Part shown: piece after piece, positions 1 to 64,000 of the stretch | Position numbering within the stretch: position 1 is the first letter of the stretch | Layout of the letters: the number at the start of each line of letters is the position of its first letter | From: an uncultured Sulfuricurvum sp. | GTDB taxonomy: Bacteria; Campylobacterota; Campylobacteria; Campylobacterales; Sulfurimonadaceae | Length of the DNA stretch: 64,000 nucleotides | Assembly (NCBI GenBank): GCA_903844635.1 | Contig: CAIMUF010000052.1 | Span: 840 to 64,839, forward strand | Direction of reading: 5' to 3' | Notes under the pieces: generated by a model | What the model was told of the DNA's origin: nothing | Databases searched by the model: none | The model's input: the letters and a program-made list of their open reading frames with translations, nothing else | Made by a program: the position numbers and the translations under genes

Positions 1-34
1 CGAGCATAAACGTAATTACTGATTTGAAGCACAG

Positions 35-424
35 TTATTTTTGCTTATCAGTCACAATATAAAGCTGTTCATGTCCTAAACGCTTGAGTACGTCCATAAC
101 CCCGACGAAATTTTGAAATGCGGCGTCTTTATCACTGTAGAGAACGACCGTCATCTCTTTACCGCCTTTAACAACGTTTTGCTCAAACACTTCTAATGTT
201 ATCGGTGCTTTTTCCTCACCCATTAAAAGTGTTCCGTCTTTTTGAATGGTAAGCTTGAGCTCACTTGGTTTATGCTCTGCCACTGAGCCTTTTGCATTAG
301 GAAGATCAACAGGGATGACTCCGGTTTTGATAAAGGTTGCAGTAGTAAGTACCATCACCAATAACACAAGCATAATATCGATAAAAGGGATAACGTTGAT
401 CGTATCCATACGTTTCATTTTCAT
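35..424 (-). CDS. exbD: Biopolymer transport protein ExbD/TolR
   Basis: N-terminal INVIPFIDIMLVLL motif followed by VDLP; adjacent to exbB. Confidence 0.9.
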   Translation of the reverse strand: MKMKRMDTINVIPFIDIMLVLLVMVLTTATFIKTGVIPVDLPNAKGSVAEHKPSELKLTIQKDGTLLMGEEKAPITLEVFEQNVVKGGKEMTVVLYSDKDAAFQNFVGVMDVLKRLGHEQLYIVTDKQK

Positions 425-427
425 GAT

Positions 428-871
428 TTAACCTTTATTCTTTACATCCCACATCGTGAGGAGTCTCTCCATCTTACGAAGCAAAATATTGTAAAAAACA
501 ATAGCCGGAATTGCTACGACGAGACCCATTGCCGTAGCTTTGAGTGCCAAGGCTAACCCTGTCATGATTTTTTTAGGGTCAACTGCCCCTACATCTCCAA
601 GAGAATAAAACGTAATCATAATCCCTAAAACCGTACCGAGCAATCCGACATACGGAGCATTAGAAGCGATAGTCGCAATCGTAGAAACATTATCTCCCAA
701 ATCAAGCTCAAGCTCTTCTTTAGTTGCATAATCCTCAATACGAACAGAACCATAACTCATCAATCGCTCGATAAATAACGTCAACGATGCGATGCTCATC
801 AACACCAAAATACCAATAATTCCATAATCCACTGCCATGTGCGCAAATTCCAACATGTTGCTATTTTCCAT
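428..871 (-). CDS. exbB: MotA/TolQ/ExbB proton channel protein
   Basis: TIASNAPYVGLLGTVLGIM and ALKATAMGLVVAIPA motifs. Confidence 0.9.
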   Translation of the reverse strand: MENSNMLEFAHMAVDYGIIGILVLMSIASLTLFIERLMSYGSVRIEDYATKEELELDLGDNVSTIATIASNAPYVGLLGTVLGIMITFYSLGDVGAVDPKKIMTGLALALKATAMGLVVAIPAIVFYNILLRKMERLLTMWDVKNKG

Positions 872-1703
872 TTTTACCCCTATTAAATTCTAATGTAATA
901 CACGTTCCCTCACCTAATCGGGACTGAACGCTTAATGCAATACGATATCGATCACAGTATTTTTTAACAAGCCCAAGCCCAATACCGTATCCCGCCATTG
1001 TCTTATCACTTTGATAATATCGATCAAATATACGCATAAGTGTCACCTCATCCATCCCATCACCGGTATCACAAATACGCAACGTATTTTTCGTTAACAT
1101 AATGGTGATCTTTGGAAGTCCGGATGAGTATTTAACCCCATTATCCACAAGATTATCAATGACTTTTGCCAAACCGATTCGATCAAGCTCAACCTCAAGC
1201 GGCTCACATTCACGTTGCCACTGAGCAGAGGGATAAAGCCCGCTTAAAAAAGAGACGCGCTCTTCAATCAATTTACAAAGATCAAAGCACTCGATAACTT
1301 CTTTCTCCATCTGTTTTTTTATCAAATAATCAAGCTCATTATATCGTTCTTTTAACATCTTAGCAGCCAACTCAATCCGCTCAAGCCGTTTTTGACTTTT
1401 TTCATCCTCATGCGTTTTTCGCAACATCGCTACATTGGCAGTGATCGTGTTGATGGGGAGATTAAGTTCATGCAAGGTCTCTTTGGAAAAACGATCGAGA
1501 TGATAAAAATGTTCTTTAAGCGGTTCAATCGCTATTTTAGAGAGAATCTTACCCAAACCGATCGAACCCACTAAACTACCAAAAGCAATCACACCCCATT
1601 GATTGACATGGGCGATTTCATGCAAGGCATAAATAACTGCAACAATAACCGCAACCCCCATCACGAACAGGGATATAAGAGCAATCTCAACGCTACGAAA
1701 CAA
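861..1703 (-). CDS. Two-component sensor histidine kinase
   Basis: H-box HELNLP, N-box NLVDNGVKY, DTGDGM, GYGIGLG. Likely TTG start at 1703 overlapping the response regulator stop (the ORF track starts at 1823). Confidence 0.85.
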   Translation of the reverse strand: MFRSVEIALISLFVMGVAVIVAVIYALHEIAHVNQWGVIAFGSLVGSIGLGKILSKIAIEPLKEHFYHLDRFSKETLHELNLPINTITANVAMLRKTHEDEKSQKRLERIELAAKMLKERYNELDYLIKKQMEKEVIECFDLCKLIEERVSFLSGLYPSAQWQRECEPLEVELDRIGLAKVIDNLVDNGVKYSSGLPKITIMLTKNTLRICDTGDGMDEVTLMRIFDRYYQSDKTMAGYGIGLGLVKKYCDRYRIALSVQSRLGEGTCITLEFNRGKNGK

Positions 1704-2358
1704 GTCGATACCCCATGCCGCGAACATTAAGAATCCGCTCATTACCGATTTCTTGTTTAAGTCGGTTGATGTAGACGCGGATTGCCCCTTCGCTGATCGA
1801 CTCGGAAGCACTCCACAACGCATCCATCATCATTTCTTTGGTCACTACTTCGCCTGCATTTTGAATCAGCAATGCCATCAACAGATATTCTTTAGGAGAA
1901 AAAATTATCTCATTTCCGTCCAAAAGAATCGATTTATGATACGTATCCAAACACAATTCACCCGCACAATAACGATTATTTACCGATCCTCTGCGACGCA
2001 ATAGTGCATGAATACGCAAAAGCAGCTCATCCGTTTCAAACGGTTTTTTCAGATAATCATCCGCTCCGTTCTCATACGCTTCACGTAAAACCGTTGCATC
2101 TTTATGAGACGTTAGATAAATAGCCGGTGTTTCATCCAATGATCCCCGAAGTTCTTTGAGCAATGAAAGACCATCGATTAAAGGGACGTTAATATCGAGA
2201 AGATAAAGGTCATATCGTGATTCGAAGGTTGCATTGAGTGCTTCTTGACCGTTACGGCATAATTGCACGACAAACCCCTCTTCTTCAAGAAAATCCTGGA
2301 TGGATTCACCAAAGAGAAGATCATCTTCAAGAAGGAGAAGTTTAATCGACACGCTCAA
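1693..2358 (-). CDS. OmpR-family response regulator
   Basis: LLLEDD receiver start, DINVP, GADDYLKKPF, C-terminal wHTH VRGMGYRL. Confidence 0.9.
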   Translation of the reverse strand: MSVSIKLLLLEDDLLFGESIQDFLEEEGFVVQLCRNGQEALNATFESRYDLYLLDINVPLIDGLSLLKELRGSLDETPAIYLTSHKDATVLREAYENGADDYLKKPFETDELLLRIHALLRRRGSVNNRYCAGELCLDTYHKSILLDGNEIIFSPKEYLLMALLIQNAGEVVTKEMMMDALWSASESISEGAIRVYINRLKQEIGNERILNVRGMGYRLVS

Positions 2359-3349
2359 TCGACCATGTTAATGTTTCTCCCGCTCTCATAGGGACAACTT
2401 CACCGTACATCTCAGGGACAACAAAATCTCTTTTAGAGAGGACAACTTCTTTGTATTCAGCACAAATCCCATATATTCTTTGCGCGTTATCACTGATAAA
2501 GGCTTGTAAATTATCCAACTTATTGTGTGCATCAAAAATCTCACACAACAGTTGCAATGCAATCGGAGCAGTAAAGACTCCTGCCCCGCATCCGCACGCT
2601 TCTTTTGCATGTTTTGGGTGCGGAGCGGAATCAGAGCCGAACATCACTTTCGGATGGGCTTCAAGCGCTATTTTGAGTAATGCGGCACGATCCTCTGGAC
2701 GCTTGGCAATTGGTTTACAGAATAAATGAGGACGTAACATCCCGCCTGCAACATCATCGAGCGTAATCATCAAGTGATGGACGGTGATCGTCGCATAGAG
2801 ATTTTCATACCGATCCAACATCTCTACTGCCGCGCATGTCGTGATATGTTCCATAATGATTTTGAGTTTCGGAAAATTAAGAGCAAGTTTCTCATACACA
2901 CTCATAAACTCGGCTTCGCGATCCATCACAAAACCTTGTGTCTCTCCATGTACACAAAGGACAATCCCCAAATCGCTCATTGCTTCTAATGTTTCACGCA
3001 TCGGTTCAATGTCAAAACTAACGACTCCGCCCTCAGAATTCGTCGTTGCACCGCTGGGATAGATTTTGATTGCGGTGATGTAATCTTGAACACTTTCCAA
3101 AAACTCACGGTTGTAATTTTGGTAAAATAGAGTCATGTATGGCTCAAAATCATCCGATTCCATCGCTACTTTGATACGATGACGATACGCTTTTACTGCT
3201 TCAAGGGTTGTCACAGGCGGAACGAGATTGGGCATCACTAACGCACCGCTAAACGTGTACGACGTGAGAGGTGCAACGATACTGAGCATATCACCATCCC
3301 GTAGGTGTACGTGCATGTCCAGTGGCATTGTGAGGGTTACAGTTTGCAT
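2342..3349 (-). CDS. pyrC: Dihydroorotase
   Basis: DMHVHLRDG, MPNLVPP, HLFCKP, GSDSAPH motifs. Confidence 0.95.
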   Translation of the reverse strand: MQTVTLTMPLDMHVHLRDGDMLSIVAPLTSYTFSGALVMPNLVPPVTTLEAVKAYRHRIKVAMESDDFEPYMTLFYQNYNREFLESVQDYITAIKIYPSGATTNSEGGVVSFDIEPMRETLEAMSDLGIVLCVHGETQGFVMDREAEFMSVYEKLALNFPKLKIIMEHITTCAAVEMLDRYENLYATITVHHLMITLDDVAGGMLRPHLFCKPIAKRPEDRAALLKIALEAHPKVMFGSDSAPHPKHAKEACGCGAGVFTAPIALQLLCEIFDAHNKLDNLQAFISDNAQRIYGICAEYKEVVLSKRDFVVPEMYGEVVPMRAGETLTWSIERVD

Positions 3350-3351
3350 GA

Positions 3352-4722
3352 CTAGACCTTGAGTTGGGTTTGTGCTTCTTGGATAAGCGCATTGAGTGCA
3401 TTTTCATAGCGTACGGCTTCGGGCTCTTCGGTGGATTCAAAACGCGTTACTAGTACAGGAGTCGTATTGCTAGCGCGTACCAAACCCCATCCTTTATCAA
3501 ATATAACTCGAACACCGTCTACTTCAATAATCTCACGGATAGTTGGAAAATCAGCAGGAGGATTTTTTAAGAGTTCTTTGAGTTTATCGATGAGAGCAAA
3601 TTTTTCGTGCTCTGTCGTTTTGACTTTGATTTCTTCGGTGGAAAACACTTTTGGAAGTTTTGCAATTTCAGCATCAAGATCAATCCCGTCATGAATCAGT
3701 TCAAGCATCCGCAACGTTGCATAAATCGCATCGTCATATCCAAAATAACGATCCGCAAAGAAAACATGCCCGCTTACTTCACATGCCAAATCGGCATGCA
3801 GTTCTTTCATTTTGACTTTGAGATTGGAGTGCCCGGTTTTGTACATCACGGCCGTTGCACCGCGCTCACGTAACGTGTCGTACATCACTTGAGAACATTT
3901 CACTTCACCAATAACGATCGGATTTTTCATCTTCAGCGCAAATAACAGCGCCATCATGTCGCCTTTGATATTATTTTTGTGGGTCAATACCGCGATACGA
4001 TCACTGTCGCCGTCGTACGCAAAAGCAATATCGCCGCGCTCGGCTAACACTTTCTTAATATCATGAAGATTGTGCTCTTCACTAGGATCAGGGTGATGGT
4101 TTGGGAATGTTCCGTCTGGATCGACATAAATACCAAACGTATCCAGTTCAAGCGCACTGAAAATATCCACCAAACCTAGTCCTGCCACACCGTTACCGCA
4201 GTCATAAACAATCTTTTCTTTCATCCCGCGCAAATGTGCAAATTCTTTAATCATATAGGCTTTGTATCGACTCAAAGCATCGATTTCAACAACGTCACGC
4301 GGTGTTTTAAGAGGAAATGGAAGGATGTCAATCGTTCGCCCAAGAGCATAAATGGATTCACCGAAAAAAGGAAGTTTGTTAATGGTAATTTTAAACCCGT
4401 TGTATTCGCTCGGATTGTGAGAGCCGGTAATCATCACCGAAGCGCACGCCGTTTTTCCATCAAACTCTTGATAATTGCAAAAATAATTCACCGGAGTAGG
4501 AACCATCCCCATCCCCAAAACTTTCATACCGCCTGCATTCAGACCTGCTGTGAGATATTCAAACAAAATCGGAGAGTGAGAACGGGCATCATACCCAACT
4601 GCAACGTATTCACCGTACGGACGCATCTCATCAGCAAGAGCATAACCCAAGCGAGTAATCGTCTCTTCGTTAAGCTCTTCTTCAAAAATTCCCCGAATGT
4701 CATATTCACGATAAATACTCAT
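3352..4722 (-). CDS. Phosphomannomutase/phosphoglucomutase
   Basis: YREYDIRG, TGSHNP, DGDSDR, GLVRASNT motifs. Confidence 0.93.
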   Translation of the reverse strand: MSIYREYDIRGIFEEELNEETITRLGYALADEMRPYGEYVAVGYDARSHSPILFEYLTAGLNAGGMKVLGMGMVPTPVNYFCNYQEFDGKTACASVMITGSHNPSEYNGFKITINKLPFFGESIYALGRTIDILPFPLKTPRDVVEIDALSRYKAYMIKEFAHLRGMKEKIVYDCGNGVAGLGLVDIFSALELDTFGIYVDPDGTFPNHHPDPSEEHNLHDIKKVLAERGDIAFAYDGDSDRIAVLTHKNNIKGDMMALLFALKMKNPIVIGEVKCSQVMYDTLRERGATAVMYKTGHSNLKVKMKELHADLACEVSGHVFFADRYFGYDDAIYATLRMLELIHDGIDLDAEIAKLPKVFSTEEIKVKTTEHEKFALIDKLKELLKNPPADFPTIREIIEVDGVRVIFDKGWGLVRASNTTPVLVTRFESTEEPEAVRYENALNALIQEAQTQLKV

Positions 4723-4849
4723 AGCTGCCCTTTTAAATCAATATTAACAAATTATACAACGCGGTGGTTAAAAGAGTCTTTTGTGGAGCAAAAAAGCCCC
4801 ATGGAAGAATAGTAAAGAAGTGTTAAGAAAGTTTAAAAAGCGCGGATTC

Positions 4850-4993
4850 TGCGCGTGGGCTTCCCGCCGAGGGAAACCTAGTGTTAACATGAGAAGCGTA
4901 ATCGAAGTGAGAAACCTCACGTCGATAGGTTCGGAACCAAAGGCGAAGGGCTTGCCCCGCCAAAGGCTAAGTCGGGACGCGTTCCGATGACGT
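4850..4993 (+). repeat. Structured ~140-bp intergenic element, copy 1 (possible ncRNA or non-autonomous mobile element)
   Basis: Homologous to 6289-6424 with compensatory changes in several hairpins; identical cores GTGAGAAACCTCAC and GATAGGTTCGGAACC. Confidence 0.8.
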
Positions 4994-4999
4994 ATAAAA

Positions 5000-6178
5000 T
5001 TAAATTGCGCGTTTAAACTCAGGATAGGCTTCGAGTCCGCATTCGCTGACATCAAGACCCTGCTGCTGTTCCTCATCGGTTGCACGGAATACAAACACTT
5101 TATTGATAAGGTAAATAACAACAAACGAAACAGTGAATACAAACACGGCAATCTCCGCTACCCCTTTAAGCTGATTCAAAAAGGTGATATTTTTCGCCGC
5201 ATCGCTCGCAAAAATTCCCACGGCAAGTGTTCCCCAAATACCGTTGACGAGGTGAACAGAAAGCGCTCCTACAGGATCATCAATACGCACTTTATCAAAC
5301 AACGGAATCGCAACAACAACTAAAATACCGCCGATGAAACCTACGGCTAACGCGTCATAAAGGGTAAATAAATGTGCCCCAGCCGTTACCGCAACCAATC
5401 CGCCCAGTGCACCGTTGAGAATCATCGTGATATCAAAAAGTTTATAGCGGACATAAATTAAAATTCCGGCAGATATTGCTCCGGCAAGACCTGCAATATT
5501 GGTGTTAAAAATCGTCAGTGCGACACTGTCTGCTAACTCTTTGGTCGAAATACCACCCACAGAACCGCCGTTAAATCCAAACCATCCGATCCATAATAAC
5601 ATTGCGCCCAAAACGACGAGAGGAATATTGGATGCAGGAATCACACGCATTTGACCATGAACGTATCGACCCTTCCGTGATCCGATGACTAGAATTGCTG
5701 CGAGCAACGCCCATCCGCCTGTGGAATGGATCACGGTAGAACCCGCCAAATCAACCATATTCAAATCAAAAATTGTCTCTTTAAGCCAATCACTTCCCCA
5801 GCTGATATTAACGGCTGTCGGATAGATAAATGCACCCATAATAATGGTAAACAGCGTTAACGGCAACAATCTTGTCCGTTCACCGACACCACCGCTCATA
5901 ATGTTAATCGCTTTACCGACAAATGCCATCTGAAACATAAAAAATGCCCATTTGCTCATCGTCGCACTTTGCAATTCACCAAAAGCCAATGTGTATCCGA
6001 CCAAAATAAACGCCATAGAAGCCACAGCATAAATCATCACGTTGACAGTCAAGACACTGGAAACGTTTTTTGTCCGAACCAAACCTGCTTCGAGCATCGC
6101 GAATCCGGGAACCATTAAAATAATAAGAGTAATAGAGAAGAGGGTAAAGAGGGTATCGATAACGTACGCAGTATCCAT
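5000..6178 (-). CDS. amt: Ammonium transporter (Amt family, short paralog)
   Basis: DLAGSTVIH, WFGFNGGS, DDPVGALSVH; twin His retained. Confidence 0.93.
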   Translation of the reverse strand: MDTAYVIDTLFTLFSITLIILMVPGFAMLEAGLVRTKNVSSVLTVNVMIYAVASMAFILVGYTLAFGELQSATMSKWAFFMFQMAFVGKAINIMSGGVGERTRLLPLTLFTIIMGAFIYPTAVNISWGSDWLKETIFDLNMVDLAGSTVIHSTGGWALLAAILVIGSRKGRYVHGQMRVIPASNIPLVVLGAMLLWIGWFGFNGGSVGGISTKELADSVALTIFNTNIAGLAGAISAGILIYVRYKLFDITMILNGALGGLVAVTAGAHLFTLYDALAVGFIGGILVVVAIPLFDKVRIDDPVGALSVHLVNGIWGTLAVGIFASDAAKNITFLNQLKGVAEIAVFVFTVSFVVIYLINKVFVFRATDEEQQQGLDVSECGLEAYPEFKRAI

Positions 6179-6210
6179 GCAACACCTTTGATTTTAAACT
6201 AAAGGTGTGC

Positions 6211-6265
6211 ATTATATATCCAATTAAATGGATTTGAGAAGAAGTAGTGATTAAAATTTAATCAC
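6211..6265 (-). promoter_or_regulatory. Putative sigma70 -10 (TATAAT, 6211-6216) and upstream palindromic operator (6247-6265) of amt
   Basis: GTGATTAAAATTTAATCAC near-perfect palindrome 30 nt upstream of the -10; 18/19 identical copy at 8305-8323. Confidence 0.6.
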
Positions 6266-6288
6266 TATAGAAAAAAAGCACATAAATG

Positions 6289-6424
6289 TGCGCGGGCTCA
6301 CTGCCGAAGTGAACCCAGTGTTAGCATGAGAACCGTCATCGGAGTGAGAAACCTCACTCTGATAGGTTCGGAACCGAAAGCGAAGGTTCATCACGCTGAA
6401 GGCAGGGACGAGTTTCGATTGCGT
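6289..6424 (+). repeat. Structured ~140-bp intergenic element, copy 2
   Basis: Homologous to 4850-4993; abuts the PII gene stop codon. Confidence 0.8.
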
Positions 6425-6428
6425 GTTA

Positions 6429-6788
<360 letters not shown>

Positions 6789-6849
6789 TTAGAAAACTCA
6801 AGACTGTGGTCAAAAAATCTGCCTCGTAAAAGGCAAGCTTTAGTGCCAT

Positions 6850-6891
6850 AGCGGCTAGCGTAGCCAAAGGGATGAATTCCTTTGGCGTTCA
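6850..6891. repeat. 42-bp double-hairpin REP-like repeat, copy 1
   Basis: AGCGGCTAGCGTAGCCAAAGGGATGAATTCCTTTGGCGTTCA; 37/42 identical to 62707-62748. Confidence 0.8.
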
Positions 6892-6899
6892 ATTATGGT

Positions 6900-8228
6900 T
6901 TATAAATTAAACCCACGTTCACCGTGAACTGATTCATCAAGACCCATGCTCTCTTCTTCTTCATTCACACGTGATCCACCTGTAATTGCCATAGCGATAT
7001 AATACACTACAACCGTTCCAATCAAGGTAAATGCACCAACAAGTGCTACCGATTCAAGTTGAACCATGATTTGTCCCATACGATCACCTGATGCTTTAAG
7101 AGGACCATCCCAAAGCAATGCTTTATCGTTTACAGCGAAGATACCCGTTGCAATCGCACCCCAAAGACCAGCGATAAAGTGAACACCAAACGCATCCAAA
7201 CTATCATCATAACCCAATTTCTTCTTCATAACCATGACACCGAAGAATGCAACGATTGCACCCGTAACCCCGATAATGAAAGCTCCTGGAACCAAAACAA
7301 ATCCTGCAGCTGGTGTAATCGCAACAAGTCCAGCAATGGCACCTGTAGCCGCACCTAGTAGTGTTGCTTTTTTGAATACCATATATTCCAATAAGATCCA
7401 TGTAATTGTAGCAATAGATGCAGCGATAGTTGTTGTCAAATACGCAACACCAGCGATTGCATTAGCACCAAACGCTGATCCGCCGTTAAAGCCGTACCAA
7501 CCGAACCATAGTAATCCTGCACCAAGAGCTGTCAAAATAACACTCGCAGGCTTCATCGCTGTTTTTGGATAACCGGCACGCTTGCCAACCAAAAGAGCTA
7601 ATACTAATCCAGCTAAACCACCATTCATATGAACAACGGTACCACCAGCGAAGTCAAGAGCACCTTCGTTGAAAAGGTAACCGCCACCCCATACCATGTG
7701 TGCAATAGGAGCATAAACTGCCAAAACCCAAATCGCAACAAACACCATCCATGTAGAGAACTTTATACGCTCAATTACTGAACCTGCTGCAATTGCAACA
7801 GTAATGGCTGCAAACGTCCCTTGGAAAACAACAAACACATATTTAGGGTAAAGCTGACCCAATTGAACACTAGAAAAATCTGTCCAAGCGATACCATTAA
7901 GCATAACATTGCCAAATCCGCCGATCACTTGATTTAACGGTCCTTCCATTGTCCCAAACGCGAGTGAGTATCCTGCGATAATCCAAACGATAAAACCAAC
8001 AGTAAACGCACCAAAAACCATCGCGTAGGTATTAAGCACATTTTTTGCTCTCGTCATACCGCCGTAAAACAGCGCCAATCCAACTGGTGTCATAAGCATT
8101 ACTAATGCTGTTGACATCATCATCCACGCTGTATCACCTGAATTAAGTACAGGTTCGACCACAGCAGCCGCATCTTCTGCCAATGCCAACATAGGCAAAA
8201 ACAATAATGATAGAATGAATTTCTTCAT
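6900..8228 (-). CDS. amtB: Ammonium transporter AmtB
   Basis: Signal-like N-terminus, NSGDTAW, DFAGGTVVH, WYGFNGGS, DDSLDAFGVH. Confidence 0.95.
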   Translation of the reverse strand: MKKFILSLLFLPMLALAEDAAAVVEPVLNSGDTAWMMMSTALVMLMTPVGLALFYGGMTRAKNVLNTYAMVFGAFTVGFIVWIIAGYSLAFGTMEGPLNQVIGGFGNVMLNGIAWTDFSSVQLGQLYPKYVFVVFQGTFAAITVAIAAGSVIERIKFSTWMVFVAIWVLAVYAPIAHMVWGGGYLFNEGALDFAGGTVVHMNGGLAGLVLALLVGKRAGYPKTAMKPASVILTALGAGLLWFGWYGFNGGSAFGANAIAGVAYLTTTIAASIATITWILLEYMVFKKATLLGAATGAIAGLVAITPAAGFVLVPGAFIIGVTGAIVAFFGVMVMKKKLGYDDSLDAFGVHFIAGLWGAIATGIFAVNDKALLWDGPLKASGDRMGQIMVQLESVALVGAFTLIGTVVVYYIAMAITGGSRVNEEEESMGLDESVHGERGFNL

Positions 8229-8267
8229 CTTTACTCCTTTAAATGTGTTATCAAAAACTCAACCACC

Positions 8268-8323
8268 ATTCTACATACAAAACAAAGCAGTTATCTGTGA
8301 ATAAGTGCTTAAAATTTAATCAC
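8268..8323 (-). promoter_or_regulatory. Putative -10 (TAGAAT, 8268-8273) and palindromic operator (8305-8323) of amtB
   Basis: GTGCTTAAAATTTAATCAC lies 31 nt upstream of the -10, mirroring the amt promoter. Confidence 0.55.
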
Positions 8324-8396
8324 CTTCCTCTCTTATGAAGATTAAGTCTCATTTAGCTATAATCGAAAACTTAATCTTCACTTTTTCGGGGACTGC

Positions 8397-10886
8397 ATGA
8401 ACGATTTGCTAGACAACAGCGAAATTCACGATATTAATATAGAAGACACACTCAAGAGTAGTTATCTCGACTATTCGATGAGTGTTATCATCGGGCGGGC
8501 ATTGCCTGACGTACGTGATGGGCTTAAACCGGTTCATAGACGTATTTTGTACGCGATGGACAAACTTAGCCTATCTGCAGGTGCTAAATACAAAAAATCA
8601 GCCCGTATCGTCGGTGACGTAATCGGTCAATACCATCCACATGGTGATACTTCGGTTTATGATGCACTTGTCCGTATGGCACAGCCCTTTGCGATGCGTA
8701 TGCCGCTCGTAGATGGTCAAGGAAACTTTGGTTCCGTCGATGGAGACAATGCAGCAGCCATGCGTTATACCGAAGCACGTATGACCCGCTATGCAGGTGA
8801 ACTTCTCAAAGATCTTGAAAAAGATACCGTCAATATGGTAGAAAACTACGATGGCACAACCGTTGAGCCTGTCGTTCTTCCTGCACGTGTCCCTAATCTT
8901 CTTATTAATGGTTCTAGTGGTATTGCAGTCGGTATGGCTACGAATATCCCTCCTCACAATCCAAAAGAAGTTCTGAGTGCATTGGTCCATCTTATGGACA
9001 ACCCTAATGCTTCTCTCATCGAGATCATGCAGTTTATTAAAGCCCCTGATTTTCCTACCGGTGGAACGATTTACGGTAAAAAAGGGATTTTGGACGCTTA
9101 CGAAACGGGTCGTGGACGTATCCGCGTACGCGCTAAGACTCATATCGAGAAAAAAGCCAATAAAGACGTTATCGTCATCGATGAGCTTCCGTATCAAGTC
9201 AATAAAGCACGTCTTATCGAAACCATCGCTGATTTAGTTAAAGATAAATACATCGAAGGAATCAGCGAAATTCGTGATGAATCGGATCGCGAAGGAATTC
9301 GTGTCGTAATCGAGCTTAAACGTGATGCGATGAGCGAAATCGTTCTCAACAATCTTTACAAATCAACCAATATGGAAACAACATTCGGGATTATTATGCT
9401 TTCGGTTTTCAACCAAGAGCCTCGTATATTCTCACTCCTTGAAATGCTGGGTCATTTTGTCAATCACCGTAAAACTGTCATTATCCGCCGTACGATTTTT
9501 GACCTTGAAAAAGCCAAAGCCCGTGCACACATCTTGGAAGGTTTGAAAAAAGCACTTGATCATATTGAAGCCATCATAAAACTTATTCGTGCAAGCAAAG
9601 ATGGCGAAAACGCTAAAAATGGACTGATTGAAGAGTTTGGTTTCTCTCCTATCCAAGCCCAAGCGATTTTGGATATGCGTCTTCAACGTTTAACAGGATT
9701 AGAGCGTGAAAAAATCGAAAATGAACTCAAAGAAATTTTGGCACACGTTGAATATCTAGAGAGCATACTTAGAAGCGAAGAAGTTCTCAAAGATATTATC
9801 AAAGGTGAATTTGTTGAACTCTTAGAACAGTTTAATATCGATCGCGTCACCGAAATCGAAGACAACTATGACGACATCAACATCGAAGACTTGATCCCAA
9901 ATGAGCCAATGGTTGTTACCATCTCTCACCGTGGTTACATCAAGCGTGTCCCTCTTGTAGCGTACGAAAAACAAAAACGTGGTGGCAAAGGCAAAATCGC
10001 TGCAACCACCTACGATGATGACTTTATCGAAAAATTCTTTACGTGTAATACTCATGATACCTTGATGTTCGTCACCGATCGCGGACAACTCCACTGGCTC
10101 AAAGTGTACAAAATCCCAGAAGGATCACGTACCGCCAAAGGTAAAGCGGTTGTCAATCTTATCAACCTCGAAGCGGATGAGAAAATTCGTTCAATCATCC
10201 CTACAAGCGATTTTGATGAAAACAAATCTCTTGTATTCTTTACTCAAAACGGAGTCGTCAAACGTACAGCTCTGAGTGAGTTTTCAAATGTTCGAAGCAA
10301 TGGAGTGCGTGCGATTGTTCTTGATGATGATGATGCTCTGATTACAGCCTACATCGCAACCGAAGAGACAAAATACCTCTTTATCGTTACGAAATATGCA
10401 CAATGTATCAAATTTGAGATTGAAAAAACCAGAGATCAAGGACGCAGCACTCGCGGTGTTCGTGGTATCAAGTTTAAAATCGAAGGTGACGTAGTAGTAG
10501 ACGCTAACATCATTAAAAATGATGAGCAAGAAATCTTGATGGTGAGTGAAAAAGGGATCGGGAAACGTACAACTGCCGAAGAATACCGTCTCACTAATCG
10601 TGCAGGAACAGGCGTCATCGCAATGAAACTCAATGCTAAAACCGGAACAACGGTTGTAGGATGTCTCATGGTCGATGAAACGATGGATATGATGGCACTG
10701 ACTAAAGCGGGGAAAATGATCCGTGTTGATATGCAAACCATTGCAAAATCCGGACGCAATACCAGCGGTGTTTATATCATCAAAGGTGATGATGTCAAAA
10801 GTATTTCCCGTTGTCCGAAAAAAGAAGATGACGATGAAGATGGAGAAGAAGGTGAAATCGAAGAAGGAACATTAGGTTTGGAATAG
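8397..10886 (+). CDS. gyrA: DNA gyrase subunit A
   Basis: [22 protein letters not shown], GyrA-box QKRGGKG, acidic tail. Confidence 0.98.
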
Positions 10887-10933
10887 TATTTGCTTAAGTC
10901 AGATACTATTTAGCCTATTAAAGGAACCTAACC

Positions 10934-11386
10934 ATGAAATATTCATTAGCTTTGGCATTCATCCTCAGCGCATCCTTCTTGCAAGCAGGACTCCTATCAT
11001 CGAAAGATGATGTAAAAGTTCGCTGTGTTTACAGTGGCACAGATGGTAATTGTGTAGAGCCCTCTCTAACAGCAACGCATGAACTTGTCATTACTGTCTT
11101 TGGACAAGGTGTTGCACCTACCGTAACCGCTTCACCTGCACAAGCATACGCATTAGCTAAACGTGCGGCATTGGCTGATGGATACCGTCAGATTGCTGAG
11201 CGTGTTCAAGGTGTTCATGTTGAAGGTCAAGATTTTGTCAAAAATATGATGCTTCAGCGCTCAACCGTTCGCACTTCAGTTGAAGCTATGGTACGCGGTG
11301 CTAATGTCATGGATACTACTTTTAAAGACGGTTTATGCGAAGTCGAACTCGAAATCGTCCTCTCCTACTCACAGCTTTCCAAATAA
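10934..11386 (+). CDS. LPP20/FlgP-like exported protein
   Basis: Signal peptide, AKRAALADGYRQIAERVQGV; same position as flgP in the Campylobacter gyrA-flgP-flgQ-flgR-asd synteny. Confidence 0.65.
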   Translation: MKYSLALAFILSASFLQAGLLSSKDDVKVRCVYSGTDGNCVEPSLTATHELVITVFGQGVAPTVTASPAQAYALAKRAALADGYRQIAERVQGVHVEGQDFVKNMMLQRSTVRTSVEAMVRGANVMDTTFKDGLCEVELEIVLSYSQLSK

Positions 11387-11739
11387 TTATTACGTGTACA
11401 CTGATAGGAGATGATTTTCTTATCGGTTACCGCGTTACAACGAAAAACTCTGCTGTTCAAACTGAAAAACTCTCTGTATCAAAATCTATGACTCCGTGCA
11501 ATGGAGTAAAAAAAAATACTTTAATCCTTCCTCGCCAATCAAACGATCTTTTAGTAACAACGCTTAAAAATAATGAAGAAGACTTTTTCACATTCGTAAC
11601 ACAGCAAACATTCCATCTGCAAAGCCATCAAGTCATTGAAGAACAATCTCATAACTCCACCGAAACCCTCACTCTTCCAACACACTGTTATGCAGTCGAG
11701 TTTAATGATGACACTGCTACAATAACCTTATTACAATAA
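11335..11739 (+). CDS. Hypothetical protein, positional equivalent of FlgQ
   Basis: Fills the gap between the flgP-like gene and flgR; start uncertain. Confidence 0.45.
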   Translation: MRSRTRNRPLLLTAFQIIITCTLIGDDFLIGYRVTTKNSAVQTEKLSVSKSMTPCNGVKKNTLILPRQSNDLLVTTLKNNEEDFFTFVTQQTFHLQSHQVIEEQSHNSTETLTLPTHCYAVEFNDDTATITLLQ

Positions 11740-11753
11740 GGGATTTATCTACC

Positions 11754-12908
11754 ATGAAAATTGCCATCGTTGAAGACGATATTAATATGCGTAAATCACT
11801 CGAAATTGCGATGGCAGAGTATCCGCATTTCGAGGTACATACTTTTAAAAATCCCAAAGACGCCCTCAAAAAATTGGATGAATCATTTGAACTTATCATC
11901 AGTGACATCAACATGCCGGGAATGGACGGCATTGAGTTTGCTAAAACATTAGCTGGCAAATATGAAATTATCTTTATTACGGGTAATGCAACTCTTTCAA
12001 AAGCCATCGAATCCATTCAACTTGGTGTCAAAGATTTTCTCCTTAAACCTTTCGAAATTGAAACCCTCGTAGCTGCCATCGAACGAAGCGCTACGGTGCA
12101 AAAAAAGGCAAAAAAAGCTGCCCCAAAATGTACACTGAAATCAGGCTCATTTTTAGGAACTTCACCTGCTCTTGAAAAACTTCTCTCCTATATCCACAAA
12201 GCAGCACGAACGGATGCCAGCATACTGTTACTGGGTGAAAGCGGTGTAGGAAAAGAAGTTTTTGCGTGTCACATTCACGAAAAATCATCTCGATTTGACA
12301 AACCATTTATCGCTATAAACATGGCTGCCATTCCTGAAAATTTGATTGAAAGTGAACTCTTCGGATTTGAAAAAGGCTCTTTTACCGATGCCATAGAAAC
12401 CAAAATAGGACAATTCGAGCTTGCCAGCGGAGGGACCCTCTTTTTGGATGAAATAGCAGAAATGCCTTATTCTCTCCAAGCAAAACTGTTACGAGTATTG
12501 CAAGAACGTGAAATCAGACGCCTTGGCTCCTCAAAAAGTATCAAAATTGATGTTCGAATCATTTGCGCCACCAATGCAAACCTGCAACAAAATATTCAAG
12601 ATGGAAAGTTTAGAGAAGATCTTTATTACCGACTCAACACTATCCCTCTGATTATCCCTCCCTTACGTGAACGCCGTGAAGAAATACTTTCGATTGCAAC
12701 TTCTGTATTAGGACAAAACTGTATCCAATATAATTTTTGTTCGAAAAGCTTTAATGATGAAGCGAAAGCTGCCTTACAGCTCTATACCTGGCCCGGAAAT
12801 ATCCGTGAACTTATCTCAGTGGTTGAACGTGCTGCCATACTCAGCGATGGAGATTGCATCGGTGTGAGTGATCTTTTTTTAGAAGCCCGAGGGTTTGGGA
12901 GAATTTAA
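11754..12908 (+). CDS. flgR: Sigma54-dependent response regulator (FlgR-like)
   Basis: Receiver plus AAA+ domain (GESGVGKE, ESELFG, GSFTDA, FLDEI, WPGNIREL); no C-terminal HTH; synteny. Confidence 0.8.
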   Translation: MKIAIVEDDINMRKSLEIAMAEYPHFEVHTFKNPKDALKKLDESFELIISDINMPGMDGIEFAKTLAGKYEIIFITGNATLSKAIESIQLGVKDFLLKPFEIETLVAAIERSATVQKKAKKAAPKCTLKSGSFLGTSPALEKLLSYIHKAARTDASILLLGESGVGKEVFACHIHEKSSRFDKPFIAINMAAIPENLIESELFGFEKGSFTDAIETKIGQFELASGGTLFLDEIAEMPYSLQAKLLRVLQEREIRRLGSSKSIKIDVRIICATNANLQQNIQDGKFREDLYYRLNTIPLIIPPLRERREEILSIATSVLGQNCIQYNFCSKSFNDEAKAALQLYTWPGNIRELISVVERAAILSDGDCIGVSDLFLEARGFGRI

Positions 12909-12911
12909 CCC

Positions 12912-13018
12912 CGTCATTCCCGCGTAAGCGGGAATCCAGCTCTTTTTAAAATTAAACTATTACTCCAAAAATTAATAACAAATACTCTTAGCTGGATTCC
13001 CGCCTACGCGGGAATGAC
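12912..13018. repeat. Inverted pair of GTCATTCCCGCG-type REP palindromes (REPIN-like)
   Basis: CGTCATTCCCGCGTAAGCGGGAATCCAGC at 12912-12940 and an inverted copy at 12991-13018. Confidence 0.9.
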
Positions 13019-13087
13019 AATACAGTTTTTTACAAGCCCCCTTGCGCTATAATCGCAAAATTATTATCCACTTTTAGGAAATTGTCC

Positions 13088-14116
13088 ATGAAACTTTATA
13101 ACGTTGCAATTGTAGGTGCCAGCGGTGCTGTCGGTGAAGAAATCTTACGTGTTTTCGAGGAAATCGACTTTCCTTTCGCAAAAATTGTCCCTCTTGCCAG
13201 CGCACGAAGCGTTGGGAAAACGGTCATGTTTAACGATCAAGAGCTTCCCATTCAAGAACTAACAAAGACTATTTTTGATGAAGAAAACATTGAAATCGCA
13301 CTTTTTAGTGCCGGTGGAAACATTTCAGCAGAGTTTGCACCGTATGCGGCAGCAGCTGGTGCCGTTGTCATTGACAATACCAGTCACTTTCGTATGTTTG
13401 AGGATGTTCCTCTCGTCGTCCCTGAAGTCAATCCTGAAGACATCGCTCAATGGCGTAACCGTGGTATCATCGCTAACCCGAACTGTTCCACTATCCAAAT
13501 GGTTCAAGCACTCAAGCCTCTGGATGATGCCTATGACTTGCAACGTATTGATGTCAGTACCTACCAAGCGACTTCAGGTGCAGGAAAATCTGCAATGGAA
13601 GAACTTGTTGAGCAAATGCAAGCTTTTTTCTCCTTCAAACTCGATGACGTTGAGCCAAAAAAATTCCCTCATCGCATCGCACTCAATGCCATTCCTCAAA
13701 TCGATTCTTTTACCGACACAGGCTATACAAAAGAAGAATTGAAAATGGTGAATGAGACGCAAAAGATCCTGCACAAAGATATCGAAGTTAGCGCAACGTG
13801 TGTACGTATCCCAACATTACGCGGCCATGCAGAAACGCTTACCCTTACCTTTGACGGCGCAGTCAATGCCGACGAAGCACGTGAACTTTTACGTAAAGCG
13901 CCAAACATTATTATTTTAGATACCCCTGAAGAGAGTATTTATCCAATGCCATCTTTGTGCATGGATCAAAATGAAACGTTTGTCGGGCGTATCCGTAATG
14001 ATTTGTATCGTGAAAATGTTCTTCACTTGTGGGTTGTTGCAGATAATCTGCGCGTAGGTGCTGCCACCAATGCCGTAAGAATTGCCCAAAAATGGGTAGA
14101 AATGCAAGGAGAATAA
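13088..14116 (+). CDS. asd: Aspartate-semialdehyde dehydrogenase
   Basis: GASGAVG, ANPNCST, SGAG, DNLRVGAATNA. Confidence 0.96.
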   Translation: MKLYNVAIVGASGAVGEEILRVFEEIDFPFAKIVPLASARSVGKTVMFNDQELPIQELTKTIFDEENIEIALFSAGGNISAEFAPYAAAAGAVVIDNTSHFRMFEDVPLVVPEVNPEDIAQWRNRGIIANPNCSTIQMVQALKPLDDAYDLQRIDVSTYQATSGAGKSAMEELVEQMQAFFSFKLDDVEPKKFPHRIALNAIPQIDSFTDTGYTKEELKMVNETQKILHKDIEVSATCVRIPTLRGHAETLTLTFDGAVNADEARELLRKAPNIIILDTPEESIYPMPSLCMDQNETFVGRIRNDLYRENVLHLWVVADNLRVGAATNAVRIAQKWVEMQGE

Positions 14117-14117
14117 G

Positions 14118-14642
14118 ATGGATTTCATCGAAAAAATATTTGAACATGGACTTTGGAGTTCACGCTTCATTATCATTTTGGCAGTTATTTTTGGTCTCGT
14201 AGGAGCTGTGTTACTTTTTGCAGTTGCAAGTTTTGATATTTACAACACTGCTGCTTACGTCATTAATACCTACGCTACACACGCGCATCCAGAAGGCTTT
14301 CATGAAGTAGTTGTGGGTGGAATCATCGGTGCTGTCGATCTCTATCTTATCGGTGTCATCATGATTATTTTTTCATTTGGTTTATATGAGCTATTTATTT
14401 CCGATATTGATGCAGCAAAAGATGAAAATGGTCACGAAAATCAACTTCTAGCAGTCCACTCTCTCGATCAGCTCAAAGATAAAATTTCCAAAGTTATCGT
14501 TATGGTTTTGGTTGTTGGATTTTTTCAAAAAGTTGGGCATACGGTATTTGTCGGTGCGTTGGATATGCTTTATCTCGCCCTCTCAATCACGGCAGTTGCA
14601 ATTGCTTTGTATTTCTTAAGTAAAGTAGGACATCATGAGTAA
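14118..14642 (+). CDS. YqhA/UPF0114 family membrane protein
   Basis: VDLYLIG...[11 protein letters not shown] and [17 protein letters not shown] pattern. Confidence 0.8.
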
Positions 14643-15675
14643 AATTTTTGTAGATGCATGTTTTGGAAAAGAAACATCCCATACTCCAGTATGGATGATG
14701 CGCCAAGCGGGACGTTATCTCCCTGAATACATGGAAGTGCGCAAACGTGCCGGAAATTTTTTAAATCTTTGCCATGCTCCCGATATGGCTGCTGAAGTTA
14801 GCATTCAGCCACTGGATATCGTAGGCGTAGATGCCGCCATTTTATTCAGCGATATTTTAGTCGTCCCTAATGAAATGGGAATGAAGCTCGATTTTATCAA
14901 TGGCGAAGGACCAGTTTTTGAAAAACCGATCACGTGTGAAGAAGATTTAGATACTCTAATCGGTGGAGATGAAGCCGCTTCAAAACTCACTTATGTATAT
15001 GATACGATCAAACTTTTACGCACACAGCTGGATGCACGTGGTGATGATAAAGCATTAATCGGATTTACAGGTGCACCATGGACTCTTGCCACCTATATGA
15101 TCGAAGGGCATGGGACAAAAACGTACAATATTTGTAAAAAAATGATGTACTCCAACCCAGAACTTCTTCATAAGATACTCAAAAAAGTGACTGAAGTGGT
15201 CAAGCTTTACATGGAAAAGCAAATCCAATCGGGCATCGATGTCGTTCAAATCTTTGACAGTTGGGCTGCTGCGATTGAACCTAGCAAGTATGACGAATTT
15301 TCATGGAGCTATATGGTTGAGATTGCAGAGTATCTTAAAACCAAATATCCGCACATCCCTGTTATCATGTTCCCCAAAGGAGTCCCTGCCTTTTTAGATC
15401 ACGTCTATGGTAATTTCGATGTTTTCGGCGTCGATTGGAGCACCCCTATGGCATTAGCAAAAGAAAAATTGGGTGATCGTTATGTTCTCCAAGGCAACAT
15501 GGAGCCATGCCGTTTGTATTCCAAAGAAGAAACAACCGCATCCGTGGAATCACTCCAAGAAATCATGGGTGGAAAACGCCATATCTTTAACCTAGGTCAT
15601 GGAATCCTTCCTGATGTCCCCGTTGAAAATGCAAAACACTTTGTCCGTGAGTGCCAACGAGTCAGTAAAAAATAA
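14635..15675 (+). CDS. hemE: Uroporphyrinogen decarboxylase
   Basis: [27 protein letters not shown]. Confidence 0.96.
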
Positions 15676-15676
15676 C

Positions 15677-16630
15677 ATGAGTACTATCTTCGGTCCCGTC
15701 CATTCACGTCGCTTTGGCGTGTCGCTTGGGATTGATCTCTCTTCTTCTACTAAGCAATGTAATTTTGATTGTCTTTACTGTGAACTTACCCCTATGCAAG
15801 CTATCAAAGCACAACATACCGTAACCAGTACAGAAACAATCCTACATGATTTAAAAGAAGCACTTCAAAACCACCCCAATATCGATGTCATCACCCTAAC
15901 TGCTAACGGTGAACCGACTATGTATCCATATTTAAATGAACTCATCACCGGCATTGATGCTATCAAGGGAAATATTCAAACCCTCATCCTCTCTAACAGT
16001 GCATCCTTGAGTGATAAAAATATTTTTAATGCCCTATTACGCCTTGATCAAGTTAAATTCTCTCTCGATGCCGCCACCCCAGAAATATTTCGTAAAATCG
16101 ACCGCCCTGCAGAAGGGATCGAGATTACTGATATTATTGAAGCCATCCAACGCTTTTCGCACACTTTTAAAGGTAAGCTTTTTATCGAAATTCTTTTCGT
16201 TCGCGGACTGAACGACACACCAAAAGAAGTTTCAGCGCTCAACACCGCATTGCAAAATGTCCAATGCGAACGTATCGACATCGGCACCATCGACAGACCG
16301 CCAGCCTATCCGGTACAAGGGTTAGAATTTAAAGAACTGTATGAACTATCACACTATTTCGACCCTTCCTTACCTATTCATATCGTTTCACGCACCCATG
16401 CAACCGCGACACCTTCACATTATTCACCAAATGAAATACTAACAACACTCGATAAACGTCCTCTTAGCGACGATGACATCAACGCACTTTTTGACGAAGA
16501 ATCCCAAAAACAGTTCCATATCCTTCTAAATGAAGGAAAAATAACCAAAATTGAACGCTCAAATATCATTTTTTACCTCCCTTTCGAAAATAGTGCAAGA
16601 AAACGACAAAAAATCGCTCAAAAATCTTGA
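15677..16630 (+). CDS. Radical SAM protein
   Basis: IFGPVHSRRFGVSLGIDL, CNFDCLYC, GEPT. Confidence 0.88.
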   Translation: MSTIFGPVHSRRFGVSLGIDLSSSTKQCNFDCLYCELTPMQAIKAQHTVTSTETILHDLKEALQNHPNIDVITLTANGEPTMYPYLNELITGIDAIKGNIQTLILSNSASLSDKNIFNALLRLDQVKFSLDAATPEIFRKIDRPAEGIEITDIIEAIQRFSHTFKGKLFIEILFVRGLNDTPKEVSALNTALQNVQCERIDIGTIDRPPAYPVQGLEFKELYELSHYFDPSLPIHIVSRTHATATPSHYSPNEILTTLDKRPLSDDDINALFDEESQKQFHILLNEGKITKIERSNIIFYLPFENSARKRQKIAQKS

Positions 16631-16655
16631 CAATTAAGACAAAGCTCACTATAAT
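16627..16655 (+). promoter_or_regulatory. Consensus sigma70 promoter of tRNA-Asn
   Basis: TTGACA-17 nt-TATAAT directly upstream of the tRNA. Confidence 0.85.
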
Positions 16656-16672
16656 TACGACCTCTTAAACAT

Positions 16673-16747
16673 TCCGGATTAGCTCAGCGGTAGAGTAGGT
16701 GACTGTTAATCACTTGGTCACTGGTTCGAATCCAGTATCCGGAGCCA
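16673..16747 (+). tRNA. tRNA-Asn (GTT)
   Basis: Acceptor TCCGGAT/ATCCGGA, anticodon loop CTGTTAA, GGTTCGAATCC, encoded CCA; 75 nt. Confidence 0.97.
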
Positions 16748-16939
16748 CACTTTTAAACCAATCACAAAAAACTCCCATAAACCCTTTGTTTCATTGACTA
16801 AAATGCGATATTTTTCATCTTCATAAAAATACTTTTATTAAGCCAATTAATGGGATAATACTTTTCTATTTCATTCTTATTTTATGTGAAATATTGTTTC
16901 AATTTCTAACAAAAATTATTTAAAAATTATGGACATTTA

Positions 16940-17779
16940 ATGAAAAAATCATCCCCTATCTCCGTATGTCTTTTCCCAGCTGCTGGTTATGGAACCCGCT
17001 TTTTACCCGTTACTAAAGCAATGCCTAAAGAGATGCTCCCCGTCTTAACTAAACCTCTCATCCAATACGGTGTCGAAGAGGCTATGGATGCTGGTATGAA
17101 TACTATGGCGATCGTCACTGGTCGTGGAAAACGGGCCATTGAAGATCATTTTGATGTTAGTTATGAACTCGAGCATCAGATCAAGGGAACATCAAAAGAA
17201 AAAATGCTCGCTGACATCCGTCATATCATCGATAAATGTACCTTTTCCTATACTCGTCAAGTACAGATGAAAGGGCTTGGGCATGCTATTCTCACAGGAG
17301 AAACACTGATTGGGGATCAGCCATTTGCCGTTATTTTGGCGGATGACTTATGTGTCAATGACGATGAGGGAGTGCTCACCCAAATGGTTGAACTTTACAA
17401 AAAATATCAATGTTCCATCGTTGCCATAGAAGAGATAGATCCCTCTCAAACCGATAAATACGGGGTAATTGCAGGGGAAGAGATTGAACCCGGAATTTAC
17501 CGTGTCAGCACAATGGTGGAAAAACCTTCTCCCGAAGATGCTCCAACGAACATGGCGATCATAGGACGCTATATCCTAACTCCCGACATATTTAACATTA
17601 TCCGCACTACTAAACCGGGTAAAGGTGGAGAAATTCAAATCACGGATGCCCTCATGGAACAAGCTAAATCTGGAAATGTTATCGCCTATAAATTCCGTGG
17701 TAAACGCTATGACTGCGGAAGCATTGACGGTTACGTCCAAGCCACCATTGAACTCTATGAAAAAGGAAAAAGACAATGA
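16940..17779 (+). CDS. galU: UTP-glucose-1-phosphate uridylyltransferase
   Basis: [31 protein letters not shown]. Confidence 0.95.
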
Positions 17780-18666
17780 AAGGCATTATCCTAGCCGGAG
17801 GAAGCGGCACACGCCTTTACCCTATTACCAAGGGCGTAAGTAAACAACTCGTTCCCATCTACGATAAACCGATGGTCTACTATCCTCTATCCGTATTGAT
17901 GCTTGCAGGGATTACCGAAGTTCTTATCATCTCTACTCCTACTGATTTACCACGTTTTGAAGAACTCCTAGGTGATGGCAGTGACATCGGGATGCGCTTT
18001 GAGTATTGTGTTCAGCCTAGTCCGGATGGCTTGGCTCAAGCATTTATCTTGGGTACAGATTTTATCGGAAATGATGATGTGTGTCTCGTGCTGGGTGACA
18101 ATATCTTCCACGGTCATGGTCTCACCAAATTATTAGCACAATCAGTACGCAATGTCACCGAAGAGAAAAAAGCTACCGTATTTGGCTATTGGGTCAAAGA
18201 TCCTGAGCGATATGGGGTTGCCGAATTTGATAAAGAGGGAAATGTTCTCTCCATCGAAGAAAAACCTGCCAAGCCTAAAAGTTCATACGCCGTTATCGGG
18301 CTTTATTTTTATCCCAACAGTGTTGTCGAGATTGCCAAAAACATCAAACCCTCTGATCGTGGCGAACTTGAAATCACTACGGTCAATCAAGAATATTTGG
18401 CTCAAAACGCTCTCAAAGTAGAGCTAATGGGACGCGGGTTTGCATGGCTTGATACGGGTACGCATGAAAGTTTGCTAGAAGCCAGTATGTTCATCCAAAC
18501 CATCGAAAACCGCCAAGGACTCAAAGTCGCTTGTCTCGAAGAGATCGCTTTTGAAATGGGCTATATTTCCAAAGAAAAACTGTTAGAATTAGCGAAACCT
18601 CTTTCTAAAAACCAATACGGTCAATATCTGATCCGTAGAGCCAATGAAGGGAAAGTAGGAGAATGA
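17776..18666 (+). CDS. rfbA: Glucose-1-phosphate thymidylyltransferase
   Basis: [24 protein letters not shown]. Confidence 0.96.
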
Positions 18667-19253
18667 CTTTTACCCGTACAGCAATACCTGATGTAATACT
18701 CATCGATCCCAAAGTGCATGGCGATGCACGCGGCTACTTTGTCGAGACGTTTCGTGCCGATAAACTTGAAGCTTTTTTAGGTTTTCACATCGCATTTTGC
18801 CAAGATAATGAGTCTAAAAGCTCGTATGGAGTGCTACGCGGATTACACTATCAGCTTCCTCCCCATGCACAAACCAAACTCGTACGTGTAATAGAGGGGG
18901 AAGTGCTCGATGTTGCTGTTGATATACGTGAGGGTTCACCAACCTTTGGTCAACACGTAGCGATTCGTCTTTCAGGTGAAAATAAACGCCAGATGCTTAT
19001 TCCTCGCGGGTTTGCTCATGGATTTGTTGTCCTCTCTGAACACTGTACCTTCGCGTACAAAGTCGATAATTATTACAGTATCGAATGTGATCGCGGTATG
19101 GCCTTTGATGATCCTGCTTTAAATATTGACTGGATAGTTGAAAAAGCTCAACTTCAACTTTCTGCTAAAGATACAGGACAACCAAGCTTTGCCAATGCCG
19201 ATCACTTTGACTTTAGTGAAAACCTATACACCCTAAAGGGTACAGATGTCTAA
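18663..19253 (+). CDS. rfbC: dTDP-4-dehydrorhamnose 3,5-epimerase
   Basis: [21 protein letters not shown]. Confidence 0.96.
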
Positions 19254-20115
19254 AATTCTCGTTATGGGTTCAAATGGACAGCTTGGAAGCGAATTGCAAG
19301 CCATTCACACTCTTTATCCCCAGCACGATTTTACCTTTGCCGATCGTAACACACTGGATTTAGCCAATCTCTGTAAACTGGAAGATTATTTTGAAGATAG
19401 GACATTTGATGCCATCATCAACTGTGCCGCTTACACCGCTGTGGACAAAGCCGAATCCGACGAAGAACTTGCCAACACGATCAATCATCGTGCCGTATCC
19501 TTGCTCGCAAAAATTGCCAAAAAGAAAGATATTGCACTCATTCACGTTTCAACCGACTATGTCTTTGACGGCAAAAATCACCGTCCTTACCTCGAAACCG
19601 ACCACACCGATCCGCAAGGGGTTTACGGACGAACTAAACGTGATGGTGAGAACGCCATTTTAGACGTTGCACCCAAAAACACACTCATCATTCGTACGTC
19701 TTGGGTCTATTCGTCCTTTGGAGCTAACTTTGCAAAAACCATGCTTCGATTAGGTAAAGAACGAGATTCACTTGGGGTAATCTTCGATCAAGTCGGAACT
19801 CCAACCTACGCGCGGGATTTAGCCAAAGCAATTTTAGATATGCTTCCACAAATCAACACTACAACACCTGAGATTTATCACTACAGCAACGAAGGTGCCA
19901 TCAGCTGGTATGATTTTGCTCACGCCATATTCGAACTCTCCGATATCAAATGTCAGGTCAATCCCATCACCATCGATCAATACCCAACACCAGCAACACG
20001 CCCCCATTACAGCCTGCTCAACAAAGCAAAAATAAAAAACGACTTTGAAATCATTATCCCTTATTGGAGAGATGCTCTCAAAGAATGTTTAAAAGAATTA
20101 GGAGAAATAAAATGA
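19246..20115 (+). CDS. rfbD: dTDP-4-dehydrorhamnose reductase
   Basis: GSNGQLG, AAYTAVDKAE, STDYVFDG, YGRTK. Confidence 0.95.
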   Translation: MSKILVMGSNGQLGSELQAIHTLYPQHDFTFADRNTLDLANLCKLEDYFEDRTFDAIINCAAYTAVDKAESDEELANTINHRAVSLLAKIAKKKDIALIHVSTDYVFDGKNHRPYLETDHTDPQGVYGRTKRDGENAILDVAPKNTLIIRTSWVYSSFGANFAKTMLRLGKERDSLGVIFDQVGTPTYARDLAKAILDMLPQINTTTPEIYHYSNEGAISWYDFAHAIFELSDIKCQVNPITIDQYPTPATRPHYSLLNKAKIKNDFEIIIPYWRDALKECLKELGEIK

Positions 20116-21170
20116 ACACTATTTTAGTCACCGGATGCGCCGGATTTATCGGGAGCAACTTCGTCCCTTACTTTTTAGACAAATATCCAGAAGTTCGTCT
20201 CATTAACCTAGACCTTCTCACTTATGCCGGCGATATGGCAAATCTCTCTGATGCACCACAAAGCGATCGTCATATCTTCGTCCAAGGAGACATTTGTGAC
20301 CGTTCTCTTGTCGAGTCACTTTTTACCCAATACGACATTCGTGGCGTGATTCATTTCGCGGCTGAGAGTCACGTCGATAACAGCATCAAAAACCCAGGTG
20401 TCTTTGTCCAAACCAACGTCAATGGAAGTTTTATCCTTATCGATGTTGCCTACAAAGCATGGATGGAAAAACCGTTCACCTACCGTCATTCCGGACTAGA
20501 TCCGGAATCCACTCCCCGTTTCCACCATATCAGCACCGATGAAGTCTACGGAACGCTAGGAGAAACAGGACTCTTTACTGAAGAGACATCTTATGCTCCT
20601 AACAGCCCTTACAGTGCATCCAAAGCAGGAAGCGATATGATCGTCCGCAGTTACCACCATACCTACGGCATGAACACTGTCATCACTAACTGTTCGAACA
20701 ACTATGGTCCAAAACAGCATAACGAAAAACTAATCCCGACCGTTATCCGCAAAGCACTAGCCGGCGAGAATATCCCTGTCTACGGTGACGGTAAAAACAT
20801 CCGTGATTGGCTCTATGTCCTCGACCACTGTAAGGGGATTGATTTGGTTTATCACAACGGAAGATCAGGGGAAGTCTATAATATCGGTGGACGCAATGAG
20901 CGCAACAACAATCAAATCGTTGAACGTATCTGCAGCTTGCTCGATGAGATGCACCCTCGTCATCCTGAACTTGATTCAGGATCTACCCCATCTTATAAAG
21001 ACCTTATCACCTACGTCGAAGACCGAGCAGGACACGACCGTCGTTATGCTATCGATGCTACCAAACTCGAAACAGAACTGGGATGGAAAGCTCAAGAGAC
21101 GTTTGATACGGGGATTTTGAAAACGATCGAGTGGTATCTAAAAAAATACAGTAATAATAACGATGACTAA
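20112..21170 (+). CDS. rfbB: dTDP-glucose 4,6-dehydratase carrying two REP-encoded peptide inserts
   Basis: [44 protein letters not shown]. Confidence 0.95.
   Translation: MNTILVTGCAGFIGSNFVPYFLDKYPEVRLINLDLLTYAGDMANLSDAPQSDRHIFVQGDICDRSLVESLFTQYDIRGVIHFAAESHVDNSIKNPGVFVQTNVNGSFILIDVAYKAWMEKPFTYRHSGLDPESTPRFHHISTDEVYGTLGETGLFTEETSYAPNSPYSASKAGSDMIVRSYHHTYGMNTVITNCSNNYGPKQHNEKLIPTVIRKALAGENIPVYGDGKNIRDWLYVLDHCKGIDLVYHNGRSGEVYNIGGRNERNNNQIVERICSLLDEMHPRHPELDSGSTPSYKDLITYVEDRAGHDRRYAIDATKLETELGWKAQETFDTGILKTIEWYLKKYSNNNDD
20484..20516 (+). repeat. In-frame REP palindrome inside rfbB (RHSGLDPESTP)
   Basis: CGTC-ATTCCGGA-CTAGA-TCCGGAAT-CC, perfect 8-bp stem. Confidence 0.85.
20958..20990 (+). 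repeat. In-frame REP palindrome inside rfbB (RHPELDSGSTP)
   Basis: CGTC-ATCCTGAA-CTTGA-TTCAGGAT-CT, perfect 8-bp stem. Confidence 0.85.
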
Positions 21171-21185
21171 AAATAGAAGTTACTG

Positions 21186-21416
21186 ATGAAAAATATGACT
21201 GTAGCAGATATAATACAAAAGCTAAATCAATTACCGCAGGATGCTTTAGTATTAGTCGATGGATATGAAGGCGGATTAGATGCAGTTATAGATACTAAAG
21301 TAATCCATATTCTTTACGATGAAAAAAAAGAGTGGTACTATGGTCCATATGAAGACTCTGAAAATTCCACTCAAGTAGGTGTTTATCTTTTAAGTACGCG
21401 AGGTAAGAGACATTGA
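21186..21416 (+). CDS. Small hypothetical protein
   Basis: 76-aa ORF coupled to the downstream MNT gene; MTVADIIQKLNQLPQD...VDGYEGG. Confidence 0.65.
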   Translation: MKNMTVADIIQKLNQLPQDALVLVDGYEGGLDAVIDTKVIHILYDEKKEWYYGPYEDSENSTQVGVYLLSTRGKRH

Positions 21417-21741
21417 TTGACATTGAAACACTTAAAGCCGAAATTATAGAACGATTAAAACCACTTAATCCCCAAAAAATCATACTCTTTGGAAGCTATG
21501 CGTATGGAACTCCTACAGAAGATAGCGATATAGATTTATACGTAGTGACTAATGATGAATTTATGCCTCAAAACTGGAAAGAGAAGAGTGAAGTTCATTT
21601 AAAAGTCGCAAAAGCTATAGAAGAAATAATGAAAAAATTTCCCACAGATTTAATAACTCACACTAAAGCTATGCATGAGAAATTTAAAGAAATGGATAGT
21701 ATGTTCAGTAGAAAAATATTAAATGAAGGGATCGTTATACG

Positions 21742-21745
<4 letters not shown>
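21413..21745 (+). CDS. Minimal nucleotidyltransferase (MNT antitoxin-like)
   Basis: LFGSYAYGTPTEDSDIDL (GS-x10-DxD). Confidence 0.88.
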
Positions 21746-22309
<564 letters not shown>

Positions 22310-22441
22310 ATATTTTTTTCATTATGTACGTATCATGTAGCAAGCATTCACAAGTCATTGCTAACCAAAAAAATAACCTTTTAAGCTTTAAAAGTCTATA
22401 ATAATATCTTTAATATAATTTAACATTGCTCAGAGGTTTCT

Positions 22442-23863
22442 ATGACCAATATTATTCTGTGTGGCGGAAGCGGTACACGCCTTTGGCCGATTAGTCGAAC
22501 CCTTATGCCCAAGCAATTTGTAAAACTTTTTGGTGACACCCCAGGGCAGTCTCTCTTGCAACGCAATTCACCTCCCAAATCTCTTTTTCAACTTACCGTA
22601 GAGCGTAATATTCCTCTTTGCAGCGAACAATTCATTGTCTCTAATGCCGAGCAGTATTTTTTAGCTTTGGATCAACTTGGCGAAATGAATGCGCAAAGTA
22701 ATCACTACCTTCTTGAGCCTGTTGGCAGAAATACGGCTCCGGCGATTGCATTGGCTTGTATGGCACTTGATCCCGAAGAGATCGTTCTTGTAACACCCTC
22801 CGATCATCTCATAAAAAATCAACAATCTTATGCCCAAGCAGTTGAACGCGCGAAAGAGCTGGCATCGCAAGATTATCTCGTAACCTTCGGAATCACTCCA
22901 GCATTTGCTGAAACCGGATTTGGCTATATCGAAGCAGACAAAGAGAATGGCGAAGAAGTTGTAAGTTTTAAAGAAAAACCTGATTTTAATACTGCAACCC
23001 AGTACCTCAATGCCGGAAATTATTATTGGAACAGCGGGATGTTTTGCTTTAAAGCCGGAGTATTTTTAGAAGAGTTACGTGAACTTTCACCGCAGGTGTT
23101 CGAAACCTGTGCAGTAGCTTTTAAAAACGCAACGACCAACGGCATGATCCGTATAGCACATGACGATATGCTTTATATTCCCGAAGACAGTATTGACTAT
23201 GCCGTGATGGAAAAAAGCAATCGCGTCAAAGTCGTAGTAGCCAGCGATATAGAGTGGAGCGACGTAGGGAGTTTCGATGCTCTCTATGAAGAGCTGCCAA
23301 AAGATGCCAACGGCAACACAGTATGCGATAAGCACATCAGTATCGATAGTAAAAACAATCTCGTTCTCTGTGAAGGGCGTAAAATTGCAACCATTGACGT
23401 CGAAGATTTGATCATTGTTGATACAGGTGATGCTTTGCTTGTTTCGAAAAAAGGCTCATCTCAAAAAGTTAAAAACGTGGTCGCAGAACTTAAAAATCGT
23501 AATACCGAGCTTCATAACATCCACCTCACCGCTCACCGTCCATGGGGAACGTATACGATTCTAGAAGACACTCCCGGATATAAGATCAAGAGGATCGTTG
23601 TGCAGCCAGGAAAGCGCTTAAGTTTACAAAAACACTTTCACCGCAGCGAGCATTGGATTGTCGTTAGCGGTACAGCGACAGTTACTGTCGGGGATCAAAC
23701 GCAAATCATCCGCCCCAATGAGTCCACCTATATCAAAATGGGTGAGATCCATCGTCTCGCCAATGATGGGAAAATTCCAGTAGTTCTTATCGAAGCACAA
23801 GTCGGAGAATATACAGGCGAAGATGATATCGTTCGAATTAGTGATGAGTACAACCGCGCATGA
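22442..23863 (+). CDS. manC: Mannose-1-phosphate guanylyltransferase/mannose-6-phosphate isomerase
   Basis: GGSGTRLWP, EPVGRNTAPAI, WSDVGS, RPWG and C-terminal cupin. Confidence 0.95.
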   Translation: MTNIILCGGSGTRLWPISRTLMPKQFVKLFGDTPGQSLLQRNSPPKSLFQLTVERNIPLCSEQFIVSNAEQYFLALDQLGEMNAQSNHYLLEPVGRNTAPAIALACMALDPEEIVLVTPSDHLIKNQQSYAQAVERAKELASQDYLVTFGITPAFAETGFGYIEADKENGEEVVSFKEKPDFNTATQYLNAGNYYWNSGMFCFKAGVFLEELRELSPQVFETCAVAFKNATTNGMIRIAHDDMLYIPEDSIDYAVMEKSNRVKVVVASDIEWSDVGSFDALYEELPKDANGNTVCDKHISIDSKNNLVLCEGRKIATIDVEDLIIVDTGDALLVSKKGSSQKVKNVVAELKNRNTELHNIHLTAHRPWGTYTILEDTPGYKIKRIVVQPGKRLSLQKHFHRSEHWIVVSGTATVTVGDQTQIIRPNESTYIKMGEIHRLANDGKIPVVLIEAQVGEYTGEDDIVRISDEYNRA

Positions 23864-24651
23864 ACCAATTAAAAGCTATTTGGGCGTATCGTTATTTTAT
23901 TATCAGCTCTATCAAAACGGAATTTCGAAGTCGTTTTGCACGTAGCAGTTTAGGCGGTGTCTGGATGGTATTACATCCGCTAGCACAAGTGGCTATTTAC
24001 GCCCTCGTACTCTCAGCCGTCCTTGCTGCCAAACTTCCCGGTATTGACAACCAGTATGCCTATGCTATTTATCTGATGGCTGGGACACTTGGTTGGTCAC
24101 TGTTTGCTGAGGTGTTTGGACGAAGCTTGGGAGTATTTGTTGATAATGGCAATTTACTCAAAAAAATGGCATTTCCAAAAATCGCACTCCCTCTCATCGT
24201 CACGGGCAGTGCATTGGTCAACAACCTTCTCCTCTTTGGAGCAGTATTGGTCGTTTTTGGGATTCTTGGGCACATGCCTACTCTTATGCTCTTGTGGCTG
24301 CCTGTTCTAATTGCTGTAACGCTCGCATTGGCACTCGGGCTAGGTTTAGCGTTAGGTATTATCAATGTTTTTGTGCGCGATATCGGTCAGATCGTCCCGA
24401 TCATTTTACAATTTTGGTTTTGGCTCACCCCTGTCGTGTATGTCTCTACGATGATTCCTGCAAAATATCATGCGCTATTGATGCTCAATCCCATGAGCGG
24501 TATCGTCATGGGGTATCAAAACATCCTTGTATACAACAAAGCCCCAGATGTAAGCACGCTTCTTTATCCGGCTACAATCGCCATTGTAGCACTGTCGCTT
24601 GCCCTCTTTATGTATTTTCGTGCGAATGAAGAAATGGCGGATGCGTTATGA
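23860..24651 (+). CDS. wzm: O-antigen ABC transporter permease Wzm
   Basis: FRSRFARSSLGGVW, RDIGQIVP, WLTPVVY, LNPM. Confidence 0.92.
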   Translation: MNQLKAIWAYRYFIISSIKTEFRSRFARSSLGGVWMVLHPLAQVAIYALVLSAVLAAKLPGIDNQYAYAIYLMAGTLGWSLFAEVFGRSLGVFVDNGNLLKKMAFPKIALPLIVTGSALVNNLLLFGAVLVVFGILGHMPTLMLLWLPVLIAVTLALALGLGLALGIINVFVRDIGQIVPIILQFWFWLTPVVYVSTMIPAKYHALLMLNPMSGIVMGYQNILVYNKAPDVSTLLYPATIAIVALSLALFMYFRANEEMADAL

Positions 24652-24652
24652 T

Positions 24653-25153
24653 AATTTTTAATTTTGAATGCTTAATGTTGAATCAAAACGTAAGAATGAG
24701 CAAGTAGCATGAAGCAAGAAAATATTATCTTAGATAAATCATTTGCTTTTGCAGTGAGAGTTGTAAAACTCTATAAATATTTGTGTGATGAAAAACAAGA
24801 GTATGTTTTATCCAAACAGTTGTTGAGAAGCGGCACCTCCATCGGAGCCAATATCAATGAAGCTCAAGCAGCGCAGAGTACGAACGATTTTATCACCAAA
24901 ATGAGTATCGCAAGCAAAGAAGCGAGAGAAAGCAGATACTGGATAGATCTTTTAATTCAGACAGATTTTCTTGATTCCAGTGAACAACACACTCAAACAT
25001 TGCGAGGCGATATTGATGAGCTTATCAAAATGTTAACATCCATCATTAAAACAACGCAAGAAAGAAATAAAAAATGAATTCAAAATTAAAGATTGACCAA
25101 CGGGAATGCCCTGGGGTTCAGAATTCAGAATTAAACATTCAAAATTCAAAATT
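24653..25153. mobile_element. Four-helix-bundle gene cassette bounded by 31-bp heptamer-based inverted repeats
   Basis: Left arm 24653-24683 vs right arm 25123-25153 match 27/31; flanking (T)GAT direct repeat; excision restores ATG ATT TCG CCT (MISPVLE) overlapping the wzm stop. Confidence 0.65.
24709..25077 (+). CDS. Four helix bundle protein (TIGR02436 / 23S IVS-protein / bAvd-like)
   Basis: DKSFAFAVRVVKLY, SKQLLRSGTSIGANINEA, KMSIASKEARESRYW. Confidence 0.9.
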   Translation: MKQENIILDKSFAFAVRVVKLYKYLCDEKQEYVLSKQLLRSGTSIGANINEAQAAQSTNDFITKMSIASKEARESRYWIDLLIQTDFLDSSEQHTQTLRGDIDELIKMLTSIIKTTQERNKK

Positions 25154-26378
25154 GATTTCGCCTGTCCTCGAAATCAGTAACATCGGCAAAGCCTATCGTA
25201 ACTACGGTAGTGAGCTATGGCGTATCCTCTCGTGGTTCGGACTGCGTTTTAAACCCGTTCATGAGACATGGACACTCCAAAATATCAGCTTTAACATCGC
25301 ACCGGGTGAAGCGATCGGTGTTGTTGGGCAAAACGGTGCAGGCAAAAGCACCTTGCTCAAAATCATTACAGGCACTCTCAAGCCAAGTACTGGCAGTGTA
25401 ACGGTGCACGGTAAAATCGCCGCAATCCTAGAGCTGGGGATGGGATTTCACCCCGACCTTACAGGGCGACAAAATGCCTACCATTCTGCAGGACTTATGG
25501 GCTATACAAGCGCACAAATCGATGCAGTAATCGATCAAATTGAAGCATTTGCAGAGGTCGGAGAGTACTTCGATCAGCCGGTACGTACTTATAGTAGTGG
25601 TATGCAGATGCGTGTAGCATTTGCAACCGTGACCGCCTATCGTCCAGAGATTCTAATTGTCGATGAAGCTATGTCTGTCGGGGATGCCTATTTCCAGCAC
25701 AAAAGCTTTGACCGTATCCGACAGTTCCAGAGCGCGGGAACAACTCTCTTGCTTGTATCTCACGATCGCGGTGCTATTCAGGCGATCTGTGATCGTGCTA
25801 TTTTATTAGAGCAAGGGAAAGTGATCCGAGACGGTGAGCCCGAAGAAGTGATGGATTTTTACAATGCTCTCATCGCGGACAAGGAAAACAGCAAAATTGA
25901 GCAAGTAACACTTGACAATGGAAGAGTCCAGACGATCTCCGGAACAGGCGAAGCCAAAGTCGAAGATATTGGACTCTACAATGACAAAGGCGAAAAAGTA
26001 GAGTTTGTCGGTGTTGGTGATCCAGTAGAGTTACGAGTGAAAGTGAAAATATATCAAGATATTCCATTGCTCGTATTAGGATACGGAATTAAAGATCGCC
26101 TTGGTCAGGTGATGTACGGAACGAATACATGGCTGATGAAGCAAGTATTAGAAGATTTGAAAGCAGGTAATTTGTATAACTTTATAATTACATTTCCCAT
26201 CAATATTGGGGTTGGTAATTATTCAATTCAAACTGCTCTGCATAAACACGATACCCATTTATCTGTCAATTATGAATGGAAAGACTTAGCATTAGTTTTC
26301 AATGTTGTTAATATTGACAAGACTGCTTTTGTTGGATCAACATGGCACGAACCAAAAATAGAAGTTAAACTAATATGA
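25074..26378 (+). CDS. wzt: O-antigen ABC transporter ATPase Wzt with C-terminal carbohydrate-binding domain
   Basis: GQNGAGKST, YSSGMQMR, ILIVDE, C-terminal beta-sandwich; first 26-27 aa derive from the repeat arm. Confidence 0.93.
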   Translation: MNSKLKIDQRECPGVQNSELNIQNSKLISPVLEISNIGKAYRNYGSELWRILSWFGLRFKPVHETWTLQNISFNIAPGEAIGVVGQNGAGKSTLLKIITGTLKPSTGSVTVHGKIAAILELGMGFHPDLTGRQNAYHSAGLMGYTSAQIDAVIDQIEAFAEVGEYFDQPVRTYSSGMQMRVAFATVTAYRPEILIVDEAMSVGDAYFQHKSFDRIRQFQSAGTTLLLVSHDRGAIQAICDRAILLEQGKVIRDGEPEEVMDFYNALIADKENSKIEQVTLDNGRVQTISGTGEAKVEDIGLYNDKGEKVEFVGVGDPVELRVKVKIYQDIPLLVLGYGIKDRLGQVMYGTNTWLMKQVLEDLKAGNLYNFIITFPINIGVGNYSIQTALHKHDTHLSVNYEWKDLALVFNVVNIDKTAFVGSTWHEPKIEVKLI

Positions 26379-27682
26379 TACATAACAATTTTTACCGAGC
26401 TTTTGAAGAGAAATATTATGCTCCTCGGACAGTAATTAAAGAACTTCGAAAGCAATATTTATCCTTTGTTGAACAACTCATCCAGCATTATCCATCTGGT
26501 CAAACATATGATTTAGGTTGTGGTCGTGGTGAATGGCTTGAATTAATGCAGGAGCTTCAATTAACCCCCTATGGTGTTGATCTTGATGATGGCATGCTAC
26601 AAGGATGCAGAGACTTAGGATTGCCGGCTGAAAAAGGTGATGCGGTATCGTATCTTAAAACACTTGAATCGGAAAGTCACTTAGTGATTAGTGCATTTCA
26701 TGTTGTCGAACATATTTCATTTAGTGATTTGCAAGAAGTTGTCCAAGAAGCATTACGGGTTTTAAAGCCAGGCGGCTTGCTCATCATGGAAACACCTAAT
26801 CCTGAAAATATCAAGGTAGCCACGGCTAATTTTTATTTAGACCCGACACATGTTCGACCTATTCCGTCCCAATTACTCTCTTTTTTAACAGAACATTACG
26901 GTTTTGAACGGACAAAGATTCTCCGTCTTCAGGAATCACAAGAAGTACATCATACACTATCCATCACTCTTTCGCAGGTCATTAGTGGTGTGAGCCCAGA
27001 CTATGCAGTCATTGCCCAAAAACAAGCTAGTGGTGAGATCATGTCAAGCTTTAATGAGTTGTTTGATAAAGAATATGGTTTATCTTTAGAAATGTTAGCA
27101 GATAAATTTGAAAATCGTTTATTAAAAATCGAAACCCAAACTAATGAAGCAAACTCGAAAGCTGATAAAGCATACGCACAGGCTAGTGAAGCAAGCGTAC
27201 AAGCCAATGAAGCAAATTCTAGGGCAACCAAAGCAGAACAAAGTGCAAATAATGCATGGCAACATTATCACATGATCGCAAATAGTACTTCTTGGAAGAT
27301 GACCAAGTCATTGCGATTGGCAGGTAAATTTACAAGATGGTTAGTCTATGGCTCTTATCATTGGCTCACATTTTCACCGACCAGCAGACCGCGTAGAAGC
27401 ATTAAAAATTTAGTATTAAAAATGAAAAATTATATTAATTCAAACCCAAAATTAAAAATGAAAATTATTAGTATCTTAAATCGTTTTCCAAAACTGAAAG
27501 CTAGGCTTAAAAGAGTTAGTCAAGACAACTATTTTCTATCAGACAATTCAAAATTGACCGCATGGAATGCCCTTGGGTGCAAAAGTCAAAATTTAGAATT
27601 ATCGCACTTGTCTCCAGAAGCCAAAAAAATATACAATGATTTGAAATATGCGATAGAGCAAAAGCAAAAGGCATCAAAATGA
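26375..27682 (+). CDS. SAM-dependent methyltransferase with coiled coil (WbdD-like O-antigen terminator)
   Basis: DLGCGRGEWL, FHVVEH, ETPNPEN, LDPTH; Ala/Gln-rich coiled segment; follows wzt. Confidence 0.8.
   Translation: MIHNNFYRAFEEKYYAPRTVIKELRKQYLSFVEQLIQHYPSGQTYDLGCGRGEWLELMQELQLTPYGVDLDDGMLQGCRDLGLPAEKGDAVSYLKTLESESHLVISAFHVVEHISFSDLQEVVQEALRVLKPGGLLIMETPNPENIKVATANFYLDPTHVRPIPSQLLSFLTEHYGFERTKILRLQESQEVHHTLSITLSQVISGVSPDYAVIAQKQASGEIMSSFNELFDKEYGLSLEMLADKFENRLLKIETQTNEANSKADKAYAQASEASVQANEANSRATKAEQSANNAWQHYHMIANSTSWKMTKSLRLAGKFTRWLVYGSYHWLTFSPTSRPRRSIKNLVLKMKNYINSNPKLKMKIISILNRFPKLKARLKRVSQDNYFLSDNSKLTAWNALGCKSQNLELSHLSPEAKKIYNDLKYAIEQKQKASK
27541..27603 (+). repeat. Solo heptamer-arm element inserted in-frame near the methyltransferase C-terminus
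   Basis: Shares ATTGACC-N4-GGAATGCCCT-N-GGGT and heptads with 25078-25152; TATC direct repeats 63 bp apart. Confidence 0.7.
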
Positions 27683-30600
27683 GAATCGTCATAGACCTTC
27701 AAGGAGCCCAAACTGAAAGTCGCTTTAGAGGAATTGGTAGATATTCACTCTCACTGGCTAAAGCGATAATAAGAAATGCAGGCGATCATGAGATATGGCT
27801 GGTTCTTAATGGTGCATTTCCTGAAAGTGTTTTAGCATTTAGAGAAGAGTTTGAAGGGATGGTGTCTCAAGGGCGAATTAGAGTTTTTCAAGCTCCCCTT
27901 CCCGTAGCTGAACACGATCCTGCAAACTCAAACAGAGCAAGAGTCGCAGAGCTGATACGAGAGTATTTTATGGAGCAGCTCAACCCTGATGTTGTCCTAG
28001 TAATGAGTCTTTTTGAGGGGTATCTCGATGATGCAGTAACATCAGTAAGTCGATTTACATCGAGCTACAAAACAGCGGTAATACTGTATGATCTCATACC
28101 TTATATAGATGAAGAGAGATATTTACCCTCCAGCACGCAAAAAGAGTACTATCATAAAAAAATCAACTCACTCCAAAAAGCAGATATCCTTTTAGCTATC
28201 TCAGAGGCTTCTAAAATAGAGTGTGAGAATGTACTTCACATACCATCCGAAAAAGTTACGAACATTTCTACAGCAGTCGATGAGACCTTTGAGCCAAAAG
28301 AACTCTCAGCAGATGAAAAAAAGACCCTTTTTGCCAAATACGACATCACCAGAAAGATGGTGATGTACGCTCCAGGCGGTTTTGATATTCGTAAAAACTT
28401 TGAAAATCTTATCGTTGCTTATAGCGAACTACCCCAACTTTTACGAGACGATCATCAGCTAGTCATTGTTAGTAAGGTTCAAGAGGGCGATAAACTTCAC
28501 TTAGAAAATATCGCCAAAAATACAAGACTAAAAAAAGACGAACTCATCATCACAGGTTATGTGAGCGATGAAGAACTCATGGCGTTTTACAGCACATGTA
28601 CACTTTTTGTATTTGCTTCGCTTCATGAAGGGTTTGGATTGCCTACACTTGAAGCGATGGCTTGCGGGGCTGCGGTGATAGGCTCAAATACCACAAGCGT
28701 ACCTGAAGTAATAGGATATGAAAAAGCTCTTTTTGATCCGAAATCAGTGCATTCTATTACCGATAAAATTCAAGAAGTGCTCGAAAATAAACAATTTTTG
28801 AAAGAGCTTCAATCACATTCCTTGCAGCAATGTAAAAAGTTCTCATGGGACGAGAGTGCAAAAAGAGCAATAGCTTCAATGGTTAATCTGCAAACATCGG
28901 ACAAAACTACTTATAAAGACTCTACAAAAAGAAAACTTGCGTATTTCTCTCCACTTCCTCCACAACGAAGCGGCATTAGTGACTATAGCAAAGAGTTGTT
29001 ACCATACTTAAATGCTTATTATGACATTACATTGATCGTAAATAGCGATGCATGTGAGAATATTTTTAATGAGATGGAATTTGAGAAAAAAAATGTTGCT
29101 TGGTTTGAAAATAATATAAAGAGTTTTGACAGAATTTTATACCATATAGGGAATAACCCTTTTCATACACACATGCTAGATGTACTGAAGCAACATTCTG
29201 GGGTGGCAATGCTTCATGATTTCTTTTTGAGCAGTTTGTATGCTTACGAAGAGACTGTATTAGGACAGCAGGATTTTTGGAAAAAAGCTATTTTTGAATC
29301 TCACGGTTTTGCTGCTCTTAAAGATAGATGTATTTCATATGGTGAAGAAAATGCAAAGCAAAAATATCCTGCCAATATTGAGGTCATGCAGAATGCCAGA
29401 GGTTTGATTTTTCATTCGAATTATTCAAGACATTTGTTGAATCAATGGTATGGTGAGCACAATCAAGTCCGAATGTTTCAGGTACCTTTCTTGAAATATA
29501 TGCCAAATGGTTATGATAAACAAGAAATACGAAAATTAATGAGATACGATAAAAGTGATTTCATAGTGTGTTCATTCGGTTATTTAGATTCCACTAAACT
29601 AAATCATAAGCTTTTGGAAGCCTGGAGAACGTCGAAGCTTTCATCATTAGGAAACTGCAAACTCATTTTTGTTGGGGAAAATAATGATGGTGATTATGGA
29701 CAACAAATTTTAAAAACCATCCAAAAGAGTAAAAATATTATTATCACGGGATGGACGGACAGTGATACATACGCAAACTATTTAAAAATAGCTGATGCAG
29801 GGGTACAATTGCGTACTATGTCCAGAGGTGAAACATCGGCAGCTGTCCATGATTGTATGGCTTATGCTTTGGCAACCATTGTTAATGCAAATGGCTCTTT
29901 TGCTGACATCCCAAAAGATTCGGTGTATATGATAGAAGATGAATTTGAAATCAAAACTCTGGTTGAAGCCCTTGAAAAACTTTATGATAATGAAAACTTT
30001 CGGAAAGAGTTATCTCAAAAAGCTGCAAAAACTATCAAAGAGCAACATTCTCCAGAAGTCTGTGCAAAAATGTATTTTGAAGCAATAGAAGCTTCTTATC
30101 AAAAACACCCCGTAAATGATTTGATCTCAAGCATAGTTGATCTAAAAGAATTTCGCTCTATTGAAAATGATGAAACTAAGTTGTTACATATTTCTAAAGC
30201 AATATCGCGCACTGTAGAAGTCCCATGTAGACAAAAACAAATACTTGTAGATGTATCGGCTATTTGCAGAAACGATTTGAAAACAGGTATCGAAAGGGTT
30301 GTCAAAGCTCAGCTATTGGAATTAATAAAAAATCAACCTGCAGGATACCGAGTAGAACCAATATATCTGGCATATGAAAATGGACAATGGGTCTATAGGT
30401 ATGCCAGAGATTATGCTTTATCGCTTTTAGAAATACAAAATGTACAGATGCAAAATGAGTTAATAGATATGCACAACGGTGATGTATATTATTGTGCAGA
30501 TTTTTTTAGGGATGGCATTGCCCAAGCTATAAAACAGGGATTGTTTGCTGAGATGAAGATGCAAGGTATTCAGCTGAACTTTGCAGTTTATGACATTTTA

Positions 30601-31395
30601 CCAATCCTGCATCCGGAGTTTTTTCCAATAGGAACAAGTAAGCCTCACCATGTTTGGCTCGAAGCAATAGCATCTGTTTCTGCTAATCTGATATGTATTT
30701 CAAAATCTGTAGCGGATGAAGTAAAAAATATATTGAAAGAGCCTAAGCTCAAAATATCTTATAATCATTTGGGTGCAGATATAGAAAGTTCAATTCCATC
30801 AGCTGGACTACCCGATGATGTACAAACCTCGCTTGTTACGCTTAGATCAAAACCGACTTTTTTGTTGGTAGGGACAATTGAACCGCGAAAAGGACATTTA
30901 CAAGTGTTGGCAGCTTTTGAAAAACTGTGGAGCGAGGGTTGTGATCTAAACCTCGTCATCGTTGGAAATGAGGGTTGGAAACTTTTGCTTGAGAATGAAC
31001 GAAGAACAATTCCTCAAATAGTTTCAAAAATGAATGCTTTAAAAAGCGAGGCTAAATTCTTTTGGCTTGAAGGCATCAGCGATGAGTACTTAGAAAAAGT
31101 GTATGAAGCCTCTACTTGCCTTATCGCCGCCAGCGAAGGGGAAGGGTTTGGATTGCCGCTTATTGAGGCAGCTCAGCATAAATTGCCAATCATTGCAAGG
31201 GATATCCCCGTATTTCGTGAAGTGGCTGGTAAATATGCTTATTATTTTGAAAATAGTAACGATTCCTCTGTTTTAGCAAATGTTGTCATCTCTTGGCTTG
31301 AACTTTATAAAGATGATCGTCATCCAAAATCAGATGCTATGCCGTGGTTGACGTGGGAAGAGAGTGCAAAACAGTTATTGGGTTGTATAAAATGA
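27679..31395 (+). CDS. Multi-domain GT4 glycosyltransferase (WbdA-like polymerase)
   Basis: 1238 aa; three GT-B modules with EGFGLP (twice) and SRGETSAA motifs. Confidence 0.85.
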   Translation: MRIVIDLQGAQTESRFRGIGRYSLSLAKAIIRNAGDHEIWLVLNGAFPESVLAFREEFEGMVSQGRIRVFQAPLPVAEHDPANSNRARVAELIREYFMEQLNPDVVLVMSLFEGYLDDAVTSVSRFTSSYKTAVILYDLIPYIDEERYLPSSTQKEYYHKKINSLQKADILLAISEASKIECENVLHIPSEKVTNISTAVDETFEPKELSADEKKTLFAKYDITRKMVMYAPGGFDIRKNFENLIVAYSELPQLLRDDHQLVIVSKVQEGDKLHLENIAKNTRLKKDELIITGYVSDEELMAFYSTCTLFVFASLHEGFGLPTLEAMACGAAVIGSNTTSVPEVIGYEKALFDPKSVHSITDKIQEVLENKQFLKELQSHSLQQCKKFSWDESAKRAIASMVNLQTSDKTTYKDSTKRKLAYFSPLPPQRSGISDYSKELLPYLNAYYDITLIVNSDACENIFNEMEFEKKNVAWFENNIKSFDRILYHIGNNPFHTHMLDVLKQHSGVAMLHDFFLSSLYAYEETVLGQQDFWKKAIFESHGFAALKDRCISYGEENAKQKYPANIEVMQNARGLIFHSNYSRHLLNQWYGEHNQVRMFQVPFLKYMPNGYDKQEIRKLMRYDKSDFIVCSFGYLDSTKLNHKLLEAWRTSKLSSLGNCKLIFVGENNDGDYGQQILKTIQKSKNIIITGWTDSDTYANYLKIADAGVQLRTMSRGETSAAVHDCMAYALATIVNANGSFADIPKDSVYMIEDEFEIKTLVEALEKLYDNENFRKELSQKAAKTIKEQHSPEVCAKMYFEAIEASYQKHPVNDLISSIVDLKEFRSIENDETKLLHISKAISRTVEVPCRQKQILVDVSAICRNDLKTGIERVVKAQLLELIKNQPAGYRVEPIYLAYENGQWVYRYARDYALSLLEIQNVQMQNELIDMHNGDVYYCADFFRDGIAQAIKQGLFAEMKMQGIQLNFAVYDILPILHPEFFPIGTSKPHHVWLEAIASVSANLICISKSVADEVKNILKEPKLKISYNHLGADIESSIPSAGLPDDVQTSLVTLRSKPTFLLVGTIEPRKGHLQVLAAFEKLWSEGCDLNLVIVGNEGWKLLLENERRTIPQIVSKMNALKSEAKFFWLEGISDEYLEKVYEASTCLIAASEGEGFGLPLIEAAQHKLPIIARDIPVFREVAGKYAYYFENSNDSSVLANVVISWLELYKDDRHPKSDAMPWLTWEESAKQLLGCIK

Positions 31396-33677
31396 ATATG
31401 AAAATGAATATGAAAAAATATATATACAACGCCTTAAGTATTTTGATATTTATTGTCGGAATCTCTTTATTGTATAAAGATTTTTTATTTCATTTAGATC
31501 ATACGCTACTTTTCAACGCGGGTGATCCGACGCTAAATTTATATTTTTTAAAATGGGGTGCTGATTATATTCTGGGCAATGTTTCGGGATTATCAATTTT
31601 TAATTTGCCTTTAGCCTATCCATTTCAAAATTCGTTAGCTTTTTCAGATAATCTATTTGGTAATCAAATCATTTTTTTACCTCTCTATGTTATGACAGGA
31701 GAGCCATTACTATCGTATAATTTATGGATTTTAATTACGTATTTTTTAAACTACATACTAATGTACAGTTATTTAAAAAATTCAAAGTTCATAGGAATAG
31801 AAAGAAATGGGCTAATCGCTATAGTTGGAGCAACTATTTTTACTTTTTCTGTTCCATCGATAGATCTTATGGGTGGTCATCTTCAACTTTTACCTTTATA
31901 TTTTATACCTGTTTCCTTGTATCTCTTAGAAAAACTACTCATTACCCAAAAAGGTAAATATTACATACTTTTTGGTCTTGCTATATCTTTTCAATTTTAT
32001 TTAGGAATACAAACTGGATTTATATTACTTATCCTGCTGATGTTTTTGTTGCCCTTATATTATTTTTATCTTGCTACATATCAAAAAATATCTTTTGTAA
32101 ATATACTATTGTTAGGGATTTCGTTCGCCATTCCAACTCTCACACTTTTACTACCTTATCTTCAAGCAGCTAAGTTAACTGGATTTAGGTCATACGATGA
32201 AGTATTAAATTTTATTCCCTCATTATCCGATTTTTTTCTTGCTGATATTGGAGAAAAAGCAATTTTTATGGGAATACCTATATTTTTATTATTTTTGATA
32301 GCAATACTATTAATAAATAATGTACGTAGCAAAATATTTCTAGGAATTATTATTCTCTCGTATATGTTTTTGCTAAAAGAAACCCATATTTTTCAATTAT
32401 TTCATTCGTTCGTACCAGGATTTGACTCCATCCGAACTCCTGGAAGATTTATATTTGTATCCATTACATTAATAGCCATTTTTATTCCTTTAGTATTTAG
32501 AAGTCAAAAAAATAATTTTGTAAAATATTTATCATTGCTATTTTTGCTCGGTATGTCGTATTCTTTATTGCAGAAACCAATATTGTCACAAGAATATAAC
32601 TATAGTAATCAATCCACAAGCCCGGAACTTCTGAAGTTAATAAATAATGAACCTACCCTAGTGTTGCCATTATATGAGATAAAAATACCTGAATTATTTA
32701 CAGTTATTGATAGAATGAAAAACGTTAATATGCAATATCCAATTTTAGATATATACAGCGGTTTTAATCCAAATTTTGTTGCTGAAATTGAAAAACAATA
32801 TTCTTACAATATAAATACAAAGAATAATGCACAGGAGTTTATTGATAGGATTTTGCGACTTGGATTCAAAAAAATTTATATCGAAAAAAAACAATCTATC
32901 AATGCACTTTTACTTCATGAAATCAACACTTCTAGTAATTTTAAAAATATATATGAAGATGATAAAACGATACTGTATCAATATATGGGTTCTTCGGTAC
33001 CTACTATTTCTTTAAATGCAGCATTAAAAACTATTCCCTGGCAATTTCAGTTAAAAAGCTATAAAGTTGAAAATGACAAAACAGTTTTTCAAGGTCTGCT
33101 AGTTGGCAAATTATCAGGTGTTGTTCAGAAGAAAGAACAAATTTCTACGTCATTAAGCATCAATGGAAAAGACTATCCTTGTCAATTACAGCTAGATAGT
33201 ATTAAAGACTCATTTTCAAGTTTTGAGTGTATTTCTACTAAGAACCTTTCAGAGTTTCCAATTATGGATAAACCTTTGAATGGATCCAATGCTACGATGA
33301 ATATCGTCTCTTTTCCTGAAATAGAATTCGTTAATTCAATGTATGTTGCTACCATAAATATTCAAAATACATCTAATGAAACTTGGGCCTCAGTTGGAAA
33401 ATATCCTATTTCATTAAGCTATAAGTTTTATGATGAAAAAGGTCTAGAACTTCAGCTTTTAGGTATAGGAAGTGATGGTGAATCTATTCGAACTGCTTTG
33501 AGTAAGGGTTATTTATCAAATAACAATACAGATATGCTCAATATGACTTTCAAAACTCCTTATAAAGCAGGTATGTATATTATGGAAATAGACTTAGTAC
33601 AAGATGGAGCTTTTTGGTTCAAGGATAAAGGAAATACAGTGATACATAAATCAATTATAGTTAAGGAAAAATTATGA
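31392..33677 (+). CDS. Polytopic membrane protein, putative GT-C glycosyltransferase with C-terminal soluble domains
   Basis: GDPTLNLYFLKWG, AFSDNLFG, SIRTPGRF, many TM segments; strongly AT-rich; start uncertain (31392 or 31410). Confidence 0.65.
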   Translation: MNMKMNMKKYIYNALSILIFIVGISLLYKDFLFHLDHTLLFNAGDPTLNLYFLKWGADYILGNVSGLSIFNLPLAYPFQNSLAFSDNLFGNQIIFLPLYVMTGEPLLSYNLWILITYFLNYILMYSYLKNSKFIGIERNGLIAIVGATIFTFSVPSIDLMGGHLQLLPLYFIPVSLYLLEKLLITQKGKYYILFGLAISFQFYLGIQTGFILLILLMFLLPLYYFYLATYQKISFVNILLLGISFAIPTLTLLLPYLQAAKLTGFRSYDEVLNFIPSLSDFFLADIGEKAIFMGIPIFLLFLIAILLINNVRSKIFLGIIILSYMFLLKETHIFQLFHSFVPGFDSIRTPGRFIFVSITLIAIFIPLVFRSQKNNFVKYLSLLFLLGMSYSLLQKPILSQEYNYSNQSTSPELLKLINNEPTLVLPLYEIKIPELFTVIDRMKNVNMQYPILDIYSGFNPNFVAEIEKQYSYNINTKNNAQEFIDRILRLGFKKIYIEKKQSINALLLHEINTSSNFKNIYEDDKTILYQYMGSSVPTISLNAALKTIPWQFQLKSYKVENDKTVFQGLLVGKLSGVVQKKEQISTSLSINGKDYPCQLQLDSIKDSFSSFECISTKNLSEFPIMDKPLNGSNATMNIVSFPEIEFVNSMYVATINIQNTSNETWASVGKYPISLSYKFYDEKGLELQLLGIGSDGESIRTALSKGYLSNNNTDMLNMTFKTPYKAGMYIMEIDLVQDGAFWFKDKGNTVIHKSIIVKEKL

Positions 33678-33693
33678 AAAAAAGAGTCCTAAG

Positions 33694-34641
33694 ATGATAA
33701 GATCTGTTTTACAAGAAAACTTAATTGTTGTAATGCCTATTTATGAGGATGTAGAAGCTTCTACTAAACTCTTTCACGAATTGGCGATTACATTCGATAA
33801 AAAAGTCACTATTATTGCTGTGGATGATGGATCGGTCAAGCAACCCGTCGATGTTAGTGCAATACAATCAGCTGGCTTAAGTGGTGTAGTGATAAAGCTC
33901 AAGCGTAATGTTGGACACCAAAAAGCAATATCTATAGGCATAGGCTATGCTGCCGAGTATATGGACCCTGCACAAACAGTGGTAGTGATGGATTCGGATG
34001 GTGAAGATACTCCTATTTCTATCAAAGAGTTAGTTAAGCCTTTGGAGAATGATTCTATAGATGTCGTCGTGGCTCAACGAAAAAGCAGAGTGGAGTCCAT
34101 CAAGTTTAAAGCTTTTTATGTCGTGTATAAGTTTATTTTTCAACTTTTGTCAGGGAAAAAAATCAGCTTTGGTAATTTTATGGGTCTAAAATATGGTGCA
34201 GTAAAACGAATAGCCTCCATGCAAGAGCTGGGGACACACGTTGCAGGTACTGTCCTTTTATCAAAACTCAGGATTGATTTCATCCCTTTGGATCGAGGTG
34301 CGAGATACGCCGGAAAGAGCAAGATGAATTTTGTGGGTCTTGTATTGCACGGATTTAAAGGTTTAATGATTTTCGCAGAAGACGTTTTAGTACGCGTTGG
34401 TATTGCATCTGCCATTGTTGCAGTGTTGGCTTTGATCGCTGGAGCCATGGCGATCATACTCAAGTTTTCAGGTTTTGCTACTCCGGGATGGTTTTCTGTA
34501 GCTTTAGGGATTTTACTTTTAGTATTTTTACAAACAGGGACAATGACACTTATGATGTTAATGCTAACTGGAGTGGTCAAAGGAAGTACGGCAGCGGTTG
34601 TGGATTACAAAATTTTTATCGAAGATATTGCTCATGCGTAA
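33694..34641 (+). CDS. GT2 polyprenol-phosphate glycosyltransferase (GtrB/DPM1-like)
   Basis: VDDGS, NVGHQKAI, MDSDGED, two C-terminal TM helices. Confidence 0.82.
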   Translation: MIRSVLQENLIVVMPIYEDVEASTKLFHELAITFDKKVTIIAVDDGSVKQPVDVSAIQSAGLSGVVIKLKRNVGHQKAISIGIGYAAEYMDPAQTVVVMDSDGEDTPISIKELVKPLENDSIDVVVAQRKSRVESIKFKAFYVVYKFIFQLLSGKKISFGNFMGLKYGAVKRIASMQELGTHVAGTVLLSKLRIDFIPLDRGARYAGKSKMNFVGLVLHGFKGLMIFAEDVLVRVGIASAIVAVLALIAGAMAIILKFSGFATPGWFSVALGILLLVFLQTGTMTLMMLMLTGVVKGSTAAVVDYKIFIEDIAHA

Positions 34642-35008
34642 TGAAGTCGTTCGCTATATTATCAATGGGCTTTTTGCAACATTAATCCATTTTTCCATCC
34701 TGACGTTCAATATTGAAATATTACATATCAGTTCAGCAGGATTTGCAAATTTTATTGCGGCGATTTTTGGAATTACTGTTTCCTTTATGGGAAGTAGATA
34801 TTTTGTATTTCAAAACCACCAAGGGACGATATGGCATCATGCTGTTAAATTTGGAGCGCTTTATGGCGGTATAGCCGTATTGCATGGTTTCATATTGTTT
34901 GTATGGACGGACCACTATCATCTGAGTTATCAGATCGGATTTGTACTTGCAACAGGTATGCAAGTGACATTAAGTTATTTTGGAAATAAAAAGGTGGTAT
35001 TCAAATGA
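34634..35008 (+). CDS. GtrA family flippase
   Basis: RYIINGLFAT, SFMGSRYFVF, SYFGNKKVVF; four TM segments. Confidence 0.85.
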   Translation: MRNEVVRYIINGLFATLIHFSILTFNIEILHISSAGFANFIAAIFGITVSFMGSRYFVFQNHQGTIWHHAVKFGALYGGIAVLHGFILFVWTDHYHLSYQIGFVLATGMQVTLSYFGNKKVVFK

Positions 35009-35613
35009 AAATAAAAAAAGCGATAGTCAGTTCACTCTTATTTGTATTTTTACTTATGGTGTTTTATATAGTGCATCTGAAGTTTTTCAGAGTCGATGTT
35101 GTTTTTTACAGCGCAATCCTTGATGGTGTTTTGGCAGCTCTAGTAACTATTTTAATTGTGGCTATCACACCTTACTTCAAGCTCTATAATTCATTTGAGA
35201 AATTGCAACTTTTTGTTATTTGGATATTAGCAGGATATGCATTTGCTATATCGGTACCTACGGTTATCGATCGTTCCCTTTCTTTTTATATTCTTGAAAA
35301 ACTGCAACAACGCGGTGGTGGTATTTTACAATCAGGATTCGAAGAGGTATTTACGCAGGAGTATGTCAAAGAACATCGACTCGTAGATGTACGATTGACG
35401 GAACAACTCTCATCAGGAACCGTAATCATCGAAAATGGTTGTGTAAAACTGACCCAAAAAGGGGATGATCTCGCAAAATTCAGCCGATTTTTTAGAAAAA
35501 ATCTGCTTCCTAAAGAGCGATTGTTAATGGGACAATATACGGATGATTTGACGGATCCATTTGGCCATGGGGCAGTTGATGCTAACAAAACTTTTGATTA
35601 TATATGCAAATAA
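35005..35613 (+). CDS. Hypothetical membrane protein
   Basis: Three TM segments then a soluble domain (DRSLSFYILEKL...LTQKG); coupled to gtrA. Confidence 0.75.
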   Translation: MKIKKAIVSSLLFVFLLMVFYIVHLKFFRVDVVFYSAILDGVLAALVTILIVAITPYFKLYNSFEKLQLFVIWILAGYAFAISVPTVIDRSLSFYILEKLQQRGGGILQSGFEEVFTQEYVKEHRLVDVRLTEQLSSGTVIIENGCVKLTQKGDDLAKFSRFFRKNLLPKERLLMGQYTDDLTDPFGHGAVDANKTFDYICK

Positions 35614-35622
35614 AGGAATGAG

Positions 35623-36798
35623 ATGAGTTATAAAATAGCAATTGCAGGAACAGGATATGTAGGACTCTCTAATGGAATCTTATTGGCTCAACACAACGAA
35701 GTAGTAGCACTCGATATTATCCCCGAAAAAGTGGAGATGTTGAACCGAAAGGAATCCCCTATCGAGGATATAGAGATTTCAGAGTATCTCAAGCGGGATG
35801 ATTTAAACTTTCGTGCAACTCTTGACAAAAAAGAGGCGTATGAAGGGGCTGATTTCGTCATCATTTCTACACCGACAGATTATGATGAAACAACCAATTA
35901 TTTCAATACTAAATCGATTGAATATGTGATTGCCGATGTTTTAAGCATTAACCAAAATACTACCATGGTAATCAAGTCCACTATTCCAGTAGGATATACT
36001 AACAGCTTAAGAGAAAAATTCAAAACAGATAATATTATTTTTTCTCCAGAATTTTTGCGAGAAGGATTAGCCCTACATGATAATTTACATCCAAGTAGAA
36101 TTATTGTGGGCGAAAAATCAGATCGTGCTATGATATTTGCTGGACTGCTAGAACGTGGTGCCATCAAAAAAGGGATATCAGTTTTATTTACAGACAGTAC
36201 TGAGGCAGAAGCGATAAAACTTTTTTCAAACACCTATCTAGCAATGCGTGTTGCATACTTCAATGAATTGGATTCGTATTGTGAAAAGTATTCTCTGGAT
36301 GCAAAAGATATCATCAATGGTGTAGGCCTAGACCCTAGGATCGGTACTCATTATAACAATCCGAGCTTTGGATATGGTGGCTACTGTTTCCCTAAAGACA
36401 CTAAGCAGCTCAAAGCAAATTTCTCTAATGTACCGAATAATCTCATTGGGGCAATTGTAGAGTCTAATGAAACTCGAAAAGAGTTTATAACCAACCAAAT
36501 ACTTATAAAAGAGCCAAAAGTTGTCGGTATTTATAGATTGATCATGAAAAGCGGAAGTGATAACTTCAGAAGTTCTGCTGTACAAGGGATTATTGAAAAG
36601 CTCACGAATAAAGGTGTAGAGGTAGTGATTTACGAGCCTGTATTAGACGATGATGTATTTGAAAGCTTAAAAGTTATCAAAGACATCCAAGAGTTTAAAA
36701 ACTTGTCTGATGTGATCGTAGCCAATAGAATGGAAGATACTCTCTCTGATGTAAAAGCAAAAGTTTATACCAGAGATATATTCAATAGCGATAAATAA
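35623..36798 (+). CDS. ugd: UDP-glucose 6-dehydrogenase
   Basis: [25 protein letters not shown]. Confidence 0.93.
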
Positions 36799-36809
36799 GG
36801 AAAGATAAA

Positions 36810-37679
36810 ATGAGAAAAAAGATTTTAGTCACTGGTGGAGCCGGATTTGTCGGAAGTCATCTATGTGAAAGACTTTCCAGTAATCCGAACTATGAAGTCT
36901 ATAGCTTAGATAACTACTTTACAGGCAGTAAAAGCAATCATGTACCAAATGTAACTTACATCGAGGGAAATACAGCAGATATAGTAACTCTAATCACTTT
37001 TACGCCTGATATGGTTTATCATTTGGGGGAGTATTCACGAGTTGAACAAAGTTTTGATGATATTGAAAAAGTATGGAAATATAATAAAGACGGGATATTC
37101 GCTGTTTTAGAATTTGTACGTCGTGCCGGTTGTAAAATACTCTATGCTGGAAGCAGTACGAAATTTGGAGACGGAGGGCTAGGGAGAAGTGCCAGCCCGT
37201 ATGCATGGACAAAAGCTACCAATACCGAACTAGTGATGAACTACGGGAACTGGTTCAATGTGCCCTATGCGATCACCTACTTTTATAATGTCTATGGCGC
37301 ACGAGAGATCCAAACCGGAAAATATGCGACACTTATCGCACTTTTTAAAGAAAAGATGAAAAATAATGAACCGATTACTATTGTTTCTCCAGGAATGCAA
37401 AAAAGAAATTTTACCCATATCGATGATATTATAGATGGGCTTGTCCTTGTAGGAGAAAATGGTTACGGGGATGAGTTTGGGATCGGAAGCCCTGAAGCTT
37501 ATACAGTTCTAGAAATTGCTCAGATGTTTGGCGGGGAGATCCAAATGCTCCCCGAACGGGCAGGAAATAGAATGACCGCCGATGTGATAAGTGCTAAAAC
37601 TGAAGCTCTAGGATGGAAGCCAAAGAAAAATATTAAAGATTATATTGCAACAGGGAAAGCATCTGGCTGGAATAGTTAG
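36810..37679 (+). CDS. NAD-dependent epimerase/dehydratase
   Basis: TGGAGFVGSHL, YAWTK, YNVYG. Confidence 0.85.
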   Translation: MRKKILVTGGAGFVGSHLCERLSSNPNYEVYSLDNYFTGSKSNHVPNVTYIEGNTADIVTLITFTPDMVYHLGEYSRVEQSFDDIEKVWKYNKDGIFAVLEFVRRAGCKILYAGSSTKFGDGGLGRSASPYAWTKATNTELVMNYGNWFNVPYAITYFYNVYGAREIQTGKYATLIALFKEKMKNNEPITIVSPGMQKRNFTHIDDIIDGLVLVGENGYGDEFGIGSPEAYTVLEIAQMFGGEIQMLPERAGNRMTADVISAKTEALGWKPKKNIKDYIATGKASGWNS

Positions 37680-37704
37680 TACTTTTTAATCAATTTTACT
37701 TTAA

Positions 37705-39632
<1,928 letters not shown>

Positions 39633-39643
<11 letters not shown>

Positions 39644-40742
39644 GATCATCATTGATTCTCTCTCACTTTTAGGTTCCTTAACGGGAATCGGGAGATATAC
39701 CTATGAAAATGCAAAAGAATTGGAACGATTAAACAACTACCAAATTAATTATTTTTATGGGTATGTTTCGGACAAATTGATGATGCCTGCAAGTTCCAAA
39801 AAGACAAAGTCCCTACGATCGTGGATTATCAAAAATCCTCTCGTAAAATCCATCATTCGGACTATAATGTTTCGTATTTTAGGGATGATAGCGCCTCGTT
39901 ACGATCTCTACTGGCAGCCCAATTTTATCCCTAATCACAGTATCAAAGCCGATAAAATTGTTGCAACGGTACATGATTTTTCGTGGGAGATTTATCCTGA
40001 ATTTCAACCTGTGGAACGGGTTAAATATTTTCAAAAATATTTTTACGTATCTATCTTGCAATGTGATCATATTATCACAGGTTCAGAGTTTACTAAACGA
40101 GAAATTGTTGAGCGTGTAGGAATTGCTCCTGATAAAATTACCGTCATTTATCACGGTGTTGATCATCATCTATTTTATCCTCGGCAATCCACAGTAAAAC
40201 CGCTACAAAAATATATTTTAGCAGTGGGAAGCATCGAACCGCGTAAAAATCTCAAGAACCTTTTGGGTGCTTATACCATGCTGGACAAAGAGTTCAAAAA
40301 TGAGTATCATCTGATTTTGGTAGGTGCTTCAGGTTGGAACAATGACGATATTATCCACGAGATGAAAAGCCTCAGTCAATGGGTAAAATATAGCGGCTAT
40401 GTGAGTGATGACGAGTTGGCACTGCTTTATAGCGATGCAAGTTTATTTATTTACCCTTCTGTATATGAAGGATTTGGTATTCCTCCTCTGGAGGCTATGG
40501 CATGTGCAACAGCCGTGATTGCTTCTAATGCGTCAACATTACCGGAAGTATGTGCAGATGCTGCATATTATGTCGATCCATTGGATACGAAAGCGATCAA
40601 AGAGGGGATAATAAACGTATTAAGAGATGAAAAGTTAAAAAAAGCTCTTATAGCCAAGGGGCTGGTACGAGCCAAAGAATTTAGCTGGGAGAAAAGTGCT
40701 TTGGAACATCAAAAAGTATTTAACAAGGTGTTAGCACAATGA
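39633..40742 (+). CDS. GT4 glycosyltransferase
   Basis: [21 protein letters not shown]. Confidence 0.9.
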
Positions 40743-41836
40743 AAATTGCTATCATTCACGACTGGCTCACCGTCTATGCAGGGGCGGAAAAAACATTAGA
40801 ACCGATGTTAAAGCTTTACCCACAAGCAGATATCTTTACTATCGTTGATTTTTTACCCCAAAAAGATCGGAAATTTTTAACTGGACATAAAATCACGACC
40901 AGTTTTATCCAAAATCTTCCTTTTGCACAATCTAAGTACCGGAATTATTTACCATTAATGCCACTTGCTATTGAACAATTTGATCTTTCTAGTTATAGCT
41001 TAGTGATATCTAGTTCTCACGCCGTAGCAAAAGGAGTTATTACCGGACCTGATCAAAAGCACATTTGTTTATGTTATTCACCCATTCGCTACGCATGGGA
41101 TTTGCAGCACCAATATTTACGAGAAAGTGGTTTAGATAAAGGCTTAAAAGGATGGATGGCTCGTTCCATGTTGCACAAGATACGACTATGGGACTTGCGT
41201 ACTGCCAATGGTGTGGATGATTTCATTGCTATTTCTGACTTTATTGCTCGTCGTATTTGGAAAGTATATCGTCGTGAATCGGTTGTTATTTACCCTCCTG
41301 TCGATGTGGAAGCGTTTAAACTGCATGAAAATAAAGAAGATTTCTACCTTACGGCATCGCGTATGGTTCCCTATAAAAAGATAGATCTGATCGTCGAAGC
41401 ATTTTCAGCAATGCCCGATAAAAAACTTATCGTTATCGGAGACGGACCTGATTTTGAAAAGATCCGCGCATACGCAGGTTCTAATGTGACTTTGATGGGG
41501 TATCAGTCATTTGAAGTTTTGCGTGATCACATGCAGCGAGCTCGTGCCTTTGTCTTTGCTGCGGAGGAAGATTTTGGAATTGCTCCTGTCGAAGCGCAAG
41601 CATGCGGAACGCCTGTAATAGCCTTTGGTAAGGGCGGCGCACTGGAAACAGTAGCTGATGGCGTAAGTGGACTGTTTTTTGATACTCAGAGCGTTGAAAG
41701 TTTATGTGAGGCTTTGGGACGTTTTGAAACGATGAAATTTAACCCTACAGATATTTCCATACATGCTCGTAAATTTTCAGAGGAACGATTTTTAGTTCAA
41801 ATGAAATCATTCCTTCAAGAAAAGCTAGAGAAGTGA
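40739..41836 (+). CDS. GT4 glycosyltransferase (WbaZ-like mannosyltransferase)
   Basis: HDWLTVYAGAE, SSSHAVAKG, EDFGIAPVEAQACG. Confidence 0.88.
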   Translation: MKIAIIHDWLTVYAGAEKTLEPMLKLYPQADIFTIVDFLPQKDRKFLTGHKITTSFIQNLPFAQSKYRNYLPLMPLAIEQFDLSSYSLVISSSHAVAKGVITGPDQKHICLCYSPIRYAWDLQHQYLRESGLDKGLKGWMARSMLHKIRLWDLRTANGVDDFIAISDFIARRIWKVYRRESVVIYPPVDVEAFKLHENKEDFYLTASRMVPYKKIDLIVEAFSAMPDKKLIVIGDGPDFEKIRAYAGSNVTLMGYQSFEVLRDHMQRARAFVFAAEEDFGIAPVEAQACGTPVIAFGKGGALETVADGVSGLFFDTQSVESLCEALGRFETMKFNPTDISIHARKFSEERFLVQMKSFLQEKLEK

Positions 41837-41840
41837 TGAA

Positions 41841-43151
41841 ATGAAAAATTGGATTAATCGTATTACTTTGATTGCATCCGATCTCATAAGTATTTTTATC
41901 GCTATCGTTCTTGCATTTGTTTTACGTCAATGGTGTGATTGCTTTGAGCGCTCTGCGCCTAATGATCTCGACCATTACCTCCATTTTGGACTACTATATG
42001 CAGTTATCATTTCCTTGCTGCTTGTTGAAGGAATTTACTCTAAACGGTATGATTTTTGGCAAGAAATGCAGAGGATAGTCAAGGGGGTGTTTTTAGCTTC
42101 CATTATTTTACTTGCTTTCTTGGCAATGACAAAACAATCCGAAAGTTACTCGCGTTTTATTTTGATCGTTACCTTTGCACTTACAGCTGTTGTTTTACCG
42201 CTGCAAAAATATTATCTCAAACGATTACTTTTTAAGATTGGTACATGGAAGCATGAATCAACCATTATAGGGGGAGATACATTTTTTACCAAACATGTAT
42301 TTAAAAACCCCTATCTTGGATATGTTTTGTCCGATAAATATAAAGCAAAAACACTTTTCATCTCATCCTCGATAGGGATTGAGGCACTTGAAACGTATTT
42401 GCACGAGGCTATTGTCCGTAAGCAAGAAGTCGTTTTTGTCCCGCTCGTTACTAATTTTGATTTTTCAGATGCCCATATCATACATCTATTCAATGCCCGT
42501 AGTAATCTTATCATCGTTGAAAATAATCTTCTCAACAGAACAAACCAATGGATAAAAACGGCTATTGACACCTTGCTTTCCCTTTTAATATTTCCACTGT
42601 TATTAACACTCATTGGCATTATTGCTATACTCATAAAACGTGTAGATGGCGGAACTGTTTTCTTTAAACAAGCTCGTTTGGGTGAAGACGCAAAGAAGTT
42701 TGTTTGCTATAAATTTCGTTCTATGCAGGAAAACAGTGATGAATTATTGCAAGATTATTTACTAGAACATCCTGAAGAAATCAAAAATTATGAGATTTAT
42801 CATAAATATGACAATGACCCAAGAATTACTGCAATCGGGGCTTTTCTACGTAAAACATCATTGGATGAATTGCCTCAAATTTTTAACGTACTCAAAGGGG
42901 AAATGAGTTTAATAGGACCACGCCCTTATATGCCCAATGAACGCACTAAAATGGGTGACAATATCGATATTATTTTGGCTGTAAAGCCTGGAATTACTGG
43001 TCTTTGGCAAGTCAGCGGTCGTAATGATGTTGATTTTGCCAGCCGTGTTGATTTAGATATCTGGTATGTGCGAAATTGGAGCGTCTGGAAAGACTTTGTT
43101 ATTTTAATTAAAACGGTACAAGTAGTGCTGGGAAAAAAAGGGGTGAGTTAA
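41841..43151 (+). CDS. wbaP: Undecaprenyl-phosphate hexose-1-phosphate transferase
   Basis: KFRSM, DPRIT, LRKTSLDELPQ, KPGITGLWQVSGR. Confidence 0.88.
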   Translation: MKNWINRITLIASDLISIFIAIVLAFVLRQWCDCFERSAPNDLDHYLHFGLLYAVIISLLLVEGIYSKRYDFWQEMQRIVKGVFLASIILLAFLAMTKQSESYSRFILIVTFALTAVVLPLQKYYLKRLLFKIGTWKHESTIIGGDTFFTKHVFKNPYLGYVLSDKYKAKTLFISSSIGIEALETYLHEAIVRKQEVVFVPLVTNFDFSDAHIIHLFNARSNLIIVENNLLNRTNQWIKTAIDTLLSLLIFPLLLTLIGIIAILIKRVDGGTVFFKQARLGEDAKKFVCYKFRSMQENSDELLQDYLLEHPEEIKNYEIYHKYDNDPRITAIGAFLRKTSLDELPQIFNVLKGEMSLIGPRPYMPNERTKMGDNIDIILAVKPGITGLWQVSGRNDVDFASRVDLDIWYVRNWSVWKDFVILIKTVQVVLGKKGVS

Positions 43152-43322
43152 TATGATCAAGTTTTTTTCATCCTCTACCTCATTTGCTTCTTAACTCTTA
43201 TTGTCATTTGAATAGATACCGCTCAGTGTTCAGCATGTCCGTAATTTACTGATTGGGTTCAATATGGTAAGATAAATCAAAACAGTTTTTGTTGCGCTAA
43301 AATAGAAGAAGGATTATTAAAT

Positions 43323-44345
43323 ATGTCATTTTTAAAGAATATACAGCGTGTTTTAATTTTACGTTGCGGAGCACTCGGAGATCTTGTCTATGCCACCAGT
43401 GTTATCGATGGATTACGAGCGCAATACGGCGACAATATCATCATCGATTTTATCACGACCCCAGGAACAGCTAAACTCTTTGAATTTGATCCTCGTGTGA
43501 ATCAGACATTTCATCTCAAACACAAGAAGCTCCCTATTTGGCTTAGTCCTCAAAAGCGTGCCATTATCCGTTCATCAAAAGAAAATCCTTATGATCTATT
43601 TATCTCATTGGAATTTGGGAAACAATTTAAAAGTATGATTAAATCAATTCATGCAACCCATAAAACAGGAATGGGTATTTTAGAAACTTCTCATGCTATC
43701 ACAGACATTAATCGAAGTGAAGCTACTAAGCAATATTATCGTGATATTCTCGAAACTGATATTTTATCTAGGGCTAAACCCATTCTCATCGGAATGGAAA
43801 AAGCTCAATGTTGTAAAAAATTTTTACTTCCTGATAATGCCATCGTAATTGCCCCTAGTAACTCTCACAATCAAAAAAAAGGGCTTAACTATAGGGCATG
43901 GCCATTTGAACACTGGCAATCACTTATTGCGACGCTTTCAAAAGACATACCAATTATTATTGTCGGTGCACGTGGAGAAGAGACTTTTTTTGACCATATC
44001 AAACCTTATCCAGAAAATGTAATTGATCTAGTAGGTAAGCTTTCCATTGGTGAGCTCATTACAACACTTCAAAATGCGAAAGGACTCATCTGTACCGATT
44101 CCGCTACCGGACACATTGGCGCTGCTGTTGATACCCCAACTTTTATTCTTATGGGCCCTAATAACCCCATCACTGACAGCCCATACAAAAGTGATACTAA
44201 TGCCGTTTATCCAATCTCATTAAGACTCCCCTGCTCTCCATGCTATAAAACTGAAGTCATGAAGCGGTGTAAAGATAATATTTGTATGAATCAGATTACT
44301 CCAAAAATGGTTTTAGAGTCCGTTCTCTCAGCAAAAATACTATGA
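43323..44345 (+). CDS. GT9 family glycosyltransferase
   Basis: GALGDLV, RAWP, CTDSATGHI, CSPC. Confidence 0.85.
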   Translation: MSFLKNIQRVLILRCGALGDLVYATSVIDGLRAQYGDNIIIDFITTPGTAKLFEFDPRVNQTFHLKHKKLPIWLSPQKRAIIRSSKENPYDLFISLEFGKQFKSMIKSIHATHKTGMGILETSHAITDINRSEATKQYYRDILETDILSRAKPILIGMEKAQCCKKFLLPDNAIVIAPSNSHNQKKGLNYRAWPFEHWQSLIATLSKDIPIIIVGARGEETFFDHIKPYPENVIDLVGKLSIGELITTLQNAKGLICTDSATGHIGAAVDTPTFILMGPNNPITDSPYKSDTNAVYPISLRLPCSPCYKTEVMKRCKDNICMNQITPKMVLESVLSAKIL

Positions 44346-45601
44346 AAAGAGCTTTTCTGACACCTTCATTAAAAGCACAACGCGCGAGTCAGCTATTTCA
44401 ATACACTACTATTGCGCTGGCATTAGCCATTCCTCTCTCTATTGCCGCATATACAGCTTTTTCTGCTTTGTTATTAATCCTATGGATCGTAGAAGGAAAC
44501 TGGAATATTAAATGGGAATTAATTAAAAATCAACCTTTTTTTAAAGCGTTTGGGCTCTTTTATTTTTTTTTAGTTCTTAGCTTAATGTGGAGTGATAATC
44601 TTGCTCTTGGCTTAGAGTATTTACGAAAATACTATTTTGCAGTGCTCCTCCTGCCTATACTCTACACCTCCATTGATCGCCAACGAATACCACAGATTTT
44701 CAGCGCATTTTTATATGCCATGATCTTCAGCGAAATTCTTTCATATTTAATCTTTTTTGAACTCATGCCGTTTAAATACAAAGAGACATGGTCCTCTATC
44801 GATCCTTCCCCATTTATGCACCATACTCCCTACAGTATTTTTTTAATATTTTCTATCTTTTTAATGATCACTCGTTTACTCAATGAGAAAAAAACAAAAA
44901 TTCAATTGTTCATCTACTTATTTTTCATTCTCACAATGACTGCAAATTTATTTCTCAATGTCGGAAGAACGGGGCAATTTGCTTTATTAATAACATTGGC
45001 TGTCTTTATCACAACCTACTGGCGCTTTTCATTGCTTAAAACTTTTTTGTCATCTACACTAATTGCTCTATCGATTTTTTCACTCGCATACTGGTTAAGT
45101 CCCAACTTTCATAACCGTACAAACGAAACCTATCAAACATTTAACTATCTCATAACCCAAGGCAAACCATTAAATGACAGCACAGGGTTTCGATTTATGA
45201 TGTGGCAGACGGCTGGCACTATCATTAAAGAGCATCCTATTGTCGGTGTAGGAATTGGAGATGAAAGAGACGCTTATGCTACTACTCTAACAAACGAACT
45301 TTCTCAATACAAAGATCAGATTATTGGCTTTAGTGATTTTCATAATACTTTTTTACAGATAGCGGTATCGACTGGAATAATTGGATTGGGATTATTATTA
45401 AGAGCATTGTTCATTCTTTACCAAAATTTCTCTCCCAACAGAGAGCTAAAAACTCTCGGAAGTGTTTTGGCAACTCTTTGGATATGCTTTATGCTTATTG
45501 GTCATTTTCCAGCAGCATATTTGACAATATTAATTGTTTTAGTTATTGCTATAACGTTGAAACATCCTCTTTATGATTTTAGGAATTCTATAGTAAAATA
45601 A
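44342..45601 (+). CDS. waaL: O-antigen ligase
   Basis: Polytopic; GRTG, STGFRFMMW, HPIVGVG, FHNTFLQ. Confidence 0.8.
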   Translation: MKRAFLTPSLKAQRASQLFQYTTIALALAIPLSIAAYTAFSALLLILWIVEGNWNIKWELIKNQPFFKAFGLFYFFLVLSLMWSDNLALGLEYLRKYYFAVLLLPILYTSIDRQRIPQIFSAFLYAMIFSEILSYLIFFELMPFKYKETWSSIDPSPFMHHTPYSIFLIFSIFLMITRLLNEKKTKIQLFIYLFFILTMTANLFLNVGRTGQFALLITLAVFITTYWRFSLLKTFLSSTLIALSIFSLAYWLSPNFHNRTNETYQTFNYLITQGKPLNDSTGFRFMMWQTAGTIIKEHPIVGVGIGDERDAYATTLTNELSQYKDQIIGFSDFHNTFLQIAVSTGIIGLGLLLRALFILYQNFSPNRELKTLGSVLATLWICFMLIGHFPAAYLTILIVLVIAITLKHPLYDFRNSIVK

Positions 45602-45626
45602 TAAATTCTTTTCAAATTGGTGCAAT

Positions 45627-46466
45627 ATGAACTTTCCAAAAACAACCATTATTATCTCAGTTTATAAAGACACTGAAGCGCTTGGATTTATCTTGGAGAG
45701 TTTGGAACACCAAACCCTACCCGCTGATGAAATTATCGTTTCTGAAGATGGTGATTCATCTGAGATGCGCGATTATATCGCTACACAAAAATCTCGTTTC
45801 CCAAATCTCGTCCATCTCACCCAAAAAGATGACGGGTGGCGTAAAAATATCGCGATGAATAATGCTATCAAAGCCTCCTCTAATGAATACCTTATTTTTA
45901 TTGACGGTGACTGTGTCCCCTATGGTAACTTTATCCAAGGGCATATAGAAAATGCACAACACGGAATCGTATTGTGCGGTAAGCGGTTCGAGCTCGGACC
46001 AAAATTTACGAATAAAGTAAAAAATCATGTGCTAACAATCTCTAATATTGAAAAAAAGTTCCTATGGTATCTTCCTGCAATGCTTACCGATAATGCTCGC
46101 CATCCAGAAGATGGTTTTAGCTTTAAATCCCATTCCTTAATCAGCCGTCAAATCCATAAACGCTATGTTCGTCATATTATCGGATGTAACTGGTCATGCT
46201 ACAAAGAAGATTTTTTAAAAATCAACGGCTTTGACGAAACATATTGCCTGCCCGCTGAAGGAGAAGATGTCGATCCTAGCTGGCGTTTTAGGGGAATTGG
46301 TATTGAGCTTAAATCGTGCCGAAATAATGCCAACATCATTCATTTGTACCATCCTAAACGTTTTAGTGCAATCGAAGGAGATATAAATAAAGCGATTATG
46401 GAAAAGCATCAAGCAGAAAATGCATTTTTCTGCAAGAATGGGATAAATAAGCAGGAGTCTTTATGA
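45627..46466 (+). CDS. GT2 glycosyltransferase
   Basis: SEDGD, FIDGDC, NGFDE, HLYH. Confidence 0.87.
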   Translation: MNFPKTTIIISVYKDTEALGFILESLEHQTLPADEIIVSEDGDSSEMRDYIATQKSRFPNLVHLTQKDDGWRKNIAMNNAIKASSNEYLIFIDGDCVPYGNFIQGHIENAQHGIVLCGKRFELGPKFTNKVKNHVLTISNIEKKFLWYLPAMLTDNARHPEDGFSFKSHSLISRQIHKRYVRHIIGCNWSCYKEDFLKINGFDETYCLPAEGEDVDPSWRFRGIGIELKSCRNNANIIHLYHPKRFSAIEGDINKAIMEKHQAENAFFCKNGINKQESL

Positions 46467-47236
46467 AAGTTTTATTATTAGCCGGTGGCTACGGAACACG
46501 GTTAAGTGAAGAAACAGATATACGTCCCAAACCGATGGTAGAAATCGGTGGTAAACCGATCCTTTGGCATATTATGAAGACGTACAGTCAATATGGTTTT
46601 AATGAGTTTGTCATTCTTCTCGGCTACAAAGGTTATTTTATAAAAGAGTATTTTGCCAACTATTTTCTCCATCAAAGTGATGTAACTATCGATATGCAAA
46701 ACGGGAAGATGGAAGTCCTAAACAACTCTAGTGAACCTTGGAAAGTAACTCTTCTTGATACTGGATTAAACAGTATGACCGGAGGAAGAATAAAAAGAGC
46801 TCAAGATTTTATCGGTAATGAGCCGTTTATGCTTACTTATGGAGATGGTGTTAGTGACATCAATATAGATGAACTGGTAAAGTTTCACAAATCTCATGGT
46901 AAGGCAATGACCATGACATCCAATCAGCCAGATGGACGGTTTGGAGCATTGAATATCGAAGATAATGATCAAGTGACACACTTTCTGGAAAAACCAAAAG
47001 GTGACGGCGGATGGATCAATGCCGGTTATTTTGTTTGCGAGCCAAAAGTTTTCGATTATATTTGTGATGGTGACACTACTGTATTTGAACAAACACCACT
47101 TAAAAACCTTGCACTTGATAGAGAATTATTTACTTATAAACATGAAGGTTTTTGGTCCCCAATGGATAGCTTAAAAGATAAAAATGATCTCAATAAACTT
47201 TGGGATACCAATAAAGCTCCTTGGAAAGTTTGGTAA
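46463..47236 (+). CDS. rfbF: Glucose-1-phosphate cytidylyltransferase
   Basis: LAGGYGTRLSEET, MTGGRIKR, TYGDG. Confidence 0.95.
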   Translation: MKVLLLAGGYGTRLSEETDIRPKPMVEIGGKPILWHIMKTYSQYGFNEFVILLGYKGYFIKEYFANYFLHQSDVTIDMQNGKMEVLNNSSEPWKVTLLDTGLNSMTGGRIKRAQDFIGNEPFMLTYGDGVSDINIDELVKFHKSHGKAMTMTSNQPDGRFGALNIEDNDQVTHFLEKPKGDGGWINAGYFVCEPKVFDYICDGDTTVFEQTPLKNLALDRELFTYKHEGFWSPMDSLKDKNDLNKLWDTNKAPWKVW

Positions 47237-48330
47237 TGGATAATCTTTTTGGTGGTATCTATAAAGGTAAAATAGTCTTGGTCACTGGACATACAGGATT
47301 TAAAGGTTCATGGCTGGCATATTGGCTCACTCAAATGGGGGCAAATGTTATCGGGTACTCTTTAGAAGCACCAAGCGAGCCAAATCATATTGGACTTTTA
47401 AATCTCGACATTACCTCTATCATCGGAGATATTCGAGATCTGGATAGACTAAATGAAACATTTCAAACGTACCAACCGGATATCGTATTCCACCTAGCCG
47501 CCCAACCACTTGTAAGACTCTCCTATGAAAATCCGATCGAAACGTATGAAACCAATGTCATCGGAACACTCAAAGTATTCGAAGCATGCCGAGCCAACAG
47601 CGTCAAGGCTATCGTCAACATCACAAGTGATAAAGCCTATGAGAACCGAGAATGGGTATGGGGTTACCGTGAAAATGACCCTATGGGAGGATATGATCCC
47701 TACAGCTCATCCAAAGGCTGTGCCGATTTACTTGTCAACTCATACCGAAGCTCTTATTTCAATCCTGCCGAGTATAAAAAATCGCATAATACCCTCTTGG
47801 CATCTTGCCGTGCTGGAAATGTAATAGGTGGAGGCGACTGGGCAAAAGACCGTCTTATGACCGATATTATGCTTTCCGTCTCGCAAGGGAAAAAAGTTAG
47901 TATCCGAAATCCCAATGCTACTCGCCCGTGGCAACATGTCCTCGAACCACTTAGCGGGTATTTACATATTGGTCAAAAACTCCTTGAAGAAAAAGTGGAG
48001 TTCGGTGAAGCATGGAACTTCGGCCCAAGCGATGAGGGGAGTGTTACGGTCGAAACGGTCGTAAATCATGTCAAAACACATTGGGATAAAATCGACTACG
48101 AAATCACCCGTGATCCAAAGCAACTGCATGAAGCCAATTTGTTAAAACTCGATTGTTCAAAAGCCCATATCCGTTTAAAATGGAAAGATGTTTGGGATAG
48201 TGAAACAACTTTTGAAAAAACGGTGATGTGGTATAAAAACTTTTATGAAAATGATAGCGTTGGTACGACTGATGATTTGAATCACTATGTTTTGGATGCA
48301 AAAAAGAAAAATTTGGAGTGGAGTAAATAA
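47236..48330 (+). CDS. rfbG: CDP-glucose 4,6-dehydratase
   Basis: TGHTGFKGSWL, HLAAQPLVR, TSDKAY, RPWQHVLEP. Confidence 0.95.
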   Translation: MDNLFGGIYKGKIVLVTGHTGFKGSWLAYWLTQMGANVIGYSLEAPSEPNHIGLLNLDITSIIGDIRDLDRLNETFQTYQPDIVFHLAAQPLVRLSYENPIETYETNVIGTLKVFEACRANSVKAIVNITSDKAYENREWVWGYRENDPMGGYDPYSSSKGCADLLVNSYRSSYFNPAEYKKSHNTLLASCRAGNVIGGGDWAKDRLMTDIMLSVSQGKKVSIRNPNATRPWQHVLEPLSGYLHIGQKLLEEKVEFGEAWNFGPSDEGSVTVETVVNHVKTHWDKIDYEITRDPKQLHEANLLKLDCSKAHIRLKWKDVWDSETTFEKTVMWYKNFYENDSVGTTDDLNHYVLDAKKKNLEWSK

Positions 48331-49502
48331 TGAAAAGTTTATCTAATATTGCATATGAAATTGATGGTCAGCCAATGTTTAAAATACTTGATTTAGCTCA
48401 AAAACTTGAAAGACAAGGAAAAGAAATTCTTCATTTTGAGTTAGGTGAACCTGATTTCGATACACCTATTAATATAGTAAATGCGGCTTGTGATGCTTTA
48501 AACTCAGGTGACACTCACTATACAAGTTCAATGGGATTATATGATTTTAGAATAGTTGCGCAAAAAGCCACTCTTCAAAGTAGAGGTTTCTTGCCAACTA
48601 TTGATCAAGTGTTAGTTGCTCCTGGAGCGAATTCTATTATATATTTAGCAATTAAATGTTTAGTTAATCCAGGCGAGGAAGTTATTGTTCCAGATCCAGG
48701 GTTTCCTACGTATTACTCAGCTATTAAAGCTTGTGGAGCAAAAGCGGTAACAGTAAAATTAAAAGAAGAAAATCAATTCAGATTAGACCCAAATGATTTA
48801 GAAAATGCGATAACCAATAAAACAAGACTAATTATTTTAAATACTCCTAGTAATCCAACAGGTTCAGTAATGCTTCCTGATGAAATTAAACAAGTTGCAG
48901 AAATTGCAAGAAAACATGATATTTATTTATTAAGTGATGAAATATATGGAAGATTGATTTTTAATAATGAAAAATCATTTTTAAGTCCTTCATATATTGA
49001 TCATTGTAAAGAAAGAACTATTATCTTAAATGGTTTCAGTAAAGCTTTTGCAATGACAGGATGGCGACTTGGAGTAGCAATTGGACCAGAAGAAGTGATT
49101 GAAAAAATGGGTTTATTAGTTTCAACGATAGTCTCATGTGTTCCTCCTTTTATCCAAAGGGCTGGGATCGAAGCTATTACTGGTGATCAAAGTGCATTAG
49201 TAAAAATGAAGAATGAATATGATAGAAGACGAAAAATTTTGGTAGATGGATTAAATTCAATTGACGGTGTTAGCTGTATTGAACCTGATGGTGCTATTTA
49301 TGCATTTCCTAATATTTCTGGAACAGGTATGACTAGTGATGAGTTTGCAAATTTTGTTTTAGAAAAGGCTGGGGTGGCTCTTTTACCTGGTAATAATTTT
49401 GGAGAAGCTGGAGAAGGATTCGTGAGAATTTGTTACGTTAATACTTCTGACAATATAATAAAAGCTATAGAAAATATAAAAAAAGCTCTAAAGGATAGAT
49501 AA
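48330..49502 (+). CDS. Class I/II PLP-dependent aminotransferase
   Basis: GEPDFDTP, NTPSNPTG, SDEIY, GFSKAFAMTGWRLG. Confidence 0.9.
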   Translation: MKSLSNIAYEIDGQPMFKILDLAQKLERQGKEILHFELGEPDFDTPINIVNAACDALNSGDTHYTSSMGLYDFRIVAQKATLQSRGFLPTIDQVLVAPGANSIIYLAIKCLVNPGEEVIVPDPGFPTYYSAIKACGAKAVTVKLKEENQFRLDPNDLENAITNKTRLIILNTPSNPTGSVMLPDEIKQVAEIARKHDIYLLSDEIYGRLIFNNEKSFLSPSYIDHCKERTIILNGFSKAFAMTGWRLGVAIGPEEVIEKMGLLVSTIVSCVPPFIQRAGIEAITGDQSALVKMKNEYDRRRKILVDGLNSIDGVSCIEPDGAIYAFPNISGTGMTSDEFANFVLEKAGVALLPGNNFGEAGEGFVRICYVNTSDNIIKAIENIKKALKDR

Positions 49503-51302
49503 ATGAAAATGAGAGTTGCAGATTATGTTGCTAATTACATATATGATGAGTTAAATGTGCCAGAAGTATTTATGCTAACCGGTGGTGGAGCCATGTTTTT
49601 AAACGATGGAGTTGCAAAACATGATAAGTTAGATGTTATTTGTAATCATCATGAACAAGCTTGTGCAATGGGCGCAGTTGCTTATTCTAAGTATACAAAT
49701 AAAATAGGTGTTGCTTATGTAACTACTGGTTGTGGTGGAACAAATGCTATAACAGGGGTATTAGATGCGTGGCAAGATAGTACACAATGTCTCTTTATCT
49801 CTGGGCAGGTAAAGAAAAAAGAAACTTGTTATAACACTGATTTACCATTAAGACAATTCGGAGTACAAGAAGCAGATATAGTTGCTGTAGTAAAATCAAT
49901 TACAAAATATTCTGTGATGGTTAATGAACCAACTGAAATAGCATATCACTTAGAAAAGGCTGCTTATTTAGCAAAAAGTGGAAGACCTGGTCCAGTTTGG
50001 ATCGATATTCCATTAGATGTTCAGGGAGCTATTATTGATACAAATAATCTTAAACATTTTAGCGTTGAAGAATTAACTAAAGACTACAAAGAAGTTGTAG
50101 ACAGTAATGATATTGATGCAATAATAAAAATTTTAGAAAATGCAAAAAGACCTATGGTGATTGCTGGAAATGGTATTAGATTATCAGATACAGTAGCTGA
50201 ATTTAGTAAATTTATTGATAATACAAATATTCCAGTGACAACATCTTATTTGGCTATTGATTTAATGTCTACTGCTGATGAAAAATTTATAGGAAGATTA
50301 GGAACAAAAGGGGATAGATCTGGAAATTTTGCAATACAAAATGCAGATGTTGTTCTTGTATTAGGATCTAGGCTTAGCGTAGCATTAACAGGATTTGAGT
50401 ATGACTTATTTATGAGAGATGCAAAAGTAATAGTTGTAGATATTGATCAAAAAGAACATCAAAAAAATACGGTCAGAATAGATAAATTTGTGAATGCTCA
50501 TTTAAAAAATTTTTTTGAAAAAATAAATCAGAAGGTAATAAATCTAGATACAAAAGATTGGATTAAAAAATGTAATCATTGGAAAAATAAATGGCCCGTA
50601 GCTTTAGAAAGATATGAAAATGAAGAAAAAATAAATAAATACACATTTATAGATCATTTATGTAAATTCCTGAAAGAAGATACTGCAGTTGTTTCTGATG
50701 CTGGTTCATCTTATTATGTAACTTCTCAAGCATTACAAATTAGAGCAAACCAAAGATATATTACTTCAGGAGCACAAGCAGATATGGGTTTTACCCTTCC
50801 AGCTGCAATTGGAACTTGTTTTGCAAAAAAAGGCGAAGTTGTTGGGATTACTGGTGATGGTTCACTTCAGATGAATATTCAAGAACTACAAACTATGAAG
50901 CACTATAACTTACCTTTAAAACTTTTTGTATGGAACAATAATGGTTATCTTTCAATAAGAGCAACACAAAGAAAATTTTTTGATGGAAGAGCAATTGGAA
51001 CAGATAAAGACTCTGGCATTTCATTTCCAGAAGTTGAAAAAATAGCTTATGCATATGGAATTCAATATTTTATTGCAAAAGAAGTCTCAGAATTAGACAA
51101 TGTGTTGAGGGATGTAATGAATTATAATGGACCGGTCATTTGTGAAATAATTTGTCCTGAAAATCAAGAAATCATACCAACAACAGCTTCGATGAGAAAA
51201 GAAGATGGAACAATGGTGTCAAAACCGCTTGAAGACATGTATCCATTTTTAGACAGAGAAGAGTTCAAGAAAGAAATGATTATTAAGCCGTTGGATGAGT
51301 AA
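49503..51302 (+). CDS. ThDP-dependent acetolactate-synthase-like enzyme (YerE-like)
   Basis: TGGGAMFL, HHEQAC, GRPGPVWIDIP, GDGSLQMN..WNN. Confidence 0.88.
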   Translation: MKMRVADYVANYIYDELNVPEVFMLTGGGAMFLNDGVAKHDKLDVICNHHEQACAMGAVAYSKYTNKIGVAYVTTGCGGTNAITGVLDAWQDSTQCLFISGQVKKKETCYNTDLPLRQFGVQEADIVAVVKSITKYSVMVNEPTEIAYHLEKAAYLAKSGRPGPVWIDIPLDVQGAIIDTNNLKHFSVEELTKDYKEVVDSNDIDAIIKILENAKRPMVIAGNGIRLSDTVAEFSKFIDNTNIPVTTSYLAIDLMSTADEKFIGRLGTKGDRSGNFAIQNADVVLVLGSRLSVALTGFEYDLFMRDAKVIVVDIDQKEHQKNTVRIDKFVNAHLKNFFEKINQKVINLDTKDWIKKCNHWKNKWPVALERYENEEKINKYTFIDHLCKFLKEDTAVVSDAGSSYYVTSQALQIRANQRYITSGAQADMGFTLPAAIGTCFAKKGEVVGITGDGSLQMNIQELQTMKHYNLPLKLFVWNNNGYLSIRATQRKFFDGRAIGTDKDSGISFPEVEKIAYAYGIQYFIAKEVSELDNVLRDVMNYNGPVICEIICPENQEIIPTTASMRKEDGTMVSKPLEDMYPFLDREEFKKEMIIKPLDE

Positions 51303-52233
51303 TATGAAAATTCTGATCATCGGTGCCAACGGGTTTATAGGTAAACATTTACGTGAGCATTTGTCAAAAAACAGTGCCTACACGCTGTTGATGCCGGATA
51401 GTAAAACACTCAATCTTACCGATGAAACCAGTGTTGACACTTACATTCACGCCACGCAACCTGATATTGTCATCAACTGTGCTAATCGCGGAGGTGGTCG
51501 AGACAGTGGCAATGAAAATATTGTTCACGAGAATTTGCGGATGTTTTTTAACATCGTCAAGCACTCGGATAAAGTGTCGAAGATCATTCATTTCGGCAGC
51601 GGTGCAGAATACAGCAAGGATAAGCCGATTGTGAATGTCAAAGAGGAGGATGCAGATATGGCAATGCCTCTGGATGAATACGGGTTTTACAAATCTGTCT
51701 GCTCGAAATTCATCGAAAAAAGTGACAATAATCTCAATTTGAGAATTTTCGGCTGTTACGGTGAATATGAGAACTATGAGTTCAAATTTATCTCAAACGC
51801 CATTGTCAAAAATCTTTTGCATTTGCCCATAACGATCAATAAAAATGTCTTTTTCGATTATATTTATGTGGATGATTTGGTAAAAATTGTCGATCATTTT
51901 TTAGATCATGAGCGTAAACATAACGTTTACAATCTGACAACAGGCAAAAAAATCGATTTGATCACATTGGCAAATCTAGTGAATGAAACCAGCGATTTTA
52001 CTTCTGAAATCAAAGTGATTAATGAAGGGCTCAACAATGAGTACACCTCTGATAATAGTAAATTGATGGATGAGATCAGTAGATTTAAATTTACCGAGCA
52101 TCGCGAAGCCATTATACAAATGCGAAACTATTACAGCTCCATTTTGGATACAATCGATCGTAAAAAAATTGAAGCAGATCCTTATTTGCAACTGTGCACA
52201 TCATTTTGGAACAAACACGAGGAGAAAGAATGA
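51295..52233 (+). CDS. NAD-dependent epimerase/reductase
   Basis: GANGFIG, GSGAEY, YGFYK. Confidence 0.85.
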   Translation: MSNMKILIIGANGFIGKHLREHLSKNSAYTLLMPDSKTLNLTDETSVDTYIHATQPDIVINCANRGGGRDSGNENIVHENLRMFFNIVKHSDKVSKIIHFGSGAEYSKDKPIVNVKEEDADMAMPLDEYGFYKSVCSKFIEKSDNNLNLRIFGCYGEYENYEFKFISNAIVKNLLHLPITINKNVFFDYIYVDDLVKIVDHFLDHERKHNVYNLTTGKKIDLITLANLVNETSDFTSEIKVINEGLNNEYTSDNSKLMDEISRFKFTEHREAIIQMRNYYSSILDTIDRKKIEADPYLQLCTSFWNKHEEKE

Positions 52234-53555
52234 CCCAACAAGAAGCCTTAAAGCAAGAAATTTTAGCCAAGACCAAAGAGTATTATGAATTGGTTCATAA
52301 ACCGATGCAAGATAAAGAGTTTGTAGCCGGTAAAAGCCGCGTCAATTATGCAGGACGTGTATTCGATGAAAAAGAAATGATCAATCTCGTCGACAGTTCA
52401 CTCGATTTTTGGCTTACCTATGGTGATTATTCGAAACAATTTGAGAAAAAATTAGCAGACTATCTCGGAGTACGTTGGACATTTCTCGTCAACAGCGGCA
52501 GTTCGGCAAACCTTCTCGCCTTTTATGCCCTTACATCACCGTTGTTAGGTGATCGTCAGGTTAAACGCGGAGATGAAGTGATCACCGTTGCAGCAGGTTT
52601 TCCAACCACGGTTGCTCCTGTAGTTCAATATGGTGCTGTTCCCGTTTTTGTTGATATGGAATTAACCCATTTCAATATCGATGTAACTCAGTTTGAAGCA
52701 GCGCTAAGCCCAAAAACTAAAGCAATCATGATCGCCCATACCCTCGGTAATCCGTTTAACCTTCGAGCTGTCAAAGAGTTTTGTGATAAACACAACCTTT
52801 GGTTGATCGAGGACAACTGTGACGCACTCGGTTCTACATACGAAGGCAAACCAACAGGGACATGGGGAGACATCGGAACATCAAGCTTTTACCCACCGCA
52901 CCATATGACCATGGGTGAAGGTGGTGCGACATACACCGACAATCCACTCCTTAAAAAAATCATGCTCTCCATGCGTGACTGGGGACGCGACTGCTGGTGT
53001 GAAAGCGGTATTGATAACACCTGCGGATGCCGATTCTATCAAAGTTTTGGAACCTTGCCAAAAGGGTACGATCATAAATACGTGTATAGCCACTTCGGTT
53101 TCAATCTCAAAGTTTCCGATATGCAAGCGGCAATCGGTGTCGCACAACTCGAAAAATTCCCGACATTTGTTGAAAAGCGCAAAGAAAACTTCACAAAACT
53201 CTACAATGGGCTAAAAGGGGTAGATGCTCTAATCCTGAATGCTGCTACACCAAACAGTGATCCAAGCTGGTTTGGCTTTATAATCACCCTAAAAGACGGC
53301 GTACAATTTAGCCGTAATGAACTCGTAGAACATCTCGAAAACGCTAATATTCAGACCCGCAATCTTTTCGCCGGAAATATGCTCCGTCATCCGATGTTTG
53401 ATAGCATGGTACGAGATAGTGACTATAGAGTGGTTGGTGATTTACCGAATACAGACAAAATCATGAATGACAGTTTCTGGATCGGGCTTTATCCGGGGAT
53501 GGGTGATGAAGCAATTAAATATATGACAGAGACTATTAAAGCATATGTCAAATAG
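52230..53555 (+). CDS. rfbH: CDP-4-keto-6-deoxyglucose 3-dehydratase (E1)
   Basis: NSGSSANLLA, EDNCDALG, SFYPPHHMTMGEGG, DCWC...C Fe-S motif. Confidence 0.92.
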   Translation: MTQQEALKQEILAKTKEYYELVHKPMQDKEFVAGKSRVNYAGRVFDEKEMINLVDSSLDFWLTYGDYSKQFEKKLADYLGVRWTFLVNSGSSANLLAFYALTSPLLGDRQVKRGDEVITVAAGFPTTVAPVVQYGAVPVFVDMELTHFNIDVTQFEAALSPKTKAIMIAHTLGNPFNLRAVKEFCDKHNLWLIEDNCDALGSTYEGKPTGTWGDIGTSSFYPPHHMTMGEGGATYTDNPLLKKIMLSMRDWGRDCWCESGIDNTCGCRFYQSFGTLPKGYDHKYVYSHFGFNLKVSDMQAAIGVAQLEKFPTFVEKRKENFTKLYNGLKGVDALILNAATPNSDPSWFGFIITLKDGVQFSRNELVEHLENANIQTRNLFAGNMLRHPMFDSMVRDSDYRVVGDLPNTDKIMNDSFWIGLYPGMGDEAIKYMTETIKAYVK

Positions 53556-53601
53556 GTCTTTATACAAAATGCGTTTTCTGCAAGAATGGGATTGTCAAAC
53601 T

Positions 53602-54498
53602 CTAAAGATCAAAATAGGTTTGACATTTTTCAACAAAGCGTATAACCGACTCATTTGATTCACGCTCTTGTTTCTCCATATACAGCAACAGCAAAGGACG
53701 GGTTTGAACTGCATACTCTACGTCATTAAATCCATACGCGATTCCGTAACGATTCTCTTCATTCGGCTGCCATTGCTCTTTAGTAATACCTTTTTCAGGG
53801 ATAACAATAGGAATGCATCCGCACATGACTGCATAAATGTGATACATAGTATATGTATCATATGATATACAATATTGTACTTGATTAAAAACCTTTGCCG
53901 TATCTTTATGCGATAACTTATCAATTAATATTGAATTAGTTATATTATGTTCAATCTCTCTCTTATATCCTTTTCGAAGCAAGTAACATGTCCCTTCTCG
54001 CGTATCAGGATTTGTTATTTTATACACATCAGATCTTTGCGAAATAATATGTAAATGATTATTAGAATATTTGTTATATCGACTATCATCAAATGCTTTA
54101 TCATAATAAAAAAATAGATCATTTGTTCCAAAATTTATCTTACCGCCATTATTAAATCCCGGTTTATGCAATAACCATCGAACCACATTTTTAGCTCTCA
54201 ATGGATTGCCAACAACTACTTCAGGGTATACAATAACTGCACCTTCTAAATCTGCATAATTTGCAGTTGGTGTATTAAGTCTATAATTTTTTTTAAATCC
54301 GTATTTTATTTGCTTACGAAAATATTTAATAAATAAATAAATTGTTTTAAAGGGATTAGTACAATTTAAAGCAGGCTTAAAAAATGGCCAAAGATATGAT
54401 TCATGGCCGAGGAGATTGAGTCTATCGCACAACTGATGAAGAACAACGATTCCACCTGCATTATCGTCATATCCTGGTGCAATTATAATAAATTTCAT
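53602..54498 (-). CDS. Putative glycosyltransferase-like protein (WavQ-like)
   Basis: GGIVVLHQLCDRL, YPEVVVGNPL, VRWLL, AVMCGCIPIVIP. Confidence 0.6.
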   Translation of the reverse strand: MKFIIIAPGYDDNAGGIVVLHQLCDRLNLLGHESYLWPFFKPALNCTNPFKTIYLFIKYFRKQIKYGFKKNYRLNTPTANYADLEGAVIVYPEVVVGNPLRAKNVVRWLLHKPGFNNGGKINFGTNDLFFYYDKAFDDSRYNKYSNNHLHIISQRSDVYKITNPDTREGTCYLLRKGYKREIEHNITNSILIDKLSHKDTAKVFNQVQYCISYDTYTMYHIYAVMCGCIPIVIPEKGITKEQWQPNEENRYGIAYGFNDVEYAVQTRPLLLLYMEKQERESNESVIRFVEKCQTYFDL

Positions 54499-54521
54499 AA
54501 ATACAGAGCCATATTTCAACT

Positions 54522-55361
54522 TTATTCTAAATTTTCTAAATCAGTTTTATGCGTACTAATTCCATTTTCACATATAAACCGATTTTCTTCTTTATTTTTG
54601 ATCATCTTTTCCCAATAAAATGCACCAATATCTCTCTCATTGTACTTGTGCCATAAATGGAATTGATTCGCTACGTTTTTGCACGATTTGATTTCAAGCC
54701 CATATGCACGAAAACGCCAATCTAAATCCGTATCATCACTGAGTGATGTTTCACAGTATCCCTCATCAAATCCGTTGAGAGTAAGCATATCTTTTCGGAA
54801 ACACGAAAAATTACATCCCAAAATACTCGTGTTACGTTTGCGAAATTTTGACAACAATGAATAAAGCCATCCTGTCGGAGAGAGATAAACACCGTACTCG
54901 TATTTCGAATTTTTCTCAAATGCCAATCCAATATATTTATAAAGCCGTTTTTCGATATCCAGGATATCAAGTATTCCTGATTTTATCTTTTGAGTCAAAA
55001 ATTCTGACAAATTGACACGCCGACCAGAGAGAACCGTCCTGCTTTTAGCCAAAGCAACATGTGCTTCAACAAAAGTCGTATAAGGAACACAATCTCCATC
55101 GATAAAAATCAAATATTCCCCCGAACTGGCAACGATTCCGTTGTTTTGGGAACGGGCTTTTTGTACACCGATATCCTCTTGAGTCGTATGTTTAACATCC
55201 AAATCTTTAATATTCTCAATATACTCTTTCATTTGAGGATTTTCACCATCTTCGGCGATAATTACTTCAAAATTTTTATAGGTTTGACGTTTCAAAGCGG
55301 TAATAATTAATGAAAGCGATTGAATATCTTTATATACGGCAATGATGACACTAACTCTCAT
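54522..55361 (-). CDS. GT2 glycosyltransferase
   Basis: AEDGE, FIDGDC, NGFDE; paralog of 45627-46466. Confidence 0.87.
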   Translation of the reverse strand: MRVSVIIAVYKDIQSLSLIITALKRQTYKNFEVIIAEDGENPQMKEYIENIKDLDVKHTTQEDIGVQKARSQNNGIVASSGEYLIFIDGDCVPYTTFVEAHVALAKSRTVLSGRRVNLSEFLTQKIKSGILDILDIEKRLYKYIGLAFEKNSKYEYGVYLSPTGWLYSLLSKFRKRNTSILGCNFSCFRKDMLTLNGFDEGYCETSLSDDTDLDWRFRAYGLEIKSCKNVANQFHLWHKYNERDIGAFYWEKMIKNKEENRFICENGISTHKTDLENLE

Positions 55362-56440
55362 AGATTCTCCAAAACTTTTTGTAATTCTAAAAACTGCTTT
55401 TGACTTTCGAATTGCTTCAATGCTTTTGTCTTTCCAGCATTGGCAAATTTTTGTCTTGTATCGCTGTTTTGACACAGTAACCTCAATTTTTCTCTTAAAT
55501 CTGCCACATCAAAAGTTTTAAAAAGTAGCCCATTTTCATTATCATCAATGATGTCCAACGGCCCGCCACTGTCACTGGCAACAACACACACACCGCACAT
55601 CATCGCCTCGATCAGCACCAGTCCAAATGTCTCATTTTCAGTTGCCAAAACCATCACGTCACACAGCTGCATCAATGTTTGCACTTCACGGGTAAATCCG
55701 GTGAAAACTGCGATATCGACATAATCGTTTTGGAGCTTTAGAAGATATGCTTCATCCATAGCAGCTCCTATAACTAAAGCTTTTGCATCAATCCCATTAT
55801 TAACTAACTCTTTTACCGCTTGCAGTAGGATATGCTGCCCTTTTGGTTCTTCGATCCGCCCGACGATTCCGACCGTAAACGCCTTTGCGAGTCCCATCTG
55901 TTGACGACGTTCATTTCGCTCATCTGATGAGATTACCGCTGGTTGTTCCGCACCGATGTAGAGCACATCAGTTACTGGACGGATATCGTTAGGAATAAAT
56001 TTCTCAATTTGCAATTTTACCTGATGGGTGACGGCCAAGATCATGTCGAGATTTTTATACAAAAAGCGGTGGTAAAAATCATCTTTGAAACGGGTCATCG
56101 TCATGTGCCGTGATTGTACTACTCGAGGTTTACGTTTAGAAATTAGTTTAGCCATAATAGCCAAGGGAAGATCTTTTGTCCAATGCAGATGAAGGACATC
56201 AATTGCTTCATCATCGATAATTTTCGCAAGGTGGCGGGCACTCAACCATGACAAAAATACACTTCGACGTTTTAGTGTGAAATAAGTATAAGTATTATCT
56301 TCGTAATAACTTTTCAACTTTCCTTTTTCATTAATAACACTAATACACTGCTCACCCAAATAACGCGAAGCGCGCATCATATACAGCTCCAATCCGCCGA
56401 GATCAGGAGAAAGGCACAGTTCACAAATTTTATTTGTCAC
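55358..56440 (-). CDS. GT4 glycosyltransferase
   Basis: VGRIEEPKGQ, ETFGLVLIEAM. Confidence 0.88.
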   Translation of the reverse strand: MTNKICELCLSPDLGGLELYMMRASRYLGEQCISVINEKGKLKSYYEDNTYTYFTLKRRSVFLSWLSARHLAKIIDDEAIDVLHLHWTKDLPLAIMAKLISKRKPRVVQSRHMTMTRFKDDFYHRFLYKNLDMILAVTHQVKLQIEKFIPNDIRPVTDVLYIGAEQPAVISSDERNERRQQMGLAKAFTVGIVGRIEEPKGQHILLQAVKELVNNGIDAKALVIGAAMDEAYLLKLQNDYVDIAVFTGFTREVQTLMQLCDVMVLATENETFGLVLIEAMMCGVCVVASDSGGPLDIIDDNENGLLFKTFDVADLREKLRLLCQNSDTRQKFANAGKTKALKQFESQKQFLELQKVLENL

Positions 56441-57191
56441 GTTTGCTCTTTTGTTCGAGATTCAATTCATACAATTTGATGTATTTGTAAAAATTGGTCG
56501 CCATATGTGAAAAGGCGATAATGAGTCCTGCATACCCATCTAAAAATCCTCTTTTTAACACATAGGTTCGGAAAAACGAATACAAACCATTGAAAAATGC
56601 TTTGGCAGGCGAGGAAGATCTTTTACCGACATTGTCATTTGCAAAAAGAGTCGAGTAACGATCCAGTTTGATGATAAATTCAGAAATACTCGTGTAGCTG
56701 TAATGCTTCATATTTCCCTCTAACAATGCAATTTTCATCCCCTCATCCATAATACGTTCGTGCACATAGTTGTTATTAAAAGAAGTAATTCCTCTATGAT
56801 ACAGTCGACGAATTTTTTGATTATTCCAGCCACTGTGACGGATCGCTATCTCTTTGTAATACGCCAGAGAATTGATCATATAGACAGTATTCGAGTCAAA
56901 TGTATCATTTTTTAATATATTCAACAATCCTATATCAATCTCTTCATCACTGTCAATGCTCAATATCCAATCGTACTTTGCAAAACTTGCCGCACGGTTT
57001 TTAGTCGTGCCAAATCCATCAAAATTTCCTTCGATCAGATGAACATTTGGATATTCACGTGCTATGTCTAACGTTCCGTCGGTTGAACCGTTATCATGCA
57101 CGACCACATCCTCAAACTCTCGCAAACTTTCCAAGGTTATACGGATAGTACGTGCTCCGTTTTTAACAATCATTACAGCCGATACATTCAT
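56430..57191 (-). CDS. GT2 glycosyltransferase (LPS core, KdtX-like)
   Basis: DNGSTDGT, LSIDSDE, VHER, KRGFLDG. Confidence 0.87.
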   Translation of the reverse strand: MNVSAVMIVKNGARTIRITLESLREFEDVVVHDNGSTDGTLDIAREYPNVHLIEGNFDGFGTTKNRAASFAKYDWILSIDSDEEIDIGLLNILKNDTFDSNTVYMINSLAYYKEIAIRHSGWNNQKIRRLYHRGITSFNNNYVHERIMDEGMKIALLEGNMKHYSYTSISEFIIKLDRYSTLFANDNVGKRSSSPAKAFFNGLYSFFRTYVLKRGFLDGYAGLIIAFSHMATNFYKYIKLYELNLEQKSKRDK

Positions 57192-57192
57192 C

Positions 57193-57924
57193 TTAACTCT
57201 TTATCATTTTAAGTACAGTTTTAAACCAAAAACCCAACTGTTTTAGGGGTTTAAACAATTCATCAGGACTTTTAAGCGCATCCCCTTTTATACGATACAC
57301 TAATCCGCCGATTCCTTCCCATGAGGGATTGAGGGCATTACCAATTCGAAAGATATACTCATAATGTTCACGTGCCAGTGTAACAGCTGCATCATTGTAT
57401 TTTCCATAGGGCAATACGAACGATTCGACACGGTAGCCCAGTTTCTCTTCAAGGATAACTTTGGAGCCAAAAATCTCACGTTCCAAATCCACGCCCTCAT
57501 CACTGAGATTGATATGATTCATAGAGTGCGACGCAATAACCACGTGACCGCGTTGAACCATCTCTCGTAGCTCCACATATGTACAAAATGGAGCAAAAGT
57601 TTGATAATTTTCATAAATTTCATGATGCTTTAGTGAAAGACGTTTTTCCGGTGCAATATTGGTATCATCGAGGATATAGGCAGAGGGGACAGCAAGCAAA
57701 GCTTTTAAGTTATATTTCTTTAGCAAAGGAAATACATAGTGATAAAAATCATAATACGCATCATCAAATGTAAGACAAATCGAAGAGCTTTGAAACTCTT
57801 CCCCCGGAAAAACTGTAACATAGCGTTCGCTAATCAGACGTAGATGCGCATCCATCATCGAGTCTGAATTCGAAAGGGGTAAATCATCGCTATTAATATG
57901 GTGATACATTACTACTGGAATCAT
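57193..57924 (-). CDS. Polysaccharide deacetylase family protein
   Basis: MYHH, TFDDAY, SHSMNH, PYG. Confidence 0.85.
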   Translation of the reverse strand: MIPVVMYHHINSDDLPLSNSDSMMDAHLRLISERYVTVFPGEEFQSSSICLTFDDAYYDFYHYVFPLLKKYNLKALLAVPSAYILDDTNIAPEKRLSLKHHEIYENYQTFAPFCTYVELREMVQRGHVVIASHSMNHINLSDEGVDLEREIFGSKVILEEKLGYRVESFVLPYGKYNDAAVTLAREHYEYIFRIGNALNPSWEGIGGLVYRIKGDALKSPDELFKPLKQLGFWFKTVLKMIKS

Positions 57925-58025
57925 AATTCCCTTTCTAAAACCTTTAGTCTCATTATACAAAATTTACACTATTTTTGAAATTACAGCTATAATACATAAT
58001 AATATTTACATACAAAGGAATACAG

Positions 58026-58265
58026 ATGTCAGCTACATTACGTAAAAATTTCGTTTTTGATGCCATAGTTGTCTCTCATTTGGAAGAAATTGCTCGTGTT
58101 GAAGGACTTTCATTGACAAAAGCAATTAATAATATGATTGAGCAACGATACGAAGAGATAGCAAAGCAAAAGAGGCTTGAGGCTGCAATGAGTATCGTAG
58201 GTAGTGCTTCTGGAGTATTTGGGAATCTAACGATTCAAGAAATTAAAGCCCAAATGGATGTTTAA
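58026..58265 (+). CDS. Putative antitoxin (RHH-like)
   Basis: 79 aa, RKNFVFD beta-strand followed by helices; overlaps the PIN gene. Confidence 0.65.
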   Translation: MSATLRKNFVFDAIVVSHLEEIARVEGLSLTKAINNMIEQRYEEIAKQKRLEAAMSIVGSASGVFGNLTIQEIKAQMDV

Positions 58266-58686
58266 GCGACTATTTTTGGATGCCAACATTTTGGTGGACT
58301 TTGTAGACGATATGAGACCATCTCATATTCAGAGCAAAAAAATAATCATTGATGCAATACAGAAAGATGTCCACCTTTTTACTAGCTGTGATATTGTAAC
58401 AACGGTTTATTATCTTAGTGCTAAAATAGACAAAAAGCAGGCACTCAATGAAATTACAAAAATCAACCGTTTTTGTAAAATTATCGACTTTTCAAACACC
58501 GATGTAGAACAAACCTGCGATTTAATGGCTCAAAATAGTGATTTCAAAGATTTAGAAGATACCATCCAATATATCCTCGCTAAAAAAGCTTTATGCGATT
58601 GTATTATCTCCAATGATAAAAACTTTTTGAGTCCTGATATTCTTCTCCTTAACAGTGAACAATTTTGTGAAAGGTTGGGATTATGA
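58258..58686 (+). CDS. PIN domain toxin (VapC-like)
   Basis: FLDANILVD, DLEDTIQY, IISNDKNF. Confidence 0.87.
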   Translation: MFKRLFLDANILVDFVDDMRPSHIQSKKIIIDAIQKDVHLFTSCDIVTTVYYLSAKIDKKQALNEITKINRFCKIIDFSNTDVEQTCDLMAQNSDFKDLEDTIQYILAKKALCDCIISNDKNFLSPDILLLNSEQFCERLGL

Positions 58687-59450
58687 AAATTTCATTGACC
58701 ACTCCACTTCAATATACATATCTCGCCAGCTCCTTTGAATCGATTCAAAAAATCTTTGCCGACGATAATCGCTCTATCCACAAAGCACGCAATGAACTGA
58801 AAATTATTGAGATAGAGGGAATCAAAACGGTCGTCAAATCGTTCAAAGTACCTCATCTGCTTAACCGTATTGTGTATACTTTTTTTCGAAAAAGCAAAGC
58901 GTACAAATCGTACCATAATGCACTTCACTTACGGGAATTAAACATCTCTACCCCCGAACCCATTGCGTTGATCGAATTTTTCGAATCAAATCTTTTAGGG
59001 GAGAGTTATTTTATCTCAGAATTTTTCGACTACGATTTCACCATCCGTACCCCGCTTCTTGAACCCTTGGAAGATAGAGAAGCCATTTTTACCGCCTTCG
59101 CTGCTTATACCTACACCTTGCACCAAAAAGGAATATGGCATCTCGATTATTCGCCCGGTAATATTCTCATTAAACGAACAGAGAGTGGATATCAATTTAG
59201 TATTGTTGACATCAATCGAATGGAGTTTAGAGAAATTGGCCCGCTACAGGGTTGTGAAAACTTTAATAAACTCTGGGCGAGCGATGAAGAACTGGAAATT
59301 ATGGGGCGGGAATATGCAAGGTTGAGCAGTTTTAATGTGGCAGTCACCATCGCCGAAATGAAGCGTCATAATGATGCCAACAAGCGAGTTAAGAATTTCA
59401 AGAAAAAGCTTAAGAAAGTGCTAAAAGGCGATTTTTCAATTCTTTCTTAA
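58683..59450 (+). CDS. Lipopolysaccharide kinase (Kdo/WaaP family)
   Basis: VVKSFK, TPEP, HLDYSPGNIL, VDINRM. Confidence 0.82.
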   Translation: MKISLTTPLQYTYLASSFESIQKIFADDNRSIHKARNELKIIEIEGIKTVVKSFKVPHLLNRIVYTFFRKSKAYKSYHNALHLRELNISTPEPIALIEFFESNLLGESYFISEFFDYDFTIRTPLLEPLEDREAIFTAFAAYTYTLHQKGIWHLDYSPGNILIKRTESGYQFSIVDINRMEFREIGPLQGCENFNKLWASDEELEIMGREYARLSSFNVAVTIAEMKRHNDANKRVKNFKKKLKKVLKGDFSILS

Positions 59451-60381
59451 CGTTCTCAAACATCTCTGCGCGTCCCGCAGGATTTTGAGGAATCATAAAA
59501 TGGTGTTGTCTCTCTTCTTCTCCAATGCTTTTCCATCGTAACGCGGACGCAAACCGTGAATCTCCAAAAAAAGTAAATGTTTCACATCCTGCTGCACTTG
59601 CCAGATGATACGTCCCCGTTGAGGTGCTGACAAACAGTTTAAACCCACTGAGCAACGCTGCGAAATCAACCACACTTCCGCGAGAACGATAGAGGATAAC
59701 CCTGCTCTCACCCAGTAGCTCTTTGGCTTCTTCATAAAGTTTTTCTTCATCAGGACCAAACGTCATCACGACATCAATCTTTTCATCCTCTTGAGCAATC
59801 CATACCAACTCGATGTATTCACGAAGCGTCCAGTTGGCATCCGATGAGCCCCCGAAACCGGGATGGAACGCGATGACGGGTTTAGTAATAGTGTATTCTT
59901 CACAAAATGCATTGAAAATATCCTCGTCAAAATGCAGGAGCGGTTTGGGAAAATCAAGATTTATATCTCTAAAAAGAGCTTTTGTAAGTTCGAGGTTGTA
60001 TTCAAACTCCGCCATTTTTACTTCACTTCGACGTTGCGTGACACGGCGATTGTAAAAAATCTGAGCGATTTTGGTAGCGGGGGCGATTCGGATGGGGATG
60101 CGGGCAATTAATTGTGCCAGTCCCACACGGGTATTGGAAAAAAGGGTGATTGAAGCGTCGATACGGGCTTGTTTGATTTTAAATGCCAACGCTAGAATAT
60201 CCTCACCGCCATCCAGAATCACCTCATCGATAAAATCGCAGGATTCGGCGAGTTTGCGATTGAGCGGTGCGACAAGGACGATGATACGGTTAGAGGTATT
60301 ATGATGTTTGAGGACATACAGTGTTGGCAGTGCCGTGATAAAATCGCCCAGTTTGTCATTACGCACTACCAATATATTCAT
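59410..60381 (-). CDS. GT9 family heptosyltransferase-like protein
   Basis: RNDKLGD, FHPG, STSTGTYHLA. Confidence 0.85.
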   Translation of the reverse strand: MNILVVRNDKLGDFITALPTLYVLKHHNTSNRIIVLVAPLNRKLAESCDFIDEVILDGGEDILALAFKIKQARIDASITLFSNTRVGLAQLIARIPIRIAPATKIAQIFYNRRVTQRRSEVKMAEFEYNLELTKALFRDINLDFPKPLLHFDEDIFNAFCEEYTITKPVIAFHPGFGGSSDANWTLREYIELVWIAQEDEKIDVVMTFGPDEEKLYEEAKELLGESRVILYRSRGSVVDFAALLSGFKLFVSTSTGTYHLASAAGCETFTFFGDSRFASALRWKSIGEEERQHHFMIPQNPAGRAEMFENVKKELKNRLLALS

Positions 60382-60412
60382 TACTTGCCCTAATCATTTA
60401 TTATCGTTGTAT

Positions 60413-60485
60413 CGTCATTCACCCGAGGGCACTTCGCCCGCGAATGCGGGAATCCAGCTAGACTCCCGCATTCGCGGGAGTGACG
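60413..60485. repeat. Inverted REP pair; left REP interrupted by a 17-bp insert
   Basis: GTCATT[CACCCGAGGGCACTTCG]CCCGCGAATGCGGGAATCCAGC followed by inverted GTCACTCCCGCGAATGCGGGAGTC. Confidence 0.85.
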
Positions 60486-60552
60486 AATTTATACATGTCA
60501 AAGATTCGATATTCTACCCGATTAGCGGTAAAGAAAACGCTATAATACACAA

Positions 60553-61725
60553 ATGAAAGAACCGTTCGCGTGGGATTATTATTCCGATCAACCTGCCATC
60601 ATCAAAGATAAAACACTAAAACGTGCTATGCGTCGCAGTGCTCTCCCCTCACTTATCAAAACATTTTGCATTGCATTGCTTACGCTTCCTATCGCCTTAA
60701 TACTTATGCCGTTCATGCCACGACGTGCTATTTCCGGAGAGCATTTTTTCGGTATGGGAGTCAATCTGGATAAAGAGCCCAACACGACCCCCTATCTCAT
60801 CGATGAACTTGGGATTCAAAAACTCCTGATTCGTATTCCGCTGTGGGAGATGGATCGACTGGATGAATATGTTGCTTTTATCAAAACATTCAAAGATAAA
60901 CATATCACTGTCGCTTTATTGCAAGACCGTGAGCACATCATTTCCCCAACTTTGACAAAAGATCATTTCATCCAAATTTTTGAAGCATTCGAAGGCTTTT
61001 GTACCACATACGTCATAGGCTCCACAATCAACCGTGCCAAATGGGGATTTTTTAGTGTCAACGAATACCTGACATTTTATACTATCGCCTATAAACTCAA
61101 AAAAGAGCGATTTCCCCATCTAAAACTCATCGCCTCCAACGTCATCGATTTTGAGCTTCACTTCACTTCCCATACTCTTTTTAATTTTCAACCTGTTCAC
61201 TTCGATGCACTGGGAAGTCTCCTCTATGTTGACAGACGCGGTGCTCCTGAAAACACTCAAATGGGCTTTAATCTCTTAGGTAAAATCAATCTCATCTACT
61301 CTCTGCTGGCACTAAGTCCAAAAGCGCCCAATGAACTTATCATCACTGAGACCAATTGGCCGATCAAAAATACTGCCCCCTATGCACCTACCAGCGAGCA
61401 CGAGTGTATCAGCGAAGAGGATTATGCTGCGTTTATGGTGCGCTATTATCTCGAAGCCTTTGCCTCCCAAAAAGTAAGCTGCATCTATTGGCATCAGCTG
61501 ATCGCTCCCGGATATGGGCTCATCGATAACCGCGAAGGAATCCGTAAACGAAGTGCTTTTGATGCGTATAAAATCATGCTGTCTCACATGAGCGACGCAC
61601 ACTTTTTACAATACCACAAAAAAGCGGATGAGTATCTTCTCGTCTGTTCTACCCCCAGAGGCAATTTACATATTACATGGAATCTCAACTCATTTCCCAT
61701 TTATACCTATAAGGCTGTATCGTGA
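60553..61725 (+). CDS. Putative TIM-barrel glycoside-hydrolase-like protein
   Basis: FGMGVN, RIPLWE, ITETNWP, YWHQL pattern; coupled to waaF. Confidence 0.55.
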   Translation: MKEPFAWDYYSDQPAIIKDKTLKRAMRRSALPSLIKTFCIALLTLPIALILMPFMPRRAISGEHFFGMGVNLDKEPNTTPYLIDELGIQKLLIRIPLWEMDRLDEYVAFIKTFKDKHITVALLQDREHIISPTLTKDHFIQIFEAFEGFCTTYVIGSTINRAKWGFFSVNEYLTFYTIAYKLKKERFPHLKLIASNVIDFELHFTSHTLFNFQPVHFDALGSLLYVDRRGAPENTQMGFNLLGKINLIYSLLALSPKAPNELIITETNWPIKNTAPYAPTSEHECISEEDYAAFMVRYYLEAFASQKVSCIYWHQLIAPGYGLIDNREGIRKRSAFDAYKIMLSHMSDAHFLQYHKKADEYLLVCSTPRGNLHITWNLNSFPIYTYKAVS

Positions 61726-62699
61726 AAATTCTCATCATTCTCCCCAACTGGCTGGGTGATGCCATCATGGCAACCCCTGCTATTGAAGCTCTCTGCGTTA
61801 TATATCCCGATGCACAACTTACCTTGGTAGGCTCGTATGTAAGCATCGAAGCGCTTAAACATCATCCGCAATGTCTCCGTTCTTATGTCGATGAGACGAA
61901 AAAAGAGGGCAATCGCTTTCTCAATACCTACCGCTTTGCAAAAGAGCTTGGGGTTCATGATATGGCGATCACGTTTCGCAATCAGCTCCACTCCTCACTT
62001 TTGCTTTGCTGTAGCGGTACACCCATCACCGCAGGACGAGCAAGTTGGCATTCTCATCTTCTTTTAACGCATGCCATCAAACCTGCACATCCCAGCCATC
62101 TTGTAGAGCAATACCGTGACATTGCCCAAAGTCTAAGTGAAAAACCACTCGAAATCGGACATTTAAAACTTCATATCAAGCCTCACATCTTTGAGCGTCC
62201 AACATTGGGAATTAATCCGGGAGCAACATATGGAAGTGCCAAACGATGGTATCCTGAGAAATTTGCCGAAGTAGCCCGTGCCTTTAGTGATTCCTATGAG
62301 ATTGTTTTATTCGGAGGTCCTAATGAAGTGGAGATGGCAAATGATATTGAAGCACGTTTAGATGGAGTAAATGTTATGAATCTGGCAGGGAAGACATCGG
62401 TTCAAGAACTGTGTGCGAGGATTGGGGGACTTGATCTCTTTGTCACCAACGACAGCGGTCCGATGCACGCAGCGGCGGCTTATCAGGTTCCTACGGTTGC
62501 GATTTTCGGTCCGACGCGTTATTTGGAAACGTCTCAATGGATGAATGAAAAAAATGTGATTGTCCGACATGATATGGAGTGCGCACCGTGCATGAAGCGA
62601 GAATGTCCGCTGGGACATCATGAGTGCATGAAGAGTATCACTGCTCAAGAAGTTATTGAAGCAACTAAAAAAATCTGCCTTGAGCGAGGCAAGCTTTAA
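61722..62699 (+). CDS. waaF: Lipopolysaccharide heptosyltransferase II
   Basis: LPNWLGDAIM, NPGATYGSAKRW, TNDSGPMH. Confidence 0.92.
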   Translation: MKILIILPNWLGDAIMATPAIEALCVIYPDAQLTLVGSYVSIEALKHHPQCLRSYVDETKKEGNRFLNTYRFAKELGVHDMAITFRNQLHSSLLLCCSGTPITAGRASWHSHLLLTHAIKPAHPSHLVEQYRDIAQSLSEKPLEIGHLKLHIKPHIFERPTLGINPGATYGSAKRWYPEKFAEVARAFSDSYEIVLFGGPNEVEMANDIEARLDGVNVMNLAGKTSVQELCARIGGLDLFVTNDSGPMHAAAAYQVPTVAIFGPTRYLETSQWMNEKNVIVRHDMECAPCMKRECPLGHHECMKSITAQEVIEATKKICLERGKL

Positions 62700-62706
62700 T
62701 AGCCTA

Positions 62707-62748
62707 AGCGGCTAGCGTAGCCAAAGGAATATATCCCTTTGGCATTCA
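62707..62748. repeat. 42-bp double-hairpin REP-like repeat, copy 2
   Basis: 37/42 identical to 6850-6891. Confidence 0.8.
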
Positions 62749-62759
62749 CAATAAATAGT

Positions 62760-63344
62760 TTAAAAATCTAATCTAAATCCAAAATACCACGCATCATTAT
62801 ACGTGACATTAGCCGTTTTTAAGTCGGTGTCAATTTTCCGATACCCTACTTCGATTCGTCCATTATCAATAGGTTCTGCATCGACATGAATACGTGTTTC
62901 CGTATAACTGTCACCATCTTTAAACGTCAATGCCGAAGGGGCATAATACAAAGCTCCTCCAACGTAGAATGGAAACGGGGTATTGAGTGGTAGTCTCAAC
63001 TCTGCTTCTACACCCAATGGAATTGCAGCATACGTATTTCCATCTACTTTCGTGTATTCACCCTTAACACCTAGCCCAAATTTTAATCCTTGAGCTCCTC
63101 GAACATCTCTCATTACCATAAATGATACTTCCATAAGCGGATCTGGCTTGCTAATCGTTTGGCTGTTATTATTATCGCCATTCAAAAAACGAGCACCTAA
63201 ATAGGTATTTTCCATACTCCCCATTCGTCCCATATCCAAACGGATTTGTCCTTCTACCTCTTTATCGTTCACATTCACTTCAATTTGATGCGCGGCAAAT
63301 AAACTTGTCCCCATCAAAGTCGTTAAAATAATCTTTTTTAGCAT
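62760..63344 (-). CDS. YfaZ-like outer membrane beta-barrel protein
   Basis: Signal peptide, alternating beta-strands, YYAPSAL, C-terminal YFGFRLDF. Confidence 0.7.
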   Translation of the reverse strand: MLKKIILTTLMGTSLFAAHQIEVNVNDKEVEGQIRLDMGRMGSMENTYLGARFLNGDNNNSQTISKPDPLMEVSFMVMRDVRGAQGLKFGLGVKGEYTKVDGNTYAAIPLGVEAELRLPLNTPFPFYVGGALYYAPSALTFKDGDSYTETRIHVDAEPIDNGRIEVGYRKIDTDLKTANVTYNDAWYFGFRLDF

Positions 63345-64000
63345 GCTGATCCTTCATTTATTCGTGCAATGGTTGCTGTTGTGCTTTTCCCATCAACAAA
63401 CTGCACCAGTCTAAGCTCTCTAGCAAATTCCGCTCCAACCACCGATTTTCCCTCATAATCGCCACCTTTGACGAGAATGTCCGGAGCGATACTTTTAATC
63501 AATTCATACGGTGTATCATCGCTAAAGAGGACAACATAATCGACCGCTTCCAATGCACCCAAAATATACGCACGATCTTCTTCTGTGTTCACGGGACGCG
63601 TTGGTCCTTTTAGCACACGCACCGATGCATCTGTATTGAGTCCAACGATTAACACATCCCCATAACTTTTTGCCTCTTGGAGGTATTTGACATGCCCAAC
63701 GTGAAGAATATCAAAACATCCATTTGTAAAGACTATTCGTTTATTTTTAGCTTTAAGACGCTGCACAATCTCCACAATCTCATTTGCAGATTTCAAATGG
63801 GCACGCGAATCGCTTTGGTGAAGTGTTGCTTCGTATTCTTCGATCTCTTCGAGCGTTACGGTAGCCGAACCAATTTTACCTACGACCACAGCAGCGGCAC
63901 GATTGGAAAACTTCGCTGACTCATCGATACTCATCCCGCAACTCAGAGCAAAAGAAAGTGACGCGATAACCGTATCCCCAGCACCCGTCACATCAAAAAC
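63338..64000 (-). CDS. hldE: Bifunctional heptose-7-phosphate kinase/heptose-1-phosphate adenylyltransferase (partial, C-terminal part)
   Basis: DVTGAGDT, FTNGCFDILHVGH, KGGDY, STT. Confidence 0.93.
   Translation of the reverse strand, partial: VFDVTGAGDTVIASLSFALSCGMSIDESAKFSNRAAAVVVGKIGSATVTLEEIEEYEATLHQSDSRAHLKSANEIVEIVQRLKAKNKRIVFTNGCFDILHVGHVKYLQEAKSYGDVLIVGLNTDASVRVLKGPTRPVNTEEDRAYILGALEAVDYVVLFSDDTPYELIKSIAPDILVKGGDYEGKSVVGAEFARELRLVQFVDGKSTTATIARINEGSAC

Follow-up and report, generated by a model that had tools for sequence, protein, structure and literature searches.

What do two similar, hairpin-forming segments represent when they lie immediately behind an ammonium transporter gene (amt1) and a glnK/glnB-type PII gene, respectively? 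They occur in a 64,000-nucleotide stretch of a contig from an uncultured Sulfuricurvum sp. (the window). An earlier note on this DNA had described only two copies of ~140 nt, unassigned to any known RNA, and had proposed either a noncoding RNA (ncRNA) or a mobile element with single-stranded DNA (ssDNA) hairpins. Both copies are present at the positions then given, but their extents are larger and the family to which they belong is dispersed genome-wide. Copies A and B are probably long-form members of a dispersed, insertion-polymorphic, single-strand-structured intergenic repeat family of Campylobacterales. The mobile alternative is the better half of the original proposal, since the family is dispersed and polymorphic and the 3' half of its core is a palindrome resembling that of GTAG-tagged REPs.

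Copy A spans positions 4835-4993 and copy B positions 6271-6424, with 84% column identity in a pairwise alignment (Table 1). In both, a 5' A-run with hairpin P0 and a 3' hairpin, P4, belong to the element. P0 has covarying stems in nearly all family copies, and the A-run and P0 of copy B are missing from the empty sites of G020, G005, G012 and G023. As previously noted, the copies end 4-6 nt from minus-strand stop codons: the conserved 3' boundary (..CGT) lies at 4993 in copy A, 6 nt from the amt1 stop codon at 5000, and at 6424 in copy B, 4 nt from the glnK stop codon at 6429. P1 and the mini-hairpin of copy A (4857-4888) constitute the 5' half of an order-wide core, and covariance model R2 matches copy A at 4856-4914 (42 bits) and copy B at 6293-6351 (41.6 bits). 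P4 of the long copies is homologous to the REP-type palindrome of the short forms.

Table 1. Repeat copies, their parts and neighbouring genes in the window.
Feature	Positions	Strand	Parts	Basis
Copy A, A-run and P0	A-run 4835-4839; P0 4840-4855	+	P0 GCGCGGATTCTGCGCG	sequence
Copy A, P1	4857-4879	+	GGGC-TTCCC-GCCGA-GGGAA-A-CCT	covariation
Copy A, mini-hairpin	4880-4888	+	AGTGTTAAC	covariation
Copy A, long-form module	4889-4966	+		RNAalifold, pair counts, covariance model R1 (138.7 bits)
Copy A, P2	4893-4932	+	outer GAAGC/GGTTC; inner ATCGAAGTGAG-AAAC-CTCACGTCGAT	
Copy A, P3	4937-4966	+	CC..GGCG-AA-GGG-CTTG-CCC-CGCC..GG	
Copy A, P4 and tail	4972-4993	+	TCGGGA-CGCG-TTCCGA (with G.T, 4972-4987); tail TGACGT	sequence
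amt1, ammonium transporter, flanked by copies A and B	5000-6178	-		Pfam PF00909, E=1e-88
Copy B, A-run and P0	A-run 6271-6277; P0 6278-6291	+	P0 GCACATAAATGTGC	terminator scan, empty-site comparison
Copy B, P1	6294-6316	+		
Copy B, mini-hairpin	6317-6325	+	AGTGTTAGC (U.G variant)	
Copy B, long-form module	6326-6403	+	P2 6330-6369; P3 6374-6402	RNAalifold, covariance model R1
Copy B, P4 and tail	6405-6424	+	GGGA-CGAG-TTTC (two G.T pairs, 6405-16); tail GATTGCGT	
glnK/glnB-type PII gene	6429-6767	-		Pfam PF00543, E=5e-34
Third member, reduced REP type	6812-6888	+	A-run; P0 TGCCT-CGTAAA-AGGCA 6820-6835; AGCTTTAGTGCCATAGCGGCTAGC; GTAG 6860-6863; P4 CCAAAGGGATGAATTCCTTTGG 6864-6885; CGT	R2 match 6842-6894, E=1e-4
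amt2, ammonium transporter	6900-8228	-		Pfam PF00909, E=1e-107
Further reduced REP-type copy	62699-62751	+		R2, 19 bits, E=0.005

Across the family, the 69-nt core comprises P1 (loop GCCGA), a mini-hairpin GYGUUARC, a GTAG tag, the imperfect 10-bp palindrome P4 and a final CGT; in most cases an A-run and a variable GC hairpin (P0) lie 5' of it, and GTAG lies directly 5' of P4 in ~70 of 73 copies. The long form (140-170 nt), found in some Sulfuricurvum species, is the core plus an 85-nt two-hairpin module, P2-P3, placed between the mini-hairpin and P4 in place of the GTAG tag. The source genome (G000, a Sulfuricurvum MAG) carries 4 long, ~25 short and ~30 reduced REP-type copies, with 27 covariance-model matches to the core and at least 50 family members overall. 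The core turned up in 33 of 151 Campylobacterales genomes (17 of 69 genera), the richest genome having at least 33 copies. The long form was counted 17 times, in 10 of the 37 Sulfuricurvum genomes, and covariance model R1 gave no match above 47 bits outside this genus. The third member in the window, antisense to amt2 and 11 nt from its stop codon, is one of a set of ~30 near-identical copies in the genome, and a pair of BLAST matches, C52:63546-63587 and an inverted partner, corresponds to window positions 62707-62748, i.e., to the further reduced copy. Standalone modules resembling P2-P3 are also present between fabG and acpP. No Rfam 15 family overlaps the element at E<=10 (window positions 4000-9000) or five canonical short copies at E<=1, and ARAGORN found neither tRNA nor tmRNA in the tandem arrays, in agreement with the original lack of an assignment. 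A full-text literature search for the core motifs and for Sulfuricurvum, Arcobacter or Epsilonproteobacteria repeats returned no description, and the family with this core is apparently undescribed.

The fold is conserved well beyond the two copies. In 17 homologous long copies, 91.8% of the cells pair and 22 of 38 pairs have changed on both sides, a pairing level reached by none of 500 shuffles; in the core (73 short copies) the corresponding values are 91.5%, 16 of 18 pairs and 0 of 500. Within the core, P4 forms a 10-bp stem that contains one bulged base as well as a conserved G.T(U), and nine of its ten pairs are double-changed in the 73 copies; at core pair 46/85, 53 of 71 copies have G.U. 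Three of the four helices proposed earlier, H1 (P1), H2 (P2b) and H4 (P3), retain covariation support among the 17 long copies. The fourth, H3 (GGTT-CGG-AACC), exists in the sequence yet does not covary (pair 100/108: G-C 11, A.C 5), and its place is taken by a stem GAAKC/GRTTC (P2a) that extends H2 (pair 66/100: C-G 10, U-A 5). The preference of G-T pairs for the + strand was likewise borne out, with G.U to A.C ratios of 31:9 in long copies and 128:14 in the 73 short ones. Additionally, two unpaired core segments, the loop GCCGA and AGYGUUARCGUAG, are kept across families of the order, and an extra covarying pair, G3-C13 (64 G-C, 7 A-U, 2 G.U), competes with P1a. This one-strand constraint would reflect folding of that strand as ssDNA in mobilisation, as RNA, or both.

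Comparison of orthologous sites reveals insertion polymorphism. The glnK site holds the long form in G000 and G013, a short form (without P2-P3) in G002 and G018, and is empty in G020, G005, G012 and G023. At the rnhB/deacetylase site, G000 and G002 carry the long form, G008 a short one and G004 and G015 none, and the 14-bp duplication ATGGATGAGTATGC of this site is single where the site is empty; the amt 3' site is empty in G002 and G004. Insertions specific to G000 have clean empty sites at C42:19321 (TAAA/AATTAAA), C5:9595 (TTAAAA) and C38:100522, the last with a ~13-bp duplication carrying a stop codon and a Shine-Dalgarno (SD) sequence. Units were inserted beside stop or start codons, in both orientations, at A/T-rich sites resembling TTAAA, and the target duplications vary from ~4 to 20 bp. 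A general duplication test (longest common flank substring against permuted pairs) gave p=0.23; short duplications are inseparable from the A/T-rich background, and only those of 13-20 bp are unambiguous. Copies also appear to have been remodelled by recombination with one another. The short copy of G002 matches the 5' part of copy B at 53 of 53 nt yet has GTAGTAATC, a segment missing from copy B; hence a deletion alone would not turn either one into the other. Some copies are without P0 or P4, and variable A/T-rich filler follows ..CGT, while the A-run always abuts P0.

In G000, 26 of the 27 core matches are intergenic, the other being a partial match inside an ORF from a crude ORF caller. 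Roughly half of the core copies abut stop codons and half abut start regions, the latter 12-50 nt upstream of an SD sequence and start codon, e.g., those of rpmF, rplQ, dnaK, groEL and fdx. Orientation relative to the neighbouring genes is the same in 11 cases and opposite in 10, and other genera show 24 5'-UTR-like and 23 convergent placements; because of this 50:50 orientation, a cis-regulatory 5'-UTR element was rejected. All three members beside amt2, glnK and amt1 point their tails to the stop codon and are antisense to the gene. The terminator scan called terminator-like sites on the minus strand in copy B, downstream of glnK (6293-6278, GCGCACATTTATGTGC followed by TTTTTTT), and in the third member (6836-6819); it left uncalled the hairpin plus TTTTT that the 5' end of copy A forms on the minus strand downstream of amt1. 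It is plausible from the sequence that P0 and the A-run, read on the gene strand as a hairpin with a U-run, act as an intrinsic terminator ~90-160 nt after each stop codon, and the antisense element would therefore lie within each 3' UTR. Such a terminator may be a by-product of antisense insertion behind the three genes.

The closest known kind of repeat is the GTAG-tagged REP (repetitive extragenic palindrome), a stem-loop of ~20-40 bp that is often bulged or otherwise imperfect and has an unpaired GTAG (GTRG) at one end. REPs of this kind show frequent G-T stem pairs, lie mostly downstream of ORFs and are known from alpha to epsilon Proteobacteria, Sulfurovum included (Di Nocera et al., 2013, PMC3733652), and the E. 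coli TnpA-REP requires ssDNA folded into a bulged, imperfect palindrome that follows a conserved motif (PMC8266576). Similarly, in the 3' half of the core an unpaired GTAG comes before a 20-30-nt bulged imperfect palindrome with G-T pairs, the repeats are high-copy, extragenic, sited mainly just past the ends of ORFs and structured on one strand, and CGTC-tagged repeats coexist with them, as in Sulfurovum (PMC3733652). By analogy with the processing of GTAG-tagged REPs by HUH enzymes, the core strand would fold as ssDNA during mobilisation. However, in the present family the palindrome is invariably joined to a conserved 36-nt 5' module kept across an order, a further 5' hairpin is usual and the 85-nt module optional, and the long copies of the window have lost the GTAG tag (TAAG precedes P4 in copy A; copy B has none). 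Moreover, no REP-flanked gene for a REP-associated Y1/HUH transposase (RAYT) was found, and many carriers are without any Y1 transposase. The order-wide 5' half (P1 and the mini-hairpin), with its G3-C13 pair, exceeds the needs of any described REP, which hints at a cellular or RNA-level function.

Other modular intergenic repeats include BOX of Streptococcus pneumoniae (boxA-boxB(n)-boxC), BIMEs of E. coli, ERIC and the Correia elements of Neisseria, which form stable hairpins next to genes, are not known to encode a transposase and can provide terminators or change the ends of neighbouring mRNAs. The present family is likewise composite, intergenic and hairpin-forming, with optional internal modules, but it is unrelated in sequence, its duplications vary in length and its core is kept over a much wider taxonomic range; unlike Correia and ERIC, it has no terminal inverted repeats. 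Strand-specific ssDNA hairpins, non-autonomy and the lack of terminal inverted repeats are shared with IS200/IS605-derived PATEs and TnpB omega-RNA remnants. PATEs insert 3' of a fixed tetra- or pentanucleotide without target duplication and have similar left- and right-end hairpins, whereas in the present family P0 and P4 bear no relation to each other, targets are duplicated and G000 has no TnpA. The element does not fit a transposase-derived MITE, as the ends (A-run/P0 and ..CGT) are not inverted repeats and the ~4-20-bp duplications are not of fixed length.

As to a mobilising enzyme, Y1/HUH transposases (PF01797) are lacking in G000 and occur in 14 of 41 Sulfuricurvum genomes, and in 10 of 13 carrier genomes tested versus one of four non-carrier controls. 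Of the 17 Y1 loci examined, 16 have no core copy within ~1.5-2 kb; the exception is the G146 locus, where a copy is found 1.6 kb from the Y1 gene. The Y1 genes of one genus have unrelated 20-bp inverted repeats on either side. A resident enzyme of the RAYT/IS200 type is unsupported as the mobilising agent, given that Y1 is absent from G000 and Y1 loci are not core-flanked.

On a rival reading, the core could be primarily a functional structured RNA made from the + strand, such as an sRNA present in many copies, a signal for protein binding or processing, or a self-cleaving ribozyme, with dispersal secondary and the long form a lineage-specific expansion. The strong one-strand covariation with its conserved G.U, the unpaired segments kept across families, the competition of G3-C13 with P1a, suggestive of a pseudoknot or switch, and the half of the copies upstream of start codons all fit such an RNA, but the other half is antisense at gene 3' ends, the copies share no promoter at a constant distance, the sequence of P0 varies and there is no evident + strand terminator. 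Folding as ssDNA explains the G.T pairs equally well, insertion polymorphism and 30-60 copies characterise repeats and not a gene family, and no Rfam ribozyme or sRNA matches; we regard this reading as rather unlikely. Another unlikely reading is that the 69-nt core, with its conserved loop and G.U and the mutually exclusive G3-C13 and P1a pairings, is a working single-stranded nucleic-acid device beyond selfish DNA. It might serve as the recognition module of a mobilisation system that uses neither RAYT nor reverse transcriptase (RT), or as a catalytic or protein-binding RNA exploited by cells at gene boundaries, and the 85-nt P2-P3 module would in that case be an accessory transferable in its own right.

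In a SINE-like retroposon model, reverse transcription of a transcript at nicked A/T-rich targets would account for target duplications of variable length and for A-rich junctions, and the model agrees with the ~4-20-bp duplications, the A-run at P0, the A/T-rich filler after ..CGT and the copies that are without P0 or P4. Yet RT is absent from G000 and rare among carriers (two of 13 tested, G172 and G039, compared with two of four non-carrier controls), on which grounds retroposition was rejected, and the junction geometry fits neither strand consistently, making the model very improbable. The link to nitrogen regulation implied by the earlier note fares no better: that three members in a row lie behind amt2, glnK and amt1, and that the fourth long copy of G000 is just upstream of nifT, could point to a nitrogen-specific cis-regulator or antisense RNA on amt/glnK or, in a variant, to amt1 as a cassette bounded by two copies. 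However, orientation is random, other long copies neighbour unrelated genes (fliQ, ribH/kdsA, purE, fabI-like, SDR, MCP, actP-like, symporter and sugar-modifying genes) and the short form flanks dozens more. G002 has no copy at its amt1 3' site but a short form at the glnK site, and the glnK site is empty in G020, G005, G012 and G023 despite intact amt and glnK; amt1 is therefore no repeat-bounded cassette, and a nitrogen-specific role is scarcely credible.

The dispersed-repeat reading removes a false lead, i.e., a nitrogen riboswitch or sRNA at amt/glnK. A composite repeat whose core extends across many Campylobacterales genera is unusually widespread for a REP or MITE-like element, and the family still yields species-specific insertions, yet has no visible partner transposase; it is a tractable system for studying REP-like spread without a RAYT. 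Such elements reshape gene ends and confuse 3'-UTR, sRNA and operon-boundary annotation in MAGs: they were seen to contribute stop codons, SD copies and terminator-like hairpins and, in one case, to alter the C-terminus of a deacetylase.

The two elements lying behind amt1 (copy A) and glnK (copy B) are members of a repeat family and not a locus-specific RNA. Their mutual similarity and their position at the ends of amt and PII genes, first described in an earlier note, were confirmed (the copies align at 84% column identity), as were the short distances to the minus-strand stop codons (6 nt for copy A, 4 nt for copy B), and both copies extend beyond the bounds first assigned to them, starting with an A-run and a GC hairpin (P0) and closing with hairpin P4 and a GAT..CGT motif. 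The genome from which the window derives, G000 (a 2.67-Mb MAG in 86 contigs), carries four such long copies: besides copies A and B, these are a copy immediately upstream of nifT and another (copy D) that separates rnhB from a polysaccharide deacetylase gene. Additionally, nhmmer finds 27 copies of a 69-nt core in G000, and BLAST detects a reduced REP-type relative, with P0, a GTAG tag and P4, in about 30 copies. In agreement with the inability of the earlier note to assign the element, an Rfam search matched neither the long nor the short form to any family.

Features of the window and insertions specific to G000 (contig:position; found by searching pooled flanks against four close relatives, followed by pairwise alignments)
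Feature	Position	Strand	Evidence or remark
amt2	6900-8228	minus	Pfam and ORF list
glnK/PII	6429-6767	minus	Pfam and ORF list
amt1	5000-6178	minus	Pfam and ORF list
Phosphogluco/mannomutase gene	3352-4722	minus	Pfam and ORF list
Copy A	4835-4993	+	
A-run and P0, copy A	4835-4855	+	
P4 and GAT..CGT, copy A	4972-4993	+	
Copy B	6271-6424	+	
A-run and P0, copy B	6271-6291	+	
P4 and GAT..CGT, copy B	6405-6424	+	
Reduced REP-type copy behind amt2	6812-6888	+	BLAST, covariance-model match
Second reduced REP-type copy	~62699-62751	+	Covariance-model match
Terminator-like site at P0, copy B	6293-6278	minus	Pattern scan; followed by TTTTTTT
Terminator-like site at P0, amt2 element	6836-6819	minus	Pattern scan
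Palindrome TGATTAAAATTTAATCA	6247-6265		
Insertion	C42:19321		Duplication TAAA or AATTAAA; copy without P0; clean empty site
Insertion upstream of fliQ	C38:100522		Duplication ~13 bp; clean empty site
Insertion	C5:9595		Duplication TTAAAA; clean empty site
Insertion	C74:119575		Clean empty site

The helices of the long form were derived with RNAalifold from the four G000 copies, and pairs were counted over 17 copies from 10 Sulfuricurvum genomes. Three hairpins are supported: P1 (GGG.C-stem-GCCGA-stem-A.CCY), P2, a long hairpin that adds an outer stem (GAAKC/GRTTC) to the second helix of the earlier note, and P3, a lengthened version of its fourth. Overall, 91.8% of cells pair and both sides have changed in 22 of 38 pairs, a score reached by none of 500 shuffles, and pairing falls to 31-46% when the 3' partners are shifted by 1-3 columns. 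The covariation claimed for the first, second and fourth helices (P1, inner P2 and P3) therefore holds across the 17 copies, and that claimed for the third (GGTT-CGG-AACC) does not: 5 of the 17 have A.C as its second pair, and the column covaries instead with column 66 (C-G 10, U-A 5), within the outer P2 stem. The proposal that G-T pairs favor folding of the + strand was likewise upheld (31 G.U versus 9 A.C). For the core, an alignment of 73 copies from at least 8 genera (A9) gave 91.5% paired cells, changes on both sides in 16 of 18 pairs, a score again matched by 0 of 500 shuffles, and 128 G.U versus 14 A.C, one P4 pair being G.U in 53 of 71 copies. Core covariation and the G.U excess thus place structural constraint on one strand, the + strand of the window, whether this is sense or antisense to the neighboring genes. 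Covariation of Y27 with R32 (U-A 54, C-G 12, U.G 4) outlines a GUUA mini-hairpin, and G3 covaries with C13 (G-C 64, A-U 7, G.U 2) in competition with P1a, whose pair 3/23 is lost in copies with a changed G3. At A9 columns 3/13 and 4/12, GGGC...GCCGA becomes GAGC...GCUGA in several genera and GGAC...GUCGA in the G000 variant C42:5977. These changes imply that the 5' strand pairs with the P1 loop, which P1a would preclude, and so suggest a possible switch or pseudoknot.

Strong matches to the long-form covariance model (83-139 bits) occur only in 10 of 37 Sulfuricurvum genomes, at 1-4 copies each, and all further scores are at most 47 bits. Many of these weak matches are the short form, which lacks P2-P3 and runs A-run, P0, P1, AGYGTTARC, GTAG, P4, CGT. 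With a covariance model of the 69-nt core, matches appear in 33 of 151 Campylobacterales genomes, representing 17 of 69 genera, and the richest genome has at least 33 copies; such conservation across the whole order is surprising.

Orthologous sites vary among species, being long, short or empty. The glnK 3' end is long in G000 and G013, short in G002 and G018, and empty in G020, G005, G012 and G023, where 6 nt separate a conserved palindrome from the stop codon; G004, G008, G006 and G024 have unrelated CGTC-type repeats there. The amt1 3' end is long in G000 and G009 and empty in G002 and G004. The rnhB/deacetylase site is long in G000 and G002, short in G008, empty in G004 and G015, and a deleted remnant in G013; filled sites have the 14-bp repeat ATGGATGAGTATGC on both sides (~20 bp with the A-run counted), which is single in empty sites. 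In copy D (L004 1473-1670, G000 C38), these 14 bp are duplicated within the 3' end of the deacetylase gene, which formerly overlapped the convergent rnhB and whose last ~11 codons are now read from the repeat. Because the duplication before fliQ includes the stop codon of the upstream gene as well as the SD of the downstream one, both genes retain their signals. A deletion in G002 has left a solo ATGACGTATCAAAAAT. Targets are A/T-rich, TTAAA-like and often overlap a TAA stop codon. Over all copies, short duplications cannot be told apart from the A-rich background (p=0.23); target duplication is firm for the long ones only. The sites behind the glnK and amt1 stop codons are insertion hot spots. 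In other Sulfuricurvum, at glnK (L046, L048, L054, L057) and amt1 (L095, L097), they hold an unrelated ~70-110-nt repeat with CGTCAT...ATGACG ends and an internal GGATTCCC..GGGAAT hairpin, like a CGTC-tagged REP or a MITE. The palindrome TGATTAAAATTTAATCA, just upstream of an amt1 promoter-like site, is kept genus-wide (L044-L057) with or without an adjoining insertion and is likely an operator.

At the glnK, rnhB and fliQ sites, species differ in whether one and the same insertion, with identical flanks and duplication, has the long or the short form. The short G002 copy equals copy B over the first 53 nt and then has GTAGTAATC in place of the 78-nt module of copy B. Because copy B lacks this nonamer, no simple deletion or insertion converts one into the other, and the inner segment must have been exchanged; we infer that recombination with a different copy is the simplest way to achieve this. 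The P2-P3 module is the derived state, as the long form is limited to part of one genus and the short form occurs across the order. Related standalone units occur in tandem outside the window (G000 C74:236025-236185), between the fabG stop codon and the extended -10 (TGTTATAAT) of acpP, each consisting of an A-run/hairpin/T-run terminator equivalent to P2, AGCTTTGAAACCRAAGGC, a hairpin and GCCGAAG. Units similar to this pair were also seen in G002, G024 and G021.

Orientation relative to neighboring genes is even, with 11 G000 copies in the same orientation as both neighbors versus 10 opposite to both, and 24 5'-UTR-like versus 23 convergent-3'-end copies in other genera (26 ambiguous or other). 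The repeat 3' end (..CGT and a short A/T tail) lies ~0-50 nt from an ORF start or stop, the starts including those of rpmF, rplQ, dnaK, groEL, fdx and fliQ, among others. In other genera the unit is lengthened by genus-specific flanking hairpins, and tandem arrays can duplicate the SD and start codon. In L123 (1030-1230) and L124 (930-1300) each array repeat has an SD, and in one case also the first codons of the downstream gene; these arrays probably arose by duplication taking in the gene start. P0 is part of the inserted DNA, since empty sites lack it, and P0 of copy A (CGCGCAGAATCCGCGC and TTTTT) has the form of the terminator-like sites called at the other two elements, yet was not called by the scan. 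Locally, the repeats would most likely supply putative intrinsic terminators of amt2, glnK and amt1, each 3' UTR gaining an antisense copy of the element.

The earlier note, which had left open a new structured RNA or a mobile hairpin element, was partly right. The element is a hairpin-based repeat that is both structured and mobile, and not a nitrogen-linked RNA: long copies adjoin unrelated genes (fliQ, ribH/kdsA, purE, SDR, MCP, symporter and sugar-modifying enzymes), so that the nitrogen context seen in the window does not characterize the family. With neither terminal inverted repeats nor a fixed duplication length, the element is no classical MITE. Spread by retroposition is unlikely, given that reverse transcriptase is missing from G000 and was found in only 2 of 13 carrier genomes tested.

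The element is a composite repeat containing a REP. In its 3' half, the core has a GTAG and then an imperfect palindrome with a bulge and G-T pairs; this half fits the definition of a GTAG-tagged REP, as do its high copy number and extragenic position beside ORF ends. The survey defining this super-family describes its repeats from alpha to epsilon Proteobacteria, with frequent G-T stem pairs and, in Sulfurovum, alongside the CGTC type (PMC3733652). P2 also looks like a degenerate REP unit (CGTA-ATCG...CGAT-AGG against CGTAG-CCAATCG...CGAT-GGCGT). In E. coli, TnpA-REP acts on folded single-stranded REPs and requires an imperfect palindrome with a bulge and a conserved motif before it (PMC8266576), which would account at the DNA level for the constraint on one strand. 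The defining partner transposase, however, is missing from G000, where no Y1 transposase was found. Y1 genes occur in 14 of 41 Sulfuricurvum genomes, and in 10 of 13 carrier genomes tested versus 1 of 4 non-carrier controls; no core copies flank them at 17 loci, the nearest being 1.6 kb off (G146). That species-specific insertion is still under way without a recognizable transposase is surprising. The literature search and Rfam yielded no paper or entry for the composite repeat, and its 36-nt 5' module and optional 85-nt module are undescribed. We take its closest analogues in working to be modular repeats, i.e., BOX, BIME, ERIC and Correia elements.

In one genus (L178, L180, L181, L183, L186), a single-copy gene for a 252-aa Y1 (HUH) transposase-like protein adjoins a gyrA-like gene between unrelated 20-bp inverted repeats (GGGGTCAGGGCTAAACTTTT); it represents the RAYT class flanked by TIRs and has no association with the present repeat family. 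The apparent nif region of G000 C14 is also rich in family repeats, including the long copy 24 nt upstream of nifT/fixU (L002 1264-1473) and a reduced copy ~20 nt before a gene judged PII-like by eye (L006 1550-1700).

Follow-up and report, generated by a model that had tools for sequence, protein, structure and literature searches.

Palindromes of the RPE-1 type in Rickettsia, reportedly described by Ogata et al. in 2000 and by Claverie and Ogata in 2003, are said to be translated in frame and to occupy surface positions distant from catalytic residues. The GTAG REPs and REPINs are in turn said, in work attributed to Nunvar in 2010 and to Bertels and Rainey in 2011, to be mobilized by RAYT tyrosine transposases. 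The closest described elements to those considered here are the CGTC-tagged REPs, which include dRS3 of Neisseria and RPE-4/-6 of Rickettsia and consist of an unpaired CGTC or TGTC tag, an 8–9 bp stem starting with AT, a 4–5 nt loop, and a CCA-like tail (Di Nocera et al. 2013, PMC3733652). They occur as opposite-orientation pairs, have no dedicated transposase, and are sometimes found in frame inside known genes, as for RPE-4/RPE-6 in Rickettsia conorii, at times with two units per gene (PMC3733652). In that study, CGTC REPs were recorded in Sulfurovum NBC37-1, which belongs to the same order as Sulfuricurvum; REPs at the same site were given only for Xanthomonas recB, and the supplementary list of REP-bearing genes holds no entry for rmlB (PMC3733652). 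The oriented motif has since been renamed NTS or Ssn-related motif (SRM); SsnA, a small GIY-YIG enzyme, cuts the single strand that bears it, and copies of the motif typically lie on either side of the SsnA gene (Chenal et al. 2025, PMC11893778). Within genes, NTS are rare, amounting to 2% in N. meningitidis (PMC11893778).

In a 64,000-nucleotide stretch of DNA from an uncultured Sulfuricurvum sp. (the whole of which is here called the window; Table 1), two CGTC-tagged units lie in frame inside rmlB (rfbB). The preliminary description of this DNA had reported two in-frame 33-bp palindromes in rfbB, and the coordinates, stems, loops, and peptides are as it gave them. Both units are 33 nt long: the CGTC tag leads into a perfect stem of 8 bp that closes a 5-nt loop, and a C(C/T)A tail follows; the stem starts with ATTC and the tail with CCA in unit 1, and the stem starts with ATCC and the tail with CTA in unit 2. 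The frame reads CGT CAT... (Arg-His...) with no stop codons inside, and the units correspond to R125-P135 (RHSGLDPESTP) and R283-P293 (RHPELDSGSTP) of the enzyme. Both peptides are presumably translated within RmlB, where the predicted stretches across the units read ...FTYRHSGLDPESTPR... and ...HPRHPELDSGSTPSYK.... The two stems differ at three positions, each of them compensated in the opposite arm, and CCGT is found on both sides of unit 1 (20483-20486 and 20516-20519, 33 bp apart), both being features that had been pointed out before. As single-stranded DNA, both units fold into the hairpin given in Table 1 (z = -3.0 and -4.0 versus shuffles). A degenerate pattern of the unit matched exactly twice in the window, both times in rmlB, against a chance expectation of 0.17 matches even with up to three mismatches.

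Compared with RPE-1 palindromes, which span 100–150 bp and encode 30–50 residues, the rmlB units are small (33 nt, 11 residues), and the host is a free-living sulfur oxidizer, whereas Rickettsia is obligately intracellular. Like RPE, however, they are in frame, free of stops, absent from close orthologs, and placed in loops that are probably at the surface. The parallel with Rickettsia drawn in the preliminary description is literally correct, as CGTC REPs have been equated with RPE-4/-6 (PMC3733652). By its description in the text of Di Nocera et al., the CGTC-2 type combines a stem of 8 bp with a loop of 5 nt, the same geometry as the rmlB units. Relative to the CGTC REPs of that study, the host genus Sulfuricurvum and the target rmlB are new; in addition, the rmlB units replace native codons, and their junctions carry varied subfamilies across relatives.

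Table 1. Position and make-up of rmlB, its two REP units, and two intergenic REP pairs in the window.
Feature	Position	Strand	Description
rmlB/rfbB	20112..21170	+	dTDP-glucose 4,6-dehydratase, 352 aa; ORF call and homology
REP unit 1	20484..20516	+	CGTC, stem ATTCCGGA/TCCGGAAT, loop CTAGA, tail CCACTCCC
Unit 1 parts	20484-20487; 20488-20495; 20496-20500; 20501-20508; 20509-20516		CGTC; ATTCCGGA; CTAGA; TCCGGAAT; CCACTCCC
REP unit 2	20958..20990	+	CGTC, stem ATCCTGAA/TTCAGGAT, loop CTTGA, tail CTACCCCA
Unit 2 parts	20958-20961; 20962-20969; 20970-20974; 20975-20982; 20983-20990		CGTC; ATCCTGAA; CTTGA; TTCAGGAT; CTACCCCA
Intergenic CGTC-1 REP pair, opposite orientation	12913..13018	12913-12935 (+), 12996-13018 (-)	stem ATTCCCGC/GCGGGAAT, 4-nt loop, tail CCAGCT
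Composite intergenic REP pair	60413..60487	both orientations	read by eye; forward unit CGTC-1 with extra sequence inside the 5' arm, reverse unit with stem ACTCCCGC/GCGGGAGT

Both rmlB units are members of the published CGTC-tagged REP family as it occurs in this genome. A whole-genome scan (2.67 Mb in 86 contigs, 39.8% G+C, 96% complete) yielded about 61 REP units with a common tag, stem ends AT[TC]C...G[AG]AT, and a C(C/T)A tail, and the reversed-pattern control scan of the same genome gave 0 matches. All 61 genomic units, and both rmlB units, carry the tag CGTC or TGTC. Outside long ORFs, or at their very ends, are 59 of the 61, many of them paired at distances of 20–60 bp; the two rmlB units are the only ones deep inside a long ORF, a proportion (2/61) that can be set beside the 2% of intragenic NTS in N. 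meningitidis. The first main type reads CGTC ATTCCCGC GAAG GCGGGAAT CCAGCT, the second has a 9-bp stem (ATCCTCGGG CTTGA CCCGGGGAT), and several types with an 8-bp stem and a 5-nt loop are also present. The main genomic variant, CGTCATTCCCGCGAAGGCGGGAATCCAG, fits the NTS consensus CGTCATTCCCGCGMAVGCGGGAATCYRG letter for letter, and an exact 27-mer of it occurs on at least 120 contigs from many phyla. The rmlB units resemble NTS in tag, stem ends, and tail but have another stem core and a loop of different length (5 nt).

Membership in the REP family, as previously proposed for the two units, is borne out by the 25-nt core of unit 2, which is identical to two intergenic copies (C74). Unit 1 shares its tag, loop, and tail (CCACTC) with the copy at C74:21417. 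The two units and the intergenic pairs starting at 12913 and 60413 were said to begin alike, and both pairs indeed begin with CGTCAT. It is also correct that the rmlB units are of distinct subfamilies and do not stem from a local duplication, as their stems, loops, and tails all differ. Since the unit 1 stem ATTCCGGA has no second copy in the genome, this unit calls for either a compensatory change in place or a donor copy that has since been lost.

The host gene is a full-length rmlB. Its ATG overlaps the stop codon of rmlD (ATGA) in the gene order rmlA, rmlC, rmlD, rmlB. The genome has no second full-length copy, as a search otherwise returned distant paralogs and one 3' fragment. The identical protein is encoded on six contigs of a public collection, making an artifact of a single assembly unlikely, and its homologs in public data carry the label Sulfuricurvum. 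A sequence search matched it to Salmonella RmlB in the PDB (1g1a, E 2e-108). The motifs GxxGxxG, T142-D143-E144, and Y167xxxK171 are intact and are invariant across an alignment with 48 diverse RmlBs. Separately, from about 20 nt past unit 2 onward, the 3' end of rmlB forms a diverged direct repeat that flanks an MNT/HEPN module on both sides, an arrangement also seen in another contig. Of the three further repeat-derived peptides on which the preliminary description had based its suggestion that the O-antigen locus may be a hotspot of protein remodelling, the one in ManC is a real insert, of 13 aa.

An AlphaFold2 (AF2) model, which reached a pLDDT of only 50 from close homologs alone and 92 once RmlBs from viral contigs were added, has a mean pLDDT of 92, a pTM of 0.91, and a TM score of 0.88 to 1keu. 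Both REP-encoded segments are coil in this model, in keeping with the loop position expected at the outset: R125-P135 lies between the strands 123-124 and 136-141, and R283-P293 falls within a coil (281-294) between the helices 266-280 and 295-298. Local pLDDT is about 80 at both sites, compared with the mean of 92. In the alignment with 48 RmlBs of 43–57% identity, both sites are in gap-rich columns; Salmonella RmlB has a shorter loop opposite site 1, just before the RFHHISTDE strand, and an 8-residue gap opposite site 2. Coil assignment, lower pLDDT, and alignment gaps together suggest that both sites are surface loops away from the catalytic residues. Judged from the aligned family, both loops vary in length and tolerate insertions and deletions. 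Because the enzyme core is untouched, the occupied RmlB proteins are most likely functional, and the REP-encoded peptides are most likely close to neutral.

To place the units among related genes, we compared 120 close RmlB orthologs (82–100% identity). Neither peptide is present in about 97 of the 120; a REP peptide occurs at site 1 in about 11 and at site 2 in about 18, all four combinations of the two sites are found, and the frame is kept in every insert-bearing allele (23/23). The preliminary description had named as refuting evidence the same peptides in orthologs from genomes without REPs. On the contrary, all eight REP-poor relatives with an alignable ortholog (1–7 REP matches) have empty sites, and REP-bearing rmlB was found only in genomes with 31–100 REP matches (three representative genomes).

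G002, the nearest relative in which neither site is occupied (95% amino-acid identity), reads TAC AAA GCA GAC TAT GAG GAA TGT AGA TTT at site 1, where a typical empty allele has TAC AAR NNN GGN TAY GAR GGN TGY CGN TTC, and CCT CGT CAT GAC ACT AAA AGC TAT at site 2. In the codon alignment, the 33 nt of unit 1 (CGT CAT ... ACT CCC) stand for 21 nt, i.e., the seven native codons K-x-G-Y-E-G-C, and 33–36 nt at site 2 take the place of 15–18 nt encoding native R-x-D-x-K. Aligned in this way, both units replace native loop codons, and neither is a clean insertion; a one-step replacement and an insertion with an adjacent deletion would fit the codon exchange alike. A target-site duplication at unit 1 was considered and rejected: the CCGT of the flanks is present in the unoccupied site as well, and the loss of seven native codons does not fit a simple insertion with target-site duplication. 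The codon that follows unit 2, Ser294, is TCT here and AGY in empty-site alleles; within the genus, all seven sequenced alleles with an occupied site have TCN, and all 14 with an empty site have AGY.

At identical junctions, the resident REP varies from lineage to lineage. At site 2, the stem ATCCTGAA is found in this genome and in G004, ATCCCGTA in P0011 and P0002, and ATTCTGAA in P0018, all paired 8/8; P0008 has a CGTC-1 unit, G003 its own variant ATTCCCTAGAGAGCGGGAAT, and P0002 additionally tandem 21-nt half-units. All of these occupants are bounded by a Pro codon and TCN-TAT. Other alleles hold unrelated PISQNSKLNTQN-type peptides at site 2, and another genus has a peptide resembling these. 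The stem at site 1 is ATTCCGTA/TACGGAAT in G003, compared with ATTCCGGA/TCCGGAAT here. The site-2 unit of G003 is identical over 30/30 nt to an intergenic copy 248 bp downstream, both in-gene variants of G003 recur elsewhere in that genome, and the unit 2 variant has two further copies in the present one. In-gene units thus mostly match the REP repertoire of their own genome, which suggests ongoing copying from REP to REP.

The gene itself is a mosaic relative to G002, with nucleotide identities of 98, 93, 96, 87, and 90% in successive segments. On the protein tree, carriers are scattered, with 10 changes for the 11 site-1 carriers and 17 changes at site 2, but the tree is poorly resolved and its well-supported branches force only 2–4 changes. 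Counting independent gains on the tree was therefore abandoned, given this poor resolution and the mosaic rmlB. Together, the match to the host repertoire and the common TCN codon favor a history in which each site would have been colonized once, the occupied state spread by recombination, and the resident unit was repeatedly copied over by other REPs.

The search for a cognate enzyme, recommended in the preliminary description as one for a RAYT or GIY-YIG gene, gave a divided answer. GTAG and CGTC REPs are both short hairpins that lie between genes, carry a conserved tag outside the stem, and frequently form inverted pairs; the tag of the RAYT-associated REPs is GTAG or GTGG, in contrast to CGTC here, and a search of this genome for the Y1/RAYT transposase domain (PF01797) returned no match, while the control genomes matched. 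The IS110 domain (PF01548) was likewise without a match in this genome. Both RAYT and IS110 were dismissed as mobilizers on these grounds and because the Y1 genes of relatives do not track REP counts. The GIY-YIG half of the suggestion holds for relatives, where the SsnA type is REP-flanked, but not for this assembly: tblastn with two SsnA-type proteins of relatives, both encoded between REPs, gave a best E value of 0.13 (96%-complete assembly, 86 contigs). A small GIY-YIG ORF (C54, 97 aa) was rejected as the cognate SsnA, as no REP lies within 1.5 kb of it; it is at best 32% identical to an SsnA-type protein (E 0.13) and nearer to a third small GIY-YIG type of relatives (38%, E 2e-12). With no SsnA-type gene, Y1 transposase, or IS110 in the assembly, no mobilizing activity can be named here.

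In the relatives G003 and G013, 95-aa GIY-YIG genes have REPs on both sides, which corresponds to the single-domain, motif-flanked gene of about 94 aa that characterizes the SsnA system and differs from the situation in the present assembly. One of the REPs beside these genes is the ATCCTGAA variant of unit 2. The G003 and G013 proteins are 53–63% identical to the products of genes adjoining exact NTS copies in Beta- and Alphaproteobacteria. NCBIfam and PDB searches with the SsnA-type proteins returned nothing usable, the PDB matches being spurious WD40 hits. The SsnA type was also found in five genus genomes besides G003 and G013; of the genus genomes with 10 or more REP matches, 7 of 15 have it, compared with none of the 10 below that number (one-sided Fisher p about 0.013 for 25 genus genomes, relatedness ignored).

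Taken as a whole, we think it probable that CGTC REPs were fixed in frame in two loops of RmlB, were spread by recombination, and have been exchanged with other REPs, with SsnA as the likely driver. In this explanation, two non-autonomous CGTC-tagged REPs would have become fixed in indel-tolerant surface loops, each displacing part of the native loop and being translated as an 11-residue loop segment. Recombination would then have carried the occupied alleles among Sulfuricurvum rmlB genes in a patchy pattern, while further REPs of the same genome would time and again have overwritten the resident units or been exchanged with them. Such overwriting or exchange would keep the stems perfect and leave lineages with different subfamilies at identical junctions. 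The driver is likely the REP-associated GIY-YIG single-strand nuclease SsnA, present in REP-rich relatives; as it was not found in this assembly, the units here may be relics.

An unlikely alternative is that the hairpins are selected at the DNA or RNA level and that the peptides are a tolerated by-product. The hairpins could then be (i) SsnA recognition sites, (ii) modulators of recombination or transformation at the border between conserved rml and variable O-antigen genes, as proposed for the NTS around surface-antigen genes of Neisseria, or (iii) mRNA structure elements. In nearly all occupied alleles the stems are perfect (8/8) though their sequences differ, and that of unit 1 pairs perfectly even though the genome holds no other copy of it, which leaves some room for hairpin selection. 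The mosaic of rmlB relative to G002 and the start of the diverged 3'-end repeat so close to unit 2 would also be in line with it, as would the modulation of transformation by NTS in Neisseria (PMC11893778). The preliminary description had regarded the units as distinct family members selected for the hairpin; they are indeed distinct members, but REP-to-REP copying yields perfect stems without selection and explains the compensated stems equally well, so that selection on the hairpin is not required. Selection is further opposed by the assembly having no SsnA-type gene, by the many Sulfuricurvum rmlB alleles (the majority) without units, and by the position of the drop in identity to G002, which lies within residues 201-280, away from the REPs.

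It is also improbable that the pattern reflects many independent new insertions at two preferred targets, i.e., true hotspots, instead of one colonization per site. Such insertions could explain the scattering of carriers on the tree (10 and 17 changes at sites 1 and 2) and the unrelated repeat-like PISQNSKLNTQN... peptides that fill site 2 in further alleles and in a different genus. Also in favor, the empty site-2 alleles nearest to this gene already read CGTCAT, the tag plus the first two stem bases, and the empty site 1 has CCGT, the sequence on both flanks of unit 1. However, the common TCN codon and identical junctions of all seven occupied site-2 alleles, against AGY in all 14 empty ones, indicate a single origin of the occupied state at that site, and with a weakly resolved tree and a mosaic rmlB, scattered carriers are expected from recombination alone.

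Rather doubtful, too, is the idea that the RmlB loops are maintained docking sites, at which active CGTC REP exchange takes place and which would act as SsnA-cut control points of recombination or transformation at the edge of the O-antigen genes. Were this the case, the locus would be a counterpart, within coding sequence and in a free-living non-pathogen, of the NTS clusters of Neisseria surface antigens. Finally, it is hardly credible that the palindromes are products of chance or of change within rmlB without relation to REPs, or that rmlB is a decaying pseudogene whose palindromes go untranslated, given that both units fit the family and the unit 2 core recurs in two intergenic copies, that the chance expectation is far below one, and that the sole rmlB of the genome is a full-length ORF with intact catalytic motifs, translationally coupled to rmlD, and in frame in 23/23 insert-bearing alleles.

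CGTC REPs translated inside genes have already been published, and neither the kind of element nor the mechanism is new here. The replacement of native codons, the recurrence of different subfamilies at the same junctions, and the signs of exchange between genic and intergenic copies appear to be new details. In one enzyme with solved homologs, two junctions are found empty or hold any of at least four REP subfamilies, half-units in tandem, or repeat peptides of unrelated kinds, which makes Sulfuricurvum rmlB an unusually clean natural series for asking by what route short selfish palindromes get into proteins and how they last there. Exchange of REPs between genic and intergenic positions can also be put to the test in this case. 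For annotation, it accounts for the odd RH..LD..S peptides in Sulfuricurvum RmlB proteins, and it extends the pairing of REPs with SsnA to the Campylobacterota.

The second of the two loop positions in rmlB (dTDP-glucose 4,6-dehydratase) that hold CGTC-tagged palindromic repeats (REPs) is more elaborate in L165, the metagenome contig encoding the rmlB protein P0002. There, two additional tandem 21-nt half-units, CGTCATTCCGCACCTGACCCT and CGTCATCCCGCACCTGACCCT, each covering the tag together with the 5' arm and the loop, precede a complete REP, the whole being read as PRHSAPDPRHPAPDPRHPVLDTGSIP. The half-units look like the product of slippage or of partial copying repeated at the REP tag.

At the same position, the Sulfuricurvum alleles P0007, P0094, and P0100, as well as an rmlB from another genus (L024), carry QNSKLNTQN peptides similar to the one found at the N-terminal end of Wzt as annotated, QNSELNIQNSKL. 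The latter is the reading of the right arm of an inverted AATTCAAAATTC-type repeat, which lies on both sides of a small ORF between wzm and wzt; the product of this ORF probably resembles the "23S rRNA intervening sequence" proteins, which form four-helix bundles.

The 3' end of rmlB is itself repeated downstream, the repeated segment starting about 20 nt past REP unit 2. The same order (rmlB, a 76-aa ORF, MNT, HEPN, and an rmlB fragment) was found in an unrelated metagenome contig, L166.

Features around rmlB, manC, and the wzm-wzt interval
Feature	Position	Description
MNT/HEPN pair	21413-21745 and 21742-22131	Directly 3' of rmlB
Diverged rmlB 3'-end copy	about 22139-22300	Residues 295-348, 85% identity; after the MNT/HEPN pair
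ManC	22442-23863	13-aa insert TPGQSLLQRNSPP (39 bp) at 22535-22573
Small ORF, about 120 codons	approximately 24709-25077	Between wzm and wzt, in region 24651-25160

Among the orthologues compared, the ManC insert is shared only with the relative G002 and is missing in 12 others. Its DNA contains a small palindrome, TTGC-AAC-GCAA, and one diverged second copy of the repeat occurs in the genome (contig C50, position 3775) with a compensated stem, TGGC-TTC-GCCA. The palindrome is a low-copy palindromic repeat family, different from the REPs.

Relatives G005, G006, G008, and G012 (L160, L161, L163, and L164) encode small GIY-YIG proteins of a third type (approximately 93-97 aa, ...YIYILHCSDNSYYTGHTDNLEKR...), distinct both from the type of SsnA, the REP-associated nuclease, and from the C54 protein of the Sulfuricurvum genome under study. 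In one of them, G008, the gene is preceded by a REP at a distance of about 130 bp. Several contigs of the Sulfuricurvum assembly have a REP no more than a few hundred bases from their start (C16:22, C52:24 in reverse orientation, and C80:643), which points to REP clusters as places where the assembly breaks; therefore, a REP-flanked ssnA gene could be hidden in an assembly gap.

Follow-up and report, generated by a model that had tools for sequence, protein, structure and literature searches.

Hairpin modules of REP-like repeats as the most likely setting of a recurrent GC-rich motif in an uncultured Sulfuricurvum

The window analysed here, a 64,000-nucleotide stretch of a contig from an uncultured Sulfuricurvum sp., includes a polysaccharide (O-antigen) locus with manC, a four-helix-bundle cassette next to wzm and wzt, and an O-antigen methyltransferase gene, followed near 60.4 kb by a pair of CGTC-tagged REPs. 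An Rfam scan of the window returned one tRNA only. The motif TGCCCTNGGGT matches exactly at four places: 22538-22548 (minus strand, in an insert within manC), 25107-25117 (plus strand, in an arm of the cassette), 27568-27578 (plus strand, in a solo arm at the 3' end of the methyltransferase gene) and 60421-60431 (minus strand, in a REP). Three of the four are thus grouped in the polysaccharide locus. A sequence-only reading of the window had reported these four copies, and all are confirmed as exact with its coordinates off by at most 1 nt; its estimate of well below one chance occurrence also agrees with dinucleotide shuffles of the window (0.05 expected, 0 of 100 shuffles reaching 4). The relaxed form RCCCNNGGGY has five matches compared with 0.83 expected. 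As the same reading had claimed, every match lies in inserted DNA, namely a precisely bounded extra segment of 17-39 nt that is absent from relatives and is part of a longer unit conserved independently across the genus. The context analysis that it had proposed gave precise empty and filled sites for all four matches, and the comparisons revealed seamless indels with no target duplication.

Outside the window the motif behaves differently. The whole 2.67 Mb genome contains six matches where 1.3-1.6 (about 1.4) are expected under Markov orders 1-5, a slight excess made up entirely of repeat copies and not a general enrichment. Nearly all of 60 matches inspected in the other 65 genomes of the genus fall in ordinary-looking coding DNA, for example GAT GCC CTT GGG TTT (DALGF); 40 of them (N = C, G or A) look like ordinary coding sequence except for one terminator-like hairpin. 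Two genomes with 14-17 matches each (G003 and G031) were considered as possible carriers of a motif-bearing repeat, and this was rejected since the 20 contexts inspected are all coding sites with no relation to one another, GAT GCC CTT GGG TTT in many cases. The motif is only slightly enriched genome-wide and falls in ordinary coding DNA elsewhere in the genus; a general recognition or methylation site is therefore unlikely, contrary to one suggestion of the sequence-only reading. A second suggestion, a scar, is also unlikely, given that identical sequence occurs between flanks that are unrelated; in a comparison aimed at excision footprints, the 17-nt sequence from the REP recurs in many REPs, and the sites in relatives hold no larger element, leaving some probability for the footprint of a terminal-repeat tip.

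In manC, the motif constitutes the first 11 nt, on the minus strand, of a 39-nt in-frame insert (22538-22576, plus strand; ACCCCAGGGCAGTCTCTCTTGCAACGCAATTCACCTCCC, translated TPGQSLLQRNSPP), which is missing from 25 of the 27 manC orthologues of the genus. The insert belongs to a family, F1, of 39-44 nt two-hairpin elements translated in frame (consensus CACCCCAGGGTGGTCTCTCTGGCTTCGCCATTCACCTTCTC). Covariance model R1 finds F1 in 15 of 66 genomes, with 26 copies in all, of which 23 lie within open frames of 100 aa or more, on one strand or the other; across the order, six of 301 genomes have 1-4 copies, and no high-copy source genome was found among the 301. Both F1 hairpins covary, with 93.7% of helix cells paired compared with 78.9% in shuffles (0 of 500 reaching the observed value), 31 double-change cells compared with 9.7, and pairing of at most 49% in slid controls. 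Pair 4-15, for instance, is CG in 11 copies and UA in 10, and pair 5-14 is AU in 11, CG in six and GC in three. The motif-bearing box of F1 is a self-complementary mini-hairpin of which the outer pairs covary and only CCCTGGGG is fixed; its consensus is CCACCCTGGGGTG, the TG...T being limited to the manC subfamily. Even manC genes of 29-34% GC keep the GC-rich insert with ACCCCAGGGCA, and the manC alleles of G002 and G054 are 89.7% identical while differing by exactly the 39 nt. Between the present genome (G000) and G002, 34 insert nucleotides are identical and the immediately adjoining flanks differ, so that simple homologous exchange is insufficient there and conversion between these two alleles is an unlikely source of the identical stretch.

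Two further matches lie in GC-rich cores nested in AT-rich heptad runs. The first core, of about 24 nt (ACCAACGGGAATGCCCTGGGGTTC; 25096-25119, plus strand, with a boundary uncertain by 1-3 nt), lies where the four-helix-bundle cassette ends on the right, within the part annotated as the 5' end of the wzt reading frame, and its host is an ATTCAAA-type run (25077-25153, plus strand) forming the right arm of the cassette. Contig L117 shares this layout of wzm, four-helix, wzt and methyltransferase genes and conserves the heptad run without the core. The second core (27557-27580, plus strand; 24 nt, ACCGCATGGAATGCCCTTGGGTGC, translated TAWNALGC) is an in-frame insertion in a heptad run (27545-27603, plus strand; NSKL..KSQNLEL) near the 3' end of the O-antigen methyltransferase gene. 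Homologues on L117, L119 and L120 have an exact 24-nt gap at this place and keep NSKL-KIQN and the surrounding heptad run, and L115 carries the same core; the AT-rich run is native to this methyltransferase subfamily. The core has the layout ATTG/ACC-GNAG-GGAATRCCCTTGGGTGC/AAAA, in which the box forms the 3' strand of a predicted hairpin, and is known in the window and in genome G044, which has five further copies, one of them in frame in RmlB.

The fourth match is part of a 17-nt module (CGAAGTGCCCTCGGGTG on the minus strand; 60420-60436) in one unit of a head-to-head dimer of CGTC-tagged REPs at 60413-60485 (CGTCATT-CCCGC-GAAT-GCGGG-AATCCAGC ... CCCGC-ATTC-GCGGG-AGTGACG). The tag is followed by the palindrome, as tCGTCatt...cccgcgaatgcggg at 60413-60456, and the genome has 62 CGTC-tagged matches. 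The short form of this REP is predicted to fold into an 8-bp stem with a 4-nt loop, ATTCCCGC-GAAG-GCGGGAAT (-8.9 kcal/mol, z = -3.4). In the long form, GCGGG/CGAAGTGCCCTYGGGTG/AAT, the module between GCGGG and AAT interrupts the stem, splitting its 3' arm after 5 bp. Exactly these 17 nt are missing from the orthologous dimer in G002, G008 and G033, and a second filled and empty pair exists between G008 and contig C55 of the present genome. Of the roughly 64 REP loci of this genome, six are long forms, or about 10% of copies, and about 58 are short forms; long forms total 19 copies in six of the 66 genomes. The module adjoins either the CGTC side or the CCAGC side. Within REPs it occurs at one position only, and solo copies outside REPs were found in none of the 66 genomes. 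Slippage between direct repeats was rejected as the cause of this indel, as CGGG...CGGG would delete 15 nt and not 17.

The inserted units therefore fall into three families of 17, 24 and 39-44 nt that have only 8-12 nt in common, and at the level of family consensus CCCTNGGG alone is common to all three. The suggestion of a minimal element nested in other repeats was right insofar as these are short, precise insertions in repeats and genes; they do not appear to be one element, and the sequence comparisons lend no support to a single minimal element behind all matches. The REP module and the heptad core share a 12-nt identity, and all 17 nt of the module align with the best G044 copy of the core with one 4-nt gap. 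The shuffle test of the REP module against the arm core gives p = 0.0015, within a range of 0.0005-0.0015 over the shuffle tests, and the profile score is 5-7.7 bits compared with a decoy maximum of 3.7. These two modules look homologous, as we infer from the alignments, although the 12-nt identity would also fit a shared protein-recognition box. Against 3000 shuffled decoys, an nhmmer profile aligned only the 12-nt box for the arms, and detected no homology of F1 with the other two families above decoys beyond the box, suggesting that F1 is at most a distant relative of the pair. The predicted folds of the box differ among the three families, so that one common structural role is unsupported.

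Two of the host repeats, the CGTC-type REP and the ATTCAAA heptad run, are found in relatives, at orthologous or homologous sites, both in a form carrying the module and in a form lacking it. We give roughly even odds (about 0.5) to the reading in which TGCCCTNGGGT forms the GC-rich middle (CCC-NN-GGG with its flanks) of hairpin modules in three low-copy, REP-like, non-autonomous palindromic families, exchanged between long and short copies. The modules would appear and disappear at fixed positions of their host repeats by such exchange, possibly through ectopic gene conversion or annealing, or alternatively through a hypothetical trans-acting machinery that moves CGTC-type REPs. Small in-frame inserts may be tolerated in surface loops and protein termini encoded by the O-antigen locus, and modules may have accumulated in the window because this locus is AT-rich and probably horizontally exchanged. 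A point against exchange is that classical recombination would have little homology to work with in REPs (about 30 nt) and heptad runs.

An alternative, in line with the recognition site suggested by the sequence-only reading, is that one trans-acting enzyme, such as a HUH/Y1-type single-strand transposase or some other nickase or recombinase, would recognize or cleave the box and mobilize all three families. The box lies within 0-3 nt of one boundary in every inserted segment, the seamless indels resemble peel-and-paste transposition, and the 12-nt identity links otherwise different modules; the retention of ACCCCAGGGCA by AT-rich manC genes and the exact 39-nt difference between the G002 and G054 alleles are also in its favour. 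However, co-occurrence with RAYT genes, which the sequence-only reading had proposed to check, was not borne out: PF01797 has 0 matches in the present genome, and among the 66 genomes of the genus it shows no association with F1 (six of 15 F1 genomes compared with 21 of 66 overall). In addition, the F1 box is not conserved outside its fixed bases, the insertion contexts differ (GCGGG^AAT, ATTG^AAAA and manC codons), the 17-nt module is restricted to REPs, and copy number is very low, at 1-6 per genome, with F1 in only six of 301 genomes of the order. We consider a single enzyme for all three families unlikely.

Coincidence on top of homology is an improbable explanation. The arm cores would be copies of each other, and their match to the REP module and to the manC insert would come only from a tendency of GC-rich hairpin modules to use CCC/GGG stems and from a motif chosen post hoc, as might be expected from consensus sharing of CCCTNGGG alone, the divergent F1 box, profiles that find nothing past the box and just six matches in the whole genome. 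Against this, a 12-nt identity between 17-nt and 24-nt modules should arise by chance at roughly 1e-5 per pair by a rough estimate, the shuffle test and the full-length alignment with the G044 core point the same way, and every one of the four matches is in an indel. Quite doubtful is a mobile nano-module of 17-24 nt, CGAAG(GGAA)TGCCCTYGGGTG, in which a hypothetical trans-acting enzyme would recognize the TGCCCTYGGGTG box and integrate the module, seamlessly and site-specifically, into REP stems and AT-rich heptad runs, the 39-44 nt in-frame F1 being a relative with the same box; if true, few mobile DNA modules described so far would, to our knowledge, be smaller. A role as a target of restriction-modification or methylation, or as an operator regulating the O-antigen locus, would suit the palindromic core RCCCNNGGGY and its three matches there but is highly improbable, given that the motif is neither enriched nor avoided genome-wide beyond repeat copies, the sites are found within coding sequence of both strands and keep no constant position with respect to promoters, and relatives with the same genes lack them.

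The three families are most likely hairpin modules of REP-like elements and not an element standing on its own, a scar left by a nuclease or a site recognized throughout the genome, and the motif points to no new nuclease site or defence system. Repeat DNA in translation accounts for odd peptides in ManC, RmlB, Wzt, the methyltransferase and RHS proteins, and the cassette and solo arms are in fact AT-rich runs with a nested 24-nt core. In this free-living member of the Campylobacterota, small palindromic repeats occur in a long and a short form, and the two interconvert at orthologous sites; the 39-nt element is a GC-rich sequence kept in very AT-rich manC alleles of more than one genus. Together, the long and short REP forms and the manC element bear on how CGTC-type REPs spread without a known transposase.

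The AT-rich mitochondrial genomes of yeast contain mobile GC clusters and translational-bypass (byp) elements, which are GC-rich palindromic inserts, including in coding regions, that are polymorphic for presence and absence. The Sulfuricurvum modules are likewise short GC-rich palindromic inserts in AT-rich DNA with presence/absence polymorphism, but in a bacterial host and with no target duplication seen; as they keep the frame and contain no stops, translation presumably just runs through them. Miniature inverted-repeat elements (MITEs) are characterized by terminal inverted repeats and target-site duplication, and no duplicated flank was found in the empty and filled comparisons. Like RAYT/REP and IS200/IS605 'peel and paste' systems, the modules are hairpin-based and gained or lost seamlessly without target duplication; unlike them, they have no Y1 transposase in the genome and none associated across the genus, and no guide or cleavage tetranucleotide was found. 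Rickettsia palindromic elements (RPE) are selfish DNA that sits in frame within protein-coding genes (Ogata et al. 2000, cited in PMC3733652). F1 and the heptad core are similarly small, palindromic and in frame in functional genes on either strand (ManC, RmlB, RHS proteins and the methyltransferase), the loops of ManC and RmlB providing examples in conserved genes, but are shorter (24-44 nt compared with roughly 100-150 nt), of very low copy number, housed in a free-living member of the Campylobacterota and without sequence similarity to RPE.

The closest likeness is between the 60.4-kb host and CGTC-tagged REPs, which reportedly include intragenic units and have no linked transposase and which are defined by a stem of 8-9 bp, a loop of 4-5 nt and a 3-bp tail and mostly arranged as head-to-head dimers (Di Nocera, De Gregorio and Rocco 2013, BMC Genomics 14:522, PMC3733652). 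We found no literature linking Sulfuricurvum with REPs and no description of a long-form CGTC REP. The host has the same CGTC tag, 8-bp stem, 4-nt loop, 3-nt tail and head-to-head dimers, also lacks a linked transposase, and has intragenic copies elsewhere in the locus; it differs from the described CGTC-tagged REPs in that about 10% of its copies carry the extra 17-nt module.

The window contains four exact copies of the 11-nt motif TGCCCTNGGGT, at 22538-22548 (minus), 25107-25117 (plus), 27568-27578 (plus) and 60421-60431 (minus), against 0.05 matches expected from shuffled sequence; the sequence-only reading had rightly put the chance expectation well below one. It had also placed every match in inserted DNA, and comparison with relatives bears this out for all four, the strongest part of its observation. 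The relaxed palindrome RCCCNNGGGY adds one window site, at 12885-12894 (GCCCGAGGGT), in the final codons of a reading frame with a REP ∼25 nt downstream, possibly a chance match. In the whole draft genome (G000; 2.67 Mb, 39.8% GC), there are 6 exact matches where 1.3-1.6 would be expected from Markov models (orders 1-5), four of the 6 lying in the window, so that the genome-wide count points to local clustering and not to genome-wide enrichment. The two matches outside the window are a second REP with the same 17-nt insert (C74:192032) and an ordinary coding site on contig C32, conserved in two relatives.

None of the four window inserts has a target-site duplication. The host at 60.4 kb is a CGTC-tagged REP, a hairpin of 8-bp stem and 4-nt loop arranged in head-to-head dimers, and the orthologous intergenic dimers of three genus relatives (G002, G008 and G033) each lack the 17 nt CACCCGAGGGCACTTCG, the G002 region being 94% identical over 701 nt. 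The reverse direction is also seen, with the module in G008 and a plain REP at the matching G000 contig (C55), and whole long-form units also vary in presence at sites empty in G000. At the methyltransferase 3' end, the inserted unit is the 24-nt core ACCGCATGGAATGCCCTTGGGTGC, because exactly these nucleotides are missing from homologues in which the AT-rich NSKL-KIQN-LEL-coding run is retained; a 63-bp “arm” was rejected as the unit on the same grounds. For the cassette arm, a metagenome contig (L117) shares the wzm, four-helix-bundle, wzt and methyltransferase layout and the heptad run, without the core. In manC, a 13-residue insert between FGD and KSLFQ (TPGQSLLQRNSPP in G000, TPGQSLLQRNSLS in G002) is confined to these two genomes among 27 genus orthologues; 34 of its 39 nt are identical between them, though the genes are only 71.7% identical.

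The sequence-only reading had proposed a minimal element nested in other repeats. Nested short inserts are indeed present, but they belong to three different families, every one longer than the motif. The first is the long-form REP, in which CGAAGTGCCCTYGGGTG lies between GCGGG and AAT; G000 has six, alongside ∼58 short-form loci, and 19 copies are found in 6 of the 66 genus genomes. The 17-nt module flanks either the CGTC or the CCAGC side of the REP, and none was found outside REPs in the 66 genomes. In a REP variant at C34:20537-20580, the hairpin is enclosed by a further stem, formed between AGGGCACT on its upstream side and a portion of the module, AGTGCCCT, on its downstream side. The dimer loops at 60437-60479 read GAAT and ATTC in G000 and GAAG and CTTC in G002 (L089), a coordinated difference that preserves complementarity between the two units, suggesting whole-dimer pairing or homogenisation within the dimer.

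The second family, the heptad core, reads ACC-GNAG-GGAATRCCCTTGGGTGC between ATTG and AAAA inside ATTCAAA-type runs; the window has two copies, and another genus genome, G044, has five, several of these at contig ends. One G044 copy lies in frame in an RmlB loop, reading QNSKLTEGNALGCKIQNSKL, others lie at or 3' of accessory-gene 3' ends, and the predicted fold of the G044 consensus as single-stranded DNA places the motif in the 3' strand of a hairpin. Heptad-plus-core elements were seen at three G044 loci (L051, L053 and L057), the accessory genes being an uncharacterised 357-aa ORF in L053 and, in L057, a 299-aa ORF that precedes a small nucleotidyltransferase-like one; within polysaccharide loci, such elements may delimit small gene cassettes.

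The third family, F1, includes the manC insert and three copies in an RHS gene of G000. Searched with a covariance model trained on five copies, the 66 genus genomes yield 26 copies (in 15 genomes), 23 of which lie within open frames ≥100 aa long; across the order, 6 of 301 genomes have 1-4 copies. Most copies are read from the opposite strand as E-K-V-N-G-E-A-R-E-T-T-L-G-C; the manC reading is TPGQSLLQRNS. The two small hairpins covary strongly, with 93.7% of cells paired (78.9% in shuffles; at most 49% in slid controls) and 31 double-change cells (9.7 in shuffles). Covarying pairs of helix 1 (CG 11 / UA 10; AU 11 / CG 6 / GC 3) correspond to the motif's outer letters; within F1, CCCTGGGG alone is invariant, and the exact 11-mer is peculiar to the manC subfamily. 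The RHS/YD-repeat copies (C50:2501-5957, minus strand) read EKVNGEARDTTLGC, EEVNSKARESTLGG and EKVNGEARETTLGC, and the middle one (4096-4139) coincides exactly with a break in the reading frame and may thus be a frameshift or pseudogene junction.

Named homologues in the analysis come from Sulfurimonas and Arcobacter. The manC insert is widespread in Campylobacterota alleles, TPGQ, TPGH and APGQ being among its variants. Its GC-rich DNA is kept in manC genes of 29-34% GC (Sulfurimonas, metagenomes) and has decayed in one Arcobacter allele. A manC-like fragment in another genus genome (G051:C1:1729926, L072; 137-aa open frame) has a degenerate copy at the same codon position, FDASGQPLFPSNLPSNKSLFQ. 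Other Campylobacterota have unrelated inserts in this loop (window 22520-22590), namely TKETPDGHFKD, LEESAEHKDEK, QDNEKS and HKKNGDD; the loop is a hot spot of length variation.

The indels are seamless, of low copy number and at fixed positions in host repeats, and their cores form hairpins. We infer that the modules are REP-like, non-autonomous hairpin elements, whose switching between long and short forms would come from exchange of sequence among copies of one host repeat or, alternatively, from whatever machinery moves the CGTC REPs. Co-occurrence with RAYT genes was not borne out, as no Y1/RAYT transposase was found in G000 and none is associated across the genus. Horizontal exchange of the O-antigen locus, together with its tolerance of small in-frame inserts, would explain why modules gather there. 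As an example of such exchange, the last ∼200 nt of the methyltransferase gene (27470-27682) are nearly identical to a metagenome contig (L115) although the proteins are only 67% identical overall, indicating a mosaic with recombination at the gene's 3' end. The main rival, in which a single trans-acting enzyme recognises the box, keeps some weight, since in every insert 0-3 nt separate the box from a boundary and the close manC alleles of G002 and G054 (89.7% identical) are set apart by exactly a 39-nt gap. Moreover, G000 and G002 have different bases next to the 34 identical nucleotides, a pattern that speaks against simple homologous exchange.

The REP module and heptad core are probably homologous. 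They have TGCCCTTGGGTG in common, and the whole 17-nt module aligns to the best G044 core copy, ACCGAAG(GGAA)TGCCCTTGGGTGC, once a single 4-nt gap is allowed. Shuffle tests gave p = 0.0015 for REP module against arm and p = 0.0005 for manC against arm; the arms exceed 3000 decoys on the long-form REP profile, only across the 12-nt box, and F1 was not distinguished from them. Pure coincidence is thus unlikely for the pair and possible for F1, which is at most a distant relative of the other two. A general recognition site is unlikely on the very condition that the sequence-only reading had set as refuting, a lack of genome-wide enrichment or matches falling in ordinary coding DNA: in 60 other genus genomes the motif is a few-fold more frequent than its reversed control, but matches fall mostly in ordinary coding DNA, including those of two genomes with 14-17 matches at unrelated coding sites (many GAT GCC CTT GGG TTT, D-A-L-G-F). 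Another 40, with N = C, G or A, likewise resemble ordinary coding sequence, save for one terminator-like hairpin.

In the literature we found no description of REPs that exist in long and short forms through presence or absence of a nested 17-nt module, of a related 24-nt core nested in heptad runs, or of a 39-44 nt two-hairpin element such as F1. In-frame palindromic repeats and intragenic REPs are already known, and the CGTC REPs of G000 match the class of Di Nocera et al. (PMC3733652).

Follow-up and report, generated by a model that had tools for sequence, protein, structure and literature searches.

Since the early 1990s, no explanation has emerged for the intervening sequences of 23S rRNA with their S23p/four-helix-bundle ORFs, nor for why heptameric repeats are in excess in the gaps between bacterial genes. 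Avd, the accessory protein of diversity-generating retroelements (DGRs), is a four-helix-bundle pentamer that binds nucleic acid and its partner reverse transcriptase. In Coxiella burnetii, the helix 45 intervening sequence possesses a stem with tandem heptamers and an S23p ORF (Warrier et al. 2016, PMC4990558), and ORF-bearing 23S rRNA intervening sequences are also present in Leptospira (PMC4990558, citing Ralph & McClelland 1993). Intergenic heptameric arrays, occurring singly or as convergent pairs, have been described with the units GGGAATC in Xanthomonas and GGGGAYT in Nostoc (Rehm et al. 2015, PMC4692102), and heptanucleotide elements of four and five units in Geobacter metallireducens (PMC2700814). 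PF05635 has been listed in the context of DGR Avd proteins (PMC10053308).

Here, we describe a segment located between wzm and wzt in a 64,000-nucleotide stretch of DNA from an uncultured Sulfuricurvum sp. (hereafter, the window). The segment is probably a discrete DNA cassette of a class that combines a PF05635 gene with inverted heptamers, inserted in the ATGA overlap of wzm and wzt; this class would share its architecture with the ORF-bearing intervening sequences of 23S rRNA, and in this case it occupies an mRNA operon. By analogy, the cassette is an operon-dwelling relative of those sequences. Like them, it is ~0.43–0.5 kb long, contains one sense-oriented ORF, from the same protein superfamily, between stem-capable terminal inverted repeats, and lacks a mobility enzyme. 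Tandem heptamers are located in the stem region as in Coxiella, though the unit sequence differs. In the rRNA elements, the number of heptamers varies between strains, and mobility has been proposed but never demonstrated. Unlike them, the cassette lies at the wzm/wzt stop/start overlap rather than in an rRNA helix (25 or 45), and the frame of the downstream gene runs through its right arm.

Other described systems share some of these properties. The intergenic heptameric arrays also consist of approximately four to five 7-nt units, favour gaps between co-oriented ORFs near stop/start codons, are transcribed, and often form inverted, stem-loop-capable pairs; the papers describing them (PMC4692102, PMC2700814) name no gene and interpret them as G-quadruplexes or regulator sites, whereas the arrays of the cassette are A+T-rich, bracket a specific gene family, and are represented by one pair in the genome. 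Avd has a related four-helix-bundle fold and family, but the genome of the window contains no reverse transcriptase, there are no template/variable repeats, and the gene stands alone between the arms. MITEs and non-autonomous IS derivatives resemble the cassette in small size, terminal inverted repeats, a possible short duplication and a transcribed intergenic target. Unlike MITEs, the cassette contains a conserved non-transposase ORF, is present in a single copy, has a fixed orientation relative to the operon and ends in degenerate tandem heptamers instead of one defined terminal sequence, and no partner transposase is known for it. As with integron cassettes, promoterless small co-oriented genes gather at one spot with imperfect structured repeats as bounds; unlike integron cassettes, repeats are found on both sides of the four-helix-bundle (4HB) gene in an architecture that is not attC-like, linkage is by overlapping stop/start codons, and the next gene reads through the repeat; no integrase or attI was seen.

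Organization of the wzm/wzt junction

The features of the locus, all on the + strand, are as follows (window positions).

23860–24651, +: wzm, ABC-2 permease of the O-antigen/polysaccharide exporter, 263 aa (PF01061, E 5e-18)
24649–24651, +: wzm stop TGA, read from the sequence
24649–24652, +: left TGAT copy, the first three letters of which are the wzm stop
24653–24683, +: left arm, 4.4 AATKYTK heptamers (inverted repeat 27/31; period 7)
24684–24708, +: spacer leading from the left arm to the cassette gene, containing the purine-rich GAATGAGCAAG
24709–25077, +: four-helix-bundle gene, 122 aa, PF05635/TIGR02436 ('23S rRNA intervening-sequence protein' family)
25074–25076, +: start codon ATG of the extended wzt ORF, forming ATGA with the cassette-gene stop
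25078–25096, +: proximal right repeat ATTCAAAATTAAAGATTGA (inverted and direct repeat)
25097–25116, +: G+C-rich spacer CCAACGGGAATGCCCTGGGG, separating the proximal and distal right arrays
25117–25153, +: distal right array, 5.3 TTCAAAA units (TRF; inverted repeats; translation)
25153–25156, +: right TGAT copy, read from the sequence, giving the junction AAAATTGAYTTC
25155–26378, +: native part of wzt, ABC ATPase and Wzt_C carbohydrate-binding domain, beginning ISPVLEISNIGKAY

The insert comprises 504 bp (24653–25156), with boundaries that may slide by up to 4 nt, and the gene at 24709–25077 is its sole ORF. Profile searches identified ABC2_membrane in Wzm, and ABC_tran and Wzt_C in Wzt. The sequence GAATGAGCAAG, located ~7–17 nt 5' of the ATG of the cassette gene, is a possible ribosome-binding site. 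The wzt ORF opens at the ATG at 25074, and its first 27 codons are derived from the right side of the cassette; the distal right array contains no stops in this frame and encodes ...VQNSELNIQNSKL of Wzt. An in-frame TTG (25152–25154) is a possible alternative start of wzt. The AAAATTGAYTTC junction recurs in two related loci, L010 and L133 (relatives are cited by their L numbers). Promoter-like and terminator-like sites in the cassette show no excess over shuffle expectation, and the cassette is thus transcriptionally embedded. No Rfam families were found in 24300–25500. An assembly artefact was ruled out, since the same layout is seen in Logan, JGI, and ENA assemblies, which are independent of one another.

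Empty sites and the derived state of the cassette

In 12 Campylobacterales species, wzm and wzt are adjacent; they overlap or abut in 10, and in 2 of the 12, wzt begins 8–11 nt 5' of the wzm stop. The wzm orthologues in 12 species of the order are 44–76% identical. The empty sites read TATGAG-TTTACC or TATGAT, and ATGA therein is the overlap of the wzm stop and wzt start. Empty sites were also found in metagenomic relatives, namely L128, whose wzm is 87% identical at the nucleotide level, and L129-132; these read TATGAGTTTACC with a Wzt starting MSLPVLEV, and the Wzt of the empty alleles begins MSLPVLEVTNIGKAY. In-silico removal of the 504 bp produces the junction TTATGATTTCG and a Wzt starting MISPVLE, which is as long as the MSLPVLE of the empty alleles, bearing out the precise insertion at the wzm/wzt overlap and the existence of empty sites that an earlier note on this DNA had anticipated. 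Approximately 110 of 120 Wzt homologues begin with M, 2–5 residues, and (I/V)LEV, and orthologous Wzt proteins thus do not natively start MNSKLK; N-terminal extensions of the NSKL/NSEL type are present in only ~10% of the 120. By these comparisons, the cassette is derived, not ancestral.

The opposite polarity, in which wzm-4HB-wzt is the old order and the 'empty' sites are deletions, is very improbable. It draws on the wzm of the empty L128 being nearer to that of the window (87% nucleotide identity) than those of the filled L009 (83%) and L010 (78%), and loss or allele replacement must therefore have happened at least once. Against it, however, 12 species from several families have empty overlaps, as do ~110 of 120 Wzt homologues, the PF05635 family is missing from 63 of 66 species of the genus (it is carried by 3 of these 66, and by 111 of 401 species of the order), and the Wzt extension consists of heptamer repeats, not conserved protein sequence. 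An ancestral gene order is largely refuted by the distribution. The Wzt start MLYDNTESVL, predicted as ancestral for the L009-type junction, was absent among the 120 homologues.

The flanking TGAT repeat (24649–24652 and 25153–25156) is present as noted earlier, but its reading as a target duplication fits no better than a 4-nt microhomology or an ambiguity of the insert boundary. At the right end, the flank repeat is TGAT in the window, GAT in L009, AT in L029, and nothing recognisable in L049, all of which are relatives at the same junction.

Three findings had been named beforehand as contrary to the proposal, namely a native MNSKLK start, a lack of empty alleles, and relatives without arms; none of them was obtained.

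The cassette-encoded protein

The product of the sole cargo gene matches PF05635 (97.2 bits, cut-off 33.8; E 8e-28; spanning 2–106 of 106) and TIGR02436 (110.6 bits, cut-off 24; E 4e-32), confirming its earlier recognition as a four-helix-bundle protein. The subfamily models NF008911/NF008912 score 37–43 bits, below the cut-offs of 124–137, and the subfamily, as assigned from profiles, differs from that of the 23S rRNA intervening-sequence ORF. The nearest solved structure is 2RLD (E 2.3e-36), with 2GSC at E 3.7e-5, and each was deposited with five chains. The dN/dS of the cassette gene is 0.03–0.12 against four of its five closest relatives, the four in which dS was estimable, demonstrating strong purifying selection at the codon level, in contrast to the decaying ORF of Coxiella. 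No PADLOC model matched the protein. Only one PF05635 match is present in the genome of the window, i.e. the gene is single copy. A role in a diversity-generating retroelement was ruled against by the lack of an RVT_1 (reverse transcriptase) match in the whole genome.

Heptamer arms

The two 31-nt arms (24653–24683 and 25123–25153) are complementary at 27 positions (87%), as had been noted, whereas control 31-mer pairs peak at 21/31 (300 flank shuffles and 400 same-geometry random window sites). Lag-7 autocorrelation is 0.75–0.83 in both arms, and the proximal right repeat (25078–25094), which the earlier note does not mention, pairs with 24653–24669 at 16/17 positions. No other arm-like sequences or heptamer arrays were found above chance in the genome. 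Flanking arms are common to most of the 78 distinct relatives, and the earlier expectation that other four-helix-bundle genes bear inverted heptamer arms is thereby borne out. The mean score of the relatives' own arm pairs is 37, whereas cross pairs average 23 and shuffled sequence 17. In the AATTCAA heptamer family, however, the pairing of an element's own arms does not exceed that with foreign arms (39.5 vs 38.3, p = 0.28), and there is therefore no fine covariation of the arms.

The orientation of the heptamers relative to transcription is nearly constant among the relatives, with T/G-rich units in the left arm and A/C-rich units in the right. Two of the three forward frames of the window's left arm are interrupted by TGA or TAA. 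Among 54 relatives, at least two frames are closed in 51 left arms, and at most one is closed in 35 right arms. Since this stop-rich/open asymmetry follows automatically from heptamer orientation, selection for it can only be presumed. A 'frame adaptor' function, in which gain or loss of heptamers resets the frame, is unsupported, because the right-arm length differences between relatives (6, 9, and 45 nt) are not whole heptamer multiples. The arms most likely serve as binding-site arrays for the pentameric protein and/or as a hairpin in RNA or single-stranded DNA. The protein may, as the earlier note proposed, act on its own repeats.

Related cassettes at other junctions

Related armed cassettes were identified at the gmd/fcl (including Francisella), ugd/epimerase (including Thiomicrospira), and pdxJ/pdxA junctions, as well as inside yhcG and 5' of a beta-CASP gene, in both Campylobacterota and Gammaproteobacteria. 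One protein clade (support 96/88) covers four site types, and close relatives occupy non-homologous cistron junctions in several phyla. The pdxJ/pdxA overlap is empty in the genome of the window and filled in L064 and L078. No rRNA was found in 20 related loci, and no rRNA genes were detectable in the MAG with universal 16S/23S motifs.

Synonymous divergence differs between the cassette gene and its flank: between L009 and L010, dS is 0.17 for the cassette gene and 1.33 for wzm, and between the window and L029, dS is saturated for the cassette gene and 0.77 for wzm. Cassette and flanks therefore have separate histories. In L009 and L010, a 98–100% identical tract extends from the 3' end of wzm to the middle of the cassette gene, and this recombinant tract stops within the gene, not at the arms. 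A single old insertion, or a small number of them, could have given rise to all of the wzm/wzt cassettes, with subsequent reshuffling by homologous recombination. In this lineage, the spread or persistence of the cassette would now be largely passive, through homologous recombination among related polysaccharide loci.

Cassettes of the 4HB, ORF6N, YhcG, and KilA-N types form chains at the wzm/wzt junction among relatives, and a near-copy of the CCAACGGGAATGCCCTGGGG module is located 3' of the KilA-N gene in L011. The extra cassettes are flanked by duplicated arm and target sequence, which suggests a homology-driven entry; the heptamer arrays may have acted as later entry points for other small genes (ORF6N, YhcG).

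Proposed translational linkage to wzt

The cassette may be built so as to be non-polar. The T/G-rich left arm would put stops in two of the three frames right after the upstream stop, and the cassette gene would use its own start, 57 nt further downstream. Its last codons and the ATGA would then supply the restart for the downstream gene, with translation of Wzt coupled to that of the cassette gene; the A/C-rich right arm is open in the wzt frame, so that Wzt would be made with a 27-residue heptamer-encoded N-terminal extension. The ATGA restart is also present in L009, L010, and L013-20, and pdxA in L064 and L078 restarts at an overlapping ATG 11 nt 5' of the cassette-gene stop. An ORF of at least 80 aa starts between -12 and +15 of the cassette-gene stop in 24 of 78 relatives, and the downstream frame is open back to this stop in only approximately a third to half of the relatives.

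Possible mobility and RNA processing

The cassette carries no recombinase, transposase, or reverse transcriptase, and the genome has no RVT_1 match, which counts against our preferred reading of a discrete inserted cassette. One way in which the insertion may have arisen is by autonomous movement, in which the four-helix-bundle pentamer recognises the arms, each about five heptamers long, and excises or inserts the cassette at stop/start overlaps together with host factors, making a target duplication of 3–4 bp (TGAT/GAT). We regard this as unlikely. Several features are consistent with it, i.e. the TGAT flanking the insert and the GAT at both ends in L009 with a different wzt allele, the presence of related cassettes of one protein clade at several non-homologous junctions, and arms of 4.4–5.3 units alongside related structures solved with five chains. 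Furthermore, cassettes of one protein clade share their heptamer unit even across phyla, as in the pairs L079 (Campylobacterales) and L085 (Desulfohalobiaceae), and L076 (Aeromonadales) and L086 (Desulfovibrionales), and the two cassettes in the single operon of L143 encode proteins with only 27% identity and have entirely different heptamers. However, neither catalytic residues nor a nuclease/recombinase fold are known for the protein family, the flanking repeat varies (AT in L029, none in L049), and near-identical copies at different sites were not seen, each of the four multi-contig proteins checked being always at the same site. With a single copy and no other heptamer arrays, nothing shows activity in the genome of the window. 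The mobile unit proposed in the earlier note holds as a precise insert, with no sign of present-day mobility (one copy, no other arrays, no reverse transcriptase).

A role of the arms at the RNA level, which is compatible with the inserted cassette and assumes the same DNA insertion with arms that serve processing, is similarly improbable. The arms would pair in the manC-wzm-wzt transcript, and RNase III would cut the stem, free the 4HB segment, and leave separate wzm and wzt mRNAs. The layout is like that of the Coxiella and Leptospira intervening sequences, in which RNase III cuts a stem partly built of heptamers (PMC4990558), and heptamer orientation is nearly constant relative to transcription. 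The centroid fold of the sense RNA pairs 24653–24683 with 25123–25153; in the minimum-free-energy fold, the partner of the left arm is 25078–25094. G.U outnumbers A.C among sense-strand mismatches in the 78 arm pairs (51:34), but the excess is not significant (p = 0.08), and the equal pairing of own and foreign arms in the AATTCAA family also speaks against it. In addition, the fold of the whole region is ordinary (sense z = -1.3), with the antisense at least as good (z = -2.1). The wzt start at 25074 lies inside the loop, so cutting either stem would part the start codon from wzt, yet many relatives show the same in-frame restart across the right arm.

A broader reading, which we consider rather unlikely, is that PF05635 pentamers and inverted heptamer arrays constitute one self-contained selfish system that colonises transcribed junctions, both rRNA helices and stop/start overlaps in operons, and in which the arrays have three roles. 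They would be the binding sites of the cognate protein, with ~five 7-nt units for five subunits and a lineage-specific unit; they would place a stop-rich block to the left of the gene and an open restart linker to its right, making the insertion non-polar and the host gene behind it translationally dependent on the cassette; and they would be landing pads capturing defence-candidate genes (ORF6N = PDC-S05, YhcG = PDC-S02). If so, polysaccharide gene clusters would contain, in these landing pads, a platform for cassettes that resembles an integron but lacks an integrase.

Implications

As an inserted cassette, the wzm/wzt segment joins the puzzle of the intervening sequences and that of the intergenic heptamers in an ordinary mRNA operon. 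The locus offers natural controls in the form of empty alleles, alleles with other genes replacing or joining the cassette, and a strongly conserved protein, and makes testable the target of the protein, the cutting of the hairpin, and the tolerance of a 0.5-kb insert in the coupled junction of an O-antigen exporter. For annotation, approximately a tenth of the retrieved Wzt homologues appear to carry cassette-derived, repeat-encoded N-terminal extensions.

Insertion of a cassette at the wzm/wzt junction

Direct reading of the stretch 24300-25500, combined with the ORF list, gave the following layout for the 504-bp insert located between wzm and wzt (24653-25156).

Features of the cassette and its flanks
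23860-24651, +, wzm (ABC-2 permease; stop TGA at 24649-24651)
24653-24683, +, left arm, A+T-rich, 31 nt (sequence)
after 24683, +, 25-nt spacer from the left arm to the 4HB gene (sequence)
24709-25077, +, four-helix-bundle (4HB) gene, 122-codon ORF (PF05635/TIGR02436)
25074, +, ATG opening the wzt reading frame, overlapping the TGA of the 4HB gene (ORF list)
25078-25096, +, short, proximal right repeat, complementary to the left arm's first half
after 25096, +, G+C-rich 20-mer between the two right arrays (sequence)
25117-25153, +, distal right array, 37 nt (TRF)
after the right array, +, TGAT and the conserved body of wzt (sequence; ABC ATPase with a Wzt_C domain)

The two arms (24653-24683 and 25123-25153) pair at 27 of 31 positions, compared with at most 21 for the best control 31-mer (300 shuffles of the two flanks and 400 random window placements of the same geometry). 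Both show a periodicity of 7 nt (lag-7 autocorrelation, 0.75-0.83); the right array comprises 5.3 copies of TTCAAAA (TRF), the proximal repeat, absent from the earlier note, pairs at 16 of 17 positions with the left arm's first half, and the left arm contains stops in two of three frames. The ORF matches the PF05635/TIGR02436 four-helix-bundle profiles, and the closest solved structure is 2RLD (E 2e-36; five chains deposited). The inverted arms, their period, the TGAT flanks, the 4HB cargo, and the wzm/wzt setting reported in the earlier note were thus confirmed in every detail by direct reading, profile matches, and controls. Around the cassette, no excess of promoter-like or terminator-like sites was found, and no Rfam family matched the region. 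The module TTGACCAACGGGAATGCCCT(G/T)GGGT between the two right arrays (25090-25120) is also present in a related locus, following a KilA-N gene and heptamers (L011:945-985), and its reverse-complement motif ACCCCAGGG occurs in the left flank of the 4HB gene in L011/L012.

Empty alleles, which the earlier note proposed to look for, were identified both in genomes and in metagenomes. Twelve other species of the order that encode a Wzm orthologue (44-76% identity) have wzt immediately after wzm, most commonly with ATGA or TAATG overlapping the wzm stop, e.g. CTATGATACAAG (MIQEPILEV) and TTATGATTAATATT (MINILEV); in two of these species, wzt starts 8-11 nt ahead of the wzm stop. The empty metagenomic relatives L128 (wzm 87% identical in nucleotide sequence) and L129-132 (76%) share the junction TATGAGTTTACC... 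and the Wzt start MSLPVLEVTNIGKAY. Removal of the 504 bp from the window yields TTATGATTTCGCCTGTCCTCGAA, i.e. MISPVLEISNIGKAY, and restores the length and register of the empty alleles, as expected for the precise insert proposed at the overlap. Among 120 Wzt homologues, approximately 110 begin with M, two to five residues, and (I/V)LEV, and only about one-tenth are extended, for example by MNSEFKIDNSKL or MPNSELTLTNSKFKIQNSEF, the extensions being visibly translated heptamers. The same layout was found in independent Logan, JGI, and ENA assemblies, and an assembly artefact is therefore ruled out. The cassette is a real, precisely placed, intervening-sequence-like insertion in a translationally coupled junction.

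The TGAT present at both ends, which the earlier note took as a flanking direct repeat, implies only that the 504-bp insert has five possible placements; it is compatible with a duplication from a 3-4-bp staggered cut, a 4-nt microhomology, or chance. The window and the related loci L009, L010, and L029 have the left junction TTATGAT|AATTTTTAAT in common, but the right junctions differ: AAAATT|GATTTCGCC in the window, L010, and L133; AAAATTA|GATAATACC in L009; AGAATTT|ATTCTAAATG in L029; and CATTA|CCATCTACC in L049. Because of these differences, and because a search that included the 120 Wzt homologues found no independent empty site of the L009 type, a true target duplication is unproven.

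Distribution of armed 4HB cassettes

Homologues of the cassette protein number in the thousands (72-97% identity). We read 26 metagenomic places and 80 genomic loci, and scored the arms of 80 elements with full flanks, 78 of which encode distinct proteins. Inverted heptamer arrays surround the gene in most of the 78; together with the empty alleles and the short Wzt N-termini, therefore, none of the three observations that the earlier note had set against its own reading (a native wzt start of the MNSKLK type, a lack of empty sites, and 4HB genes elsewhere without arms) was made. Arms of the same element aligned with a mean score of 37; the mean was 23 when the arms came from different elements and 17 when the sequence was shuffled. 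The unit varies with protein lineage in the 80 scored elements.

Heptamer units and the lineages in which they occur
AATTCAA-like: Campylobacterota, Francisella, Fangia
ACTCAAC/ACTAAAC: Rheinheimera-Alishewanella-Thiomicrospira clade
CCTCATT: Clostridiales
TTCCATT: Gastranaerophilales
ATTGCGC: Oscillospiraceae

Sister proteins of different phyla share the same unit (L079 and L085; L076 and L086). One locus, manC|4HB|gmd|4HB|fcl (L143:373-2360), has two cassettes at consecutive junctions of a single operon, with proteins that are 27% identical and unrelated units (ACTACAA-like and AATTTAA-like). The recurrent sites are few, namely wzm|wzt, gmd|fcl, ugd|epimerase, PGM|epimerase, pdxJ|pdxA, inside yhcG, and upstream of a beta-CASP gene. 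One clade of the protein tree (96/88 support) includes gmd|fcl, ugd|epimerase, yhcG-internal, and KilA-N|YhcG sites, and a gmd|fcl clade unites Francisella with Sulfurovum. In the order, 111 of 401 species and 42 of 96 genera carry the family, with copy numbers of 1-9 and frequent clustering within 10-50 kb; in the window's own genus, just 3 of 66 species do. None of the 20 related loci examined contained rRNA. These lineage-specific units, several site types, patchy presence, and non-rRNA locations argue that the gene and its arms form a unit that has repeatedly reached non-homologous junctions, across phyla. Historical relocation of the class is thus well supported; on how the units relocate, this evidence is silent, and a dedicated mechanism is unproven.

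Several complete Campylobacterales genomes contain three to four PF05635 genes within 10-50 kb (G193:C1:737-747 kb, G108:C1:319-364 kb, G236:C1:1.68-1.73 Mb, G136:C1:967-1012 kb, and G074:C1:1.62-1.67 Mb), which suggests a hot region, presumably a surface-polysaccharide gene cluster. 'Solo' arm hairpins, i.e. a left-type and a right-type heptamer array only ~10-40 nt apart with no gene between them, adjoin full cassettes (L029:2378-2500 and L021:2861-2935).

The closest described entity is the ORF-bearing 23S rRNA intervening sequence, which shares with the cassette its size, a sense-oriented protein of the same superfamily, terminal inverted repeats, and a heptamer construction (tandem stem heptamers of variable number in the rRNA elements) (PMC4990558). 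Since the rRNA location that defines those elements is lacking here, the cassette is not a strict member. They have long been suspected to be a mobile-element relic (PMC4990558). The considerable interest of the cassette lies mainly in making an old puzzle experimentally approachable. Intergenic heptamer arrays in Xanthomonas, Nostoc, and Geobacter often have four to five units and often form convergent pairs between co-oriented ORFs, with no associated gene (PMC4692102, PMC2700814). A DGR is ruled out by the absence of a reverse transcriptase from the genome, and a classical transposon or MITE by the lack of a transposase and the single copy. A full-text literature search on the family names found no description of these genes as armed operon cassettes.

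Expression of the cassette and function of the arms

In most relatives, the upstream gene ends within ~10 nt of the left arm. Of 54 left arms, 51 contain stops in two or more frames; of 54 right arms, 35 are closed in no more than one frame. This asymmetry follows automatically from which heptamer strand is sense. In 24 of 78 elements, the start of an ORF of 80 codons or more falls between -12 and +15 relative to the stop of the cassette gene (exactly at ATGA in eight), and the downstream frame is open back to this stop in 19 of 40 loci examined. The same restart pattern is seen at the pdxJ|pdxA junction, for which the window's own genome provides an independent control, an empty overlap, ATGTCAGCGCTAA (PdxA MSALKRIAISVGD); in the related loci L064/L078, PdxA starts MKNNSTFNIQHSTLKKIAISIGD, with the ATG 11 nt before the cassette gene's stop. 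On the most economical reading, the cassette is expressed from the host operon, and Wzt would be translated by restart at ATGA and carry a 27-residue repeat-encoded extension; the in-frame TTG at 25152 is an alternative start. The inserted cassette has a functional protein and a layout that would keep the gene behind it expressed.

In the predicted sense RNA, the left arm pairs with the proximal repeat (minimum-free-energy structure) or the distal arm (centroid), with an unremarkable energy (z = -1.3) that the antisense strand at least equals (z = -2.1). Across elements, arm mismatches were of the G.U type in 51 cases and of the A.C type in 34 (p = 0.08). In the AATTCAA family, left arms scored 39.5 with their own and 38.3 with foreign right arms (p = 0.28), showing no fine covariation, and the complementarity is therefore generic, that of two opposed arrays of one degenerate unit. 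The pattern fits either arrays of sites for protein binding or a hairpin that lacks an exact register, and does not discriminate between RNA and single-stranded DNA. Excision from the transcript by RNase III, established for rRNA intervening sequences (PMC4990558), is possible; however, the cut would part the wzt start codon from wzt, and for this reason excision is not rated as the main function here. RNA excision and recognition of the arms by the protein are both unproven.

Selection and recombination

The 4HB gene is under strong purifying selection (dN/dS 0.03-0.12 in the 6 of 10 pairs with estimable dS; the four L029 pairs, with saturated dS, were left out), whereas the S23p ORF of Coxiella is decaying (PMC4990558). 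The cassette and its flanks have different histories: dS in the cassette gene and wzm is 0.17 and 1.33 between L009 and L010, 0.63 and 1.37 between the window and L009, and saturated and 0.77 between the window and L029, respectively. By wzm identity, the window is closer to the empty L128 (87%) than to three filled alleles (78-85%), which implies gain, loss, or exchange of cassettes relative to wzm. L009 and L010 share a tract of 98-100% identity that begins 40 nt before the end of wzm and extends about two-thirds into the 4HB gene; since it ends inside the gene and not at an arm, it bears the signature of homologous recombination between related loci, rather than of cassette-precise exchange.

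Other genes at the wzm/wzt junction

In L133-135, the closest metagenomic relatives among those read (wzm 88% identical in nucleotides and 95% in amino acids), an ORF6N gene replaces the 4HB gene (L133:1594-2250). It starts at the wzm ATGA and ends AAAAAATGAATCTAGATCAAAATAATTCAAAATTGATTTC, with ATGA overlaps on both sides; there is no left arm, and the window's right junction AATTCAAAATTGATTTC is kept. In L010, the order is wzm, 4HB, right arm, truncated DUF1016, ORF6N, second right array, and the same junction. In a Sulfuricurvum MAG (JAUYSQ010000286.1; L049:1862-3050), the 4HB cassette is followed by the first 42 nt of wzt fused in frame to YhcG (DUF1016/PDDEXK), a second right heptamer array, and a complete wzt; the right arm and target are therefore duplicated around YhcG, as would be expected from single-crossover integration of a circle. 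In L011, a wzt 5' fragment follows the KilA-N gene and its array. ORF6N and YhcG match the PADLOC defence candidates PDC-S05 and PDC-S02, respectively. These arrangements suggest that homology drove the entry of the extra genes, with the arrays and adjacent host sequence serving as substrates for Campbell-type or homology-facilitated recombination.

The 3' end of rfbB (dTDP-glucose 4,6-dehydratase) is present as a 150-nt direct repeat 3 kb upstream of the cassette (21002-21151 and 22147-22296, 89% identical), the complete gene occupying 20064-21170 and the second copy being a 61-codon rfbB tail. Between the repeats are a 76-codon ORF, a nucleotidyltransferase gene (MNT, PADLOC PDC-S09), and a HEPN gene (ORFs of the region: 21186-21416, 21413-21745, 21742-22131, and 22124-22309). 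This locus is a second insertion in the same polysaccharide cluster, with a duplicated target, analogous to the entries at the junction. Directly 3' of wzt, a methyltransferase gene (26375-27682) encodes a C-terminal alanine-zipper/coiled-coil region, and 27679-31395 encodes a 1238-residue multi-domain protein that, by sequence alone, we take to be a glycosyltransferase. Together with the Wzt_C domain, these look like an ABC-transporter-dependent O-antigen pathway with a putative methyl chain terminator (WbdD-like).
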